A stretch of DNA of 64,000 bases, taken from Myxococcota bacterium (GTDB lineage: Bacteria; Myxococcota_A; UBA796; GCA-2862545). The stretch's first letter is position 1. Every line of letters starts with the position of its first letter. Below the pieces are notes generated by a model. It had not been told where the DNA came from. It searched no databases and worked only from the letters and a program-made list of their open reading frames with translations. This document shows positions 1-64,000 of this stretch, one piece after another. The position numbers and the translations under genes are program-made. The stretch is from positions 34,557-98,556 of the forward strand of contig JBCCQY010000009.1 of NCBI GenBank assembly GCA_039208735.1, given 5' to 3'.

Positions 1-1591
1 TGTCGTCAGGCGGTCCTGGAGGAGCTGAGCAAAGCAGGCGTTCCAACACCCAAAGGCCACGGGTTACCGTGTTGGGGCTGTCGGGATTCGAGGTGGCGGT
101 CATCCATGCGGCCGACCCTAAGAAGCCGGGACGCGCGTTGGGAACCGTGGTCCGAACCCAGCCATCATCGCCGCCCGGCCATTCCACGCGGTAGTGCGCG
201 GCAAGCGTTTCGTTGACCCAGCGTTCTTCGCTGCGCAGCATGTCGGTGAAGGTGATGCGGTCGGCAAAGAAGTCTTGGGTGAGGAGGCGCAGCTCTTGGC
301 TCATCGAGCTCCGAAGCGCTTCGTTGAACTCGGGGTAGACCACGACCGACGGTTGAACCCGTTGAAGCAAGCGTAGATCAAGCCACTGGCCCGCGAAGTT
401 GTTGATGAGGGCGTCGACCCGCACGTCGTCCAGCATGCGATCGGCCTCGGTCAACACGCCATCGTCGGTAGCCAGCGCGTCTTCGCTGGCGGCCACCAAG
501 AGGTCATCGTCCGGAATGGTTGACCACAAGAAGAACGACAGGCGGGAGGCGAGCTCGTAGCTCGTGAGACGGCCGAAGAGGCCGCCGGGGTCTTGCTCAG
601 CGCGGTACAGGAAGTTCGGGTTGAGCAGGATGACTTTAAAGGCATGCTGCATCGCCTGGGTCCATTCCAGACCTTCAGCGTCCGCTGTTTCAAACGCGGC
701 CTTCACAAAGGCCACATCCTCTTCGTCGAGTGCCCGGCGCCAGGCCCGGGTGGCGAACGATGAAAGGATGTCGTCGGTGCACGTCGCGCGCGTCTCCGGG
801 GTGCAATCAAACAACTGCGAGTAGGCCACGGTGGGCCCTGTGCGCGGGCTCGTGGGCCCCTGAATCCAATAGAGGAGCCAGCCGACATCGGCTTCTTCAG
901 GGTTGGTCAGTCGCCACACGAAGCGGTGGGGGCCAGGCTCGAGCGTCACTTCCGTGAACACTTCGGGGGGGGCGTCCGCGTTTGTCGAGGTGACCTCGAT
1001 GGTGTCCACCACCATGCCGTCGACCAGCAATTCAACCATCGCGGGGGTCGAAGACAACGAATACAGACGGCTGTCGATAATAAAGTTGCCGTCGTACAAT
1101 GTCGATTGGGTGACTTCGACCGAGCCTTCTTGAATAATGTAAGCCCGGTTGATCCGGTTTTGCACGTCGGGATCGGGCTCGTAGTAATAGTCGGGTGGCC
1201 CGTTGGGATCGACGTCTTGGTAGCCTTCGCCGAAGTAGGTGACCCCGGCGTCGGTGCCGTGAACCACGTCGTACTTCACCGTTTCTTCAAGGTCTCGACC
1301 GAAGTATTCGTCAAGCGCCGTATCGACCGCAATCTCGAGGCCGGCCAGGTGGGAGACGGTAACCGAGAGCGCATCGGCAATATTGTCGAGACCGTCGGTT
1401 GATTCATCCGTCGGAAGGGCCGAGGACGGCCTTGACTCGACGGTCGCAAGTAGATCGCGGAACGCATTGTCCAGTTCCGCGCGATTGAGACGATGGAGCG
1501 CCTTGGCCGGAACGGGCCCTGGCTCCTCTATGACTGGCCCTTCGTCTTTGGAGCCTGAACACGCGAGCACGAAACTCAAGAGCACCATCAC
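1..1591 (-). CDS. DUF1592/DUF1588/DUF1587/DUF1595 (PSD-domain) lipoprotein, 3'-partial (runs off the window start)
   Basis: Not in the ORF track because no stop lies in the window. Manual translation from GTG 1591 (GGAGG upstream): MMVLLSFVLAC...LHRLNRAELDNAFRDLL...FATRAWRR...ILLNPNFLYR...LTSYELASRLSFFLWSTIPDDDLL...NFAGQWL...RGLWVLERLLC. These are typical PSD-domain motifs. Confidence 0.9.
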   Translation of the reverse strand, partial: MMVLLSFVLACSGSKDEGPVIEEPGPVPAKALHRLNRAELDNAFRDLLATVESRPSSALPTDESTDGLDNIADALSVTVSHLAGLEIAVDTALDEYFGRDLEETVKYDVVHGTDAGVTYFGEGYQDVDPNGPPDYYYEPDPDVQNRINRAYIIQEGSVEVTQSTLYDGNFIIDSRLYSLSSTPAMVELLVDGMVVDTIEVTSTNADAPPEVFTEVTLEPGPHRFVWRLTNPEEADVGWLLYWIQGPTSPRTGPTVAYSQLFDCTPETRATCTDDILSSFATRAWRRALDEEDVAFVKAAFETADAEGLEWTQAMQHAFKVILLNPNFLYRAEQDPGGLFGRLTSYELASRLSFFLWSTIPDDDLLVAASEDALATDDGVLTEADRMLDDVRVDALINNFAGQWLDLRLLQRVQPSVVVYPEFNEALRSSMSQELRLLTQDFFADRITFTDMLRSEERWVNETLAAHYRVEWPGGDDGWVRTTVPNARPGFLGSAAWMTATSNPDSPNTVTRGLWVLERLLCSAPPGPPDD

Positions 1592-1786
1592 TCGACCTCC
1601 GTGCAACGCATTGAAACGAATGGGACCCTGACCTGCCAGGAAATTCCGGTCAAGAAGCGGTGCGTAAGGGGGTTCCAGCCGTCGGAGGCCGAACCTCGGC
1701 CCGTGACAAGTGGGCCTACCATTTGAGGCAATTCTGTGCTTCCATGGCAACAATGTTGTCCCCGAGGGGGGATCTTGGAGTGGCGG

Positions 1787-2353
1787 ATGTTGCTTTTGTG
1801 GGCGGGAATCCTGACGGCTGCGGCGGACCCAGGCTGGGTGATCGAGCCTTTGGCACCCGCAGCGGGGATCCGGCTGGCGCCGCAAGGCCAGGTCCAGTTT
1901 GACGTTTTGCTGCAGCCGCGATTCCGAAGGCAGACCAGTCGCTTCGAGGCCAACGGAACGGATGAATCTGTCGACACCACCGAACTCAACTTGGGCGGAG
2001 AGATTGCCGGTACCCTCCGCCTCGGTCTGCGCCCAACGCGGGGCCGGCCCACGCTGTCGTTAGGGGGAAGTGCGGGGTTGCGCCGAATCATTTTGTCTAG
2101 TGCGAGTGACCTTGTTGCGGCGCCGGATCCGTACACCACGTTCGATGCCCGGGCCTGGGTGGGTGCGGGGGCGATTCATCCGATCACCAAGCGGTGGTCC
2201 GTAGGGTTCGACATCGAGTTGGCCGGTTTGGAATGGCGTAGTTCCAACCAGCTCCGCTCGAGTTCCGCCCTGACCGTGATCTCAAACCCAAGTCGCACCA
2301 TCGACCTAAACCTGCTTTCAGGGGCGCATCTCTTTCTTTCCGTCCAACCCTGA
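1787..2353 (+). CDS. Secreted hypothetical protein, possibly a small outer-membrane beta-barrel
   Basis: GGAG precedes ATG 1787. Hydrophobic N-terminus MLLLWAGILTAAA, then alternating beta-strand patterns (WVGAGAIH, WSVGFDIEL). Confidence 0.55.
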   Translation: MLLLWAGILTAAADPGWVIEPLAPAAGIRLAPQGQVQFDVLLQPRFRRQTSRFEANGTDESVDTTELNLGGEIAGTLRLGLRPTRGRPTLSLGGSAGLRRIILSSASDLVAAPDPYTTFDARAWVGAGAIHPITKRWSVGFDIELAGLEWRSSNQLRSSSALTVISNPSRTIDLNLLSGAHLFLSVQP

Positions 2354-2359
2354 CGAGAC

Positions 2360-2637
2360 CTACGCCAGCCCCAGCCCGTTGCGCTTCCGAGCGAAGCCCT
2401 CGGCGGTGCACAGCGTGTGGATGAAGGTTCCCGGGGCACGCTCATACGAAAGAAGTCCCCCACTATCGTCGAAGACCACGATGTGGATGGGATCGTAGCC
2501 CTCTACGTGGTGGACGATCGCGGGACGGTTCGCCAATTCTTCAGCCGGATCGATGTTGCACGTTGCCTGTAGCGACCGGGGCAGTTTCGAATGGGGATCC
2601 AATCGCCACGTTGGAAAAGCTCATCGAACGTCGACAT
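2360..2637 (-). pseudogene. Small hypothetical protein split by a 1-nt frameshift (or an assembly error)
   Basis: ATG 2637 reads MSTFDELFQRGDWIPIRNCPGRY. The other frame (ORF 2360..2602) reads ...GGLLSYERAPGTFIHTLCTAEGFARK. The span is 278 nt, and adding 1 nt gives a 92-aa ORF. Confidence 0.55.
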
Positions 2638-2715
2638 GGTGAATCCGTATCGTCGTTCGCTACCTGACCAGTCGGGGCGTCTCGACGGTTATGGACCCTG
2701 CCCAAGGGGATCCAA

Positions 2716-5700
2716 ATGTCGCAACTGCCGCATTATCGCTCGAAACATCAGATCCGCGTGGTCACTGCAGCGTCGCTGTTCGATGGACATGACGCTGCGA
2801 TCAATGTGATGCGCCGGATCCTCCAGTCCTCCGGGGCAGAGGTCATTCACCTCGGCCACAACCGCGCCGCCCTCGAAGTCGTCGAAGCCGCGATTCACGA
2901 GGACGCCCAGGCCATCGCGATCTCGTCGTACCAGGGGGGCCACATGGAGTACTTCCGCTACATGCGCACGCTCCTCGATGAACGAGGAGCCAAGCATGTG
3001 CGGATCTTCGGCGGAGGCGGCGGTGTCATCGTTCCGGACGAGATCCGGACCCTGCAGGACGAAGGAGCGGTCGATCGCATCTATTCGCCTGAAGACGGCC
3101 GGCGCATGGGGCTGCAAGGCTTGATCGACGACTTGCTTCAACGCAGCGACTTCGATCCGGTCGAGCGTGCACCGGCGACCCTCGAAGCGGTCGAGCAAGG
3201 CGACCTTGGAGCGCTGGCGCGGTTCGTGACCCGTGCCGAAGCCGATGTGGCCGACCCGGGTAAGCACCTCGAGGAGATTCACCGGGAAACCCTGGCTCGC
3301 TGGGGTTCCAAAGCCGTTCCGGTCTTGGGCATCACGGGCACGGGAGGGGCCGGGAAGTCGTCGCTCACCGATGAGTTGCTGCGTCGATTCTTGCTTGACC
3401 GGGATGCGATTCGAATCGCGATCCTCTCCATCGATCCCACCCGCAAGCGCACCGGTGGGGCCTTGCTCGGCGACCGCATCCGCATGAACGCCATCAAGGA
3501 TGGACGCATCTTCATGCGGTCGTTGGCCACTCGAAGTCAACGGGGTGAGCTTTCGGCCGCGACCGAACCTGTGGTGGCGCTGTGCAAAGGCGCTGGCTTC
3601 GACCTGATCATCGTCGAAACCTCGGGCATTGGCCAGGGAGATGCTGGCATCGTTGAGACCAGCGACGTGTCGATGTACGTGATGACCCCCGAGTACGGAG
3701 CCCCGAGCCAGCTCGAGAAAATCGATATGCTCGACTACGCCGATCTGGTTGCCATCAACAAATTCGAGAAACGAGGCGCCGAAGATGCGCTGCGCGACGT
3801 TCGCAAGCAGGTCCGGCGAAACCGAGGCCTGTGGGACGCCGAAGATGTTGAGCTGCCGGTGTACGGCACCATTGCATCGCGGTTTGCCGACGACGGGGTG
3901 GATGCGCTCTACGTCGCGCTGGTCGGAGCGCTCGCCCGGGTGACGGACCAGCCCTGGCCCACGCAGGTCTCGGTCGATGACAACACCCGCGCGTCGTCGG
4001 CATCACGAGCGCTCATCCCCGGTCCTCGTCAGCGCTACCTCGCGGAAATCGTCGAGACAGGGCAGCGCTATCGTGCACAGTCTTTTGCCCAGGTGGAGGC
4101 GGTCCGGAAGGTTCAGCACCTCGAGACGGCACGAGCGGAACTTGCCGACACCGAGGCGGCGCCGCTGGTCGAGTCCAAGCTCGACGAAGCCCGGAGCAAG
4201 GTTGAACCTGCCGTCGCCGACTATGTTGCGAAGTGGCCTAAGACCGTGGCCGCGTTCGCCGGTGACACCTACACCTACACGGTGCGGGGCCGAGAGATTT
4301 CACAGCCCGCAAGCCACACCTCGTTGTCGCATCAGCGGATTCCGCGCATCGCCTTGCCGACCACCCAAGACCATGGCGAGATCGTTCGCTACGGCAGGCT
4401 CGAGGGCGTGCCTGGGTCCTTCCCGTTTACCGCCGGGGTATTCGCTTTGAAGCGGCTCGACGAAGAACCCAAACGCATGTTCGCGGGGGAAGGCGGACCC
4501 GCCAAGACCAACGCGCGCTTCCACTACCTGTGCCAGGACGAACCTGTCTCTCGACTTTCGACCGCCTTCGACTCGGTGACGTTGTACGGCGAAGATCCAG
4601 ACGAACGGCCCGACATCTTCGGCAAGGTGGGCGAATCGGGCGTGAGCGTGCCGCACCTCGATGACATGAAGATCTTGTACTCGGGGTTCGACCTTTGCGC
4701 GCCCACCACCTCGGTTTCGATGACCATCAACGGTCCCGCTCCCATTCTGCTCGCCCTGTTCTTCAACACGGCCATCGATCAACAGGTCGAGAAGTTCGTC
4801 GCTGCCCATCAGCGGTCCCCCTCCGAAGAGGAACACCGCGACATCGCCGCTCGGGCCGTTCAGTCGGTTCGCGGCACCGTCCAAGCCGACATCCTCAAGG
4901 AAGATCAGGCGCAGAACACCTGCATCTTCTCAACCGAGTTTGCCCTGCGCATGATGGGCGACATTCAAGCGTGGTTCGTCGATCATAAGGTTCGCAACTT
5001 CTATTCGGTGAGTATTAGCGGCTACCATATCGCGGAGGCCGGCGCGAACCCCATCACTCAGCTCGCGTTTACGCTGGCCAATGGCTTTACGCTCGTTGAG
5101 TACTACCTGGCCCGCGGCATGGACATCGACGCCTTTGCGCCAAACCTCTCGTTCTTCTTCAGCAACGGGTTGGACCCCGAGTACACGGTCATCGGGCGCG
5201 TGGCGCGGCGAATTTGGTCGGTCGCCATGCGGGAACGCTACGGCGCCTCGGAGCGCAGTCAGAAGCTGAAGTACCACATCCAGACGAGCGGCCGGTCGCT
5301 GCACGCACGTGAGATTCAGTTCAACGACATCCGCACCACCCTGCAGGCCCTCCTCGCCATCTCGGACCACTGCAACAGCCTGCACACCAACGCCTACGAT
5401 GAAGCCATCACCACGCCTACCGAGGAGTCGGTCCGCCGTGCCATGGCGATTCAGATGATCATCAACCGCGAACTTGGGCTTGCGAAGAACGAAAATCCAC
5501 TTCAAGGCAGCTACTTCGTCGAGTACTTGACCGACATGGTGGAAGCAGCGGTTTGGGCCGAGTTCGATCGGCTATCCGACCGGGGTGGCGTGCTGGGGGC
5601 GATGGAACTTCAATACCAGCGGTCGCAAATCCAGGAGGAGTCGCTGTATTACGAGCGTCTCAAGCACGACGGCACGCTGCCCATCATCGGGGTCAACACC

Positions 5701-5979
5701 TACCTCGATCCGGCAACCACGTCGGACGACTGGGAGCCGCCCGAGGTCGAATTGCGTCGGTCCACGAACGACGAGAAGGTCGCCCAAATCGAGTCGGTGC
5801 GCGCCTTCCAGAGCAAACACGCCGAGACGGCGCCCGAGGCCCTGAAGCGTCTGCAGCACGTCGCGTTGTCGGGCGGCAACATCTTTGGCGAACTGATGCA
5901 GACCGTTCGGGTGGCGACCCTTGGACAGATCAGCCGAGCGCTGTATGCGGTCGGTGGAGAGTATCGAAGGAACCTGTAA
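2716..5979 (+). CDS. icmF: Fused isobutyryl-CoA mutase / MeaB-type GTPase
   Basis: N-terminal B12-binding domain (FDGHDAA), GTPase P-loop GTGGAGKS with ETSG and NKFE, and a mutase barrel with RMFAGEG (Phe where methylmalonyl-CoA mutase has Tyr). 1087 aa. Confidence 0.96.
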   Translation: MSQLPHYRSKHQIRVVTAASLFDGHDAAINVMRRILQSSGAEVIHLGHNRAALEVVEAAIHEDAQAIAISSYQGGHMEYFRYMRTLLDERGAKHVRIFGGGGGVIVPDEIRTLQDEGAVDRIYSPEDGRRMGLQGLIDDLLQRSDFDPVERAPATLEAVEQGDLGALARFVTRAEADVADPGKHLEEIHRETLARWGSKAVPVLGITGTGGAGKSSLTDELLRRFLLDRDAIRIAILSIDPTRKRTGGALLGDRIRMNAIKDGRIFMRSLATRSQRGELSAATEPVVALCKGAGFDLIIVETSGIGQGDAGIVETSDVSMYVMTPEYGAPSQLEKIDMLDYADLVAINKFEKRGAEDALRDVRKQVRRNRGLWDAEDVELPVYGTIASRFADDGVDALYVALVGALARVTDQPWPTQVSVDDNTRASSASRALIPGPRQRYLAEIVETGQRYRAQSFAQVEAVRKVQHLETARAELADTEAAPLVESKLDEARSKVEPAVADYVAKWPKTVAAFAGDTYTYTVRGREISQPASHTSLSHQRIPRIALPTTQDHGEIVRYGRLEGVPGSFPFTAGVFALKRLDEEPKRMFAGEGGPAKTNARFHYLCQDEPVSRLSTAFDSVTLYGEDPDERPDIFGKVGESGVSVPHLDDMKILYSGFDLCAPTTSVSMTINGPAPILLALFFNTAIDQQVEKFVAAHQRSPSEEEHRDIAARAVQSVRGTVQADILKEDQAQNTCIFSTEFALRMMGDIQAWFVDHKVRNFYSVSISGYHIAEAGANPITQLAFTLANGFTLVEYYLARGMDIDAFAPNLSFFFSNGLDPEYTVIGRVARRIWSVAMRERYGASERSQKLKYHIQTSGRSLHAREIQFNDIRTTLQALLAISDHCNSLHTNAYDEAITTPTEESVRRAMAIQMIINRELGLAKNENPLQGSYFVEYLTDMVEAAVWAEFDRLSDRGGVLGAMELQYQRSQIQEESLYYERLKHDGTLPIIGVNTYLDPATTSDDWEPPEVELRRSTNDEKVAQIESVRAFQSKHAETAPEALKRLQHVALSGGNIFGELMQTVRVATLGQISRALYAVGGEYRRNL

Positions 5980-6617
5980 TGCTTCGGCTGAAACGCTCCA
6001 CGCGCGCAGGATGGGTTCAGGCGGTGCAGGCCGACCTACCCACCCTGGTGCTGGATCACGCTCACTGTGAAAAAAAGGCCGCTTCGACGGCCCTGAACTT
6101 GATCTTCCGCTATCAAGACCATCCGCATCTCATGGTTCCGCTGTCGGAGGTGGCTCGGGAGGAGCTGGAGCACTTTGAGCTGGTGCTCGGGTTGCTGTCG
6201 GAGCGTGAGTGGCCCTTTGTGCCCCTTGAACCAAGCCCCTATGCGGGTCTGCTCTATCGGAACGTGCGCAAGGCCGAGCCGCATCGTCTGCTCGACACGT
6301 TGCTGGCTTGCGCGCTCATCGAGGCGCGGAGCTGCGAGCGCATGAAGCGACTGGCCACCGAACTCGAGGATGCTGAACTACGTGCACTGTACGGAAGTTT
6401 GCTCGAGAGCGAGGCTCGCCATCATGCGCTGTACGTCGATCTCGCGCTGCACGACTTCGATCGGCAAACCGTGATGACCCGGCTCGACGAACTTGCCAAC
6501 GCCGAGGTTGAAGCGCTTTCGGCGACGCCCTTTCAATTTCGTGTCCATTCGCTTGCCGAACCCGAGCGGATGCGTTCCCCGGACGCCAACGACATGGGAG
6601 AGCGCCGTGCGCCGTGA
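5979..6617 (+). CDS. miaE: tRNA-(ms2io6A)-hydroxylase, ferritin-like di-iron protein
   Basis: DHAHCEKKAA, EELEHF, ALIEARSCER and LLESEARH motifs. ATG overlaps the icmF stop (TAATG). Confidence 0.93.
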   Translation: MLRLKRSTRAGWVQAVQADLPTLVLDHAHCEKKAASTALNLIFRYQDHPHLMVPLSEVAREELEHFELVLGLLSEREWPFVPLEPSPYAGLLYRNVRKAEPHRLLDTLLACALIEARSCERMKRLATELEDAELRALYGSLLESEARHHALYVDLALHDFDRQTVMTRLDELANAEVEALSATPFQFRVHSLAEPERMRSPDANDMGERRAP

Positions 6618-7239
6618 CCTCACCGACATCACCTTGGTCGTCGATCGTAGCGGGTCCATGCAGGCGATTCGCGACGATGCGCAGGGCGGAATCAACGCCC
6701 TCATCGCGGACCAAGCCAAGGAACCTGGACAAGCGATCATCACGCTTGTCGACTTCGACACCGAGTATCGGTTTGTGCATCGGGGGGTTCCGGCCGGCGA
6801 CATTCCCCCCTACGAACTGGTTCCGCGAGGCTCTACCGCGCTTCTCGACGCCGTGGGTCGGGCGATCAACGAAACCGGAGCGCGGTTGGCGGAGATGCCC
6901 GAGGACGAACGACCCGGTCTTGTGATTTTCGTGGTCTCAACCGACGGACACGAGAACTCGAGCCGGGAGTTCGACAAGGACCAGGTGCGCGAGATGATCG
7001 AACACCAGCAGTCCGTCTACAATTGGCAGTTCACGTTCTTAGGTGCGGATGCTGAGGCGTTCGCCGAGGCTGGTGCGATGGGCATCGATCGGACCGGGGT
7101 GGCGCAGTACGACCCAAAGAAGGTGGGTTCGGCGTACGTGGGTACGAGCGCCAAACTGTCGCGAATGCGGAAGCAGGCGGCGTCAGGCGAAGCCGTTTCC
7201 AACGCCTTTACCGCCGAAGAACTCGATGAGATGAACTAA
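6607..7239 (+). CDS. von Willebrand factor A domain protein
   Basis: MIDAS motif VVDRSGSM, GSTALLDA, VSTDGHENSS, WQFTFLGA. GTG start with GGGAG upstream. Confidence 0.9.
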   Translation: MRRDLTDITLVVDRSGSMQAIRDDAQGGINALIADQAKEPGQAIITLVDFDTEYRFVHRGVPAGDIPPYELVPRGSTALLDAVGRAINETGARLAEMPEDERPGLVIFVVSTDGHENSSREFDKDQVREMIEHQQSVYNWQFTFLGADAEAFAEAGAMGIDRTGVAQYDPKKVGSAYVGTSAKLSRMRKQAASGEAVSNAFTAEELDEMN

Positions 7240-7241
7240 GC

Positions 7242-8060
7242 CTACAGTTCAAAGCAGTCGGCAATGCCGTTCATGTTGAGATCGACGGTGTTGTCGAGTT
7301 TGGGGCAGACGTCGCAGTCATCCGGGATGTCATCGAGGTCCCGATCCAATCGGTCGTCGGCGCCGGGGCAGACGTCGCAGGCGTCGGGAACGCTGTCCTG
7401 GTCTGAATCCAGGAAATTGGGACCGGACGAGCAGACGTCACAGCCGTCGGGGATGCCGTCAGCGTCGATATCGATCGCATCGTCGGCGTTCGGGCAAGCG
7501 TCGCAGTCGTCCGGCACACCATCTGCGTCGCTGTCGACCGTATCGTCCCCCAGCAGGCAGAGGTCGCAGGCGTCAGGCACGCCATCGCCATCTGCGTCGC
7601 TGTCGACGGTAGACGCCTCGCAGACCACTTGGGCCTCCAAGGTCACCTCGAACGACGTTCCCTCGGCGCCCTGAACGTTGACCACATCGGTGTACACGCC
7701 ATAGGTCGGGTCGCGGAGTTCGACCGTCACCGCGATTCGTTCGCCGGCGGCAAGCTCCAACGGGTTTTCGGGCGAAACGTCCGCATCCACCACGAAGGGG
7801 CCAGGGACGGCCGACGTCAGCGCGAGCTGAGTCACCCCCGTTTCGTTGGCGCAGCGATTCGTGAGGAAGATCGTGTCGCTGATCGGTCCCTCAGCCTCCA
7901 GGACCGCGAGGGGCCATTCGCCGAAGTCTACTGACTCTGGCATCACTTCGAGGCATTGGACCTCCGGATCTGGGGAGGTCACGGCTGCAGTTTCTGTGGG
8001 TTCCTCCTGCACAACACAACCGATGCTGCCTATGAGAAACCAGGGCACAAACTTGGACAT
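7242..8060 (-). CDS. Lipoprotein with an Ig-like (choice-of-anchor D/ASH-like) domain and thrombospondin type-3 repeats
   Basis: MSKFVPWFLIGSIG-C lipobox and a PESVDFG Ig-domain start. About six 20-aa D-x-D-x-D-G-[VI]-P-D-x-C-D-x-C repeats at the C-terminus. Confidence 0.85.
   Translation of the reverse strand: MSKFVPWFLIGSIGCVVQEEPTETAAVTSPDPEVQCLEVMPESVDFGEWPLAVLEAEGPISDTIFLTNRCANETGVTQLALTSAVPGPFVVDADVSPENPLELAAGERIAVTVELRDPTYGVYTDVVNVQGAEGTSFEVTLEAQVVCEASTVDSDADGDGVPDACDLCLLGDDTVDSDADGVPDDCDACPNADDAIDIDADGIPDGCDVCSSGPNFLDSDQDSVPDACDVCPGADDRLDRDLDDIPDDCDVCPKLDNTVDLNMNGIADCFEL
7245..7610 (-). repeat. About six 60-bp coding tandem repeats (TSP3-type Ca-binding)
   Basis: Recurrent gtcgcag/gcagacgtc motifs at about 60-bp spacing, encoding DGVPDACDLC-type units. 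Confidence 0.85.
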
Positions 8061-8168
8061 AGGGGATCCTCCGCGATCTTGGCAAATCGCATCGTACCAC
8101 TTGGTCGCGGAGGGTCTGCGGTATCCGCAGACGGAGTGGGTGGGTCTATGAGGTCCCGAGGAGTCGAC

Positions 8169-10040
8169 GTGACCGACGACAACCCACTCCACCAAGTCGT
8201 GCAACGAGCCCAGAAAGGCGATCTCGCCGCGTTCGATGAACTCGTTCGTGCCTCCCGCACCCGCGCCACCGCGGTTGCGTGGGCGCGGCTGGGTTCGGAA
8301 GAGCGCGCCGAAGAGGCCGTTCAAGAGGCTTTCATCGATGCGTGGCGCCTGCTGCCTACGCTCCGGGAACCCCGGGCGTTTCGAGCCTGGCTGAAGTCGA
8401 TCGTTCGTAAGCATGCGGACCGTCGAACGCGCCGGGCTCGGCTCGAGACTGTCCCCCTCGACGAAGGACGGGCGGGACTCGAACCGGGTGAACCGGACGA
8501 GGTTGCCACGGTCGTTCGCCAGGCGGTGGCGCAGCTGCCCCCCCACCAGCGCAATGTCGTCGAACCCTTCTACCTCCACGGGATGTCCACCAAGGCCATT
8601 GCGCAGTCGCTCGGCTGCTCGGTGGCTGCCGTCAAGAAGCGCCTGTTCGATGCGCGTCGACGGTTGCACCCCCATCTGGAGTCTTGGATGACCGATACCC
8701 TTCCCCACGTGGTTCGCGCGTTCGTTGCAGCGCGCACGGGCGATTCCGCTCACCTCGCGCAAGCCCTCACCGCCCACCCGGAACTCACGGAGGCCACGGA
8801 TCCTCCGGACGAGGCTCGCGTCGTCGAACACTACCTGCCGGGCCACCCGACGGCCACGCTGCTCCTCACCGCGGTCATCCACGGCCATACGGGCATTGTG
8901 GACCAGGTGTTGGCGAGCGGCGCCGACGTCAATGGTGGGCGGCCGGCGGGAGCGCAAACGCCGCTGATGCTGGCGGTCCTCCAGTCGCGAGGGGAGATGG
9001 TCGAACGTCTTCTCGCGGCCGGAGCCGACGTCCATCGAGTGGCGAATCGGGGCTTCACGGCCTTGCACTTCGCTGCCCTGCGGGCCGATCGAGCCCTGAT
9101 GGATCGACTCACGGTGGCGGGCGCCAACGTCGAGGCGCGGTCGGCCAATGGTTGGACGGCGGCGGATTGGCTCGCCCATGCCGAAGCGGTTCCTCGACCT
9201 CGTCCCGAGGGGGCGCTGCGGATCGTCGACCCGCACGGCAACGCGCTCGATGGTGGGCCTCCCTTGGTTACGCCCGAACGGCAGCCGCGGGCGCCAGGTC
9301 CCATCGTCGAGACCGGCATTAAGCCCATCGACCTGTGGGCTCCTCTCGCGAACGGGCGGGTCACGCGCGTCGTCGGGGGACCGTTTGTCGGCAAGACGGT
9401 GCTCCTCGCCGAGGTGATGCAGCGCTTCGCGCCGCCCGTACTCGCGACGTTCCTCGACCGCAGTTGGTCGGTGAAGGACTTCGAGCATGTGCTGCGCGAA
9501 TGCAACGTTCATCCTGGAGCCCGAATCTTGATTGCCAGCGACCCGAGCGGGGCCGCTACTTTGGCCCGGAGCGCGCTTGCACATGCCGAAGCACGGGGCT
9601 CGATCGTGGTGGCGGATGACCGGCTGATCGAGGAGCTTCGCGCCGCGAGACCCGGCGTTCCTGTTCTCGCATTCTCCCCGAACGCTCATGAAGTGGACCC
9701 GGTGCTCACGGCCGACGCACAGTGGGTGTTGTCGCCCGAACTCGCCAAGGCTGGCCGATGGCCCGCCATCGACCCTCGCGCGAGTCGTCTTGCCTGGTCG
9801 AGGCCACCCGAAGAGAAAGCACTGGTTGAGGCGGCTCGGGCCTTGTGGGCCGAGTCGGGCCCCCGCGCGGACCGACTCCACGCCTACCTGACCCAGCCCT
9901 TTTGGGTAGGGGAGTCCTATACGGGGCTTCCCGGCGTGACCGTGCCCTGGACGGCGACGCGAGCCGATGTGGCACGGATCGTATCGGGAGCCGTGGATGA
10001 CCGGCCGGTCGACGAGCTGCGTTATCGCGCGTCGCTCTGA
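8169..10040 (+). CDS. ECF sigma-70 factor fused to ankyrin repeats and a degenerate F1-ATPase beta-like domain
   Basis: Sigma2 (GDLAAFDELV, AEEAVQEAF, FRAWL) and sigma4 (LPPHQR, IAQSLGCSVAAVKKRLFDARRRL). About 4 ankyrin repeats (TPLMLAV, TALHFAA, GADVN). Then ETGIKPIDL, GGPFVGKT, WPAIDP and LTQPFWVGESYTG. GTG 8169 follows GAGGAG; ATG 8148 is an alternative start. Confidence 0.88.
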   Translation: MTDDNPLHQVVQRAQKGDLAAFDELVRASRTRATAVAWARLGSEERAEEAVQEAFIDAWRLLPTLREPRAFRAWLKSIVRKHADRRTRRARLETVPLDEGRAGLEPGEPDEVATVVRQAVAQLPPHQRNVVEPFYLHGMSTKAIAQSLGCSVAAVKKRLFDARRRLHPHLESWMTDTLPHVVRAFVAARTGDSAHLAQALTAHPELTEATDPPDEARVVEHYLPGHPTATLLLTAVIHGHTGIVDQVLASGADVNGGRPAGAQTPLMLAVLQSRGEMVERLLAAGADVHRVANRGFTALHFAALRADRALMDRLTVAGANVEARSANGWTAADWLAHAEAVPRPRPEGALRIVDPHGNALDGGPPLVTPERQPRAPGPIVETGIKPIDLWAPLANGRVTRVVGGPFVGKTVLLAEVMQRFAPPVLATFLDRSWSVKDFEHVLRECNVHPGARILIASDPSGAATLARSALAHAEARGSIVVADDRLIEELRAARPGVPVLAFSPNAHEVDPVLTADAQWVLSPELAKAGRWPAIDPRASRLAWSRPPEEKALVEAARALWAESGPRADRLHAYLTQPFWVGESYTGLPGVTVPWTATRADVARIVSGAVDDRPVDELRYRASL

Positions 10041-10522
10041 CGGGTGAGCCGGAGCACGTTCCAGGTGTTTGCACCATGATTGTGGAGGTGCAGCACCAGC
10101 GGGGCTCCGACCGCCGCGGCCTGCGGCACGGTGATCAACTCAGCGTAGGCGGCCGCCACTGACGGAATGGGGACGGTGAGGTCGAGCCACAGCACGCCGT
10201 CGACGCTGAAGGCCACATGGGCCTCGGCCTCTTCGAGGGCGGCGAGATCGTTGTGCCAAAACACGATCTCAACTTCGTCGCCGGCCTCGACCGGGGCCTG
10301 CAGCGGTTGCTCGAGCACGACGTAGTTGCAGATGCCGGTATCGATCTCAATGGTGGAGCCTTCCACCAAGACGCCTCCAAGTGGGCACTCGGTGGCGTCT
10401 TTTCGATGGTCGGGGAATGGGTCGTCCGCCACGGCGGCTTGCCGCCAACCGTCCATCGTTGCGAGTTCCATCGCCGGACGCCCTTCGCCCGCACAGCCGA
10501 CCCACCCCAACAGCAAGATCAT
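10022..10522 (-). CDS. Hypothetical lipoprotein
   Basis: MILLLGWVG-C at the N-terminus and a C-terminal HLHNHGANTW motif. ATGA overlap with the upstream gene. Confidence 0.8.
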   Translation of the reverse strand: MILLLGWVGCAGEGRPAMELATMDGWRQAAVADDPFPDHRKDATECPLGGVLVEGSTIEIDTGICNYVVLEQPLQAPVEAGDEVEIVFWHNDLAALEEAEAHVAFSVDGVLWLDLTVPIPSVAAAYAELITVPQAAAVGAPLVLHLHNHGANTWNVLRLTRQSDAR

Positions 10523-10938
10523 CGGGGCTTTACCAGAACGCTCTCGGCTCCGTTGAGCAAGATCGCCCGATCTTCACGTCGGTCCCCCGGCATTTGGGTC
10601 CAAAGCAAGATGGCCGCCCCGCCGGTTGCGGCGGCTTGGACCGCCAGCGGAACGGCGAAAAAGTTGCCTCGGTTCGCGAGTCGCACGGTGCCCCACACCT
10701 CAAGTGCCGTCAGGCCAGCGAAGCTGAAACGCAGCACATTTCGACCTAACCTACGACCCCGCACTCGCCTGCGGGCGTCACTCTTTGCCGCCAACGATCG
10801 GATCTCCCTCCAATCGATGGGTTGGCCGTTGGCGTCTTCGTACCGAGGGTGATCAACCTCATCAAGCGGAGGCACGAGCGGGTCGGAAGGGACCGGGGGA
10901 GCCGCCAGGGCCGCCACCGCAAGCAGGGCAGTGATCAC
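10519..10938 (-). CDS. Hypothetical membrane/secreted protein
   Basis: Signal MITALLAVAALA and two hydrophobic segments. Start and stop overlap the neighbouring genes. Confidence 0.75.
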   Translation of the reverse strand: MITALLAVAALAAPPVPSDPLVPPLDEVDHPRYEDANGQPIDWREIRSLAAKSDARRRVRGRRLGRNVLRFSFAGLTALEVWGTVRLANRGNFFAVPLAVQAAATGGAAILLWTQMPGDRREDRAILLNGAESVLVKPR

Positions 10939-11669
10939 CGGCGACGGACGCGCCGGGCCGCGGCCACCGCAAACAGGGCCAGCACACCGAACGCCGAGCC
11001 CGCGGGCGCCGTGCTGCAGCTGCTGGCGAACACCCGGTAGTAGTCGGAGGTCAGGTTGTATTGGGCGTCAAACAAGAGATCTGCCGTAGCTTCACCGCCC
11101 AAGCCCATCATGGTCAGCGACACGATGTAGGTGCCTTCGTCGGGAACCTGGAAGTCAGGCTGCCAGTTCTCCGAGGAGAAGACTGGGTTACGGGCGCCCT
11201 GGCGCCTCACCGTCCACTCCATGGCCCGCAGGCACCGGGGTTGGTCCACCGCAGAGCGATTCGAAATTTCGTAGTTGAGTCCACCCTTGTCAACGATGTC
11301 GAATTCAGGGCGGGGCGCTCCGCAGATCGTGTAGAACCCAGAGAGTCGGGTCTTGTTGAGGGGCTCGTCGATTTCGATGTCGCCATCAGGACCTTGGACC
11401 ACCAGGTCCTTCAATTCGACCGAGATGGTGTAGAGACCTTCGTCGGCATAGGTGTAGTCGATGGCATCGCCCGTCAGCACGGTGCCATCGCCCATCAACC
11501 ACTGGGTTTCGGTCCACGCACCGATGGGGTCACCACCAGAGGTGGCAATCTCCACTTCGCAGGCCACCGTGATGGGGCCGACGTCGGCCGTGGGGCCTTC
11601 TGGCGTGCACGTCACATCGAAAAACGGGCTCGTTTGCGCAAGGGCGGAGGAAACGAGGAGCGGCCACAC
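10935..11669 (-). CDS. PKD-domain surface protein with a MYXO-CTERM-type tail
   Basis: GTG 11669 after GAGGTGG. WLMGDG...YTYADEGLYTISV PKD motif. C-terminus SSCSTAP, then a TM segment, then RRVRRR. Confidence 0.8.
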   Translation of the reverse strand: MWPLLVSSALAQTSPFFDVTCTPEGPTADVGPITVACEVEIATSGGDPIGAWTETQWLMGDGTVLTGDAIDYTYADEGLYTISVELKDLVVQGPDGDIEIDEPLNKTRLSGFYTICGAPRPEFDIVDKGGLNYEISNRSAVDQPRCLRAMEWTVRRQGARNPVFSSENWQPDFQVPDEGTYIVSLTMMGLGGEATADLLFDAQYNLTSDYYRVFASSCSTAPAGSAFGVLALFAVAAARRVRRR

Positions 11670-11768
11670 GGTCCACCTCAGGGAGTGGGGATCTGTGGGT
11701 GCGGTGCACCCGATGTCGAGCGAGTTAACATCGCCACCGCGGACAACCGCGGAGGGTAGAGTCGCTCT

Positions 11769-12593
11769 ATGATACCCGACGAAGCCCTCGTCGACCGGAT
11801 TCCGGTCCGCACGCCCACCTTGCCCCCCGCCACCCATACCAACGTGTGGTGTTTGGGCGATCGCGCGATCACCGTGATCGATCCCGCAAGTCCCTACGAA
11901 GAAGAACAAACCTTGCTCTTCGAAGGACTGCAGGCTCGCATGGACCAAGGGGCGCGGATCGAGCGCATCGTGCTCACCCACCATCACCCTGACCATGTCG
12001 GGGGGGTGGTCGCCCTCCGGGATCGCCTAGCCGCGATGGGGCAAGTCGTGCCTATTCTGGCGCACGACGCGACCACCGCCCTCGTGGATTTCGACGTCGA
12101 TGCCTCGCTCTCCGATGGCGATGCGATCGATGTGAGCGGGGTTCAGTGGGTGGCCCGGCACACCCCGGGCCACGCCCCCGGCCACCTGGTGCTGCATCAG
12201 CCTGAAACGGGGGTCATCGTCGCCGGCGATCTTGTGGCGGGCGTCTCCACGATCATCATCGATCCGCGCGAGGGCAACCTCGGCCACTACCTTGCGAGCC
12301 TTGAGGCGGCGCGGGCCTGGAACCCGACGGTCCTGCTGCCTGCCCACGGCGATCCGCTTCCACCGCAGATCTTGACCGACTACATCGACCATCGACACGC
12401 TCGTACCGATCAGATCCGAGCGGTCCTGGCGCCCCGACCCGGCTCGGCGCCGCTCGACTTGGTGCCCGAGATCTACCCCGAGCTGCCAGAAATGATGCAT
12501 GGCTTCGCGGCGATTCAGGTGCTGGCCCACCTGCTGTGGCTGCAGGAACAGGGCGAAGCGGTCACGACCGAAGGTCAATGGGCGATGGCCTAA
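11769..12593 (+). CDS. MBL-fold metallo-hydrolase (LACTB2-like) with a C-terminal winged helix
   Basis: THHHPDHVGG, HTPGHAPGH, AGD and LPAHG motifs. Confidence 0.92.
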   Translation: MIPDEALVDRIPVRTPTLPPATHTNVWCLGDRAITVIDPASPYEEEQTLLFEGLQARMDQGARIERIVLTHHHPDHVGGVVALRDRLAAMGQVVPILAHDATTALVDFDVDASLSDGDAIDVSGVQWVARHTPGHAPGHLVLHQPETGVIVAGDLVAGVSTIIIDPREGNLGHYLASLEAARAWNPTVLLPAHGDPLPPQILTDYIDHRHARTDQIRAVLAPRPGSAPLDLVPEIYPELPEMMHGFAAIQVLAHLLWLQEQGEAVTTEGQWAMA

Positions 12594-12663
12594 GAACCTT
12601 GGTTTTCGATGGTTGGCCCTTCGTTTGGAGGGCATCGCGGGTGACCTGTGGTACGGTGTCGGG

Positions 12664-12879
12664 ATGGGTCCACTTGATCGATACGCGTTTCGTGTCGTGG
12701 TCTCGCTCGCCCTGCACGGCACCCTCGCGGTGGTCGCAGTGGTCGGGGCCGCGGTTCTCGCCTTCCCTCACCCGCTCGTGGCATCGTTGCTAGGCCTTGT
12801 GGCAGCGGCCAACGGGTTGCTTGGGCTCCGCGCCCATTATCGCCTCATGAGTCACCTACAGGCCCGCCAGGTCCGCTAA
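12664..12879 (+). CDS. Small two-TM membrane protein
   Basis: Two hydrophobic stretches in 71 aa; fills the gap between neighbours. Confidence 0.55.
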   Translation: MGPLDRYAFRVVVSLALHGTLAVVAVVGAAVLAFPHPLVASLLGLVAAANGLLGLRAHYRLMSHLQARQVR

Positions 12880-13552
12880 CGTCGGCCCGTTCGATGAGGC
12901 GTCGCGCGGCCAGGAGTTGAAACCCGGGCGTTCCAACGCCACGGAGCAGATTGTCGAGAATGGCGTCGGCATTCGGGCGAATCGGTTCAGGGAGCGTTTG
13001 AGCGGCGATGAGGCTCGTCCACCACCAGGCCAAGGTGGGATTGGGGTCGAGGGGTTCGATCATTTGTGCGTCGATGGCGGCGCGGAGCCGTGTCAACATG
13101 GCCTGCACCATTGGACCGGCGCGCTCGCCAAGCCAAGCCCCGTCCTCGTCACTGGGGGGATGCGCCCAAAGGTGAACCAAGAGTCCATGATGGACCGGGT
13201 CGGTGCTGGCGAAGCGCAGGCCCATTTGCAGGGCCACCACCACGTGGGCGAGCGCACGAACCGCTTCGTCGGCTGGAGGGCGGTCTACCCGGCGCCAACG
13301 GTTGTCCACCCGCCGCCACAGTCGGTCGATGGCGCGGCCTTGAAGTTCAGTAACCATCCGATCTTTGGAGGGGAATGTCCGATATAGCCCTCCGACCGCG
13401 ACACCAAGGGCCTTCGCCAGCCGTGGCATCGTGAGGCGCTCAAGGCCCTCATCTTCGACCATTCCAAACGCGGCATCGAGGATGGCGCGGTGTTTTCGCT
13501 CTTGTTGCTCAAGACGGCGGATTTGCTTGAGGTCGAGCTCATCGTCGGACAT
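12845..13552 (-). CDS. TetR/AcrR family regulator
   Basis: N-terminal HTH: ILDAAF...GLERLTMPRLAKALGVAVGGLYRTFPSKD. Confidence 0.9.
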   Translation of the reverse strand: MSDDELDLKQIRRLEQQERKHRAILDAAFGMVEDEGLERLTMPRLAKALGVAVGGLYRTFPSKDRMVTELQGRAIDRLWRRVDNRWRRVDRPPADEAVRALAHVVVALQMGLRFASTDPVHHGLLVHLWAHPPSDEDGAWLGERAGPMVQAMLTRLRAAIDAQMIEPLDPNPTLAWWWTSLIAAQTLPEPIRPNADAILDNLLRGVGTPGFQLLAARRLIERADVSGPGGPVGDS

Positions 13553-13764
13553 GCGCGGATTCTATGTCAGCGACCTCCGAAATTTCGAGGCCTGCGCATT
13601 TTCCACGGCAGCCTTGCCTCTCGGTGAGAGCGACGCTGACAAGTTGATCTTGGTCCATGCATCCTGTCGGGGCGGCGAAATCCGAAGAGGGACGGCTCCC
13701 AACAAGTCGGCTCCTGACCGGGCCTTTGAGGGATGACAGGTTACGGCAGCCCGCTGGAGGGCGC

Positions 13765-15993
13765 ATGGCAACCGACGTTCGCGGAGGTACCGTCGCGAAG
13801 GACCGGCTCTCGGCTCTGATGAGCCCGGTTTGGACAGGTTTGGTCGCCGAGCGGGGACCTGGTGCGGCACGCGCGGCATTGACGACGCTGCTCAACGCGG
13901 GGGCGCTGGATGGTTGGTGTGGACACACCACGCACGGCGACCGGGCTGTGGGAGCCGTGGCGGGGGTGGATGCCCCGGCGGCGTTGCGCCGACAGCTTGC
14001 GTCGGTCGTGGTGGGGCGACGTGCGCTGTGGCCTGACGATCGCCGCATGCTCGAAGCGGATGCGCTCACCGGAGACGACGACCCGCGCGTGGAGCCTGGA
14101 TGCGCGGATCTGGACGGCCCGCGCGCGGGGTGGTGGGGGGTTCGCTTGCTGGTCGAAGCGCCTCCCGTTTCGAGGTCGGAGCTGGCCACCCGGCTCGCCG
14201 CGTTGCCTCGGGCGTCGGTGCGCGCCGCATTGCGCCACATCCTGGAGACCGCTCCCGTTCCCGACCCAGTCGTTGACTTGGTGATCGCCGCATTCGAGAT
14301 CGTCGGAGGCCCGGGTCGGGAGGCCGCAGCGCTGGCTCGGCTCGCTGCCGACGAACACCTGCCCACCCAACTGCGCGAAGTGGCGTGGCGCGTCCTCATG
14401 GACCACGACGGCGTCGATCTCGAAAAGGTGTTCGACGAGGTTGGAGCCTCTCGCATCACGGAGCTTTCGCAATTGGGATTCGCGGTCGGGGTTCGACGGC
14501 TGGGCGGTTCCACCGAATTGTCGCGTGACCTGGTGGACCAGGTGCGGGCCCTCGATCCCACCCGTCGAAGGGACTTGCTTGAGATGATCGAGGACGCCCG
14601 TCGCATGGAGGGCATTCCCGCCGCTGCGCTCTACAGCCCTTTGTTGGTGGCTCGAATTGCCCCTGAACTCGACGAAGCGCTGGTGCGGTCCTTGGTCGAG
14701 GACGGGGGACGGTTGGCCGAGGATGCCATTCGGCGCACGCTGGATGAAGAACCGGATTCCGTGGCGCAGGCCCGCCTTCGTCGAGCGCTCCTCCTCATGC
14801 GGACGCGTCGCATCGAGCCGCCTGTTGACCGGGGAGACGGGGCGCGTGCGTGGGTGGGCCTTTGTGATGGGCGAGGGGACTTTCCGGTCGTGCTCGCGAC
14901 GCCAAATCCTCGGGGGCAGCATCGGGTGGTTTCGCTATCCGTTCGGGCGGGCGGCGAAGTACGCGATGGGTTTGTGCTCGATGATTTGCCCACTGCACGG
15001 TTGAAGCTGATGCTCGAGCAATACGGTGCCACTGCCCAATTGTTCGAGGTTCGCCCCGCCGAAGCGGCGGCTTGGGTAGCGGTTGGCGTTCGCCAAACCC
15101 AAGGTGGATTGGCGGGGTTGCCGGGCTCGTTGCAGCGAGCGAGTGACGAGATGCTGCGTCACCTGCATCACCGGGTTGTGCATGAGGATGGGCCCGAAGG
15201 GGCTCGCATCACGCTGGCTGCGTGTCGCGCGCTGTTTCGCCGTCCTCGGCTCCAAGGGTGGTGCCTCGACGCCAGCGACCGCGAGGCCTGCGACATCGGG
15301 GAGGCTCCTCGGCTGGCGAGTGCCTTCGCCATTTGGGCCCGTGAAGGGGCGCGTAAGGTCAGTCAGACCAGACGAATCCGTCAGCGACTGGCGGGCATGA
15401 CGCGACACCTTGCAGAAGTGTTGCAGACGGTCGAAGACCCAGAAGCGCCCTTGGCTCTTGGAATTGCCCGAGCCCTCGCCTCGGGTCGAGGGGAGACGTT
15501 TTTGCGAGTGGTTCTCGAACACACCGCCTTTCATGCGCTCCCACCCGATGAGCCGATGCCCCTTCGGTTTGGGGACGAAGGACAGCGCGAGGACCTTCGG
15601 CGGATCTTGTCACCACGGGTGCCCTCGCACCTCGACCTTGCGACCCTCGACGTCATTGACTGTGTGCTGTCGTCAGAGCCGTTGTTGGTCCAAAATGAGG
15701 GGGAACTCGCCGACCTACGGCCCGATCTTCGGCGTTCTGTGCTGTTCGAAGCGGGTCGCGCCATGGTCGAAGTGTTGCGCACGTCGGACGCCGACTTGGC
15801 CACCGTGGAGGACGCCCTCGCGCGGGGGGGCCTTTCGGAAGCGTCGGCCGCCCGTGCGGCCCAACGTCTGGTGAGGTTGGGCCAACAGTTCCGTGCCGAA
15901 GTCTGTGCGGAGTGTCCGGTTGCGTGTTGGCGGACCCCGAATCGGCCCGCGGGGGGGCGCTGGAGAGGGCCGGGACATCCCGCCTATCGGTAG
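13765..15993 (+). CDS. Hypothetical helical protein with a C-terminal CxxCxxxC
   Basis: Long ORF with GGAGG before ATG 13765. Ends ...VCAECPVACW. Start uncertain. Confidence 0.7.
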   Translation: MATDVRGGTVAKDRLSALMSPVWTGLVAERGPGAARAALTTLLNAGALDGWCGHTTHGDRAVGAVAGVDAPAALRRQLASVVVGRRALWPDDRRMLEADALTGDDDPRVEPGCADLDGPRAGWWGVRLLVEAPPVSRSELATRLAALPRASVRAALRHILETAPVPDPVVDLVIAAFEIVGGPGREAAALARLAADEHLPTQLREVAWRVLMDHDGVDLEKVFDEVGASRITELSQLGFAVGVRRLGGSTELSRDLVDQVRALDPTRRRDLLEMIEDARRMEGIPAAALYSPLLVARIAPELDEALVRSLVEDGGRLAEDAIRRTLDEEPDSVAQARLRRALLLMRTRRIEPPVDRGDGARAWVGLCDGRGDFPVVLATPNPRGQHRVVSLSVRAGGEVRDGFVLDDLPTARLKLMLEQYGATAQLFEVRPAEAAAWVAVGVRQTQGGLAGLPGSLQRASDEMLRHLHHRVVHEDGPEGARITLAACRALFRRPRLQGWCLDASDREACDIGEAPRLASAFAIWAREGARKVSQTRRIRQRLAGMTRHLAEVLQTVEDPEAPLALGIARALASGRGETFLRVVLEHTAFHALPPDEPMPLRFGDEGQREDLRRILSPRVPSHLDLATLDVIDCVLSSEPLLVQNEGELADLRPDLRRSVLFEAGRAMVEVLRTSDADLATVEDALARGGLSEASAARAAQRLVRLGQQFRAEVCAECPVACWRTPNRPAGGRWRGPGHPAYR

Positions 15994-17780
15994 AACGTCC
16001 AGTCGTCCTTGGCCTTCACCAACCGATCGATCGCGGTTTCGATTTCGACGGGTAGGGGGGCTGCTTCGGAGCGGTCCTCAAGGGCGCGTACGAAGCTTGC
16101 GGCGCTTGCGGCTCGCGTTTCGGGCGACGCACTCGAGAAGACCTCCCAGCGTCGTGCGAGGTCGCGATCGTCCATCACCAAGGGAGCCACGGTCGCTTCT
16201 TCGGCTTCAACGGCAACGATGAACGCTTGGTCCGCGCGATCGTCTTGGGTCGAGAAGAACCAATAGCCGGTCACCGCAAGGGTGGTGATCAGGAGGCCAA
16301 ACAGGGTGCCGCCGAGGATGACCCGTGCCACCTGGCCAAAGGTCGCGCCACCCCCTTCGTCACGGATGTGAGTGCGGCTACTGGGGCGAATGATGTTTTG
16401 CGCGGGTTCCATGGCCTGAGCAGCCGCAAATCCCGGGGACGGAAGAGCCAGGTCATCGGGCTCATCGAAGTATTGGACGCCCATGAAGGACTCGCCCCCT
16501 GAGGGGGCACTGGGCGGCGGCGCGTAGGTGGCGGGCGCGGTGGATGGCGGCGGTTGCGGCGTCATGTGGGGAGGAGGCGCTGGCGTCGAGTAGACGGGGA
16601 TGGGCATGCCACCAGGGCCCGTATTGCGGGTGGGTCCACTGTTGCCGGTGTGATGCTGGGGCCCGCGATTGCCAGTGTGGTGCCGCGGACCTCGATTGCC
16701 GGTGTGGTGCCCTACGAGGGGACCACTGTTTCGGCTGGCCGACGGGGGCGTGGCCGAAGGACTTCCCGTGCGGGGAGCAAACGTCGGCGTCGACGTTCCC
16801 GGCGGCACCGTCGCGTCATCGTGAAAGCTCGAGGAAGAGGGCTGGGAGGGAGGGTCCGGCGGGCCGAAGACCTCGCGCGGCTGGGGCGTATCGAGGTGCG
16901 GTGCGATCTCGGTCAGGATCGCGTCCATGCCGTCGTACTGGCTGCGATCTGGAAAATCCTGGGTGGACTCCAGCCAAGGCGCTGACCCCTGGGCCGGCGG
17001 GAAGTTGCCCTGCGCCTGCCGCAGCGCATCGTAGAGGCTCGACGTGGTGTAGCGCTCGGTGGGGGCAAACGCGCAGGCTCGATGCAACAACGGTCGCAGG
17101 GAGCGCGGAATCGCGGAGAGTAGACCCTCGTATGCCTCGGCATAAAAGAGGTCAGCCGAAGGTTTCCCGGCGAGCAACATGTAGAGCAACGCCCCGAGGG
17201 CGTAGACGTCAGTCGTGGCGTCGGGTTGCCACGCCTGTCGGAGTTCAGGGGCGAGGTGCGCCCAGTCTGCGCCAGCTCGCGTCTCGGGGGTGTCGCGGAG
17301 GACGGCGCGTTGCCCGAACGATGTGAGAACGGCCGAGCCGTCCTCTGAGAACTGGACCACATCGGGACGAGGGTGCCCGTGGACGATGCCGCGGGGGTGA
17401 GCCCAGGCGAGGCCTTCGGCGCATCGTGTGACGACTTGCAAAGCCCATTCTGGTGCCACCCCACCCCGACGGCGGAGGTGGTCGCTCACCGAGCCTACGA
17501 GCCGATCCCGAACCACGTAAACTACGGTTCCATCCGTGCCGACGTCGATCACGCGTTCAAGGGCCGGATGCTCGAGCTTCGCGGCCCACTGGGCGACCGC
17601 AAGCATGCGACGGCTGGCTGCCTCGTCGCCAGGACGGGCCACCCGAATGGATCGCCATCGCTTGAGACGGGTGTCCCAGGCCAACAACGATGCGGTGTTC
17701 GCATCGGTCGCCTGGGTGCGCATAAGTTCGTACCGACCTGCAAGCTTCAGCGGAACCGGGGCATGAAATGAACGTGGCAT
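15984..17780 (-). CDS. Membrane-anchored Ser/Thr pseudokinase with a Pro-rich linker
   Basis: Hanks-kinase scaffold (AGRYEL, LEHP, LAPE, DVYALG) with substituted catalytic motifs. One TM segment near the C-terminus. Confidence 0.85.
   Translation of the reverse strand: MPRSFHAPVPLKLAGRYELMRTQATDANTASLLAWDTRLKRWRSIRVARPGDEAASRRMLAVAQWAAKLEHPALERVIDVGTDGTVVYVVRDRLVGSVSDHLRRRGGVAPEWALQVVTRCAEGLAWAHPRGIVHGHPRPDVVQFSEDGSAVLTSFGQRAVLRDTPETRAGADWAHLAPELRQAWQPDATTDVYALGALLYMLLAGKPSADLFYAEAYEGLLSAIPRSLRPLLHRACAFAPTERYTTSSLYDALRQAQGNFPPAQGSAPWLESTQDFPDRSQYDGMDAILTEIAPHLDTPQPREVFGPPDPPSQPSSSSFHDDATVPPGTSTPTFAPRTGSPSATPPSASRNSGPLVGHHTGNRGPRHHTGNRGPQHHTGNSGPTRNTGPGGMPIPVYSTPAPPPHMTPQPPPSTAPATYAPPPSAPSGGESFMGVQYFDEPDDLALPSPGFAAAQAMEPAQNIIRPSSRTHIRDEGGGATFGQVARVILGGTLFGLLITTLAVTGYWFFSTQDDRADQAFIVAVEAEEATVAPLVMDDRDLARRWEVFSSASPETRAASAASFVRALEDRSEAAPLPVEIETAIDRLVKAKDDWTFYR
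16615..16735 (-). repeat. 27-bp coding tandem repeat, about 3-4 units (HHTGNxGPx)
   Basis: ttgccggtgtgatg / ttgccagtgtggtg / ttgccggtgtggtg at 27-bp spacing. Confidence 0.85.
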
Positions 17781-17859
17781 GGCTATCCGAGCAGCGCGTT
17801 CATCCTATCGGACGCCGCGCGCCACGCGACGTAGCATGTTCATCGCCTTTTTGCGGACG

Positions 17860-18291
17860 CTAGGGCGTTTCGGGAGATTTCGTGTCGTTCTCAGGCGCGT
17901 TCGCGTCGCGTTCTTGCAGGACCACTGCACCATCTTCGGTCCGTCGCTGCGGGGATTTGCCGATGACCTGAATACCGGTGGTTGCGGCCACGACGACCTT
18001 CTCTGCCTTGGACAGGTCGAGCGTCAAGAGATCGGTCTTCTCTTCGGGCACCGCGATCTTCGTCGTGATCTTGAACGGATCTTGGCTGCCGGTGACTTCG
18101 AACGTGTGAACGCCTTCGATCAGCGCCGTCTCAACAGGCAGCTTGCCCAGTCGCCAGCCGTCGACGCGCACCGTGTCACCTTCACGGCCTGGAAGTTCAA
18201 TTTTCACCTTGACTTCACGGTACTCCGTCTTCACGATCTCGACCTCTGGGGTCGGGTCCGCCACGGCGGTCAGGGTCCACATCCACCACAT
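17860..18291 (-). CDS. PEGA-like domain secreted protein
   Basis: MWWMWTLTAVA signal and VRVDGWRLGKLPVETALIEGVHTFEV PEGA-like motif. Confidence 0.7.
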   Translation of the reverse strand: MWWMWTLTAVADPTPEVEIVKTEYREVKVKIELPGREGDTVRVDGWRLGKLPVETALIEGVHTFEVTGSQDPFKITTKIAVPEEKTDLLTLDLSKAEKVVVAATTGIQVIGKSPQRRTEDGAVVLQERDANAPENDTKSPETP

Positions 18292-18530
18292 TTCACATCC
18301 CTCCAGCGCGCCGCTTCTTAGCGTCTGGACGGGCAGTTTGCCTCCGCCTTCAGCGCGTCCGCTCGATAAGGCCCGTATCAACGTCGCTGGCACAGGGAAG
18401 TGCTGCTGTGACCAAGACGATCCCATTGTCTCATAGGCACCTGCGCACGACTTCGATGGTGGGAACGGTTCTCCTCAACGGCCAGCAGTACCATTCGTGT
18501 CCTGAAGGAGGTTTCGCTATCTTGGGGCAG

Positions 18531-19100
18531 TCAGTAGCTCACGGTGAAGTCAACGTTGGAGGTGCTCATCGTACCTTCGATTTCGAACAGCATCGTGTCG
18601 CCATCGCCACAGTCGGTGTCCTCGAATTCTCCTGAGAACTCAAATGCAATGCAAGACTCGGACGCGGCCGTGAAGGTGAGACCACCACTGACCCCTGCGA
18701 ACCCGTCGCTCTCTTTCGAGCTGCACCGTCGCATGGGGTTGTACTCGGCGAAGATGGCCACATCCGCCGCGTCGCCACCGAACGACCCGGGAATTGGAAA
18801 GAACGCCCCTGGCTCGATGGTCCGGTCCACACTGGTCGCAAACGACGTGAAGAGCCTTGCGTTTACCGTTCCCTCCGTAGGCCCGGGAAGGCGAGCGTCG
18901 TACTGGAAGAATGAGACTCCCTTGCCATAAGGAACGGTGAGCGAACCCTCGGTGTTGGGCAAGAGGAACGCTTCACCTTCGAGAACAAAGGAGCCCTCGT
19001 CGAGGCAGTTACCATTGGCCGCTCCGCCGCCGCCTCCTCCACCTGCCGCATCACATGCTCCCAAGATGCTAGCTGAGACCACGATCATTCCAAGTCGCAT
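18531..19100 (-). CDS. Hypothetical lipoprotein
   Basis: GGAGGAGG RBS, MRLGMIVVSASILGA-C lipobox and a poly-Gly linker. Confidence 0.8.
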   Translation of the reverse strand: MRLGMIVVSASILGACDAAGGGGGGGAANGNCLDEGSFVLEGEAFLLPNTEGSLTVPYGKGVSFFQYDARLPGPTEGTVNARLFTSFATSVDRTIEPGAFFPIPGSFGGDAADVAIFAEYNPMRRCSSKESDGFAGVSGGLTFTAASESCIAFEFSGEFEDTDCGDGDTMLFEIEGTMSTSNVDFTVSY

Positions 19101-19224
19101 GCTGCCTCCTCCGACCTCGTGCGGTCGAGCGAGGGCACTGTGCCACAATCCGGTGAGTCGCGACGTCATCAGGTTGGCGTGTGGTTCACACGCCGTGTCC
19201 ATGGAGTGCCAAACGGTCGCGAAA

Positions 19225-20250
19225 CTACCAGTAGACGATGGCCAGTCCGTTGTCTTCGAGCACCGAAACCGACATCAAGCGGCCGGTTGCATCAAGGGTG
19301 AAGGCGGTCCGGGGAGAGGTGGGGAGGTCACAAACCCCTGCGACCGCTTGCCAAGGCCCATCCCCCTCTCGTCGCAGGATGCGGGGAACGTCGCCGGACA
19401 ACAGTTCGACGTCCCCTTGCGACACCGTGACGTGCCCGTCGGTCCAGGCGGGGCGGATGGAGAACCACAACGCATCGTTCGGCTTTTCCCCTTCGTCTGG
19501 CGGCGGAGGAGGCTCGCGGGGCACGACGCTGGGCGGAGGGCCTTCGGTGACCCTCCCCTGGCGTGTGTCGAGCCAAAGGCGCCGTTCGGTACTCTCGCCA
19601 ATATCGACGACGACCTCGATTCGATCGCCGTCATGGCTCGTCAGCGTGAGGCGCTCATACGGGACGGGGTTGCGAAGGCCAGGGACGTTGAGATCGACGC
19701 GATCGACCTCGAAGGGCTTGACCGGCTCGAGTCCGGTGTACACGGCGGATGCCACCCAGGTGAGCGCGTCATCCCCAACGTCGCCACAGGGGGCCGAGGC
19801 CACCGCCTCCACCAGCGCGGGCTCGAGGCTGCAGGTCCATGCGAAAGCCTCGCGCGCTTCGTTGCCGCGGTAGTCCTCGACGGTGCTTGGGTCGAAAGGA
19901 AAGACGGCATCGGGCGGTGGACCGTCGAGCACTTGCAGGTCCCAGGCGTGGCACATCTCGTGTCGGAGGGTGGTGACTTGCCAGTCTGCGTCGTCCTCAG
20001 TGATGCGAACGTCGCGCAGCACGGCCCGGTAACGCCCTCCAAAACGCGCAGGATTTTCGCGGACCCGAATCCGACCTACACACACCCTGGCCGGAGCTAC
20101 GGCTTCGGTAAAGTCGGCCCATACGGCCTGGAGGCGTTCGACGACGGGGTCATCGGCGTCGCGTCCGCCGATGCGCAACCCTTCGTCGTCGGCCGTACAC
20201 ACGCCGCGGCACCCCGCGAGCCATCCCACACCAAGGAGGCCCCACCACAT
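19225..20250 (-). CDS. Lipoprotein with an HExxH zincin metallopeptidase motif
   Basis: MWWGLLGVGWLAG-C; TLRHEMCHAWD; downstream REAFA. Confidence 0.75.
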   Translation of the reverse strand: MWWGLLGVGWLAGCRGVCTADDEGLRIGGRDADDPVVERLQAVWADFTEAVAPARVCVGRIRVRENPARFGGRYRAVLRDVRITEDDADWQVTTLRHEMCHAWDLQVLDGPPPDAVFPFDPSTVEDYRGNEAREAFAWTCSLEPALVEAVASAPCGDVGDDALTWVASAVYTGLEPVKPFEVDRVDLNVPGLRNPVPYERLTLTSHDGDRIEVVVDIGESTERRLWLDTRQGRVTEGPPPSVVPREPPPPPDEGEKPNDALWFSIRPAWTDGHVTVSQGDVELLSGDVPRILRREGDGPWQAVAGVCDLPTSPRTAFTLDATGRLMSVSVLEDNGLAIVYW

Positions 20251-20252
20251 CG

Positions 20253-21389
20253 CTACGTCTCGCGCGGCTTCAAGGGGAGCTGTTCACGCAACTCGGCCAC
20301 CCGACGGTGAACGCTGCGGGCCTCCTGCCCGCTGTAGTGCTCGAGGCCCTCGTGGAGCCGTGAGTCGGCCAGCCAGTGGCTCGAACGTGTGATCGTAGGC
20401 TCAAATCCTCGACGGTACTTGTGACCGCCCCCGTGCCCGGGTTCGAACACCTTCAAGCCTCGCCGAATGCACTCTTCAATCGCCTGGTAATAGCAGACCT
20501 CGAAGTGCAGGAAGGGGACGTGGTCGTCCGACCCCCAGTACCGACCATAGAGACGGTCGCCCTTGATCACATTGAAGGCGCCAGCGACAATTCGATCCCC
20601 ATCGCGGGCGGTGACCAGGTGAAGCCGGTCTCCCCAGTGTTCACCGAGAAACGCGAACATCTCACGCGACAGGTAGACCCGACCCCACGGGCCAAACTGC
20701 CGGCAGGTGTTCTGGTAGAACCGGTGCATCGCCATCAGTCGGTCCATGGACGGATTCACGGTGGCTTCAAGGGTGACGCCGCGAAGGTCTTTGCGCTCTC
20801 GACGGATTTTGTTCCGTTTCTTGCTCACGAACCGAGCTAGCCAGTCTTCAAACGTCTCGTAGCCTTCGTTGTTCCAATGAAACTGGAACTGCAGACGCTC
20901 GAAGAGGCCTTGCTCGGCCAGCCAGTCGGCTTCGTCCTTGGTGTCGAAAAGGACGTGGATGCCGTGGCAATCCTCGGCCGCCGCGCGCAGGCCTTGAAGC
21001 AAGCCCAACCGGACGGTTTCAGGGTCGTTGACCTCAGGGTCGACGAGCAAACGTTGTCCGGTCGCCGGCGTGAAGGGGATGCCGACGACGAGCTTCGGGT
21101 AGTACTCGAGCCCGGCTCGATGCGCGGCGTCCGCCCATCCGTGATCGTAGACGAATTCCCCCATCGAATGCGCAGTCGCCCAGGCTGGAGCGGCGCCGAT
21201 GAGATTGTCATCATCGTCGTGGACGGTAACGGGCCGCGCCGCCCACCCGGTGTCGGGCACGGCACAGCCGAGGTCCTCGAGACCCGACAGAAAGATGTGT
21301 TCGAGGAACGGTGAACCCTCGGGCCCGACCAACCGGTCCCATGCGGCCCCATCGACGGTGTCGTAGCCGCTGTGCACGATGACCTTCAT
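20253..21389 (-). CDS. GNAT/FemAB-like protein (DUF482 family)
   Basis: HSMGEFVYDHGWA, YYPKL, PFTPATG, LYGRYWG, LHFEVCYYQAIE, HKYRRGF. Confidence 0.93.
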   Translation of the reverse strand: MKVIVHSGYDTVDGAAWDRLVGPEGSPFLEHIFLSGLEDLGCAVPDTGWAARPVTVHDDDDNLIGAAPAWATAHSMGEFVYDHGWADAAHRAGLEYYPKLVVGIPFTPATGQRLLVDPEVNDPETVRLGLLQGLRAAAEDCHGIHVLFDTKDEADWLAEQGLFERLQFQFHWNNEGYETFEDWLARFVSKKRNKIRRERKDLRGVTLEATVNPSMDRLMAMHRFYQNTCRQFGPWGRVYLSREMFAFLGEHWGDRLHLVTARDGDRIVAGAFNVIKGDRLYGRYWGSDDHVPFLHFEVCYYQAIEECIRRGLKVFEPGHGGGHKYRRGFEPTITRSSHWLADSRLHEGLEHYSGQEARSVHRRVAELREQLPLKPRET

Positions 21390-21408
21390 GGTCACGTTCG
21401 TACCATCC

Positions 21409-22650
21409 TCAGGGCGCAACCGAGACCGTGAATCGCTGGGTCTCGATGGCGCGTGGGTAATCACCGAGCCCATGGTACTCGGCGTTGGCTTTGCTGATGC
21501 GGTGCGTGCTCGCCACGATCTCAGCGTTGACGGCCCCCGAGGGCACAGGCCACGTCCAGGTTCGGGACTCTCGAGGCTTGAGGCGGTTGTCGCCGACCTT
21601 GACCGGAGGAGTCGACCACTGCCAGGTCTGGCCAAACCGCTGCGCCTCCGCCCCGAGTCCGGCGCCCGAAGCATCCCGGAACGTCGCCGTGACCTGGACC
21701 CACCGTTCGGGATCGCCCGAGGGCAGCCAATGGCCTGCGTTCGCGTTGGTCGCCGTCACCTCGAGTCCGTCGGCACCGCGTTGAGCCTCGACTTCGAGTC
21801 CAGGCCCCGGCAGAGTTTCCGGACCCCAGGGGCGATCCGCGAACTTTGGAATGCCCGATCCCTTGAACCAGTGACGCCCGACCTCCCGAACCGGACCGCC
21901 CACCGCGGCAGGACGCTTCACCCGGGGTTGATGGCAGTGCCCGCAGGCTTTGCCTTCGTCGTCGTACGGTCCCGCGCGCCACTCCGCTCCCGTCTGGAAC
22001 GTACAAACGAAGGACTTGCCCTCATAGACCAGCTCCGCCTGATGGCAGTCGAGGCACATGGGGTCGTCCGCATCGGAGCGGAACCGTGCATCGACGATGA
22101 CGCCGTGCGGAGCCTGGCTGTTTTCGAGCCCCGGACCGTGAATGCCGTCCTCACGGACGTGGCAGCCGGCGCAGTTCAGTCCCTCGTCGCGAAGTGCGGC
22201 ATCGAAGCGTTCATTCTTCACCCAACGGGGTTGCTCGACATCCCCATCGACGATCGCCACAGGAAGGCGATCTTGCTGGATCAACAGGGGCGTATGGCAG
22301 TTCACGCAGAGCCAGCGGTTGTCCGATTTTGCAAGCTCGCCTTGGAACTGTGGGTCGATCCAGGCTTGCGCGTGGATCGACTGGCGCCATTCGGCGGCGA
22401 TCGTGGGATGACACCCTTCACACGCCTCCACCGACATTGATCCAATGCCGGGGACGCTCTCGAGCCCGGTGACCCGAAGTGGACGTTCGACGCGCGGTCG
22501 CGTGTCCATGAAGGCGTTGGTGGCGGCCACGTCGGCCAAAAAGCCCTGCGAAGGCACGTACTGGCCTCCGTTGGAGACCGTGTGGGGCTCGGGCGCGTCC
22601 TGCACCGTTGGACGAACCGGTGATCCACAAGCCACAAGGATGGCCGTCAA
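21409..22650 (-). CDS. Multiheme (5 x CxxCH) cytochrome c lipoprotein, c554-like N-terminus
   Basis: CEGCH, CVNCH, CAGCH, CLDCH and [20 protein letters not shown]; lipobox ILVAC. Start uncertain. Confidence 0.88.
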
Positions 22651-22732
22651 GGCGAACGTGGCTCGGCGAAGCGTCCGTTTGAGTCCACCGCGGTCGATGC
22701 TAGGGTGCCGGTCTACCTTACGGAGTGAGTCG

Positions 22733-23938
22733 ATGTACGGGGAACAGACCGAAACCGCCCTCGCGGGCGAGCTCGAAGCGATGAGGGAGGCGGGAACGTT
22801 CAAGAACGAACGCATCATCGTCTCTCCCCAGCGGGCCAATATCCGTGTCGATTCCGGCAACGAGGTCCTCAACTTCTGCGCCAACAACTACCTGGGGCTC
22901 GCCGATGACCCCCAGCTCGTGGAAGCCGCCAAACGAGCGTTGGATACCTATGGTCTCGGTCTGGCCTCGGTTCGTTTCATCTGCGGCACGCTAGACATCC
23001 ACCGTCAACTCGAAGCTCGCATTTCCGAGTTCCTCCAGACCGAAGCGACGATCTTGTATTCGTCGTGCTTCGACGCCAACGCGGGCCTCTTCGAGACGAT
23101 CCTGACCGCCGAAGATGCGGTGGTTTCGGACTCGCTCAACCATGCCTCGATCATCGATGGCATCCGGCTGTGCAAGGCCAAGCGCTTTGTGTTCGCCCAC
23201 GACGACATGGACGACCTCAACAAGCAGCTTGAGGCCGCCAAAGCGGCGGGCGCGCGGCGCATCCTCATCGCGACCGATGGGGTCTTCAGCATGGACGGGG
23301 ACATTGCGCGGCTCGACCGCATCTGCGATCTCGCGGAAGCGCACGGCGCCATGGTGATGGCCGACGACTGCCATGCCACGGGGTTCGTGGGCAAGACGGG
23401 GCGCGGCTCGATCGAACACTGCGATGTGATGGGGCGGGTCGACATCATCACGAGCACCCTCGGCAAGGCGCTGGGGGGCGCATCTGGAGGCTTCACCACG
23501 GGTCGCGCCGAGATCATCGGCCTGCTCCGTCAGCGTTCGCGGCCCTACCTGTTCTCGAACACGCTGGCGCCCGCCCTGGTGGGCGCGGCCTTGGCGGCGT
23601 TCGACCGCCTCTCGAGCAGCACCGATCTGCGGGATCGGCTCGCCGAGAACACCACCTACTTCCGCGAGAAAATGACGGCGGCGGGCTTTAAGATTCGCCC
23701 TGGAAGTCATCCCATCGTGCCCATCATGTTGGGAGACGCGGCCCTGTCGATGACGATGGCCGATGCGATGCTCCAACGCGGCATCTACGTCATCGGCTTT
23801 GCCTACCCTGTGGTTCCCAAGGGCCAAGCCCGTATTCGTGTGCAGATCAGCGCCGCCCACACGCGCGACCACCTCGATCAGGCGATCGAGGCGTTCACCG
23901 AAGTTGGGGAGCAGCTGGGCGTGGTTTCGCCACGTTAA
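22733..23938 (+). CDS. kbl: 2-amino-3-ketobutyrate CoA ligase (glycine C-acetyltransferase)
   Basis: [36 protein letters not shown] (PLP Lys), RPYLFSN. Confidence 0.96.
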
Positions 23939-24777
23939 GCATCGGGCTTCGCGAAAATTCCGAAGTCTTCGCCGCCTTTGCCGGCGGCAATCAGCTCGTC
24001 CATCTTGGCGGCGATCGCCGGCAGAAGGAGGAGGTTGTTGGCACCCGCGGCTTCGATCATCAGCCGGACGTCTTTGCGCCCCATGGTCAGTTCGAAGCTC
24101 GGGGGGCGAGTTCCCGCGGCGAGGACGCGGCGTCCCATCCCGACCGGTGTAGGCGAGAAGGTCTCGAAGAGGGCCATCACCTCGTCGGGGGACATGCCGT
24201 TGGCCTTGCCGATGGCGAACAGATCCCCCATGGCCCCCGAAAGCATGACGAGCAGCCCGTTCCCGGTCAGCTTCACGGTCGCGGCGCGTGTGGGGTCGTC
24301 GCCAAGGTTTAGGACCTTGCCGGTCATCGTTGACAATTCAGGCTCCAGGCTCGTAATTTCGTCTTGTGGACCGCTGATGAGCATGAGCCCGGTGGCGTCG
24401 CGTGAGTTCGAAGGTCCCATGAATACGGGAGCATGAAGGTACCGAATGCCCTTCTCACGAAGGCGGGCAAAGCGTTCCCGGACGCCTTCGGGCAAGTTGG
24501 TGCTGTGATCGAGGATGAACACTCCCTCGCCAAGACCAGGCTCGAGCTTGGCAATGACGTCGTCGACCACCGCGTCATCGGTGAGCACGAGGTGCACGCG
24601 CTCCGCCCCTCGGACCGTGTCAGCCGGATCGGTGCCGGCAATCCCGCCGGCTTCGACCACTGGCGCCGTCTTTGACGCCGTCCGGTTCCAAACCCGCACG
24701 GGATGGCCCTTCTTGAGACGGTTCTCGGCAAATCCACGCCCGAGCAACCCCATTCCCAACACCGCAATCGTCGACAT
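23935..24777 (-). CDS. NAD(P)-dependent beta-hydroxyacid dehydrogenase (3-hydroxyisobutyrate dehydrogenase family)
   Basis: GMGLLG Rossmann motif, VWNRT, DHST, APV, KLTGN, KD. Confidence 0.9.
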
Positions 24778-24840
24778 CGTGACCTCGCATGCTCCCGCAC
24801 GAGCGGGTGTGGGTTCGTAATGAGCCCACCTCGCGAGGGG

Positions 24841-26127
24841 TCAGGACGGACCGGTGAGGCCGCGTAGCGGGACCACGTCGGGCAGGATCCAAGCAGGATC
24901 CACGCCCGCCATGGCGATGATGCCGGCCACGAACTGGTCGTAGCGCAGGGGCGCTCCGTTGGGGTCGAGGAGGCCGCGCTCCACGTCGACGGGTCGTCCG
25001 ACCAGTTCGTCGTCGGTCGCCCCGATGAGGTGCGGGCCTTCGATGTCCGCCCCCACCAGCAACGCCGAGGTGTAAGGCCAGTGCTCGGTGCCGTCCTCCT
25101 GGTTCCGCCAACCGGTACGGCCCATTTCAGACAGCACCACCACGAGCGTCTCGTCGAGCAGGCCTTGGGCGTGGAGTCCGCTCACAAGCTGGCCGATCGA
25201 TGAAAACAGGGATTGGTGCCAGCCATGCTGACGGCCATGGTCGGCGTGGGTGTCCCAGCTGTGTCCGGAGTCGACGAGGATGGTCCGCGCGATGCGGTGT
25301 TGCAACAGCGCGATGGCCAGGTCGATCTGGCCTCCCAAGGCGCCTTGGGTCCCCGAAAGCGAAGGCGACCAGTTGGGGACTTCGGCGAGCAAAGACGCAG
25401 CTCGCGTGCGGGCCTCGGTGCGTCCATCGAGGGCCTGGAGCCAGCTTCGGCCTAGGTCTCTTCGTGGATCTTGGCGTGCCTGTGTCGAAAGCCACTCGTC
25501 GATTGCGGGATCGTCGCCCGGCTGGCGAAGCAAGGAGGGACGGGAGGAACCGTCGCCCATCGCCATGCGACGGTGCGGCAGCAGGAGCTGCCCGAGCTGT
25601 CCACGACGGCCGGCTCGCAGGGAGGTCGCGGATGCATCGCCGAAACGGGCGTGGCCGGACAGATCGACAATGCCGAGAGGCCGGTCGTCTCGGCGCTCGG
25701 CCCCCACCTGGGTGATCCAGTCGGTGGCCTGTCGATCGTCGCGGCCGGTCAGGATGCGTCGCCGGCCGATCCAATGGCTAACCGAGCCGACCCACAGCCC
25801 TCGGACCACCGTGGTTCGAGGGGCCCATCGGTCGAAGAAGGTGGTCACGGCGGGGCGGCGCGCTGGATTGACCGCGATTTCAAGGGGGCCCCATCGTCCC
25901 GTGTCTTCCCGATCGTCCGTAGATTGAGGGGATTCCGCGGTGGGGCCTACGACGCCGGCAATACCGAGCTTTGGATCGAGGGCAAAGGTGGGATCCCATC
26001 CACCGTCCACCATGACGACCACGACATTGCGGGCTGGTCCCACGACGACAGGGTCGGGACCTCGTCCACAGCCGAGCGCCCCCAGCAGTCCGCCGCTCCA
26101 AAGCAGTTCGCGCCTCGACCAGCTCAT
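24841..26127 (-). CDS. DUF1501 family Tat-exported protein
   Basis: SRRELL Tat motif, GGWD, WDTH, VVVLSEMGRT and GTEHW. ATGA overlap with the upstream gene. Confidence 0.88.
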   Translation of the reverse strand: MSWSRRELLWSGGLLGALGCGRGPDPVVVGPARNVVVVMVDGGWDPTFALDPKLGIAGVVGPTAESPQSTDDREDTGRWGPLEIAVNPARRPAVTTFFDRWAPRTTVVRGLWVGSVSHWIGRRRILTGRDDRQATDWITQVGAERRDDRPLGIVDLSGHARFGDASATSLRAGRRGQLGQLLLPHRRMAMGDGSSRPSLLRQPGDDPAIDEWLSTQARQDPRRDLGRSWLQALDGRTEARTRAASLLAEVPNWSPSLSGTQGALGGQIDLAIALLQHRIARTILVDSGHSWDTHADHGRQHGWHQSLFSSIGQLVSGLHAQGLLDETLVVVLSEMGRTGWRNQEDGTEHWPYTSALLVGADIEGPHLIGATDDELVGRPVDVERGLLDPNGAPLRYDQFVAGIIAMAGVDPAWILPDVVPLRGLTGPS

Positions 26128-27731
26128 TGCACCACCAATCGCGGATGTTGGAGGAACGCCGATAACAGCCATGCCCAGGCGGTTTCGGGGGCTCGGTCGT
26201 GGGCCAGGGTCTCGAGCAACGCCAGATCCGCATCGATCTGGGGGTCGTCGGGCTCCACCACCTCGGCCAGGATGCGGAGATGCCAGTCCACCAACTGGGC
26301 GCGGGCCGAAGCTCCCGATGTGTCGAAGCCCTGCGCGAACCAGCTTCGAGGACCTTCGAACTCCCGTCTGAGTACGGTCGCCGCGGCCTCCTCGGCGAGC
26401 CAGCGCCATCCAAGCTCGCGACTGGGCAGGGGCCCTCGATCCGGAGGGACGAGCCGCCACCCTTCGACGCCTCCCATGCCTTGGTTGAGCCCAAAGCGAT
26501 CGGTGGTCACCAGGTCCACCGTGCCAAACCCCGGGTTGGGCAGCGCGGTGAACGGGACCTGAACCAGATGATCAAGGGTGCGCACCCACTGGCGCGGACG
26601 CAGCAGGCTCGGGGGGGCGTGAGGGGACTCGGGAGCGAAGGCTTCATGAGTCGCGATGGCCAGCAACAGGGCTTTGGCATCGTGGCCACGGGTCCGGAAG
26701 TCCTCGGCAAGGTCTTGCACGAAGTCGCCTTGCACGTCTGCCCAGTCGAGCCCGACGAGGTAGCCGAAGAAGCGCTGCACCATGCACGTGGCAAATCGAG
26801 GATCTTGGGCGATCGCTTCACCGAGAGACCCGAGCCCGGAAGTGCCTCGCCCGTAGTAGCCCGGAGCCGGCAACACGCCGTCGGGCAGCGTCAGCGCTGG
26901 GTCGTACAGCTCGAGGGGATAGCAAAACCCTTCACGACAGTCGGTCCGGTAGCCGTCCCGCACCTCACCATCGAGAATGTAGCGCCGAAACCCTTCGAAG
27001 TTGGCCGCCAGGGGATCGAGCGACGCATGGCACGATTGGCAGGCGGGATCGTTCTGCAGGGCGTCGTCCTGCTGCGTGGGTTGAACGGTGCCCGCTTCGG
27101 GTCGCTGGCTGAAGTCGTCACACAGGAAGGCCTCGGCGACGATGGCCGCGCGGCTCCGTTGATGGTTGGTCGGCGCGATGGGATGCCGTTGCATCAAACT
27201 GCTGCTTGAGAGTACCCCGGCCGCGGGTCGACCATCCGTCCAGCGGCTGACTTGCCAGCCAGGGTCCGACTCGTTGACGGGCGGACCGAACGCCCGGCTC
27301 ACCACCCGATCCGCGAGCACCTCGGGGGTGGTCACGATGGCGGTGAAGGGCTGCTCCGTCTGGACGATATGGGCGATAAGCCGGAGTGGAGCGTCGTCGA
27401 GGCGCTCGATGACGGTCGCCGGAGGCACCGATGCCAAAGGACCCAGCGAAGGAACGTGCGTCTTCGCGTCGTGACGCACGCCCAACGCCTCTCCCATCAA
27501 GTCCGCCACGACCTCTGCCAACGCTGGATCGGGACGCCACGCCCGCACCTCGGCCCTCCAATCCGCCCCGTCATGGACCCGGCGTACTTCCTCGGGAGTC
27601 GGCGGATGCTCGCGCAACGCCAGCGACGCCCGCATCAAACGCTGTAGCGGAGTGGCCGCGCCCACGACCTCAGGAACGTTCGGGGGTTCCACCACAGGGG
27701 GTTCCGAACACGCAAGCAGGAAGAACAGCAT
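26124..27731 (-). CDS. DUF1588/DUF1585-like heme-binding lipoprotein (partner of the DUF1501 gene)
   Basis: GGAGGA RBS, MLFFLLA-C, AGVLSS, FLCDD, CQSCHASLDPL, PRFATCMV. Confidence 0.85.
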   Translation of the reverse strand: MLFFLLACSEPPVVEPPNVPEVVGAATPLQRLMRASLALREHPPTPEEVRRVHDGADWRAEVRAWRPDPALAEVVADLMGEALGVRHDAKTHVPSLGPLASVPPATVIERLDDAPLRLIAHIVQTEQPFTAIVTTPEVLADRVVSRAFGPPVNESDPGWQVSRWTDGRPAAGVLSSSSLMQRHPIAPTNHQRSRAAIVAEAFLCDDFSQRPEAGTVQPTQQDDALQNDPACQSCHASLDPLAANFEGFRRYILDGEVRDGYRTDCREGFCYPLELYDPALTLPDGVLPAPGYYGRGTSGLGSLGEAIAQDPRFATCMVQRFFGYLVGLDWADVQGDFVQDLAEDFRTRGHDAKALLLAIATHEAFAPESPHAPPSLLRPRQWVRTLDHLVQVPFTALPNPGFGTVDLVTTDRFGLNQGMGGVEGWRLVPPDRGPLPSRELGWRWLAEEAAATVLRREFEGPRSWFAQGFDTSGASARAQLVDWHLRILAEVVEPDDPQIDADLALLETLAHDRAPETAWAWLLSAFLQHPRLVVQ

Positions 27732-27769
27732 CGTCCTCCGTTGTAGCGCCTCCGTTCGCGACCCGCTGG

Positions 27770-28339
27770 TTGCGCTGGATCCGCGGGGCGGCCGCGTGGG
27801 CGGTCGGACTTTGGTTCGCGTCGGCGCTGGCCCTGGATCGCTACGGTGCGACCTCGGTTCCGCGTGGGACCTACGATGCTGTGGTCGTCGCTGGAGCAGG
27901 GGTTCGGCCAGGAGGGGTGCCGTCGGCCACGCTGGTGCGGCGAACGCACAAGGGGGCTGGCCTTGTGCTTGCCGACGTGGCGCCCAGGCTTGCGTTGACC
28001 GGGGGGGTTGGGGATTGGGGGCCTGCCGAGGCCATCGTGGCCGCTGAACTGGCGCGGAACTTTGGGGTTTCGCCTGACCGCATCGTGATGGAGACTCGAT
28101 CTCGGAACACCGAAGGCAACGCCTTTGCGATTCGCGAGGTGCTCGGCGAAGCTCGGGTCCTCGTTGTGACCGACCATTACCATGCCTTTCGCTGTCGGCG
28201 GGTGTTCGCTCGCTACTTCGCCGATGTCGATGTGGTCGGGGTTCGCGGCGCCTTGGTGCCTCGCGTGTGGGGAGCGTTGCGCGAGGTGGCGGCGGTGGGT
28301 TGGTACGGTTGGACCGGCCGATTGGGCCCGAGGTCCTAG
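27770..28339 (+). CDS. YdcF/DUF218 family protein
   Basis: DAVVVAGA, LTGG, ETRSRNTEGNA, VVTDHYH and LRE. Start approximate. Confidence 0.88.
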   Translation: MRWIRGAAAWAVGLWFASALALDRYGATSVPRGTYDAVVVAGAGVRPGGVPSATLVRRTHKGAGLVLADVAPRLALTGGVGDWGPAEAIVAAELARNFGVSPDRIVMETRSRNTEGNAFAIREVLGEARVLVVTDHYHAFRCRRVFARYFADVDVVGVRGALVPRVWGALREVAAVGWYGWTGRLGPRS

Positions 28340-28406
28340 CCGGGTCACGACACGATCCACAAGCGCTCGCAAAGCTCCGAAACGAAGGACATCCCACGGA
28401 GCAACG

Positions 28407-28826
28407 ATGATCTTCACGAGTCTTTTGGCCCCGCTCGCCTTCGCGAACCCGCCGACGCAGGCCCGGAACTTCGCCCCGCTGCTGCAGCGCCTGGACGTGT
28501 GTTCGACCTCGTGGCGAGAGGTTGTTCAGCGGCAGCTGAAAGCCTGGCATGGCGGAAATTCTGGCGACAAGGTCGAGTATGTGACGGGCTGGGTCTCGAA
28601 GGGCTCCCGCACCGTCCGGGTCACGCTGTGGGACTGGCAGACCGACGATGCCATCGGCATGGCGATTGCCGACCATCGCGGCCTGTGGGGGGTCAAGGGG
28701 GAGCTGGTGGACGTCGAGCCCGTCACCCTCGTGGACGACTGTGACCAGCCCACTTCCGACCCCATCTTTGCCTTGTTTGTGACCACAGTCGAGAATCCGA
28801 AGGGGTTTCTAAGCGTCATTCGTTGA
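28407..28826 (+). CDS. Secreted hypothetical protein
   Basis: GGAG RBS and MIFTSLLAPLAFA signal. Confidence 0.7.
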   Translation: MIFTSLLAPLAFANPPTQARNFAPLLQRLDVCSTSWREVVQRQLKAWHGGNSGDKVEYVTGWVSKGSRTVRVTLWDWQTDDAIGMAIADHRGLWGVKGELVDVEPVTLVDDCDQPTSDPIFALFVTTVENPKGFLSVIR

Positions 28827-28865
28827 GCCAGGTGCAGCTGGGATGAGGACGGGTGAAAGGGGAGC

Positions 28866-29426
28866 ATGGCTGACCCCGATCACATTCCGCAGATGGATGC
28901 CTTCGACCGCCTCACCGTGGGCCTGTACCGGGCTGGACTTTTGGGGCAGGCCTTGGGCCTGTTCGTTATCTCGGCGACCGAAATCGGATGGGCGGCCCGG
29001 GACGTCGGGCCATTGGCGATGCTGACCGCGGTCGCCCTTTCGGTGGGCAACCTCCATCTGTACGACAAGCGAATCCGTTGGTTGATCAGCACGTCGGGGT
29101 GGCTTGGGGCGGTGTTGGTCGTCGCCGCAGCCACGTTGCCGGAAAGCGCCTGGGTCGAGGCGCTCCTGCACTATGCAGGGCTTGGGTTCCTCTTTGTTGT
29201 GACCTCGGCGCTTGCTCTTAAAGAGCGCTTTTGTTTCCGATTGCCGGGGCTCCAAGCCGTCCCGGTCGCGTTGGCGGGGGGGGTGGCCACCGGACTGTTC
29301 GGCTTTGGAACCTTGACCGCGGTGGCCTTGGGGCTCAGCGGTTTGGTCGTGGCCTTGCTCGCCGTCGCGAAGCTCCGCATGCCAGTTCACGTCGACATTG
29401 GCAATAAGGACGCCTACCAAGTCTGA
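28866..29426 (+). CDS. DUF2301 family integral membrane protein
   Basis: MADP, LYRAGL, LHLYDK, ALKERFCF, HVDIGNKDAYQ; several TM segments. Confidence 0.88.
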   Translation: MADPDHIPQMDAFDRLTVGLYRAGLLGQALGLFVISATEIGWAARDVGPLAMLTAVALSVGNLHLYDKRIRWLISTSGWLGAVLVVAAATLPESAWVEALLHYAGLGFLFVVTSALALKERFCFRLPGLQAVPVALAGGVATGLFGFGTLTAVALGLSGLVVALLAVAKLRMPVHVDIGNKDAYQV

Positions 29427-29510
29427 TCGTATCCCTTGTGTTCCCACCTGCGGCGGCCGCCGGCCTGCGGACCCGCTAGGGTAGCGCCCTCGGTGCGGAT
29501 GGAGGGTCGC

Positions 29511-31748
29511 GTGGCGCACACATGGCGTTTTGTACGAGCAGGTGGCTTCGATCAGGTCAAACTCACTTCAGGCCAGGATTTGGTCTCGCTCGGTGACTTG
29601 GATCAGAAGCTTTGGGTTGCCCTGGCATGTCCCGTGAAGGGCCTCGAGTTTGATGCCCAAACGTTGGCGCTCATCGATTCAGACAATGACGATCGGGTTC
29701 GTGCTTCCGAGCTTATCGAAGCATCCAGTTGGGTCGGAGGCATGCTTTCGGATGTCTCCATTCTCGAAGACGGTCGCAATGGCGTTCGTCTGTCGGATGT
29801 CGATGCGTCGAGCGAGGATGGGAAGCTCTTGCACGACGCAATGGTCCGCGTGCTGAAGGATCTTGGGGCAACGGAAACGGGTGCCCTGACCGTGGCGGAT
29901 GCCGACAAGGCACGGGCTGCGTTCAACGCCACGCCATTCAACGGCGATGGGGTCATCGTCGAGGCGTCGGCCGACGGAAACGAAGGGCTGGCGGCTACGA
30001 TCCGCGACATTCTCTCGTGCGCCGAAACCCCCGCCACAGACCGGAGTGGAGAGCCCGGCGTCGATGCAGCGATGGCCGAGTCGTTCTTTGCAGAGGTTGC
30101 CGAACGAGCGGCATGGCTCGATGCTGGCGACGCCGAAGGGGTTCAGCCCCTCGGCGAGTCCACCGCGGATGCCTACGCGGCACTCACCGCCATTCAAGCG
30201 AAGATCGATGACTTCTTTGCGCGGTGCCGCATCGCGGCCTTCGATGAGCGGGCCCTGGAAGCCGTGAATCGTGAACAGAGCGAGTACCTCGCCATCGCCG
30301 CGAAGGACCTGCAGGTGACGGCCGACGAAATCGCTCACTTCCCCATCGCGATGGTTGAACCTGGCAAGGAACTGCCGCTCACGGAGGGCGTGAACCCGGC
30401 CTGGGCGGGAGCCGTCGATGCGTTGCGCTCAAAGGTGCTGGAGCCGTTGCTTGGAGAGGCCCCGACAGCCCTGTCCGAGGAGCAGTGGGGTGATGTCAAA
30501 GGCCGCTTCGGAGCCTTTGAAGCCTGGACGTCGGGCGAGGCCGCCGCGCGTCTGGGAGGGCTCGCTGCGGCGCGCATTCGTGAACTCCAGGCCCCCGCTG
30601 CGGCCGAGGCGGTGACCCAGTGCATTGAGCGGGATGCGGCAGCGGCTCCGCAGTCTGCGGCCATCGAAAGCGTGGAACGTTTGGTACGGTATGTCCGTGA
30701 CCTGATGGCCCTCGCCAACAAATTTGTGGCGTTCCGCGACTTCTACGCGCGGTCGGGCCCCGCCATGTTTCAGGCGGGAACCCTGTACATCGATCAGCGT
30801 GCCTGTGAGCTGTGCCTGGTCGTAAACGATGCAGGCAAGCACGCGAAGATGGGACCGATGGCGAGTGCGTACCTGCTGTACTGCGATCTCAAGAACGCAG
30901 CGGGCAAAAAGCAGAGCATCGTTGCTGCGGTCACCGATGGGGATGTGGACAACCTCATGGTGGGTCGGAACGGCGTGTTCTACGACCGCAAGGGTGACGA
31001 CTGGGATGCCACCGTCACCAAGGTGGTCGAGAACCCCATCAGCATTCGTCAGGCGTTCTGGTCCCCCTACAAGCGCTTTCTGCGCGCCATCGAAGGGCTC
31101 GTGGCGAGTCGCGCCGAGGCGGCCGAGAGTGCCAGTGCGGCGCGCGTCGACGCGGCCGCGGCCCAGACCGACAAAGCCGCCAAGGGCGAGACGACCGAGA
31201 AGCCATCGACGTTCGACGTGGGGACGGTCGCCGCTCTCGGCGTGGCTGTGGGTGGCATTACGGCGGCCCTTGGGGCGCTCCTGCAGGCCTTCTTCGGGCT
31301 TGGCATCTGGATGCCCCTGGGGGTGCTCGGCTTGATCTTGCTCATCAGTGGGCCGTCGATGGCCGTGGCGTGGCTCAAGCTTCGCCAGCGGAACCTCGGG
31401 CCGCTGCTCGACGCGAACGGATGGGCCGTCAACGCCCAGGCCAAGCTCAACGTGCCGCTGGGCAAAAGCCTCACCCAGGTGGCGAAGCTTCCGGCTGGAA
31501 GCTCGCGCGACCTTCGGGACCCCTACGCAGAGCGCCGGACCCCGTGGGGCTTGTTCGTATTCCTGGTTTTGCTCATTGTGACTGCGGGAAGCTGGTACAT
31601 CGGCAGTCTTGATGCCTACCTGCCGCCGCCGGCCAAGAGCACAACGGTGCTGGGGGAACTTGCCCCGGCGGCGGTCGCGTCTCCGGATGCTGACGAAAAG
31701 TCCCAGTCTGAAGAAAAGCCAGCGGCCACGGAAACCACAGAGGAGTGA
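29511..31748 (+). CDS. Conserved hypothetical membrane protein with an EF-hand-like loop
   Basis: HTWRFVRAGGFDQV, LDQKLWVALACP, DSDNDDRVRASE, PISIRQAFWSPY; C-terminal TM segments. GGAGGG precedes GTG 29511. Confidence 0.85.
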   Translation: MAHTWRFVRAGGFDQVKLTSGQDLVSLGDLDQKLWVALACPVKGLEFDAQTLALIDSDNDDRVRASELIEASSWVGGMLSDVSILEDGRNGVRLSDVDASSEDGKLLHDAMVRVLKDLGATETGALTVADADKARAAFNATPFNGDGVIVEASADGNEGLAATIRDILSCAETPATDRSGEPGVDAAMAESFFAEVAERAAWLDAGDAEGVQPLGESTADAYAALTAIQAKIDDFFARCRIAAFDERALEAVNREQSEYLAIAAKDLQVTADEIAHFPIAMVEPGKELPLTEGVNPAWAGAVDALRSKVLEPLLGEAPTALSEEQWGDVKGRFGAFEAWTSGEAAARLGGLAAARIRELQAPAAAEAVTQCIERDAAAAPQSAAIESVERLVRYVRDLMALANKFVAFRDFYARSGPAMFQAGTLYIDQRACELCLVVNDAGKHAKMGPMASAYLLYCDLKNAAGKKQSIVAAVTDGDVDNLMVGRNGVFYDRKGDDWDATVTKVVENPISIRQAFWSPYKRFLRAIEGLVASRAEAAESASAARVDAAAAQTDKAAKGETTEKPSTFDVGTVAALGVAVGGITAALGALLQAFFGLGIWMPLGVLGLILLISGPSMAVAWLKLRQRNLGPLLDANGWAVNAQAKLNVPLGKSLTQVAKLPAGSSRDLRDPYAERRTPWGLFVFLVLLIVTAGSWYIGSLDAYLPPPAKSTTVLGELAPAAVASPDADEKSQSEEKPAATETTEE

Positions 31749-31812
31749 GCCCGGAAGGGTTCACCGACGACATGTGCCCTCTGCTAGAAGGGCACCCAAA
31801 TTGGGAGGGATT

Positions 31813-32625
31813 GTGTTGCTTGCATGGATCGCTGCTGCCTTTGCCCAGACCCCCGACTTTGCCGAAGCCGTCATTCCCGCGGATGACGACTCGGTGAAGG
31901 TCGAGGTGGACGAGGCCGAAACCAAACTCACCGCTGACCTCGGCTTCACCTACGTGAGCGGCAACGCGGTGCTCGTGGCATTGAACACCGGTTTGATGTT
32001 TAGCCACCGCTGGAAGAAGAATCGGTTTGTGCTTCCGGCGACGGCGAACCTCGGCCAGTCCATTGCGGACGCCGATGGGAGTGGTACCCTCGACGATGTC
32101 GAACGCGAAGCGGGGCTGACTGAAAATGCTCGTCGAATCATCGTCGAACCCCGCTACGACCGGTTCCTTAGCGACCGCGACAGTCTGTTCTTGATCGTTG
32201 GGTTCCTTCATGACCCGTTCATTGGCTACCAGTTCCGCCCTCACCAGGCGATTGGTTACTCGCGATTGCTCGTGAAGGATGACAAGCGTGAGGTTCGGGT
32301 GGAAGTCGGCGTCGACTACGCCCAGGAATACTTCGTTGAGGGACTGGACCCACGCCGCCAGAATGTCTTCGCGGGCCGCGTGCAGGGTGTGTTCGCCCAG
32401 CAGTTCAACGAAAGTGTGGGGTTCAGCAATAAGCTCGAAGTCTTCGAAAATCTGATCGATCTTTCGGACCTTCGTTTGCTCAACACCGCGACGTTCACTT
32501 CGTCGATCAACTCAAACCTAAAGTTGAACCTGTCGCACCGGTTGCTCTTCGACAACGTTCCGGTCGAAGGTTTCCGTAAGACCGACCAAACCACCATGGT
32601 CACCTTGGTCGCGACGCTCATCTGA
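31813..32625 (+). CDS. DUF481 family outer-membrane beta-barrel
   Basis: GFTYVSGN, RYDRFL, DPFIG, FDNVPVEGFRKTD; short signal MLLAWIAAAFA. Confidence 0.85.
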   Translation: MLLAWIAAAFAQTPDFAEAVIPADDDSVKVEVDEAETKLTADLGFTYVSGNAVLVALNTGLMFSHRWKKNRFVLPATANLGQSIADADGSGTLDDVEREAGLTENARRIIVEPRYDRFLSDRDSLFLIVGFLHDPFIGYQFRPHQAIGYSRLLVKDDKREVRVEVGVDYAQEYFVEGLDPRRQNVFAGRVQGVFAQQFNESVGFSNKLEVFENLIDLSDLRLLNTATFTSSINSNLKLNLSHRLLFDNVPVEGFRKTDQTTMVTLVATLI

Positions 32626-32670
32626 CCTGGACAATTGTCGCCGGCGCGAGCCAGCAAGGAGGCAGGCAAG

Positions 32671-35391
32671 ATGCTCATACCCATCACTGTGATCGCCTCG
32701 GTCACAGCTCTGGCGGCCGACTTTACGGCCGACTTTGATTGCAGCAATGACGCGACGTTCGGTCAACCCGCTGGACAGAACGGGTGGCAGTCCGTTTGGG
32801 ACCAGGATGCCTGGTCCACCCAATTCAATGATGGCGTGTCCCCCCTCACCGACAGTGGTGTCGGAGCGTTTGGTGGGGCGGTCGACGGATATACGAATTT
32901 CCTCGTCACCGGGCACCCTTTGGTGACGGATGTGGCCATCACGGCCGACATTCGATCGACGGACGACGACTTTGCGGGGTTGGTGGCGCGCTACGCAGAC
33001 CCCTCGAGCTATTACACGTGCGGCTTCACCCGCCACCGGCTGTCTTCGTGTACCGAAGGTGGTGCGACCGTCGATCCGGGGCTCCGCATTCAGCGGGTCG
33101 ATGAAAGCGAGACGTGCGCCAACGACTACGTTGTCGCGTCCTCGGTCGAGTTCGTGCCCGAGGCGGGCGAAACCTACGCGACGCGCTTGCAAGTCCGTGA
33201 AGTCAACCAGGGCACGTTGGTCCTGTGTCGGGTGGACGCGAACCAAAATGGCCTGGGTGACTTCGGCGACATCCTGCTCACCTATCAGGATGACACGCCG
33301 CTGCCTGCGGGCCTGTATGGACTTGCGAGCTACGACAACGGCAGCAGCAACGGGGACGTCGAGTTCGATAACGTCGAGATCGATGTGTTCGGGGCCGACC
33401 GCGACGATGATGGTCTGCTCGACGTGGTCGAAGACGCCATCGGGACCGACCCCGATTCGGCGGACAGTGATGACGATGGCGTGCCGGATGCGCTCGAAGT
33501 GGGCATGCCCGCGTTCCCATTCGATGCCGATAATGACGGCACGATCGACGCCAATCAGCCCGATAGCGATAACGACGGCTGGCCCGACGGCGACGAAGCG
33601 GGGCTCGGCGAGTCCTTGCAGGACTCGGACTGTGACGGCACGCCGGATGTGCGTGACGAAGACAGCGACAACGATGGCACAGACGACGGTGCCGACAATT
33701 GCCCCACGCGCTTCAATCCTTTGCAGCTCGACCTGGATGGCAACGGTGTAGGCAACGCCTGCGAAGACGGTGTGCGGGCCGATCTTGCGTCGGAAGCCGA
33801 CTTGGATGGCCTGTCGAACGAGGAAGAACGCCAGCTCGGCACAAACCCCAACCTCGCCGACACCGATGGAGACGGTCTGAACGATGGGGCTGAGGTCCGC
33901 CTGTACGGCACCGACCCGCTCGTGGCAGACACCGATGGCGACGGCATCGACGACCAAGCTGAAATCGGCGTGTCCGATCCGAACACGGCCGATACCGATG
34001 GCGATGGCCTCGACGATGGCACGGAAGTGGCGCTCGGTACCGACCCTCGTGCGACCGACAGCGACGGCGACGGGGTATCCGATGCGGCTGAACTCGAAGC
34101 CGGCACCGACCCGCTCGTGTCCGACGACGATGGCAAGAGCCCCGATACGGACGGGGACGGCCTGTCGGACGCCCTTGAAGCGCTGCTCGGAACGGACCCT
34201 GAAGTCCTGGACACCGATGGTGACGGGATCGTGGATGGAAGCGAAGTCGCCGCCGGGCTCGAGCCGCTCGTGGCGGATACCGACGGGGACGGGATTGATG
34301 ACGGTGCCGAGGCATTTGAGGGTCTCAGTCCCCTCGATCCGGATACCGACGGCGATGGCCTGACCGACGGTGAAGAGGCCCTGGTTCTGGGCACGGACCC
34401 TCTCAACGCCGATGGCGACGATGATGGGCTGTCGGATGGGATCGAGGTTCGCGTCTTTGGCACGGACCCCCTGCGTGGCGACACCGATGGTGATGGCCTT
34501 GAAGACGGTCTCGAACTCCAGCTCAACACCCTGCCACTCGTTGCGGATACCGATGGTGACGGGCTCGATGACGGCGAAGAGCTGGTGGCGAACACCGAGC
34601 CTCGAAACCCCGACACGGACTTTGGCGGAACCATTGATGGGGCTGAAGTCGAGGATGGCACAAATCCGCTGGTGGGCGGTGACGATCTCAACGACGTCGA
34701 CAGCGATGGCGATGGCCTAAGCGATTCAGAAGAAGCGGCGTTGGGTACGGATCCCAAGTCCGACGATTCCGACCTGGACGGCCTGTTGGATGGGTTTGAG
34801 CTGCAGGTGAGCCGCACCGACCCCCTCGCGGAAGACACCGACGGCGACGGCGTCAACGATGCCGACGAACTCTCGGGGTCGACGAACCCCCGGCGGGCCG
34901 ACAGCGATGGCGATGGGGTCGACGATGGTCGCGAAGCCGCCGAGGGTGCGGATCCGAACGACGCGGACAGCGACGACGATGGTGTGCCTGACGGGGTTGA
35001 ACTCGATGTGTTCGGCACCAGCCCCACGGCGACCGATTCAGACGGTGATGGCCTGGATGACGGGGTTGAACTCGACGTGCACGGCACGGATCCGGCGGTG
35101 GCAGACACCGATGGCGACGGCCTGTCCGACAGTGAAGAGATCAATACGCACCGCACGAATCCTCTGCTGGCGGACACCGACGGGGGCGGGGTCTCGGACG
35201 GTGACGAAATCATCGCCAAGACCAACCCCCTTGACCCGAGCGACGACGTGCCGCTGCCCGAGGGGCCTCCCGGCGAGTACCTGGGTGGTGCATGTGCGGG
35301 GTGCACCTCGGGCAGCCCCACGCAGGCCGGTTGGGGCCTTGTGGCGGTCCTTTTCTTGATCGGCGCCCGACGCCGTGAGGTGCAATCATGA
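32671..35391 (+). CDS. Large Ca-binding repeat surface protein: lectin/TSP_C-like N-domain, about 27 DxDGDG repeats, MYXO-CTERM
   Basis: Signal peptide; STDDDFAGLVARY motif; repeats D[TS]DGDG[LIV]xDGxE...GTDP; C-terminus GACAGC, then TM, then RRR. Confidence 0.9.
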   Translation: MLIPITVIASVTALAADFTADFDCSNDATFGQPAGQNGWQSVWDQDAWSTQFNDGVSPLTDSGVGAFGGAVDGYTNFLVTGHPLVTDVAITADIRSTDDDFAGLVARYADPSSYYTCGFTRHRLSSCTEGGATVDPGLRIQRVDESETCANDYVVASSVEFVPEAGETYATRLQVREVNQGTLVLCRVDANQNGLGDFGDILLTYQDDTPLPAGLYGLASYDNGSSNGDVEFDNVEIDVFGADRDDDGLLDVVEDAIGTDPDSADSDDDGVPDALEVGMPAFPFDADNDGTIDANQPDSDNDGWPDGDEAGLGESLQDSDCDGTPDVRDEDSDNDGTDDGADNCPTRFNPLQLDLDGNGVGNACEDGVRADLASEADLDGLSNEEERQLGTNPNLADTDGDGLNDGAEVRLYGTDPLVADTDGDGIDDQAEIGVSDPNTADTDGDGLDDGTEVALGTDPRATDSDGDGVSDAAELEAGTDPLVSDDDGKSPDTDGDGLSDALEALLGTDPEVLDTDGDGIVDGSEVAAGLEPLVADTDGDGIDDGAEAFEGLSPLDPDTDGDGLTDGEEALVLGTDPLNADGDDDGLSDGIEVRVFGTDPLRGDTDGDGLEDGLELQLNTLPLVADTDGDGLDDGEELVANTEPRNPDTDFGGTIDGAEVEDGTNPLVGGDDLNDVDSDGDGLSDSEEAALGTDPKSDDSDLDGLLDGFELQVSRTDPLAEDTDGDGVNDADELSGSTNPRRADSDGDGVDDGREAAEGADPNDADSDDDGVPDGVELDVFGTSPTATDSDGDGLDDGVELDVHGTDPAVADTDGDGLSDSEEINTHRTNPLLADTDGGGVSDGDEIIAKTNPLDPSDDVPLPEGPPGEYLGGACAGCTSGSPTQAGWGLVAVLFLIGARRREVQS
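33394..35250 (+). repeat. Coding tandem repeats of about 22-23 aa (66-69 bp), Ca-binding type
   Basis: Recurrent gacaccga(t/c)ggcga(t/c)gg motif; about 27 units counted by eye. Confidence 0.9.
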
Positions 35392-37007
35392 TCTCGTTGG
35401 GATGGTTCATCGGGACTTCCGCCATGGCGCAGACCGTGTCGGGAGGCGAAATCCCCGAGTTGAATGCGCAGCGGTTCCGGCCGGCGATCGACGCCGCTCG
35501 GACCTTCTGGCTCGACGATGCCCGCATGCCTCTCGAAGGTGCGCAGGGTCGCGTGCTGCTGTCCTACCACCACAATCCGCTCGTCTACCGCCAGGGCGAC
35601 GAGGAAACCCGCATCGTTCGCAACGTCCTGCAGGCCAACGCGATTGGCGGTTGGGGCATTGGACCGGTTCGCCTCGGTCTCGACGTGCCGATTTATCTGC
35701 TGGCGGACGGCGAGGTTTCAGACCCCGAAGCGGGCATCGGTGACATCGGCCTCGACGGTCGCGTCACCATCTTCGGAGAGGGTGCGCCGGTCGATGCCCC
35801 CGTCGACATCGGCCTACAGGGACGTCTGTTTGTTCCAACCGCGACGGTCAATACCGCACTGGGCGCCCCGGATCTCGCAGGCCAGATCGCCGTTGTCGCC
35901 AGCGCCGACGTGGGCAATCTGTTGCTGTTGGCCAATGCGGGCACGCGCATCAATCCCACCGAAGTCCTTGAGAACATCGAGTTGAACGATGCATTCGAGT
36001 ACCGGTTCGGAGGAGCCTATGCGTTCAACGACCGCGGCGGCATTTCGCTCGAGTTTGCGGGACTGCTCTACTACTCGGCCGAGATTGCGAATCGGGCGGG
36101 ATCGCCGTTTGAAGGCCTTGTTGGGGGCTACGGCCGCCTGACCGACAACCTCGAGCTACGCGGTGCGATTGGTCGCGGTCTGACGGCGGGGGTCGGGTCG
36201 CCCGATCTGCGCATCATTGCAGGCCTCGCCTTGCTCCCAGGTTCGCCGAAGACGACCGAAGAGCCGGAGCCCGTCGATTCCGATGGCGATGGCGTGGTCG
36301 ATTCAAAGGACGGTTGTCCCGACGAAGCGGAAGATCTGGATACCTACCAGGACGACGACGGCTGCCCAGATCCCAATACGAGCGTCGCGGTTCGCGTGTT
36401 GGGCCCCAATGAGCGTCCGCTTCGTCGAGCCACCCTGACGCGGACTCCGCCTGGCGAAGATGCTGAGCCGGTCGTTACGAAGGGCCCCCAGCATGCGCTG
36501 GTCTTGGAGCCCGGAACGTGGACCTTCGACGTCACGGCGCCTGGCTACAAGCCCGTCACCGTCACCCAAGATGTGGTGAATGGGCCGGCCGAGGTCCTCA
36601 ATGTGACTCTCGAACCCAGTAGCCAGCGCATCGTGGTCGATCAGGACCGCATCGAGCTTGCCGAGACGGTGCAGTTCCAGACAGGCTCGGACCGTTTGTT
36701 GAAGGAATCCCTGCCCCTGCTCGACGAAATCGCAGGCATCCTGGACAAGACCCCTGACATCATCAAGGTCTCGATCGAAGGCCACACCGACAATCGGGGT
36801 GATGAGGCGGCCAACCAGAGGTTGTCGGCGCGTCGTGCCCAGACCGTCATGACCTACCTTGTGAATTCCGGCATCGCTAAGGAACGTTTGCAGAGCGCAG
36901 GCTTTGGAGAATCCAAGCCTCTCGACGAACGGAATGTGGACGAGGCCTGGGAGAAGAACCGCCGCGTTGAGATCCGCATCCTCGAGTGGGCGGACGACGA
37001 AGAGTAG
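35388..37007 (+). CDS. TraB-like outer-membrane protein (beta-barrel, TSP3 repeats, carboxypeptidase-regulatory-like domain, OmpA domain)
   Basis: LNAQRFRPA N-terminus, DSDGDGVVDSKDGCP, IEGHTD, NQRLSARRA, NRRVE. ATGA overlap with the upstream gene. Confidence 0.9.
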   Translation: MISLGWFIGTSAMAQTVSGGEIPELNAQRFRPAIDAARTFWLDDARMPLEGAQGRVLLSYHHNPLVYRQGDEETRIVRNVLQANAIGGWGIGPVRLGLDVPIYLLADGEVSDPEAGIGDIGLDGRVTIFGEGAPVDAPVDIGLQGRLFVPTATVNTALGAPDLAGQIAVVASADVGNLLLLANAGTRINPTEVLENIELNDAFEYRFGGAYAFNDRGGISLEFAGLLYYSAEIANRAGSPFEGLVGGYGRLTDNLELRGAIGRGLTAGVGSPDLRIIAGLALLPGSPKTTEEPEPVDSDGDGVVDSKDGCPDEAEDLDTYQDDDGCPDPNTSVAVRVLGPNERPLRRATLTRTPPGEDAEPVVTKGPQHALVLEPGTWTFDVTAPGYKPVTVTQDVVNGPAEVLNVTLEPSSQRIVVDQDRIELAETVQFQTGSDRLLKESLPLLDEIAGILDKTPDIIKVSIEGHTDNRGDEAANQRLSARRAQTVMTYLVNSGIAKERLQSAGFGESKPLDERNVDEAWEKNRRVEIRILEWADDEE

Positions 37008-37013
37008 AACCTT

Positions 37014-37041
37014 GGCGTCCCGCCGGCCTTGGCGGGGCGCC
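37014..37041. terminator. GC-rich hairpin after the OmpA gene
   Basis: ggcgtcccgcc-ggcctt-ggcggggcgcc; no clear U-tract. Confidence 0.5.
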
Positions 37042-37078
37042 CTCGATTCGATTCAGGCCCATCTGGTACGCTGCGTGG

Positions 37079-39679
37079 GTGCACGATTCGATCATTGGCC
37101 GACAGTCTGAAATTCAGGTGCTCGTAGATGCCCTGAAGCAAGACGGATCACTCACCGTAGTGACGGGATTGGGAGGCATTGGGAAGACCCGCCTCGCCAC
37201 CGAGGTCGCCCGACAACAAACCGAGCCCGTGATTCGATTGAATCTCGACGGGGCCACCGAGGCCACCGCACTCCTGCAGACGGCGCAAGCGGTGCTCGGC
37301 ACCCCGCCGATTGCCGATTTGGGGTCGTTGTGGGCGACGCTTGAGGCCCAGGGTCCCGTACGAGTGGTTTTGGATGCATTTGAAGGATTGGCGGACCGCG
37401 GCAACGAAATCTTGGCGCCGGCCCGCGTTGCCGCACCACGACTCTCCCTGTTGGTGACGTCTCGCCTACCCGTTGTGGTGGCGGGCCAGAGCCGGCTTGT
37501 GCTGGGGCCGTTGGCTCCCGAAGACTCGGCCCACTTGATGCGGGTGTGCGCCCAGCAACAGGACCTTTCGTTTCGGCCTGAACGCGATCCCGAAGGGACC
37601 CAACGCCTGCTTGCCTGTTTGGATGGCCTTCCACTCGCCATCGAATTGGCGGCACGTCGGCTTGGGACGCTCACCCCCCGCGAACTCGCGGTACGTCTTG
37701 ACGAAGGACTGCAGTGTCTGCGACGCGCGACGGCGGGTTCGCGCCAGGCGAGCCTTCTCGAGGTCTTGCAGTGGTCGGTGGGACATCTGCCTTCGGCGTA
37801 CCGACAAGCTGCGTTGACGCTCGCGACGGTGACGGGTCAGTTCAGTGCGGAGACCGCAGAGTCGCTTGTAGAGGCCGATGACGTGGACGGACTCGAGGCG
37901 CTCGCCCACCTACTTCAGGTGGGGGTGCTGCATCGGACGGAGGCGACGCCGGGCCTCGCGATGCTGGGCCTGGTGCGACGTGCCTTGTTGGCGGGCGCAT
38001 CCGAAACGGACCGAGAGCGCGCATTGCGTCGGCATGCGGACCACTTTCTCGAACGATGTGCCCCCCTTTGTGCGCCCCGCGCGCTGTTCGAACGGGTGTT
38101 GGACGGCGAGCCCCCGGGCCCCGAGGCCGCGCACCTGCCGCAACTGGAAAGCATCGTTGAACAGCCCTTGCTCGACGCCTCTCGTCGGATTCGGGCCGCA
38201 TTGGGGGTGTTTGCCACGCTTACCCATGGTCAGCCCTCGGACCGCTACCGACCCCTCACCGCGTTGTTGGACGACGTGGCCTCCGACCCGCCTCCGCACG
38301 CCCGACTCCTGCAGGCCCACCTCGGAGCGATGGCACTGATGGAGAGGCCAACCCCCAAAGCGCTCTTTGAAAGCTACACGACGGCGAAGGCGGAGGGCGA
38401 CTTTGAGGGCGCGGCTCAACTTGGGTATTGGCTCGCCCGCCACCCGAATGCACCTGCCGCCTTCGACGCCGAGGCGGCCCGTCGGCTCGCGCGAACCTCC
38501 GATGGTCTGGTCTCGATGTTGTGGTCCCACGACGCTCGCCAGCGCAACATCTACTTGCTGCCTCGGCGGACGGCCCTCGACCTGGTGATTCGTTCGTCGC
38601 TCGAAGCCCAGCGCTATCCGAGCCTTGCCAATCGCTGGTTGGTGCACCGCGCCGCGCTCCTCATCGAATTGGCTCGGTTTGTCGAAGCGCGGCGTTTCCT
38701 TCAGCGTCTCCAACACAAAGCGTCCCCTGACCAGCCGCGGGAAGCGCTGATGTTGGAGGTCATGTTCGCCGACCTTGCCTTCGCCACCGACGATGTGCAA
38801 GCCGCCCATCAACACCTCGCGCGGGCCACGGTGATTTCCGAGACCCATCAGTTCGCAGCCGGCATTTATGATCGACTGGTTCGACTCAAGTGGGAGCTGG
38901 CCCTCACGGAAGGTCGCTCTGTCGAAGCGTTGGGCTGCCTTCCTGAATCGGCGATGTCGGACCCTCGATTGGGGAGCCGACTGCGGTGGATGCTTGGGGT
39001 GTCGCACCTCATGCAGGCAGATCCAGAAGCGGCCGATGCCGTGGTTTCGAATGGCGCCTCGCCGCCAAGCCTCTGGGCGGTGGACCAAGCCCTCGAGGAA
39101 GGGCTGCAAGGCCTTGTCGCGGCGTGGCGGGGCGAGACCTCGGCCGCCCAGATCGGGTTTGCCCGAGCCCGGGCGCGTGCGGTGTGTCGGCAGTCCCGTC
39201 GGGTGGAGTCGATCCTCGTGGCCATGGTGAGAGTGGCGGCTCGCTGGCTTGCCTTGCCACCGTCCGCGTTTGGCTTGGGCAGCGATCGGTCGGTCCCGCC
39301 CTACCTGTCGGTCCGAGCCGTATGGCCGCTGGCCGAGCTCAAACCCGATGTCTCACCGGCCATTCTTCGAGTCGGTCGAGACCTGAGGTGGTGTGAAGCG
39401 CCGCAGAGCGCCCGCCTAGATCTGGCTAAACGCCCGGTTCTTCAGCGCATTATCGGCAAGCTCGTGGACGCACGCCTCGAACAGCCGGGCGGCGTCGTCG
39501 AGGCGGACTCCCTCATTGCGGCGGGCTGGCCTGATGATCGGTCGGGTCATGTGGCGTTACGCAATCGGCTGTGGGTCGCCCTTTCGAGGTTGCGTCGCCA
39601 AGGCTGGTCGACGGTGATCGAGCGGGTGGGATCGGGCTACCGCATTCCCGAGGAGTTGCCGATCCAGCGGGTTCGGTAG
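37079..39679 (+). CDS. STAND/NB-ARC-type ATPase regulator with a helical region and a C-terminal winged HTH
   Basis: IIGR, GLGGIGKTRLA, VVLDAFE, LVTSR, LDGLPLAIELAA; C-terminal AGWPDD...NRLWVALSRLR...GYR. Confidence 0.88.
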   Translation: MHDSIIGRQSEIQVLVDALKQDGSLTVVTGLGGIGKTRLATEVARQQTEPVIRLNLDGATEATALLQTAQAVLGTPPIADLGSLWATLEAQGPVRVVLDAFEGLADRGNEILAPARVAAPRLSLLVTSRLPVVVAGQSRLVLGPLAPEDSAHLMRVCAQQQDLSFRPERDPEGTQRLLACLDGLPLAIELAARRLGTLTPRELAVRLDEGLQCLRRATAGSRQASLLEVLQWSVGHLPSAYRQAALTLATVTGQFSAETAESLVEADDVDGLEALAHLLQVGVLHRTEATPGLAMLGLVRRALLAGASETDRERALRRHADHFLERCAPLCAPRALFERVLDGEPPGPEAAHLPQLESIVEQPLLDASRRIRAALGVFATLTHGQPSDRYRPLTALLDDVASDPPPHARLLQAHLGAMALMERPTPKALFESYTTAKAEGDFEGAAQLGYWLARHPNAPAAFDAEAARRLARTSDGLVSMLWSHDARQRNIYLLPRRTALDLVIRSSLEAQRYPSLANRWLVHRAALLIELARFVEARRFLQRLQHKASPDQPREALMLEVMFADLAFATDDVQAAHQHLARATVISETHQFAAGIYDRLVRLKWELALTEGRSVEALGCLPESAMSDPRLGSRLRWMLGVSHLMQADPEAADAVVSNGASPPSLWAVDQALEEGLQGLVAAWRGETSAAQIGFARARARAVCRQSRRVESILVAMVRVAARWLALPPSAFGLGSDRSVPPYLSVRAVWPLAELKPDVSPAILRVGRDLRWCEAPQSARLDLAKRPVLQRIIGKLVDARLEQPGGVVEADSLIAAGWPDDRSGHVALRNRLWVALSRLRRQGWSTVIERVGSGYRIPEELPIQRVR

Positions 39680-39695
39680 CCGAAGGCAAGCGTGC

Positions 39696-41093
39696 TCACG
39701 AGGTCTTGGTCGTGGTGTAGAACCCCGTGTTCCGGGCATTCTCGTCGATTCGCAGCGGATGCTGAAGCGAGGGGAAGGCCCGTTGACCACAGTCGTGCCG
39801 CTCGCACAACCGGCACGTGACTCCAATCGGAACCGTGATGTCGTCGGGGTTGGTGAGGTCCAACCCGTCGGCGTACACCCAGTCCTTGGCGTGCTCGAGA
39901 CGACACCCGAGGCCGACCGCATGCACGATCTCCTCGGTGCCGTGGCCCCCATGCCGATGCGACACGGTGCGGGCCACGCAGGCGTACGGCACGCCGTCGG
40001 GCATCCGAGACACCTGCACCCGCAACTCGTGAGGCCGCAAGAAGGCACGGGAGACGTTCCAACGAGGACATGCTCCGCCAAATCTTGCGAATCGAATCCC
40101 CGAACCCGAAAAGCGCTTCGACACATTTCCGGCGAGGTCGATCTTGACGAAATGGAACGGAATGCCCTCATCTCCTTGACGATGCAACGTGCACAATCGA
40201 TGGCACACCTGTTCGAAACTCGCCTGAAAACGGTGGCCCAAACGGTCCAGATCGTGCCGCATTTGTCGCGCCGACCGTGCGAACGCCGAATAGGGCATGA
40301 GCACCGCTCCCGCGAAGTACCCAGCGAGCACAATGCGGAGCAGGGTTCGTGTGGGCGGTGACGCGCCCTTGGCCTTGGCCACCCAAGCATCGATCGCGTC
40401 GCCGGCTTCGATGAGCGCAAGCTGGACCGCGAGCTGGAAATCCCGGGTGCTTGGAGGCAACCCCTCGGCGAGGGTGAGCACGCCCGTGTCTGGGTCGAAG
40501 GTGCGCATTCCGGGGGCATCGGCGATGCGAACGACCACGCCATGCCGGGCCATGCGGCGGACGAGCCTCGGGTAGCGGTCCTGGGGCTCGAGTTCATCGG
40601 ACACCGCCTCGGCTGCGGTCTCGAGTTCGGGAAAATGGTTGCCGTAGCGTTCGATGAAGGCCGTGACTTCGTCCGATGGAAGTCGGAGGTCGGTCGCGGG
40701 GAGCTGGTCGTCGACCATTCGACGCAGCGTGGCGAGCTGCTCTGTTGCGTCTCGGTAGGAGCGATAGAGGTCGACTACCGCGCGCCCCACTCCAGGGAGG
40801 CGAGACACCAACTCTTCGATCTCATGGTTCGAAGGGTCGTGCGATTCGAAGAGGTCGTCTCCGAAAATCTCCATGAGGTCGCCGGTCAACCTGGCGTCTT
40901 CGTGGGTCGAAAACGAGGTGAGGTCGACCTCATAGGTCTGTAAGATCTTGATGAGGACGGGTGCGGTCAACGGCCGCTTGTCGCGCTCGATCAGGTTGAG
41001 GTAGCTCGCGGAGATGCCAAGTTGTTCGGCCATTCGCGCTTGCGTAAGTCCCCGACGCCGCCGTAGCGCGCGCACCTTGCCTCCGAGCTGCAT
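39696..41093 (-). CDS. ramB: XRE-family short-chain fatty acyl-CoA regulator (RamB/ScfR type)
   Basis: XRE HTH (ISASYLNLIE), YFAGAVLMPY, SFEQVCHRL, AGNVSKR, GGACPRW, CRLCERHDCGQRAFP. Divergent from aceBA. Confidence 0.9.
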   Translation of the reverse strand: MQLGGKVRALRRRRGLTQARMAEQLGISASYLNLIERDKRPLTAPVLIKILQTYEVDLTSFSTHEDARLTGDLMEIFGDDLFESHDPSNHEIEELVSRLPGVGRAVVDLYRSYRDATEQLATLRRMVDDQLPATDLRLPSDEVTAFIERYGNHFPELETAAEAVSDELEPQDRYPRLVRRMARHGVVVRIADAPGMRTFDPDTGVLTLAEGLPPSTRDFQLAVQLALIEAGDAIDAWVAKAKGASPPTRTLLRIVLAGYFAGAVLMPYSAFARSARQMRHDLDRLGHRFQASFEQVCHRLCTLHRQGDEGIPFHFVKIDLAGNVSKRFSGSGIRFARFGGACPRWNVSRAFLRPHELRVQVSRMPDGVPYACVARTVSHRHGGHGTEEIVHAVGLGCRLEHAKDWVYADGLDLTNPDDITVPIGVTCRLCERHDCGQRAFPSLQHPLRIDENARNTGFYTTTKTS

Positions 41094-41117
41094 GCGTCCT
41101 CCGAATCCCCGCTCATC

Positions 41118-41174
41118 TTTACAACGTTTACAACGTGACAGCGATTCGGAGACGTTGCACGACGGGTTCACAAC
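41118..41174. promoter_or_regulatory. Putative RamB operator array
   Basis: TTTACAACG x2 in tandem (41118-41135), followed by TGACA and a further TTCACAAC (41167-41174). AT-rich island between ramB and aceB. Confidence 0.65.
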
Positions 41175-41252
41175 CGGCACGCCGCCGTCCCATTGCCCAA
41201 AGGCCGTGATCTTCGCATTTTGGGGTCGACGATCGAACAGTCGGGAGGCGCG

Positions 41253-42833
41253 ATGGCGGGACTACGACTCGAACAGGGCACGGAGCGCGAGGCTGCGACG
41301 TCGACTATGTGCACGCCAGAGGCGTTGGCGTTTGTCACGCGCCTGGTGGAACGGCTCGCGCCGGCGCGGGAGGAGCTGCTGCAGGCGCGTCAGGAGGCCC
41401 AGGCTCGCTACGACGGTGGCGAGCTGCCCACGTTCCGGGATGACACCGCGTGGATTCGCAAGGGGGCTTGGAAGTGCGCTCCGCTGCCCGCCGAGTTGAC
41501 CGACCGTCGGGTGGAGATCACGGGTCCTCCGGACCGCAAGATGATGATCAACGCCCTCAACAGCGGCGCCAATGTCTTCATGGCGGACCTCGAAGATTCG
41601 ATGTCGCCCACGTGGGCGAACGTGGTGCAAGGGCTTCAGAACCTGCACGATGCGGTCCGCAACGAGCTGCATTTCGTTCATCCGAAGACCGGCAAGGAAT
41701 ATGTTGTCGGTGCGAATCCGGCGCGGCTCATGGTGCGCCCGCGAGGCCTTCACCTGGTTGAGCGCAACGTGACGCTGGACGGCAAGCCGGTTCCGGCCAC
41801 GATCTTCGACGTCGGCATGTTCCTGTTCCACAATGCCCGGGCGTTGGTGGACCACGGAACGCGACCGTACCTCTACCTGCCCAAGATGGAAGCCTTCGAA
41901 GAAGCCCTGTGGTTCGATGAGCTGTTTCTCGAAGCCCAACATGCGCTGGGACTGCCGGTGGGCACGGTCCGAGCCACCGTACTCATTGAAACGCTGCCCG
42001 CAGCCTTCCAGATGGACGAAATTCTGTTTGCCTTGCGCCATCATGCCGTGGGCTTGAACTGCGGGCGTTGGGACTACATCTTTTCGCTCATTAAGGTCAC
42101 GCGAGCCCACGCGGACCGGGTGCTGCCGGATCGCTCGGCGGTCGGCATGCAGCAGCCATTTATGCGTGCCTACACCCAGCGTGAGGTGGCGGTCTGCCAC
42201 CGTCGGGGGGTGTTCGCCATGGGCGGAATGGCCGCCCAGATTCCGATCAAGCACGACGAAGAGGCCCACGCCGCCGCCATGGCCAAGGTCCGTGCCGACA
42301 AGGAGCGCGAAGTCCGCGACGGCCACGATGGCACCTGGGTCGCGCACCCCGCCCTCGTTCCGGTGGCGCAGGCGGCGTTCAACGACGTGCTGCAGGGCCA
42401 GACCAATCAGCTCGAAGTGCAGATCGAAGCGCACGAAGATGCGGCCGCCTTGTTGGCGACGCCTTTGGGCCCTCGCACGCGAGCGGGGCTGTCCCACAGC
42501 GTTGAGGTCGGCATCCAGTACCTCGCCGCCTGGCTTGCCGGACAGGGCTGTGTGCCGCTGCATCACCTCATGGAAGACGCCGCCACGGCCGAGATTTGCC
42601 GAGCCCAGATCTGGCAGTGGGTGCGCCACGGCGCCACGCTCGATGACGGTGCGGTCATCGATGCCGATCTGGTGAGCCGCCTCGCTCAACAGGTGCGTGA
42701 GAACGCCGAGCACCCACTGCCCACGATCCGCACGGCCACGGACCTCTTCGTTCGCCTGTGCACCGCCGAGGTGCTGGCCCCCTTCCTGACCACTGAAGCC
42801 TACGCCATCGCACGACCCCTGGAGACCGCATGA
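41253..42833 (+). CDS. aceB: Malate synthase A
   Basis: [49 protein letters not shown]. Confidence 0.97.
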
Positions 42834-44104
42834 CCCTGCCCAACCCCACTCCCCCCAACCCGACGCCCACCTGGTCTTCCGACCGCTGGAAGGGCATCGA
42901 GCGTCCCTACACTGAGCAAGATGTGGTGCGGCTACGCGGTAGCCTTCACATCGAGTACACGCTGGCTCGGGTCGGCGCAGAGAAGCTGTGGCGACGCATT
43001 CACGAGCGTCCGTACGTCAATGCCTTGGGTGCGCTTACGGGCAACCAGGCCGTGCAGCAGGTTCGGGCCGGTCTCGAGGCGATCTACCTGTCGGGATGGC
43101 AGGTGGCCGCCGACGCCAACCTGGCGGGCGAGATGTACCCCGATCAGTCGCTGTACCCGGCGAACTCGGTGCCCTCGGTGGTCGCCCGCATCAACGCCGC
43201 GCTGCAGCGAGCGGATCAGATCGAGCACGCCGAAGGCAAGACCACCTGCGATTGGTTTGCGCCGATCGTGGCCGATGCCGAGGCCGGTTTCGGGGGGGCG
43301 CTCAACGCCCATGAGTTGATGAAGTCGATGATCCGGGCCGGTGCGGCTGGCGTGCACTTCGAGGACCAGCTGGCCGCGGAAAAGAAGTGTGGCCACCTCG
43401 GTGGCAAGGTGCTCGTGCCCACGTCGCAGTTCGTGCAGACGCTGGTGAGTGCTCGCCTCGCTGCCGACGTGCTCGACGTGCCGACGGTGCTCATCGCCCG
43501 GACGGACGCCAACGCCGCCGCACTGTTGACCTCCGACATCGATCCGCGCGACCAGGCCTTTTGCACCGGGGAGCGCACCGCGGAAGGGTTCTTCCGGGTG
43601 CAGAACGGACTTGATCAGGCGATCGCGCGCGGCCTGGCCTACGCACCGTACGCCGATTTGCTTTGGTGTGAGACCTCGAAGCCAGACCTTGGGGAAGCCA
43701 AGCGCTTCGCCGAAGCGATCCACGCCGAATTCCCCGGCAAGCCGCTGGCCTACAACTGCTCGCCGTCGTTCAACTGGCGCCGTCACCTCGACCCCACCAC
43801 CATCGCCAACTTCCAGCGGGAGCTGGGCGCGATGGGGTACCGCTTCCAGTTCGTGACGCTCGCAGGCTTTCACGCCCTCAACACGAGCATGTTTGAATTG
43901 GCTAAGGGCTACGCCGATGAAGGAATGGCGGCCTACTCGAAGCTGCAGGAGCGGGAGTTCGAACTTCAGGACGCAGGGTTCACCGCGGTCAAGCACCAGC
44001 GGGAAGTGGGCACGGGCTACTTCGACGAAGTGCGCCAGGTGCTCTCGGCCGGCAAGGCGTCGACCGGTGCGCTTGAGGGTTCGACGGAAGCCGAGCAGTT
44101 CTAA
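42830..44104 (+). CDS. aceA: Isocitrate lyase
   Basis: [41 protein letters not shown]. Confidence 0.98.
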
Positions 44105-44143
44105 GGCACCCCGCCACCATACGGCTTCCCGTGCGGAGGTACG

Positions 44144-45052
44144 GTGGCCGTCGAGATGGTGTGGCTGAACGGACGCGTGAACGTGCTGGAGCACGGGCTC
44201 GCGTTGACCGAAGAACACCCTGGGCAATGGGTTCTCGAAGGGGGGGCGTCGCGGATTGAACGCTCCCCTGTGGGCGACCGCGGCACCCTCGTGGTGGAGG
44301 GGGAAACCTACGTCCTCAGCGGGGGCTTGCATCCGACGCCCCGCGGCCTGGTGGGCCGCTTCGTGACCCCGCCCGGAGGAGCGTTTGTGCGGGAGCGGGT
44401 TGCCCTGATGCTGATCCCCGACCCCGACGATCCCATCCTCGCGGCGTTTGGGCGAGATCCCTCTTCCGACCGCCCCACCTCCCTGGTCGGGTGGCCGATG
44501 CCCACGCCCCTGACCCGGCCACGACTGCTGCCGCGCATCGTGCGTGGAACCCCTCCTCTGCTGGCTCGTGCCCTCGACGACCAGGGCGACGAAACGCACG
44601 TCACCCTTGCCACGCGCCCGATCGGTGAGGACCTCGCCATCGTCTACGTCGAGGACACCGATGCGGGCGTCCGCCGCCTGGATGTGGATGCGGCGAACCG
44701 GATCGAACCCGACGAGGCCCACCGGTGGACACGGGCCCTCGACAACCTCGCGAAGCTCCCGCTGGTGCGGATCGTGGGAGACGGGCCGCTGTTTACCGTG
44801 CGCCGGTCGGGCGTTCACGAAGCCGCGTTTCTTCTCCTCGAGACGTTTTGGGACGCCATGGCGCCGCTACTCGATGGGCCACGGATGGTCGCAATGCCAC
44901 GGCACGACGTGCTCATCGTCACCGGCGATGCGGGTGCAGATCGGCAGCAGGCCCTTCGAGAGGCGGCAGCCCGCTACGACACTCCTCACGGCCCGCTAAG
45001 CGATGCCCTTCACCGCTTCGACGATGTGCGTCAGCAGTGGCGCCTGGTGTAG
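44144..45052 (+). CDS. Hypothetical protein; C-terminal half resembles YtpQ/DUF1444-like proteins
   Basis: GGAGG precedes GTG. LAIVYVED...ALDNL...EAAFLL...VAMPRHDVL pattern; family call tentative. Confidence 0.6.
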   Translation: MAVEMVWLNGRVNVLEHGLALTEEHPGQWVLEGGASRIERSPVGDRGTLVVEGETYVLSGGLHPTPRGLVGRFVTPPGGAFVRERVALMLIPDPDDPILAAFGRDPSSDRPTSLVGWPMPTPLTRPRLLPRIVRGTPPLLARALDDQGDETHVTLATRPIGEDLAIVYVEDTDAGVRRLDVDAANRIEPDEAHRWTRALDNLAKLPLVRIVGDGPLFTVRRSGVHEAAFLLLETFWDAMAPLLDGPRMVAMPRHDVLIVTGDAGADRQQALREAAARYDTPHGPLSDALHRFDDVRQQWRLV

Positions 45053-45053
45053 A

Positions 45054-46418
45054 TCAGAAGCGCTCGACCGAGGTGCAGACGGCGCCCGGTTTTCCCGTTG
45101 CCGAAAGCCAGGTCGAAGGATGCTCCGTCAGCTCGGGTGCGTTGCGCAGTGCATCGAAACCGCCTTCCATGGAATGGACTTGCGCTTCGCCTTCCGTCCA
45201 TCCCGAGGTTGGGGTTGGATCTGAGGCGGGGTCCAGTTCCGGCAGCGCAACCGTCCGCGAGAACGCGCCCACGAGGGTCCATGTCGTGGCCTCTTGGGGA
45301 TTGCCGACGGTGATGGTCATGAGGTTGCCCCCACGGCCATCGCAGACCCAGTCTTTTGGCAAGGGAAGTTCGAAGACGGTCTTCGACAGATCGAAGGTCC
45401 AGCCCTCCGGAACGACGGGAAGGGCGTCGCGCTCCCGCTGCAACCCTGCCACTTGCCCGCCGCCGGGCACGCTCCGGACTGCATCGATGCGCTCGACACG
45501 GGCGGCTACCCCGGTCTCTTGCACGCCAATGCGGACCTGGATCTCGTCGTGGAACGCGGCATCGGCGGGCGAGCGAAGGCCCGAGATGCCTTGGTCCGAG
45601 AGGAGTTGGAACTTGGCCAAGCCTTGGGGGAACGGCCGTCCGCCTCGACGGGCCTCGACGCTAAGGTCGACCGAACTATCGGGTCCCTGGTGGAAGTACT
45701 GAACGTCGTACTCGCCGTAATCTTCGAGCCAAGGCCCCATCTGCACGGTGCCCGACAGATCGGGGGGCATCCCCTGCAGCGAGGATCCGGCCACAAACGC
45801 GATGGCCAGGGGTTCGAGGGTTGGGCTTAGGGCCCAGGCAAAGGCATCGACCGTGGTGCCGGTGTGACACGAGGACGAGAGTGGAATGGTCTGATTGAGT
45901 GGAAAGGGCGCATTTGCGAGGGCTATGCAGGCAGACTGCAGTTCCCAGATCGCGAAGTCGACGTCGGGACTGTCGGGGATCTGAAGCGTGTAGGACCCCA
46001 CGTCGACCGGCGCTTGGACTGCCGAGTTGGGGAAGGTGAGACGGTCCCCATCTCGCACGCCTCGGATTGTGGTGAGTCGGGGGCCCGAAAAAGCGTCCAC
46101 GACCTCGGTCACAAACCCCTCGATCGGTACGTCCTCGATCGTGAGTTCCGCATCGGTCGTCACCTCGGTGCGCACAAAGGTGCCGTCTGCGTCCGCGATC
46201 ATCAGCCGGACTTCGGGCAACAGACGGTCTTGGCCAAGCCGCACGGTGACCTGACCAAACTTCGGTTTGGGTGGAGGGGGCTTAGGCACGGTGCCCGTAT
46301 CGACGGGGCGCGTGTCGGCAGGGGGGGCGGGTGGTGGAGGATTGCCCTCGGTGGTTGGCACCTCATCCCCGCTACACGCAAGGGCTCCCCACCCCAATCC
46401 GACCCATCGACCCAACAT
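45054..46418 (-). CDS. Hypothetical lipoprotein
   Basis: GGAGG RBS, MLGRWVGLGWGALA-C, Pro-rich tether. Confidence 0.8.
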   Translation of the reverse strand: MLGRWVGLGWGALACSGDEVPTTEGNPPPPAPPADTRPVDTGTVPKPPPPKPKFGQVTVRLGQDRLLPEVRLMIADADGTFVRTEVTTDAELTIEDVPIEGFVTEVVDAFSGPRLTTIRGVRDGDRLTFPNSAVQAPVDVGSYTLQIPDSPDVDFAIWELQSACIALANAPFPLNQTIPLSSSCHTGTTVDAFAWALSPTLEPLAIAFVAGSSLQGMPPDLSGTVQMGPWLEDYGEYDVQYFHQGPDSSVDLSVEARRGGRPFPQGLAKFQLLSDQGISGLRSPADAAFHDEIQVRIGVQETGVAARVERIDAVRSVPGGGQVAGLQRERDALPVVPEGWTFDLSKTVFELPLPKDWVCDGRGGNLMTITVGNPQEATTWTLVGAFSRTVALPELDPASDPTPTSGWTEGEAQVHSMEGGFDALRNAPELTEHPSTWLSATGKPGAVCTSVERF

Positions 46419-46466
46419 CGGCACCTCCGCCATCCTTGCAAGGATGGCGGATCTGGCGCCAAAGTC

Positions 46467-46958
46467 CTAATCGACGACCAACGTCACATCGCCGGCATCG
46501 GTCAGCACGAGGTCGGGAGCGGTCTGGGCGGTGACCGTGACTTCGACGGTGACGTCGCGCCCGTCGAGTTCTTCGAGTTCCAAGCCGAAGTAGCGGAGGT
46601 GCACTTCCGCGCCTACCCAACGTCCGGCGTTGTCTCCTACGTTTGCGCACGTCAATCGCATGGGCAGTTGGGTTTCCGTGAGCAGGGCGCCGTCCTCGAA
46701 GACAGCGATGTCGACATCGATGCCATCGAAGAGTTCGCCCGGGCCGGTCACCCGCAATCGAAGCGGGGAATAGGGGGCGCCGCCTTGGGGCGGAATGCCC
46801 GCTGCGAACGCTCCGCCTCGCGCGAGGTCCCCGTACTCCCCATCGGGTGGAGCGACTTCGAGGCTCGTTTCGTCGGAGGCGCAGGGATGCGGCGAGACGG
46901 GAGGCTCCCCGTCACTACATGCGACCACCAAGCCGAAAACGGCACCCCCGACCCTCAC
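46467..46958 (-). CDS. Hypothetical lipoprotein
   Basis: FGLVVA-C lipobox and PQGG motif. GTGA overlap with the upstream gene. Confidence 0.8.
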   Translation of the reverse strand: MRVGGAVFGLVVACSDGEPPVSPHPCASDETSLEVAPPDGEYGDLARGGAFAAGIPPQGGAPYSPLRLRVTGPGELFDGIDVDIAVFEDGALLTETQLPMRLTCANVGDNAGRWVGAEVHLRYFGLELEELDGRDVTVEVTVTAQTAPDLVLTDAGDVTLVVD

Positions 46959-48625
46959 GAGCGAAGCCGCCGCAACAGCACGAGTCCTGCGAGGCCGGCC
47001 ACGCCAAACGAGGCGCTCAGGGGGCCCGTCGACGAACAGCCGCCACAGGCCGCCGCATTGAGGAGGTCATCAAAGCCAGCATTGTGAGCGTTCGCAGCAT
47101 CAAAGGCTCGCTTTGAACCGTTGTAGATGGGATTGGGCTGCCCTTCGGCCGAGGTCTCTTCCACGATGAGGGCGAAGTCGTCCATGAGACCGGACAAGTA
47201 CTCGTACTCGGTGGTGTTGTTCTCCCAGAACCACGACTGTGGAGGCAGGCGGTACGCCCGGCCGTCGGCGAGGACGAGCCGACGCTGGAGTTCCGACGTC
47301 TCCAGGCCATCCTCGCAGTAGTACTCCAGCTCGGCTTCGCGTTCGCGGGACACGTTCTGAGTCATGTCGCGGTTGAACACGAACGTGGGATCGACGGTCA
47401 TTTCCACCGGTGAGACGCTACTCGTGAGCCGCGTCAGGTGCTTCGTGTCGTCGAACATCGCTTGGGCTTCGGCGAGCGGCTGGACGATGCGCTCCTCGAT
47501 GGCCTGGGCGAATGCCGGCGCGTCGAACGGCATGCCGACGATGTACTCTTCGTAGCAACGGAGGCAGTTGTAGAAGTTGGTTTCGTCGAGGCCCTGGTCA
47601 ACCAGTTCCTGCGGCATGGGCACGAAGGTGCGGAACAGCTCGAGGAGCAAGCTGCTCCCTCGGAACCCTTGAGACTCCAGCTGGTCGAAGAACGAGGCGG
47701 GATCTGCGGCGTAGGCAAGCGTTCCCGTGTCGAACTGGTCCTCCCGGAACAGGGATTCGTCCATGATCGCTGCATCGCCCGAGAAGTCGGTGGCGAAGGC
47801 CTGGCCTCCGGCTTCGTCCGCGGCCGCCGTAATGGCGGCGGGGTAGTTGAATCCGAAGTTGAACCAATCGACCACGAGGTCGTTGACGACGACGTGCAGG
47901 TAACTCTCAGGCACGGCCCGGGAGTCGCCGAGCAGGTAGGCCTGCATGCGCATGTCGTCGTTCGCCGCGATGGCCGTGAGGCGAATCGGGACCGACATGG
48001 CCGTGCCGGGGTAGGTCATCGCAAGGGGCTGTAGCGAGCCCACGTCGTTGTTCTTGCCGAGCCGAAGGGCGACGAAGTACGAGTCCGACGCCACATAGGG
48101 CTTCAGCACCGAGTTGAGTTCGTCGGGCAGATCGAATTGGTTGGCCTGCAGCCAGTCGAGCAGAGCCGTAGCGGTCTGGGCCTGGAGTACGACAGTTTCA
48201 AAGGGGCCGACCGTCTTTTCCGCGATGACGGCCACGCCACTTTCGGCCGAGGAGCCGCTATCCGCGACGGGGGGCGTCGGGGAGAAGGCGTAGTCGTAGT
48301 AGTAGTTGTAGGGGTGGAGTTCGCAGTCCCCGACCGCGATCGCTTCGAGGTTGAAGGTCGGTGCGGTACGCCGTTTCAGTTCCTCGAACATCGTATCGGT
48401 CGACAGGCGCAGCTCCGGCACTGCTCCCACCGGCACGATCCAAGCGAATTCCTCGGCCGACCCCTGATACGCGATCTGGACGTGCATGGTCGTCGTGTTG
48501 GTCTGCTTGTCGACCTTGAACACGATGTCTTCGCTGGCCTGGTTCACCGGATCCCGATTGCAGAAGAATCCACCGCACGCGAGCGCGTCACTTGGCATCA
48601 GAAGGGTCGAAAGGACTGCGATCAT
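46955..48625 (-). CDS. DUF2330 domain protein with MYXO-CTERM
   Basis: ACGGFFC, QIAYQG, EFAWIVPV, FVALRL, IPIRL-like VPIRLTA; C-terminus CGGCSS, then TM, then RRLRS. Confidence 0.92.
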   Translation of the reverse strand: MIAVLSTLLMPSDALACGGFFCNRDPVNQASEDIVFKVDKQTNTTTMHVQIAYQGSAEEFAWIVPVGAVPELRLSTDTMFEELKRRTAPTFNLEAIAVGDCELHPYNYYYDYAFSPTPPVADSGSSAESGVAVIAEKTVGPFETVVLQAQTATALLDWLQANQFDLPDELNSVLKPYVASDSYFVALRLGKNNDVGSLQPLAMTYPGTAMSVPIRLTAIAANDDMRMQAYLLGDSRAVPESYLHVVVNDLVVDWFNFGFNYPAAITAAADEAGGQAFATDFSGDAAIMDESLFREDQFDTGTLAYAADPASFFDQLESQGFRGSSLLLELFRTFVPMPQELVDQGLDETNFYNCLRCYEEYIVGMPFDAPAFAQAIEERIVQPLAEAQAMFDDTKHLTRLTSSVSPVEMTVDPTFVFNRDMTQNVSREREAELEYYCEDGLETSELQRRLVLADGRAYRLPPQSWFWENNTTEYEYLSGLMDDFALIVEETSAEGQPNPIYNGSKRAFDAANAHNAGFDDLLNAAACGGCSSTGPLSASFGVAGLAGLVLLRRLRS

Positions 48626-48694
48626 GAGCACCTCCCTGGGTCGTGCGTGGATCGGTTGATCCACATCGTACGGGCGAGCCGCAGGCACCTGCTG

Positions 48695-48710
48695 TGCAAT
48701 CTGCGATCCA
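48695..48710 (-). promoter_or_regulatory. Putative sigma-54 promoter for the DUF2330 operon
   Basis: Minus strand TGGATCG-CAGA-TTGCA has GG-N10-GC spacing, 70 bp upstream of ATG 48625. Confidence 0.45.
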
Positions 48711-48774
48711 TCCGTGTGACGACGGGGAGATGGGGATCGTGGTTTTGGGGGACGGTTCGATCGCGACAGCGGTG

Positions 48775-49992
48775 TCAAATCACCATTTGTTCGCGAGCCT
48801 CGAAGCTCCGATCGAACGCGAAGGCGTCGAGCGAGACGACCACGCCGTCCTCGAGTTCCACGGTGGAGAGGTTGTGCCCCGCGTCGACGAGGGCGTGGGC
48901 GACACGGGCGGTGAACGGTCCCATCATCGCGCCGTGGCCCGAGAACCCCACCAGACGGATCAGGTTGCCCACCGCGGGATCGTAGCCAAGGAAGGGGTTG
49001 TGGTCGGGCGTCTCGGCGTAGTAGCCGCTCGTCGTCGCCACGAGACCGTCGAACTCGCCGACGGCCGGGAACATTTCGGCGAGTCCGGCCCACAGCTCGA
49101 ACGGCCGTGCGTCGATTCCCCCATTGTGGGAGAACGCGGGCTCAATGAAGTCTTGATCGGCGTAGTCGAAGGTGTTTTCGGCTTCGGCGTCGTGTTTGTG
49201 GCCAAACATCAGTGTGTCGGCGTTCTCGGGGCGAAAGTACGTCCCCGAGGGGGTGATGGTCAGCGGCATGTGAGCGAGCGTGGCGGCGTCAAAGCCCGCG
49301 TCGCGTTTGACGAACCAAAGGTACCGTTTGCGGGCGAACACGGGCAATTCGGTGCCTTGCAAGATCCGACCGAGCCTGGGGGTCCAGGCATTGGAGCAAT
49401 CGATCACCAGATCGCAGTCGAAGGTGCCTTTGGGGGTGAGGAGCTGAGTCAGGTGCCGACCGTTGAACCTGGCTTCGGTGACCGGAGCGTTTTGAAGGAG
49501 CCGCCCGCCTGCTTCGGTGAGATGACGGGCCGCCTCTTGGTAGATGATCTGCGGGAGCAAGAAGCCATCGCTCGGGCAGTGGGTGGCGCCGGCCAGGGTG
49601 TCGGCGGCGAGCCAGGGAAACCGATCCGCAATCGCGGTTCGAGACAACACCTCAACCTCGGTAAGGCCTGCTTCCTGTTGCATCGCCGCCCGGGCCCGAG
49701 CGCCGTCGAGGGCCGCGTCGTCGCCGTGGAGGAAGAGGTAGCCATTTTGCACGATCGGCGAGACCCCATCGGCCGTCTGTTGTGCAAAAGCTTTGTAGAA
49801 CGCCACGCTATACCGCATGCCCTGCACCGTACCTGGGGTGGAGAACTGCTGGCGGATGCCTGCGGCGGTTCGACTGCTCGAGCCGGCCCCCACATGCCGC
49901 GCTTCGAGGACGGTGACGTCGTGGCCCGCCTGAGCCAGTTCTCGCCCGACCAGCGTCCCCGAAATGCCTGCCCCGATCACAACCACGCGCAT
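48775..49992 (-). CDS. FAD-dependent oxidoreductase (DAO/sarcosine oxidase beta family)
   Basis: VIGAGISG, GSSSRTAAGIR, ETPDHNPFLG, GFSGHG. Confidence 0.92.
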   Translation of the reverse strand: MRVVVIGAGISGTLVGRELAQAGHDVTVLEARHVGAGSSSRTAAGIRQQFSTPGTVQGMRYSVAFYKAFAQQTADGVSPIVQNGYLFLHGDDAALDGARARAAMQQEAGLTEVEVLSRTAIADRFPWLAADTLAGATHCPSDGFLLPQIIYQEAARHLTEAGGRLLQNAPVTEARFNGRHLTQLLTPKGTFDCDLVIDCSNAWTPRLGRILQGTELPVFARKRYLWFVKRDAGFDAATLAHMPLTITPSGTYFRPENADTLMFGHKHDAEAENTFDYADQDFIEPAFSHNGGIDARPFELWAGLAEMFPAVGEFDGLVATTSGYYAETPDHNPFLGYDPAVGNLIRLVGFSGHGAMMGPFTARVAHALVDAGHNLSTVELEDGVVVSLDAFAFDRSFEAREQMVI

Positions 49993-50067
49993 TGAGTGTC
50001 GCTCCCTCTCGCCGTCGGCCGGCGGTCGTATTGATTATCCTGGCTCCCAAGCCAACCAGGAGCATCC

Positions 50068-52293
50068 ATGTCCACCCAGCCCGAAGTGACCGAGCGCCGT
50101 ACGACCTCGACCGGGCCCGTCGTGCCCCTGCCGACGGCCGACGAGCTTCGCCACGCCTATCGCGTGGGCCTTCGTTCACGATTGGCCGAGGAGCACATCG
50201 TGCGCCTTGTCACACGCGGTGAGGTGAAGTTCGCCATCTGGGGCCCCGGTGAGGAAGTGCACGGTACCGCCTGTGCCCTCGCGTTGTCCAAGGTGGTGGA
50301 TCCCCAGCACTTCGGATTCGTCGGTCACTACCGTTCGGGGGCGCTTTCCTCGTTGTGGTGTGAGCTGAACGGGGTCACCGACTTCACCCTTCGCATGATG
50401 CGACAGCAATTTTCGAGGTCCACCGACGGGATGAGTGGAGGCCGACAAATGGTCTACCACCTCAACATTCCCGAGGCGGGCGTGTTGCCGGTGCAGTCGC
50501 CCGTCGGCATGCAGCTTGGCAAGGCCGCCGGCTACGCCCTCGGCTACCAACGGAAGGGCATCCACGATGCCGTAACCATGGGCATCGTCGGCGATGGCAC
50601 CACGGCCGAAGGCGACATGCACGACGCCATGAACGCGATCAGCGTGTGGAAGCTGCCCACGATCGTGATGGTGACCGACAACCGCGTCGCGATCAGTACG
50701 TTGCCCGAAGAAGGCCGAGGCATCGTGGACTTTGAGGCCTACGCAAAGGGCTTCGGGCTGCACTACGAAAGCTGCGATGGGCGCGATTTCCTGGATTGTT
50801 ACCAGACGATGGCGCGTGCGGCTCAGTACTGCCGCGACGAGCAGCGGGGCTGCGTGCTGTACGTGCACAGCCTGCCGCGGTTCAACGGCCATTCCTCGGC
50901 CGCTGACGTCACCTTCGACCTGACCCAGGACGATCCGTTGATCGCGTTTGGGGAGCAGCTGGTTGCGGATGGCCACCTGTCGAAGAACGACGTGATGCGG
51001 CGGCAAGTCGGAAAGGGCCGCGACTTCTTTGCTCACCATGAGTTGGGCAAGGTGGGTGAGGCGATCAACGCGGAAGTGCGGGGTCTCATCGACCAGGTTC
51101 GGGAAGAGCCGCATCCCGATCCGGCCGAGGTGGAAGAGCACATCTACGCTCCCTTCCCCACAGATCCCGAGACCGCGCCGGGCGAAGGCACCACCAACAT
51201 CAGCTACGCCGGGGCGATTCGTGCGGCGCTAGGCAAGCTCGTGTCCCGCCGCAATGGCTACATCATGGGCCAGGACGTCGGGCGTCTGGGTGGCGTCATG
51301 ACGGCCACGGCAGGCATTCAGAAGGCCTACCCCGGGAGCATCGTCGACTCGCCGCTCAACGAGCCGCTCATCGTTGGCACGTCGACCGGTTTGGCCCTGC
51401 ACCCTGACCTCATGGCTCTGCCCGAGGTGCAGTTTGGAGACTACAGCCTGAATGCCTTTCACTGGCTTGTCTACCTGGGCACGGTGCGGTGGACGAACGT
51501 GGGACGATCGAGCACCAAGCTCGTATTGCGCATGCCCGTGGACCCGTTTGGCGGGGGGGCGGTGTACCACTCCATGAGCGTCGATGGCTACTTCACGCCG
51601 ATTCCAGGACTCGTGGTCATCATGCCGTCCACGAGCTTCGATGTGCACGGACTGCTGCTCACGGCCGGAGACTACGATGGGCCTGTCGTCTGTCTCGAAC
51701 CGAAGTGGATGTACCGGCAGACCTTGGGGCCCGCGTTCCCCAACGAACCCACCGACGCAGATGCTATCGCGACCCTTAAGAAGTCGATCATGCGCGGTGA
51801 CGTGCCGGACGTGCCCGACGTTCGCGTTCCGTTCGGCAAGGGGATTGTGCGGCGAGCTGGCAACGATCTCACCATCGTGTCGTGGGGTCGGGCGGTGTGG
51901 ACGTCACTCGAGGCGGCCGAAGCGCTCGCTAAGCAGGGGATCTCGGCCGAGGTGATCGACCTGCGAACCCTCGTTCCTCCCGATCTCGACCTGTGCATTT
52001 CATCGACCCGACGGACCGGCCGGATCATCGTGGCGGCAGAAGATCGTGAGTTCGCGGGCTTTTCGAGGGCCATCCAGGGCCATGTGGTGCAGGCGCTGCC
52101 CGGCACGCCGTCGATGGCGTTGGGTCAGAAGAACGTCCCCGGCATTGGACAGTCCCTCATCCTCGAAGACGCCACGATCCTCACGAGTCGGCAGATCGTT
52201 GAGGCGGCAGGTTCGCTGCTGGACGTTCGTGTTGCGGTCGCTGGCCAACCTGCGGGTTGGTCGTTCGTGGCCCCTCGCTACTTCTTGGGCTGA
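50068..52293 (+). CDS. 2-oxoacid dehydrogenase E1, fused alpha and beta subunits
   Basis: TPP motif GDG...N, GHSS loop, beta motifs GQDVG, PLNE, EVQFGDY, HS, EPK, VIDLRTL. Confidence 0.92.
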   Translation: MSTQPEVTERRTTSTGPVVPLPTADELRHAYRVGLRSRLAEEHIVRLVTRGEVKFAIWGPGEEVHGTACALALSKVVDPQHFGFVGHYRSGALSSLWCELNGVTDFTLRMMRQQFSRSTDGMSGGRQMVYHLNIPEAGVLPVQSPVGMQLGKAAGYALGYQRKGIHDAVTMGIVGDGTTAEGDMHDAMNAISVWKLPTIVMVTDNRVAISTLPEEGRGIVDFEAYAKGFGLHYESCDGRDFLDCYQTMARAAQYCRDEQRGCVLYVHSLPRFNGHSSAADVTFDLTQDDPLIAFGEQLVADGHLSKNDVMRRQVGKGRDFFAHHELGKVGEAINAEVRGLIDQVREEPHPDPAEVEEHIYAPFPTDPETAPGEGTTNISYAGAIRAALGKLVSRRNGYIMGQDVGRLGGVMTATAGIQKAYPGSIVDSPLNEPLIVGTSTGLALHPDLMALPEVQFGDYSLNAFHWLVYLGTVRWTNVGRSSTKLVLRMPVDPFGGGAVYHSMSVDGYFTPIPGLVVIMPSTSFDVHGLLLTAGDYDGPVVCLEPKWMYRQTLGPAFPNEPTDADAIATLKKSIMRGDVPDVPDVRVPFGKGIVRRAGNDLTIVSWGRAVWTSLEAAEALAKQGISAEVIDLRTLVPPDLDLCISSTRRTGRIIVAAEDREFAGFSRAIQGHVVQALPGTPSMALGQKNVPGIGQSLILEDATILTSRQIVEAAGSLLDVRVAVAGQPAGWSFVAPRYFLG

Positions 52294-53120
52294 CAGTCGG
52301 TGACGTCGTAGCTCGCGGGCATCGTGTAGCCTGCGGCGTCCCACCCCCCGGGGGCCTTCCAGGCGCCTTCATCGGGCTCGAAGCACGCGTAGGGAACGTC
52401 GCGGTGGGGCAGCTTCTCTTCGGTGGGGAAGCTGTAATGCCACCACTCTCGCCAGTAGTTCTTGAAGCCCTCGGCATGCATGGTCTCGCGAAGGAGCATG
52501 CGGTTTTTGTAGGCCTCGCCCTTGGCGTTGCGGGTGTGACTCGCCTCGGAAAGCGTGTCCCATGGGGTGCCCATGTCGATCTCGGTCCCGGTTTCGGCAT
52601 CGACGATCGACAGATCGATGGTGTTGCCCTTGTTATGGCCCGAACGACGTGCGATGTAGCCCCCGTCGAGCAGGTGCACTTGGTCCGTGCGCTTGGCCCA
52701 GGCCACCATGCCCAACGTGCCGCGCAGCGGTCGGTAGGCGTCGTAGATGAGCAGGGACTTGCCCTGGGCTTCCAGCTTCGCTTGCACCCGTTTCAAGGCT
52801 TCGGTGGGCTCCTGACGTAGCCAGGCGCCGGGCACGCCGTAGCCGGGCAACGGGGCTTCCGTGAAGTTGTCGGGCGTGTGGTAGCGGACGTCAAACCGTG
52901 CGTTGGGCAAGGCGACTCGTAGGTCGACCCACCCCTTGGGGGGCGGCCGCTGGTGCGTGGCGAGGTCGGGGGTCGGAGGCGCCGGGGCTGGTGGGGGCTC
53001 GGCCACCGGAGGAGGTGCCTCTGCGGCCGGAGGCGTGCCCGGCACCATCGTGGGTGGATCGGGCTCTTTGGCCCCACCGAAGCTTCCGCACCCGCACCAC
53101 AACCAAATCATGCACCACAT
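52278..53120 (-). CDS. D-Ala-D-Ala dipeptidase (VanX/DdpX, peptidase M15D), probable lipoprotein
   Basis: YDAYRP, SGHNKGNTIDL, DMGT, EWWHY; Pro-rich N-terminal tether. Confidence 0.93.
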   Translation of the reverse strand: MWCMIWLWCGCGSFGGAKEPDPPTMVPGTPPAAEAPPPVAEPPPAPAPPTPDLATHQRPPPKGWVDLRVALPNARFDVRYHTPDNFTEAPLPGYGVPGAWLRQEPTEALKRVQAKLEAQGKSLLIYDAYRPLRGTLGMVAWAKRTDQVHLLDGGYIARRSGHNKGNTIDLSIVDAETGTEIDMGTPWDTLSEASHTRNAKGEAYKNRMLLRETMHAEGFKNYWREWWHYSFPTEEKLPHRDVPYACFEPDEGAWKAPGGWDAAGYTMPASYDVTDCQPKK

Positions 53121-53184
53121 GCGGCTGACATACCGCGCGCTGGCCGACCTGTGCGCTATGCTTCCGAGGATTTCGGAGTCGACC

Positions 53185-53547
53185 ATGCTCTTTAGGGATC
53201 TCGGGACCGCCGTGGGCCGTTCTGTCTCGGCCTCTCGACCTGACGCCCGCTCGGTGTCGGGCTTCGTGGGGGAAGAGGTGTTGGCCTCCGGTACGGGCTG
53301 GACGGCCGGCTGGTTTAGCGCCTGGTTCGTGGGTCAGTTCTTCGTAGAGCGAAGCTGGAAGAACCTGTGGGGACTCACCGCAACGAAGCGCACCGCCTTA
53401 GCGTCCGATGACTATTCGCTGTTGTCCGACGTTGTTGGCTACCTCGTGGGGCTCGTGGTCCTGCTCGTGGTCCGGCAGCTGATCATCGGCACGCTTCATC
53501 ACCTGCGCGACGTTCAGAGTGAACGGGCCGACCAAGGAGCGCCATGA
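53185..53547 (+). CDS. Hypothetical membrane protein
   Basis: GGAG RBS and two hydrophobic segments. Stop overlaps the ATG of the next gene. Confidence 0.7.
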   Translation: MLFRDLGTAVGRSVSASRPDARSVSGFVGEEVLASGTGWTAGWFSAWFVGQFFVERSWKNLWGLTATKRTALASDDYSLLSDVVGYLVGLVVLLVVRQLIIGTLHHLRDVQSERADQGAP

Positions 53548-55103
53548 ACCTCCCGCCTGAAGCCGTCGGTGTGGGCTCGCCTGAAGAGCTTGCACGCTTT
53601 GCTGCGCTCCAAGCTCGCATTCCCGACATGTATCGGCGACTGGCCCGCGATCGACGGGGTCACCAGACGGTGGTCATCGTCCCCAGCTTATCGATGGATC
53701 CTCGAGAGTTAGCCAAAATCCATGGCTTCTACCATTACGAAGAGCGCATGCTCGTCAACCTCATGTTGTTGGCGCAACCGAGGACCAAGCTCGTCTATGT
53801 GACGAGCCACCGCCTTGATCCGCTCGTGGTCGACTACTACTTGTCGATGTTGCAGGGCATTCCCTACGCGCACGCACGGGCGCGTCTTGTGATGTTGGAC
53901 TGCAACGACCGGTCCACGCGGCCGCTATCGCGGAAGATCGTCGAGCGTCCTCGTTTGGTGAAGCGGATCTGCAACGAGATTGCGGACGGGGACCGGGCGC
54001 ACCTGATGTGCTTCAACTCTACGCCCTGGGAGCGTAGCCTTGCGGTCCGGCTTGGCATTCCCCTGCATTCGGTGGATCCGTTGCTCTCGGATCTCGGTAC
54101 GAAAAGCGGGTGTCGCGAGGTGTTTCGCGAAGCGGGCATCGACTTCCCGTTTGGATTTGAGCGGCTCTCGAGCCTCGACGAGGTCATCGATGGCCTCATG
54201 GAGGTCAAACAGCGGGACCGGACCATTCGCAAGGCCGTGGTGAAGCTCAACGACGGATTCTCGGGCGAAGGCAACGCGATCTTCCGCTACGACCCTGACG
54301 ATGAAACGCGGACCGGCCAGGATCTTCGTCGTTCCATCGGCTCGCGCCTCCATGAGGTGCTTGAGTTCGCGACGCCCGACGAAACGAGCGAGCGCTTTCT
54401 GGGGAAGTTTGCCGAGATGCAGGGGGTCGTTGAGACTTTTGTCTCCGGTGAGGTGAAGACCAGCCCCTCGGCCCAGTGTCGGGTCAACGCGATGGGGGAG
54501 CCACAGGTCATCAGTACGCACGACCAGGTGCTGGGCGGCCCCTCGGGCCAGGTGTTCATGGGGTGTACGTTTCCTGCCGTCGACGACTATCGTCTCGACA
54601 TTCAGCGGTCCGGGCGTCAGGTGGCGGATGTCTTGGCGACCAAAGGCGTCATTGGGCGATTTGGCATCGACTACGTGAGCGTCAAGGTGCCCGATGGCTG
54701 GCGACACTACGCCATCGAGGTCAACCTGCGCAAGGGCGGAACCACGCATCCATTCCTCACCCTCAAATTCCTGACAAACGGTGCCTACAACCACGACGAT
54801 GGCTTGTTCTACGCTCCGTCCGGCAAGCCGAAGTACTACTACGCGACCGATACGCTACAGTCCGAACGCTACAAAGGCCTGTCTCCCTCGGATCTCATTG
54901 ACATCGCCGTCTACCACGACATGCACTTTCACGGGCCGAGTGAACGAGGGGTGGTTTTTCACCTCATTGGAGCCCTGTCGGAGTACGGCAAGATGGGGAT
55001 CGTGGCGATTGGTGACAATCCCCAGCAGGCGAATTTTCTCTACCGTCAGGCGTTGCAGGTCCTGGCCGAAGAGACAGGCGAACGAAAACCCCGCCCGGCG
55101 TGA
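53544..55103 (+). CDS. PGM1-related ATP-grasp peptide ligase
   Basis: HYEER, GTKSGCR, VVKLNDGFSGEGNA, SPSAQ, STHDQVLGG, AIEVNLRKGGTTHP. Confidence 0.9.
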   Translation: MNLPPEAVGVGSPEELARFAALQARIPDMYRRLARDRRGHQTVVIVPSLSMDPRELAKIHGFYHYEERMLVNLMLLAQPRTKLVYVTSHRLDPLVVDYYLSMLQGIPYAHARARLVMLDCNDRSTRPLSRKIVERPRLVKRICNEIADGDRAHLMCFNSTPWERSLAVRLGIPLHSVDPLLSDLGTKSGCREVFREAGIDFPFGFERLSSLDEVIDGLMEVKQRDRTIRKAVVKLNDGFSGEGNAIFRYDPDDETRTGQDLRRSIGSRLHEVLEFATPDETSERFLGKFAEMQGVVETFVSGEVKTSPSAQCRVNAMGEPQVISTHDQVLGGPSGQVFMGCTFPAVDDYRLDIQRSGRQVADVLATKGVIGRFGIDYVSVKVPDGWRHYAIEVNLRKGGTTHPFLTLKFLTNGAYNHDDGLFYAPSGKPKYYYATDTLQSERYKGLSPSDLIDIAVYHDMHFHGPSERGVVFHLIGALSEYGKMGIVAIGDNPQQANFLYRQALQVLAEETGERKPRPA

Positions 55104-55170
55104 CCGCAGCTAAATTCAACACCGGGCGTGGGGTGTTGGTCGTTACCGAACCCCATGAGGAGGTGTCGCG

Positions 55171-57081
55171 TTGGCGAGAGATGGCGACGGTGGTCCCGAA
55201 GAAGGCGGTAACGGCAACGACTTCTCGCGTTGGTGGATCCCTGCGCTGGGGCTCGTGTTTCTCGTGGTCGTGGTCGGATTGACCCAGTTTGCGTGGAATC
55301 AACGGGACGAAGGCACATCGTGGACGGAGCTGAAGGAGCTCGTCGCAGACGACCAGATCGAGAAGGTGACGTTCGAAGGCGAATGGGTGCGGGCCCTCAA
55401 GAAGGGCGAGGCAGGGGACCCTGGAACGCAGATGGTCCAGGTCACCCGGGTGCTCGGCGACGAAGGATTCATCGACCTGCTCGAAGCGCACAACGTCGAG
55501 TACACGGCGGTGCAGCCCAACCCCTGTGCGTCCGGCAGCCTCACGTTTCTCATCATTCCACTCATGATGCTGGCGCTGTTTTGGGTCATGATCACGCGCC
55601 AAGGCGGTCCGACTCGCGGCATGGCGGCGTTTGGGCGTAGCAGTGCTTCGATGGCGCCCGAGGAAGGGACCGGGGTCACCTTTGAAGATGTTGCGGGCGT
55701 GGAAGAAGCCGCGGAAGAACTGCAGGAAGTCATCGCGTTTCTTCGTACGCCCGAGAAGTTCACGAGCTTGGGCGGGCGTCCTCCTAAGGGGGTGTTGCTC
55801 GTTGGTCCTCCGGGAACCGGCAAGACGCTGTTGGCGCGTGCGGTTGCGGGCGAAGCCGGCGTGCCCTTCTTCAGCATCTCCGGGTCTGCGTTCGTCGAGA
55901 TGTTCGTGGGCGTCGGCGCCGCACGCGTTCGCGACCTCTTCAAGAACGCCATCGAGCATGCGCCTTGCATCATCTTCATCGACGAACTCGATGCCGTCGG
56001 CAAGGCTCGGGGGGGGACGGGCCCCGCGGGCAACGAAGAGCGCGAGCAGACGCTGAACCAGCTGCTGGTCGAAATGGACGGGTTCGACAACCGCAAGGGC
56101 ATCATCGTGATGGGGGCGACGAACCGGCCTGAAATCCTGGACCGCGCCCTACTCCGGGCGGGTCGTTTCGATCGACAGGTCGTTGTGGATCGGCCCGATG
56201 TGCGGGGTCGCGAAGCCATTTTGAAGGTCCATGCGAAATCGCTGATCCTCGCTGAAGATGTCGACCTGGAGAAGATCGCCAAGCTTACGCCAGGATTCGC
56301 GGGGGCCGACCTCGCCAATGTCCTGAATGAGGCTGCCTTGCTCGCCGCCCGACGGGACCATGTCCGCATCGAGGCGAACGACCTGGGCGATGCTATTGAG
56401 CGTGTGGTTGCGGGGCTCGAGAAAAAGAATCGTCGGCTTTCCGAGCGCGAAAAGCGAACGGTGGCCTATCATGAGTGCGGCCACGCCATCTGTGCCGCGG
56501 CCAGCCCGGGCGCCGACCCCGTCACCAAGATCAGCATCATTCCTCGAGGCATGGCCGCACTTGGGTACACGATGCAGCTGCCCCTCGAAGACCGCTACCT
56601 GATGAGCAAGTCGGAGCTGCTGAACCGCATCACGATTCTCTATGGCGGTCGTGCCGCCGAAGAAATCGTGTTTGGCGATGTGACGACCGGCGCCCACGAC
56701 GACATACGGAAGGCCTCGGACCTCGCTCGTCGGATGGTCGTGGAGTACGGCATGTCCACCGCGATTGGGGCGGTCGACTACAGCGGGGAAGCGCGGGCCA
56801 ACGCGTTTGGGATGGGTACGGCATCGGGCCCGTTGGTGGATGCTAGCCCCGAGACCGCCGAGCAGATCGAGCGCGAGGTGCACAATTTTCTGTCGAGTTG
56901 TCATCAGCGAGCGCGCGACATTCTCCTGGCGAACATGAACATCCTCGAAGAAATGTCAGGAGTACTCCTCACCGAAGAGGTGCTCGACGGCGACCGCATG
57001 CAGTCGTTCCTGTCGCGGGTCCAGCAGGCGGATGGGTTGGCCGAGCCGCCGACCAGTCAGCTCCTCATCGCCGCCGAATGA
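55171..57081 (+). CDS. ftsH: ATP-dependent zinc metalloprotease FtsH
   Basis: Two TM segments, [18 protein letters not shown] region (ATNRPE...GRFDR), HECGH. Confidence 0.97.
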
Positions 57082-57203
57082 GATCGCGAGCGATCGTTCA
57101 ATGGCCCAGCTTTCAGGCCAGGACTCGTGTTTTATACCTCAGGTAACGGAAAAGACCTCAAGTCTTTTTCCCCTCGGCCGATGATGGGTGCGAGGGGGTT
57201 ACC

Positions 57204-57737
57204 ATGGCGTATCAGCAGCAGTCATCGTCCTTCTGGGTTCGGCTCCGCGGAGCCACCACCCGTGACCGCGCCGCGCCCGAAAATCACTTTGTGGATGCAA
57301 CTCAGTATCCGTCGTTCGGGGTTGCGCCCGAAGATCAGCCCACCGAACTCATCGACCAGAGCCCGTCGAACACGACGCTCCAGGAAGAATCGGGTTTCGA
57401 GATCGAAGGGCTGCGTTCGCCGTCGTCCGCCGTCCGATGTGCGATTCCCGTCACCCTTCGTATGTTGACGGGAAATCCCCGCGCCCTCATCACCCTGCTC
57501 GATGTCGATCACTCGATCGTGCAGGTGGAACACGCGCTTCCAGATCTCGCCACGGTCTGGATTCGCCTGCCGTTCGCGTGCGGCTCCGAGGTGGTCAAGG
57601 GACGGGTGAAAGGCTCTACGCGTCGCACGCCGTCGAGTCCGTGGGAAGTGCTCGTGAAGTTCGAAGTGGCTTCGGCAGGCACGCGCGACGGCCTGGTGGG
57701 CCTTGTGCGTGCCCTTAAGGAACGGTCTCGACGGTAG
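57204..57737 (+). CDS. Hypothetical protein, degenerate PilZ-like C-terminal domain
   Basis: R...PVTL...LLDV...GRV...VKF pattern without clear RxxxR or DxSxxG motifs. Confidence 0.55.
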   Translation: MAYQQQSSSFWVRLRGATTRDRAAPENHFVDATQYPSFGVAPEDQPTELIDQSPSNTTLQEESGFEIEGLRSPSSAVRCAIPVTLRMLTGNPRALITLLDVDHSIVQVEHALPDLATVWIRLPFACGSEVVKGRVKGSTRRTPSSPWEVLVKFEVASAGTRDGLVGLVRALKERSRR

Positions 57738-57814
57738 CCACAAGGCCTCCTCGCTCCATCGCTGGTCTCTGAAACGCCTTCGGCATTGCGCCGAAAGGCG
57801 AGTCGGAGGACACG

Positions 57815-58249
57815 ATGATTGCCTTGTCCCTGCTGTTGGCTTGTGATCAGAGCGCGCTCGAAGCGGGCGCAACCGATTCGGGCGCCGTCACGTACACCCC
57901 CGAGGTGGAACTGCTGTCGCCTGCCCCTGACTCGACCTTCGAGATTGGCGACCGAATCGACTTTGAGTTCTCGGTCTGGGATGGCCCAGACGACATCTCG
58001 GACCTTGCCCTCACCTGGACATTGTCGGGATTGAGGGGACAGCCCTCGTTGAGCGACTTGCGCCTCGATGACCCAGGACGCAACCACGCAACGGCCAGCT
58101 GGCGGACGGCTGAAGCGGGGCAATGGGAGGTGGCCCTGGTCGCGTCCGACCCCGCCCATCGCATCGGTGAAGCCTTTGTCACGTTTTCGGTTGATGACCG
58201 CGTTGTCGACGACCTCGGCCAGCGCTGGATTGTCGAGGGTGTGGAGTAG
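57815..58249 (+). CDS. Ig-like domain lipoprotein
   Basis: GGAGGA RBS, MIALSLLLA-C, PEVELLSP...VASDP Ig pattern. Confidence 0.8.
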   Translation: MIALSLLLACDQSALEAGATDSGAVTYTPEVELLSPAPDSTFEIGDRIDFEFSVWDGPDDISDLALTWTLSGLRGQPSLSDLRLDDPGRNHATASWRTAEAGQWEVALVASDPAHRIGEAFVTFSVDDRVVDDLGQRWIVEGVE

Positions 58250-58321
58250 CGTGCCCTCCCAAGCGCAGGGTGGCCGATTGGTGCGTTACGATGCGGGCTG
58301 GAGGTCGCGCTGACACCGATC

Positions 58322-59731
58322 GTGCTCTTGCCTCAGATCGTGCTGGCCACTCCAGCGTTTCACGGTCCCCCCGACGATGTGGCCCGCGCCACCCGGGCCT
58401 GGGAAGCGGCCAAGGTCTGCTCGGGCCGTGAAGGCTATGCGGCCCGCGACGTCGAGATTCGACATCGGACGATTCCTGGCGGTTTCTTGGGCATCGCCCA
58501 CACGACCTCCGACGGCGAACTCGTACGCATCGACCTCGACAAGACGAGTGGGCACTACCGCGAAGTGCTGGTGCATGAGGTTGCCCACGCGTGGGTCTCC
58601 GATGGACCTTTGGCCTTGGTGGAAGGCGCGGCCGAACTTCTGGCCGATTGCATCGTCGCCCAAGACCCGGGCCTGGCCACGCTGCAGTACGACGATGGCC
58701 GCGACCTTACGGGACTGCCCGACCTTCGCACGTGGGCGCCGCCCGACCAACACGAGCCTGAATCGCTGGGTGCCATCCGTACCGACGCCTACATCGGCGC
58801 GTCCCGATTGCTGCGCACGGTGGCCGAGGTGCTCGATCAGTCGCAGCTCTGGCCGGCCGAAGGGCTGAGCTGGACGAACTTCGAGGCTGCGCTCAACGCC
58901 GCGGGACCCCGCGGCCAAGCCATCCTCGCTGCCCTGCACGGAGGCCCGGTGGCCCAGCGGGAAGCCCTGTCGGACCCCGACCTCGATGGCGTGCCAACCT
59001 TGGCTGAAACCCTTGCGGGCACGAACCCCCATCGCTTCGACACCGATGGCGACGGCTGGTGGGATGGGGCTCGCAATGTGCCCGACGATGCTGTTGCGAT
59101 TCCGCTGGATGGAACTCCGGTCTGCGCAGGGCATCGTCCGGTTCGCGGACAGGCCCTCGACGTGTTGACGGGAGGGAACCTGCGCGGCGCGGACGTACCG
59201 CGGGTGGTGGGACGCTCGAGTGCGGCAGGTGCAACGTTCAAGGCGGAAAGTCGGCGTGCCACGGGGTGGGGGCATGCCACGGCCCTCGTCGGCGGGGGAC
59301 GATCGGTTCTGCTGCAGCTCGACCACAAAGCCGACCATTCAACGGGAGCTGCCTGGGCGCGCATTCGGGGGCGGGACCTCGTTGCCGACCCGGGTTGCCG
59401 GTCCAACGCCCAGCTCACGGTCTGGGCTCATCACCGCAGCGTTGAACGCGACGTGGAACCCTTCTTCGCGGCCCTGCACGGGGCCCGAGATGCCCTGGTG
59501 GAGCGCTTCGGACCAAGCCCTTCGCGCATCGTGGTGCTCCTGGGCGGGACCTCGTCGACGGTGAAAGGCAACGTCGTGGTTCTCGGACCCCACGAACTGG
59601 ACCGAGCCCGCCGTACCGGCGATTGGCGCTCGTTGGCCCTCCTTGCCGTTTCGGTGCAGCACCTGTGGGGCCGTGGGGAGCCGGATTGGACGGGGGCCGA
59701 GGCGCTCGCACGGTCGTTTGGCGCTCGTTAA
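58322..59731 (+). CDS. Secreted gluzincin-like metallopeptidase with Ca-binding repeats
   Basis: VLVHEVAHAW...LVEGAAE; DPDLDGVP and DTDGDGWWDG. Confidence 0.75.
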   Translation: MLLPQIVLATPAFHGPPDDVARATRAWEAAKVCSGREGYAARDVEIRHRTIPGGFLGIAHTTSDGELVRIDLDKTSGHYREVLVHEVAHAWVSDGPLALVEGAAELLADCIVAQDPGLATLQYDDGRDLTGLPDLRTWAPPDQHEPESLGAIRTDAYIGASRLLRTVAEVLDQSQLWPAEGLSWTNFEAALNAAGPRGQAILAALHGGPVAQREALSDPDLDGVPTLAETLAGTNPHRFDTDGDGWWDGARNVPDDAVAIPLDGTPVCAGHRPVRGQALDVLTGGNLRGADVPRVVGRSSAAGATFKAESRRATGWGHATALVGGGRSVLLQLDHKADHSTGAAWARIRGRDLVADPGCRSNAQLTVWAHHRSVERDVEPFFAALHGARDALVERFGPSPSRIVVLLGGTSSTVKGNVVVLGPHELDRARRTGDWRSLALLAVSVQHLWGRGEPDWTGAEALARSFGAR

Positions 59732-60309
59732 GGCCGCAGCAACTTCGACAGGGCCCGAACCACCTCGTCGATGACGACGTCCGCGTCGCCGCCCTTGGCA
59801 GGGAGCACGTCGTCGACAACGAGCACGGCCAACCCATGCACCGTCGACCAGCAAAGGTGGGCGAGGGTTTCGGATGGAATCCCCGGTGCGAGCCCTGCAT
59901 CGTGGGCGCTCTGTGCCAACTGCCGCACCACGCCGTAGGTGTCGGTGGTCGCATCGGGCGGTTCTGTCGCTTCGTGGGCCGTCACAATCGCGCGGTCGAA
60001 CATCACCCGAACGTGCCCTCGGTGAGTCCTTGCGAAGGCGATGTAGGCACGCCCTGCGGCTTCGAGCGCATCGCCCGGGTCGGGCCCCGCGGCATCTGCC
60101 GCCTGCGTGACCGCCGCGGTCAACGACGTGAAGCCATCCGCTGCGATGGCCTGGAGGATCCCAAGTCGGTTGCCGAAGTGGTGGTACGGTGCCTGGTGGC
60201 TGACCCCGGCGCGACGGGCCACCTCGCGAAACGACAGCGCATGAACTCCGCTCTCGGCCACCAGCGCTACGCTTGCATCCACAATCCGCTCCCGCAGCCC
60301 TTTCTCCAC
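59728..60309 (-). CDS. TetR family regulator (WHG-type C-terminal domain)
   Basis: SFREVARRAGVSHQAPYHHF and WSTVHG. GGAGG precedes GTG 60309. Confidence 0.93.
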   Translation of the reverse strand: MEKGLRERIVDASVALVAESGVHALSFREVARRAGVSHQAPYHHFGNRLGILQAIAADGFTSLTAAVTQAADAAGPDPGDALEAAGRAYIAFARTHRGHVRVMFDRAIVTAHEATEPPDATTDTYGVVRQLAQSAHDAGLAPGIPSETLAHLCWSTVHGLAVLVVDDVLPAKGGDADVVIDEVVRALSKLLRP

Positions 60310-60349
60310 CCTTGGCCTCCTGCTTTCCAAGTATCGTCGTCCTACGCAC

Positions 60350-60386
60350 TTGACACTGTCAGGTCTCCGTTGCTAGACACTGTCTA
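60350..60386. promoter_or_regulatory. Two TetR operator palindromes overlapping a sigma-70-like promoter
   Basis: TGACA-C-TGTCA (60351-60361) and TAGACA-C-TGTCTA (60374-60386); TTGACA at 60350. Confidence 0.8.
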
Positions 60387-60398
60387 TCCGGGGGATGG

Positions 60399-60520
60399 AT
60401 GACCTTCGAAGAACACTACGGTCCCTGGGCGGTCGTCACCGGCGCATCGTCGGGGATGGGGCGGTCCATCGCGCAACAACTCTCCGAGCGGGGCCTCGGC
60501 GTTGTGCTGGTGGCGCGCAA
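60399..60520 (+). pseudogene. SDR oxidoreductase, 5' fragment truncated by an insertion
   Basis: YGPWAVVTGASSGMG...VVLVARN Rossmann start. SDR similarity ends at about 60520 and the frame stops at 60581. Confidence 0.88.
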
Positions 60521-60524
60521 TGTT

Positions 60525-60911
60525 GGCCCGGGAGTAACAACCGTGCCACGAGGGGCCATATTGGCGGATTGCGGGCGATAGGGCTCGCCAGTCACGCCGT
60601 TTTCAGGGCCTGGAGCCGCAAACGGTAGAAGGTCCAAATGCGGTAGCAGGTTTAGGGCTCAAGAATGCGTGGTCATCCAAAGCCACCCGACCAGCACGAG
60701 CCCGAGCAGGAGGACCACCCCCAACCCCAAAGGACCCCACCGTACGCGCTGGTGAGGTGGCGATGGGGCGAACCCTGACTCTGTCCCCGTTCCTGGGATG
60801 GGAGGGGCTCCCGAGCCCGCGAGGGTGTTCAGTGCCTGGACAAGCCGCTTCACGCCTTGCCCACAGTCCTTTGGACAAGGCCCGTAAGTAACAACCGTGC
60901 CATGAGGGGCC
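60525..60911. repeat. 33-bp direct repeat pair (60525-60557 and 60879-60911)
   Basis: ggcccg(gg/ta)agtaacaaccgtgcca(c/t)gaggggcc; 30/33 identical. Confidence 0.9.
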
Positions 60912-60956
60912 GTTCTCTTCCAATGTGCTGGACTAAAGCACTAAACGGGGCTGATT

Positions 60957-61027
60957 TGGGCCATGGCCTGAAGCTGTGCGAAACAGGTAGCTAAGACCTT
61001 CACGCAGTGACTTCAGGCCATGGCCCA
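60957..61027. repeat. Long hairpin with a perfect 17-bp inverted repeat
   Basis: tgggccatggcctgaag (60957-60973) and cttcaggccatggccca (61011-61027). Confidence 0.9.
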
Positions 61028-61122
61028 TTTGCGGCGAGATCCCGACGGCCGCGAACGTCGTGGGTTTTGTCCCAGCGCGACGGGGGGGCACCGGGGCACT
61101 CAACCGAGGAAAGGAGCCGCCG

Positions 61123-62528
61123 ATGTCGACCCACACCCCCTGGCGTGCGCTGGGGTTGCTGTGCACGGTTCAGTTCGTGCTCGTCCTGGATGCATCGATC
61201 GTGGCCGTGTCCCTGCCGCAACTGCGGGCCGACCTGGCCCTGCCCGATCATTTGCTACAGTACACCTTGTCGCTGTATGCGGTCGGGTTCGGCGGACTGC
61301 TCGTGTTCGGTGGCCGAGCCGCGGACCTGTACGGGCGACGGCGCTTCCTGCAGCTGGGGATCGCGCTGTTCGGCCTCGCTTCCATGGGGTGCGGCCTCGC
61401 GGCGAACGCCACGGCGCTGCTCGCCGGCCGCACGATGCAGGGCGTCGGGGCGGCCCTGGCATCACCCGCTGCCCTGGCGCTCGTCGTCGATCTGTTCGGC
61501 GAGGAGGATCGACGGGCGACGGTCCTGGGCGCTTGGGGGGCGGTCTCGGCCGCAGGGGGGGCCGCCGGACTCGTCCTCGGCGGCGTGCTGACCGACACCG
61601 TCGGGTGGCGGTGGGTGTTCTACCTGAACGTCCCCGTGTGCCTCGCGGCGGCTGGACTGACCGCGATCTGGTTGCCCGAGCGCAGGTCCTCCGGTGTCGC
61701 TCTCGACGCGATCAGCGCGGCGCTGGTCACGCTGGGGCTCGGGGCGTGGACCTTCGGCTTGACGGAGGTGGAGTCGAGAGAGCTCGCGAGCCCATCGAGC
61801 GGCGGGGCGATGCTCGTGGGCACTGCCCTGCTGATCACCTTCGTGCGACGCCAGCGGGTCGTCGACAATCCCCTCGTCCCCCTGGACCTCTTCGCCCCGA
61901 CCCTGCCCCGCGTCGCCAACCTCGGTGCTGCGATCATCGCAGCGCTGATCGCCGCCCAGAACTTCTTCGGATCCCTGACCCTGCAGCGGGTGCTCGGGCG
62001 CAGTGCGGTCGAGACGGGCTTCGCGATTCTGCCCGTCACGATCCTAGCTACACTGGGATCGGCCCTGGCCGGCATGGTGGTTCGGCGCCTCGGGGTACGG
62101 GGGGCGCTCGTCACGGGCCTCGTCGTCATGGGAGGAGGCCTCGGGCTGTTGGTGGGGGTCGACTCCGCCTGGTCGGCCCTCGATCTCGCGCCTGGCTTCG
62201 GCATCTCGGCTTCGGTCTCGGCGTGGGTTTCGTCGCCGTGACCGAGGGTGCTACGGCGGGGGTTGCCCCGGAGCGCCGGGGGCTCGCCTCGGCCGTCCTC
62301 AACACCAGCAATCAGGTCGGTTTCGCAGTCGGCGTCGCCGCCCTCAGCGGGCTCGCCGTCGCTACGACGCGCTCGGCGGCCGACCCGACGGGACTCGAGG
62401 CCCTCGTCGCGGGCTACCGAGCTGCCTTCGTCGCTTCCGCCGCTCTTGCTCTGCTCACCGCCATCGCGGTGGGCCTCGCCTGGCACACCGCCGCGCCCGC
62501 GCTCAACCCACGAGGAGACGCCCGATGA
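61123..62528 (+). pseudogene. MFS transporter (DHA2, 14-TM type) with a 1-nt frameshift at about 62205
   Basis: LDASIVAVSLP, GRAADLYGRRR, WRWVFYLNVP. The C-terminal TMs (GLASAVLNTSNQVGFAVG) are in another frame. Confidence 0.88.
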
Positions 62529-63610
62529 GCCACGACAAGTTCACCATCGACATCGAGGATGCGGTCCTCGACGACCTGAAGGACCGGCTCCGGCGCACGC
62601 GTTGGCCCGACGCCGTGGCCCCCGGGTGGGGCTACGGCATGGATCTAGACGTGTTGAAGGAGTTCGTGGCCGCCTGGGAGGCGTTCGACTGGCGAGCTGC
62701 CGAGGCGCGGCTGAACCAGTTCCCCCAGTTCCGGGCCGACGTGGACGGCACCACGATCCACTTCGTGCAGGTGCGTGGAGAGGCGAAGGAGGGCCGGCGG
62801 CCGTTGATGTTGCTGCACGGATGGCCCTCGTCGTTCGTCCAGATGCTGCCGATCTGCGAGCGGCTCTCCGAGCGCTTCGATCTCGTGATCCCCTCGCTTC
62901 CGGGGTTCGGGTTCTCGTCGCGGCCCACCGAGCTGGGCATGCACGTCGGTCGAATCGGGGAGCTGATGCACCAGCTGATGACCGAGCTCGGCTACGACCG
63001 CTACGGCCTGCGGTCGAGCGATCTGGGTGCGGGCGTCGCGGGTGCGATGTGCCTGTCGTTCCCCGAGGCCGTGATCGGCTCTCACGAGTCGGGGACCAAC
63101 CCCTTCGTGCCGCAGGTCCCCGACGACCTCACCCCGGAGGAGGAGACCTTCGTTCAGCAGGCCCAGCAGTGGATGCAGACCGAGATGAGCTACGCCATGC
63201 AGCAGTCTTCCAAGCCGCAGACCCTGGCGCCGGCCCTCAACGACTCTCCCGCGGGCATGGCCGCGTGGATGCTGGAGAAGTTCGAGCGGTGGAGTGACGG
63301 CGGGTTGGCGGCCTACGATCGGGACGGGCTGCTCACGAACCTCTCCATCTACTGGGCTACGCAGACCATCGGCTCGTCGATCCGGCTGTACGCGGAGACG
63401 GTGCGGGCCCCCGGCGCCTGGGGACGCTCGGAGGTGCCGCGCGGCTACGCGATGCTGCCTGCCGACATGTTCCCCACGCCGCGCCACTGGGTGGAGCGGA
63501 ATGCCCGGGTGGATCGGTGGACCGTCCTGCCGCGGGGCGGTCACTTCGGCGAGTGGGAGGTCCCGGACCTTCTCGCCCCGGAGATCGAGGCGTTCTTCGA
63601 AAGGCTCTAG
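62525..63610 (+). CDS. Epoxide hydrolase (EHN domain + alpha/beta hydrolase)
   Basis: LRRTRWP, FDWR, HGWP, nucleophile motif SDLG, LNDSPAG, GGHF. Confidence 0.94.
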   Translation: MSHDKFTIDIEDAVLDDLKDRLRRTRWPDAVAPGWGYGMDLDVLKEFVAAWEAFDWRAAEARLNQFPQFRADVDGTTIHFVQVRGEAKEGRRPLMLLHGWPSSFVQMLPICERLSERFDLVIPSLPGFGFSSRPTELGMHVGRIGELMHQLMTELGYDRYGLRSSDLGAGVAGAMCLSFPEAVIGSHESGTNPFVPQVPDDLTPEEETFVQQAQQWMQTEMSYAMQQSSKPQTLAPALNDSPAGMAAWMLEKFERWSDGGLAAYDRDGLLTNLSIYWATQTIGSSIRLYAETVRAPGAWGRSEVPRGYAMLPADMFPTPRHWVERNARVDRWTVLPRGGHFGEWEVPDLLAPEIEAFFERL

Positions 63611-63614
63611 GCGT

Positions 63615-63839
63615 TCAACCGCCTCGGGCGTACACGGCTGGCGTGAGTCCGAGGCGCTTCTTCATGTGGCGACCGAGGTGGGATTGGTCGTAGAAGCCGC
63701 ACCGCATGGCGGCCATCGCGGGGTCCATCCCCAGCCGGAGGTCCCCCCGCGCCCTCGAGAGCCTCACCATCAGTTGGTACTGGTGAGGCGTGGTTCCGAG
63801 CTCCCGACGGAACAGGCGGGTCAACGCGTGAGGCGGGGT
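63615..63839 (-). pseudogene. AraC-family regulator, C-terminal HTH fragment
   Basis: LTRLFRRELGTTPHQY...CGFYDQSHL...GLTPAVY; the 5' part is replaced by IS3 sequence. Confidence 0.85.
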
Positions 63840-64000
63840 TCGCGTCGGCTCCGCGAGCTCGAGCGCGAGAACGAGCGGCTGAAGAAGGTGGTGGCCGAGC
63901 TGAGTCTCGACAAGGCGGTGCTTCGAGAGGCTCTGGCAAAAAAGTGAAGAGCCCGGCCCATTACCGCTTGCTGGTGACCCATGTGCAGGATCAGTTCGGC
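63840..64000 (+). mobile_element. IS3-family (IS407-group-like) remnant: orfA tail, -1 frameshift site, orfB start
   Basis: RRLRELERENERLKKVVAELSLDKAVLREALAKK*; A-AAA-AAG at 63938-63944; the -1 frame reads VKSPAHYRLLVTHVQDQFG. Confidence 0.88.

Follow-up and report, generated by a model that had tools for sequence, protein, structure and literature searches.

Sec signal peptides are the closest described counterparts of the leaders reported here. Canonical signals cleaved by SPase I are usually 16-30 aa long and have a charged n-region (PMC8804277). Our AxA-type leaders share with them an apolar core, a small-x-Ala motif, a polar or acidic mature start, and cargo that includes outer-membrane barrels and OmpA-domain proteins. 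They differ in length and charge: 372 of 878 AxA-type pattern matches span at most 14 residues and 334 of those lack Lys and Arg (K/R), counted with a pattern noisier than the lipobox pattern (null 49/5957). Lipoprotein signals processed by SPase II (PMC8048626, PMC9360617) likewise provide a hydrophobic run to a [LVI][ASTVI][GAS]C-like lipobox, and Lgt, LspA, Lnt and LolA are all encoded. Unlike those signals, 265 of 953 leaders here have at most 11 residues and no basic n-region, with a minimum of 7 before the Cys.

Three other systems invite comparison. The PrlA (SecY) and PrlD (SecA) suppressors (PMC2171872, PMC3164448, PMC13537251, bioRxiv 2021.08.31.458331) resemble the translocase of this lineage in placing a small residue at a pore-ring Ile and in a SecA change beside Stem A373; unlike those alleles, SecY I187A/S and SecA L372Y are natural and lineage-wide, and we did not find them among the tested variants in these sources. 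Eukaryotic and archaeal signals may also have an n-region without Lys/Arg, and their unformylated Met gives a positive charge (PMC9287161); this genome, unlike theirs, retains fmt and two def genes. Prepilin leaders cut by SPase III are short and charged and are cleaved ahead of a hydrophobic helix (PMC9360617). Our search of the published literature, mostly outside subscription journals and including part of PMC11495043, found no account of such leaders in Myxococcota.

Short uncharged leaders in the window

We analyzed a 64,000-nucleotide stretch from the genome of an uncultured myxobacterium in Myxococcota (the window), in which an earlier note had listed 12 short leaders without a basic residue. 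All 12 starts and N-terminal sequences are present. Leaders ending at a lipobox Cys are:

27708..27731, minus strand: 7-residue uncharged leader and lipobox Cys, 535-aa DUF1588/DUF1585 protein (Pfam); GGAGG before ATG
57815..57844, plus strand: 9-residue uncharged leader and Cys, 144-aa protein without a Pfam family; first in-frame start, GGAGG
10493..10522, minus strand: 9-residue uncharged leader and Cys, 166-aa protein; first in-frame start, ATGA overlap, no SD
1559..1591, minus strand: 10-residue uncharged leader and Cys, DUF1592/1595/1587/1588 protein leaving the window; GGAGG before GTG-ATG
20209..20250, minus strand: 13-residue uncharged leader and Cys, 341-aa protein; first in-frame start, 2 nt past an upstream stop
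53088..53120, minus strand: 10-residue uncharged leader and Cys, D-Ala-D-Ala dipeptidase (M15); start disputed, alternatives on both sides

Those of AxA type are:

11637..11669, minus strand: 11-residue uncharged leader, PKD-domain protein; GAGGT before GTG
31813..31845, plus strand: 11-residue uncharged leader, DUF481/YdiY-like outer-membrane protein; GGAGG, public call also 270 aa
10903..10938, minus strand: 12-residue uncharged leader, 139-aa protein; first in-frame start, GTGA overlap
18259..18291, minus strand: 11-residue Trp-rich uncharged leader, 143-aa protein; GGAGG before ATG
28407..28445, plus strand: 13-residue uncharged leader, 139-aa protein; GGAG before ATG
35388..35429, plus strand: 14-residue uncharged leader, OmpA-domain protein; in-frame stop 3 codons upstream, ATGA overlap, GAGGT

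Two further uncharged leaders lie beyond these 12, and two lipobox leaders are counter-examples:

1787..1825, plus strand: 13-residue uncharged leader, protein with a weak autotransporter-barrel match
32671..32715, plus strand: 15-residue uncharged AxA leader, TSP3-repeat protein; AGGAGG before ATG
19053..19100, minus strand: counter-example, lipobox leader of 15 residues whose second residue is Arg
46374..46418, minus strand: counter-example, lipobox leader of 14 residues whose fourth residue is Arg

Most of these starts are well placed. The five that the note took as fixed (10522, 10938, 20250, 35388 and 57815) indeed have no in-frame ATG, GTG or TTG upstream; three of them overlap the preceding stop, as listed. 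The starts at 27731, 1591, 11669, 31813, 18291 and 28407 have in-frame starts upstream (four alternative TTG codons for 1591), yet GGAG(G) or GAGGT precedes each short start. A gene caller that scored ribosome-binding site, start codon and coding potential agreed on 10 of the 12, preferring a downstream start for 10938 and disagreeing also at 53120. The latter is the weakest start: SD is absent and an ATG lies 22 codons upstream. In the three closest homologues of this protein, the lipobox Cys follows 9-10 uncharged residues. A promoter scan around 53120 found nothing, and a search for RNA covering positions 26001-36000 of the window listed no RNA holder.

Chargeless leaders do not define the window as a whole. 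The 12 starts are real, but the list was selective, and leaders with Arg also occur in the window: a twin-Arg leader begins at 26127, and the two lipobox counter-examples (19100, 46418) each contain Arg. No Tat twin-arginine motif occurs in the 12 leaders, none of which contains Arg. Nor do they have the prepilin shape: their apolar stretch begins at residue 1, and the mature region after it is polar.

Genome-wide leader statistics

Short uncharged leaders form a minority class across the genome. We counted lipoprotein-type leaders in this genome (G000, 7333 called starts) with a lipobox pattern blind to K/R. Leaders of at most 11 residues number 326 of 953, and 265 of the 326 lack K/R; this class is about 28% of lipoproteins, with canonical leaders beside it. 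The pattern falls within 11 residues at 326 of 7333 called starts versus 3 of 6043 internal Met codons taken as the null, and Cys is in excess at positions 8-18 downstream of starts. Leader length follows a single continuous distribution with a median of 13. K/R occurs in 4-15% of leaders of 7-10 residues and in 60% at 11.

Short leaders are rich in Trp and Leu, and their best 6-residue hydrophobicity window averages 2.57 versus 2.85 for long leaders. Leu is commonest at -3 (159/326) and Gly/Ser at +2 (131/326), both positions being loosely set by the pattern. Mature regions after short leaders show no extra acidity (-2.5 vs -3.0). A link to leaderless mRNA in G000 was rejected, a -10-like box preceding 2.5% of short and 2.7% of long leaders.

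Start context and contig distribution support the calls. The start is first in frame for 120 of the 326 short leaders, 75 of which also lack an upstream CTG or ATH. An in-frame stop lies within 15 codons of the Cys in 49, and 22 of these are K/R-free from stop to Cys. SD precedes 78% of short-leader genes versus 62% of other genes. The assembly is 92.7% complete and 6% contaminated; contamination was rejected as the source of the class, with uncharged short leaders on 137 of 227 lipoprotein-bearing contigs and canonical leaders also on 89 of those 137.

Cargo and homologues

Short K/R-free leaders sit on proteins that have to cross the inner membrane, including TonB-dependent receptors, a DUF481 barrel and OmpA-domain proteins. 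Eight of nine TonB-dependent receptors with a first-in-frame start have K/R-free leaders of 11-17 residues, judged by eye. Among DUF481 homologues, 54 of 69 have a leader of at most 14 residues without K/R, as cut by a crude pattern that often ends about two residues early; leader shape is conserved while sequence turns over. Short and canonical leaders are mixed in 23 of 84 paralogue families, and the family of 27731 has 7-8 residue leaders alongside 12-16 residue ones. The BamA leader is canonical, with 26 residues including Arg.

Export and processing machinery

The gene inventory is canonical. We found genes for SecA, SecY, YidC, Ffh/FtsY, fmt, LepB, Lgt, LspA, Lnt and LolA. The separate non-canonical targeting or processing route suggested in the note is unsupported, because SecA and SecY each occur once, accompanied by a full Lgt/LspA/LepB/Lnt/LolA set; continuous leader lengths, the BamA leader and the alternating paralogues also count against it. 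No second SecA or SecY (accessory SecA2/SecY2) was found in G000 (92.7% complete) or in a single-contig relative, and no additional Ffh or YidC copy was found. Lgt is present in 4 copies, LspA in 2, Lnt in 2 over the cut-off and LolA in 1; the Lgt paralogues have Tyr/Phe at the position of E. coli His103. Loss of formylation, which would charge the N-terminus, was rejected: G000 keeps fmt and two def genes, and fmt and def occur in 5/5 genomes, so the missing charge is not explained in this way.

SecY and SecA substitutions and their spread

SecA and SecY do carry lineage-specific changes, as the note had suspected. The SecY pore-ring residue I187 is Ala or Ser in 18/18 genomes of the order, which form one clade (support 100), and in 0/59 others, where it is always Ile, Met, Val or Thr. 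SecA L372Y, adjoining PrlD site A373, occurs in 8/8 order genomes and 0/6 others. Elsewhere in the pore ring this genome keeps all five residues, and its Prl hotspots Y134, H484, A488, A507 and A373 are likewise unchanged. The acidic patch of the SecA signal groove, at the positions we take it to occupy, was discarded as a cause; it falls within an E. coli insertion that the order and the outgroup both lack, and is therefore non-discriminating. Ala or Ser at SecY 187 is also seen in other lineages (18 of the 148 representative fragments obtained by a search biased toward these residues), and a sequence-cluster look-up gave a single named SecY with Ala187 outside the order, from Planctomycetota.

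Published variants give these positions some context. I187 belongs to the Ile pore ring (PMC2171872), and A373 is a Prl site in the SecA Stem (bioRxiv 2021.08.31.458331). Changing E. coli ring residues 86, 191, 278 and 408 to small residues raised translocation by log2 +1.4 to +2.9 (PMC13537251). The sole 187 variant in that paper's supplement, I187M, scored +0.47, and F64Y, class-wide in this lineage, gave no gain (-0.37). Neither I187A/S nor L372Y is a known Prl allele in the literature we searched.

Leader length follows the lineage, and the note's view of a lineage trait is borne out: leaders are much shorter here than in related orders. Of the leaders counted, 34/79 are short in order relatives versus 2/69 outside the order, the comparators being sister orders and one other family. 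The median lipoprotein leader is 13 residues here versus 18.5 in sister orders, and sister orders lacking the SecY/SecA changes have 1/44 short uncharged lipoprotein leaders. The association is incomplete within the order: G022 carries A187 and Y372, yet has 0/9 short lipoprotein leaders, G020 and G026 (S187) have 0/3, and G006 has 1/11. Outside the class, G126 has sporadic short uncharged leaders. A 10-residue leader in G140, with 24 starts upstream, looks like a miscall.

Proposed explanation and alternatives

The K/R-free leaders of 7-14 residues are real N-termini, and we put a probability of roughly 0.55 on their acting as minimal Sec signals for the single SecA-SecYEG and for ordinary LepB and Lgt/LspA, with I187A/S and L372Y relaxing proof-reading. 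Judged from sequence, such a leader would consist of an h-region and a lipobox or AxA motif, the n-region having been dropped and the apolar run starting at Met1. As it is too short for a bilayer-spanning helix, it could occupy the lateral gate and have its N-terminus pulled into the membrane; we propose that K/R are therefore nearly absent below 11 residues. Orientation may be supplied by the acidic early mature region. The SecY/SecA changes would be permissive rather than causal, and under a permissive translocase short leaders could drift to differing frequencies in each family. Both changes have a single origin, which makes their association with short leaders one event.

Hundreds of natural leaders here are shorter than textbooks allow for a bacterial signal peptide. 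They open to test the purpose of n-region charge and helix length, and raise the question of how Lgt/LspA and LepB reach a site 7-11 residues from the start. About a quarter of the lipoproteins in this organism would escape rules that demand a minimum length or a basic n-region. A bolder version, which we hold only tentatively, is that an order-wide natural Prl-type translocase (I187A/S plus Stem L372Y) made the basic n-region dispensable. Charge-excluding signals of 7-10 residues, their N-termini sunk in the membrane, might then amount to a second, minimal code for export, on which hundreds of proteins per genome rely and which two substitutions could carry over to E. coli.

The leaders might instead be real Sec signals acceptable to any bacterial translocase, with the lineage drifting to short ones and the SecY/SecA changes neutral. 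We regard this as possible but doubtful. The apolar core of a signal is essential and the basic n-region merely raises efficiency (PMC9360617), G022 has both substitutions without short leaders, and G126 has such leaders outside the class. Moreover, 8 SecY and 7 SecA columns mark the order, and I187A/S or L372Y may therefore be a neutral marker. Against this, sister orders without the changes nearly lack short uncharged leaders, and the SecY change strikes a position that is Ile, Met, Val or Thr in all 59 other sequences compared.

Co-translational capture by SRP or YidC, with the formyl group kept on Met1 and a wholly uncharged peptide, would be a route distinct from that of SecA-dependent canonical signals, and we think it improbable. 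Ffh, FtsY, YidC and fmt are all encoded, and SRP binding blocks deformylation (PMC5454389). Both the Trp/Leu richness and the steep fall in K/R under 11 residues would suit full burial. SRP prefers more hydrophobic signals, however, whereas the short leaders are less hydrophobic than the long ones; in addition, no extra Ffh or YidC copy was found, and the cargo has large barrels, normally SecA users.

It is less probable still that many leaders are unprocessed, as short uncleaved anchors or with an unlipidated Cys. A 7-residue helix cannot span the bilayer, the Lgt/Lsp substrate is a bilayer-embedded signal (PMC8048626), and the Lgt paralogues lack His103. The lipobox-like preferences at -3 and +2, even at positions loosely set by the pattern, argue otherwise, as do the alternating paralogues and the outer-membrane barrels, which have to leave the inner membrane.

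Mis-called starts, with true starts upstream adding basic n-regions, or contaminating contigs are the least credible source and largely refuted: some in-frame start lies upstream of 206/326 short leaders, 53120 is disputed, the assembly has some contamination and the G140 case exists, but the first-in-frame starts, those directly behind in-frame stops, the SD excess, the spread over contigs and concurring homologue calls from other pipelines all oppose it. Gene callers can also lose a leader entirely: both the gene caller and the public collection begin the 53120 protein at 53048, as a 256-aa form.

Short uncharged leaders in the window

Short leaders without Lys or Arg (K/R) are real and lineage-linked in this genome, and we infer how they work. 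All 12 starts and N-terminal leaders listed in the earlier note were confirmed. For the five starts it called fixed, no in-frame start lies upstream; three overlap an upstream stop and one begins 2 nt past such a stop. A clear Shine-Dalgarno (SD) motif precedes six further starts. The start at 53120 has no SD and is not first in frame, and two gene callers place it at 53048. Its three closest homologues open with a lipobox preceded by 9–10 uncharged residues. Of 688 homologues, the 120 listed comprise 25 with a short K/R-free leader, 3 with a short leader containing K/R, 41 with a longer leader and 51 lacking a lipobox. Arg-bearing leaders at 19100, 46418 and 26127 had been omitted from the list. 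Close homologues of the window's proteins carry Myxococcota or Deltaproteobacteria labels.

52278–53120 (−), M15 dipeptidase; the public call is 256 aa versus 280 aa and omits the putative lipoprotein leader, an example of short leaders vanishing in annotation
24841–27731 (−), DUF1588/DUF1585 lipoprotein whose leader has 7 residues, followed immediately downstream by a DUF1501 protein whose leader is of the twin-Arg type

Genome-wide census and lineage range

The class extends across the genome. A purpose-written gene caller, combining a hexamer coding model with a learned SD/start model, supplied 7333 genes whose 5' frame was closed and whose product had 90 aa or more. A lipobox pattern blind to K/R, so that charge near the Cys was permitted, found 953 leaders with a median of 13 residues before Cys; 326 had at most 11, and 265 of these lacked K/R. 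The same pattern matched within 11 residues past an internal Met in only 3 of 6043 cases. Among the 326, 120 are first in frame, 75 of them also without an upstream CTG/ATH. Independently of start calls, an in-frame stop lies within 15 codons of the Cys in 49 short leaders, and the stretch from stop to Cys is K/R-free in 22 of them; in these stop-bounded cases, true starts upstream do not add basic n-regions. AxA-type leaders of at most 14 residues number 372 of 878 (334 K/R-free), a noisier pattern given its null of 49/5957. Short uncharged leaders occur on 137 of 227 lipoprotein-bearing contigs.

K/R-free lipobox leaders by length (residues before Cys)
5–8: 92/97
9–11: 173/229
12–14: 79/299
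15–19: 28/255

The earlier note's proposed survey of start-to-Cys distance and charge found the short uncharged class, and this pipeline, run with a codon model on 56–200 kb samples of comparison genomes, linked it to the genome's order. That order is a single clade in the SecY tree (support 100), in a class separate from Archangium and Polyangiaceae; such lineages probably correspond to GTDB UBA796. One genome of the phylum shares an identical SecY with a record labelled Myxococcota. Pooled counts of short uncharged leaders were 34/79 in the order, 1/44 in four sister-order genomes and 1/25 in another family of the phylum (Fisher p = 2e-7, overstated because kin are not independent); subsamples of the window's own genome gave 15/54. 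Sister-order leaders have a median of 18.5 residues. BamA leaders, judged by eye, are mostly canonical in sister orders and variable in the order, down to 13 uncharged residues (G122). Outside the class, one genome with SecY Met187 (G126, samples L250–L259) has one 10-residue uncharged AxA leader.

Lipobox leaders of at most 11 residues in samples of order genomes
G019: 17/17
G030: 8/12
G021: 6/13
G013: 3/14
G006: 1/11
G022: 0/9
G020/G026: 0/3

Cargo of the short leaders

Indirect evidence says that short leaders probably act as export signals. Of 22 TonB-dependent receptor matches, nine have a start first in frame, and by eye eight of these carry K/R-free leaders of 11–17 residues; one 11-residue leader begins 3 codons past an in-frame stop. 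By a crude pattern, 54 of 69 homologues of the DUF481 outer-membrane protein (31813) have a K/R-free leader of at most 14 residues without conserved sequence; in the two distant homologues (26% identity) the leaders are long and basic. Leader shape kept despite full sequence turnover is as expected under selection on the signal. Canonical leaders coexist, as in BamA (26 residues, two Arg), and LolA is listed among them (21 residues, uncharged); in 23 of the 84 paralogue families of lipoproteins, short uncharged leaders occur alongside longer charged ones.

PMC9360617 and PMC8048626 describe the textbook signal as a basic n-region followed by an h-region and then a lipobox or AxA; its apolar part is essential, whereas the basic one improves efficiency. 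Unlike it, the short leaders lack the basic n-region and keep the lipobox or AxA. Among the publications listed by a literature search, none dealt with genome-wide ultrashort uncharged leaders in the lineage.

Export machinery

The separate targeting or processing route suggested earlier is not borne out. The genome encodes one SecA, one SecY, Ffh, FtsY, YidC, four S26 matches including LepB, four Lgt, two LspA, two Lnt over the cut-off and LolA; accessory Sec was not found in this assembly (9.4 Mb, 64% GC, 92.7% complete, 6.2% contaminated; single SecA, single SecY). Loss of formylation was rejected, as fmt and two def are present.

In the Lgt paralogues (C68, C13, C133, C64; loci L047–L058), Tyr, Phe or Leu replaces the His of the E. 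coli HGGL motif. The lgt gene(s) adjoining lspA in G006, G013 and G019, all of the order, are seemingly absent here, possibly through an assembly gap. The weakest S26 match (C31:43163–44000), 122 aa long, neighbors a 154-aa protein that carries a His-Cys motif; we take the pair to resemble nickel superoxide dismutase together with the peptidase that matures it. A tRNA-Sec is present.

Lineage-specific change was upheld for substitutions, SecY I187A/S and SecA L372Y running order-wide. When 80 SecY sequences were aligned to that of E. coli, residue 187 proved to be Ala/Ser in 18/18 order genomes and three named records within the clade, versus Ile (45), Met (7), Thr (5) or Val (2) in 59 others; among 93 close homologues the motif matched in 88, all Ala/Ser. 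Seven other columns mark the order, including A79V/F, T168A/S and F192T, which co-occur with I187A/S order-wide (L029–L033, L190–L202) and could reflect compensatory repacking around TM2b, TM4 and TM5. At SecA 372, Tyr is present in 8/8 order sequences, against Leu/Val in E. coli and in 6/6 sequences from sister orders; seven SecA columns, 372 included, separate the order this way.

I187 belongs to the Ile ring, with prlA alleles at I191, I278 and I408 (PMC2171872). The PMC13537251 supplement gives log2 gains of 2.91 (I278A), 2.82 (I408A), 2.45 (I191S) and 1.44 (I86S), with F64Y at −0.37 and F192S at 0.28; the sole 187 variant among those listed is I187M (0.47). SecA A373, next to 372, is a Prl site (suppressing signal-sequence defects) at the Stem/alpha8 interface according to bioRxiv 2021.08.31.458331, whose passages on the site make no mention of 372.

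We favor minimal signals that lack an n-region and use the ordinary Sec pathway, its translocase being permissive (probability roughly 0.55). Three points count against a causal link from the SecY/SecA changes to short leaders: the changes have one origin; G022, an order genome, has both, yet its sample contained 0 short leaders; and a search biased in favor of Ala/Ser187 found it in 18 of its 148 representative fragments, of which some lie closest to sequences from alphaproteobacteria and one bears the name Planctomycetota. The same signals with an untuned translocase rank not far behind, as a less likely reading. Ordinary Sec routing, tuned or untuned, is quite probable.

Charge, length and start signals

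Among SD-supported lipoproteins, K/R frequency is 4–15% at 7–10 residues, 60% at 11 and at least 85% from 14; in only 17 of 500 charged leaders is the last K/R separated from Cys by fewer than 8 residues. The pattern does not force K/R loss, because Arg at position 2 is permitted. Trp makes up 9.7% of short leaders, versus 3.9% of long leaders and 1.8% of the proteome, and the 20 residues after short leaders are acidic (mean charge −2.5). The K/R distribution would fit a required minimum length of the apolar core, with Met1 as its first residue; alternatively, charge may be actively excluded from a leader that sinks into the bilayer so that Cys reaches Lgt/LspA.

In genes lacking an SD, a TAnnnT box commonly ends 6 nt upstream of the start (114 at spacing 6 versus 2–43 at other spacings; n=2604), as at 13552 (−) in the window, and suggests leaderless mRNAs. 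It is present at 5 of 17 short leaders of G019.
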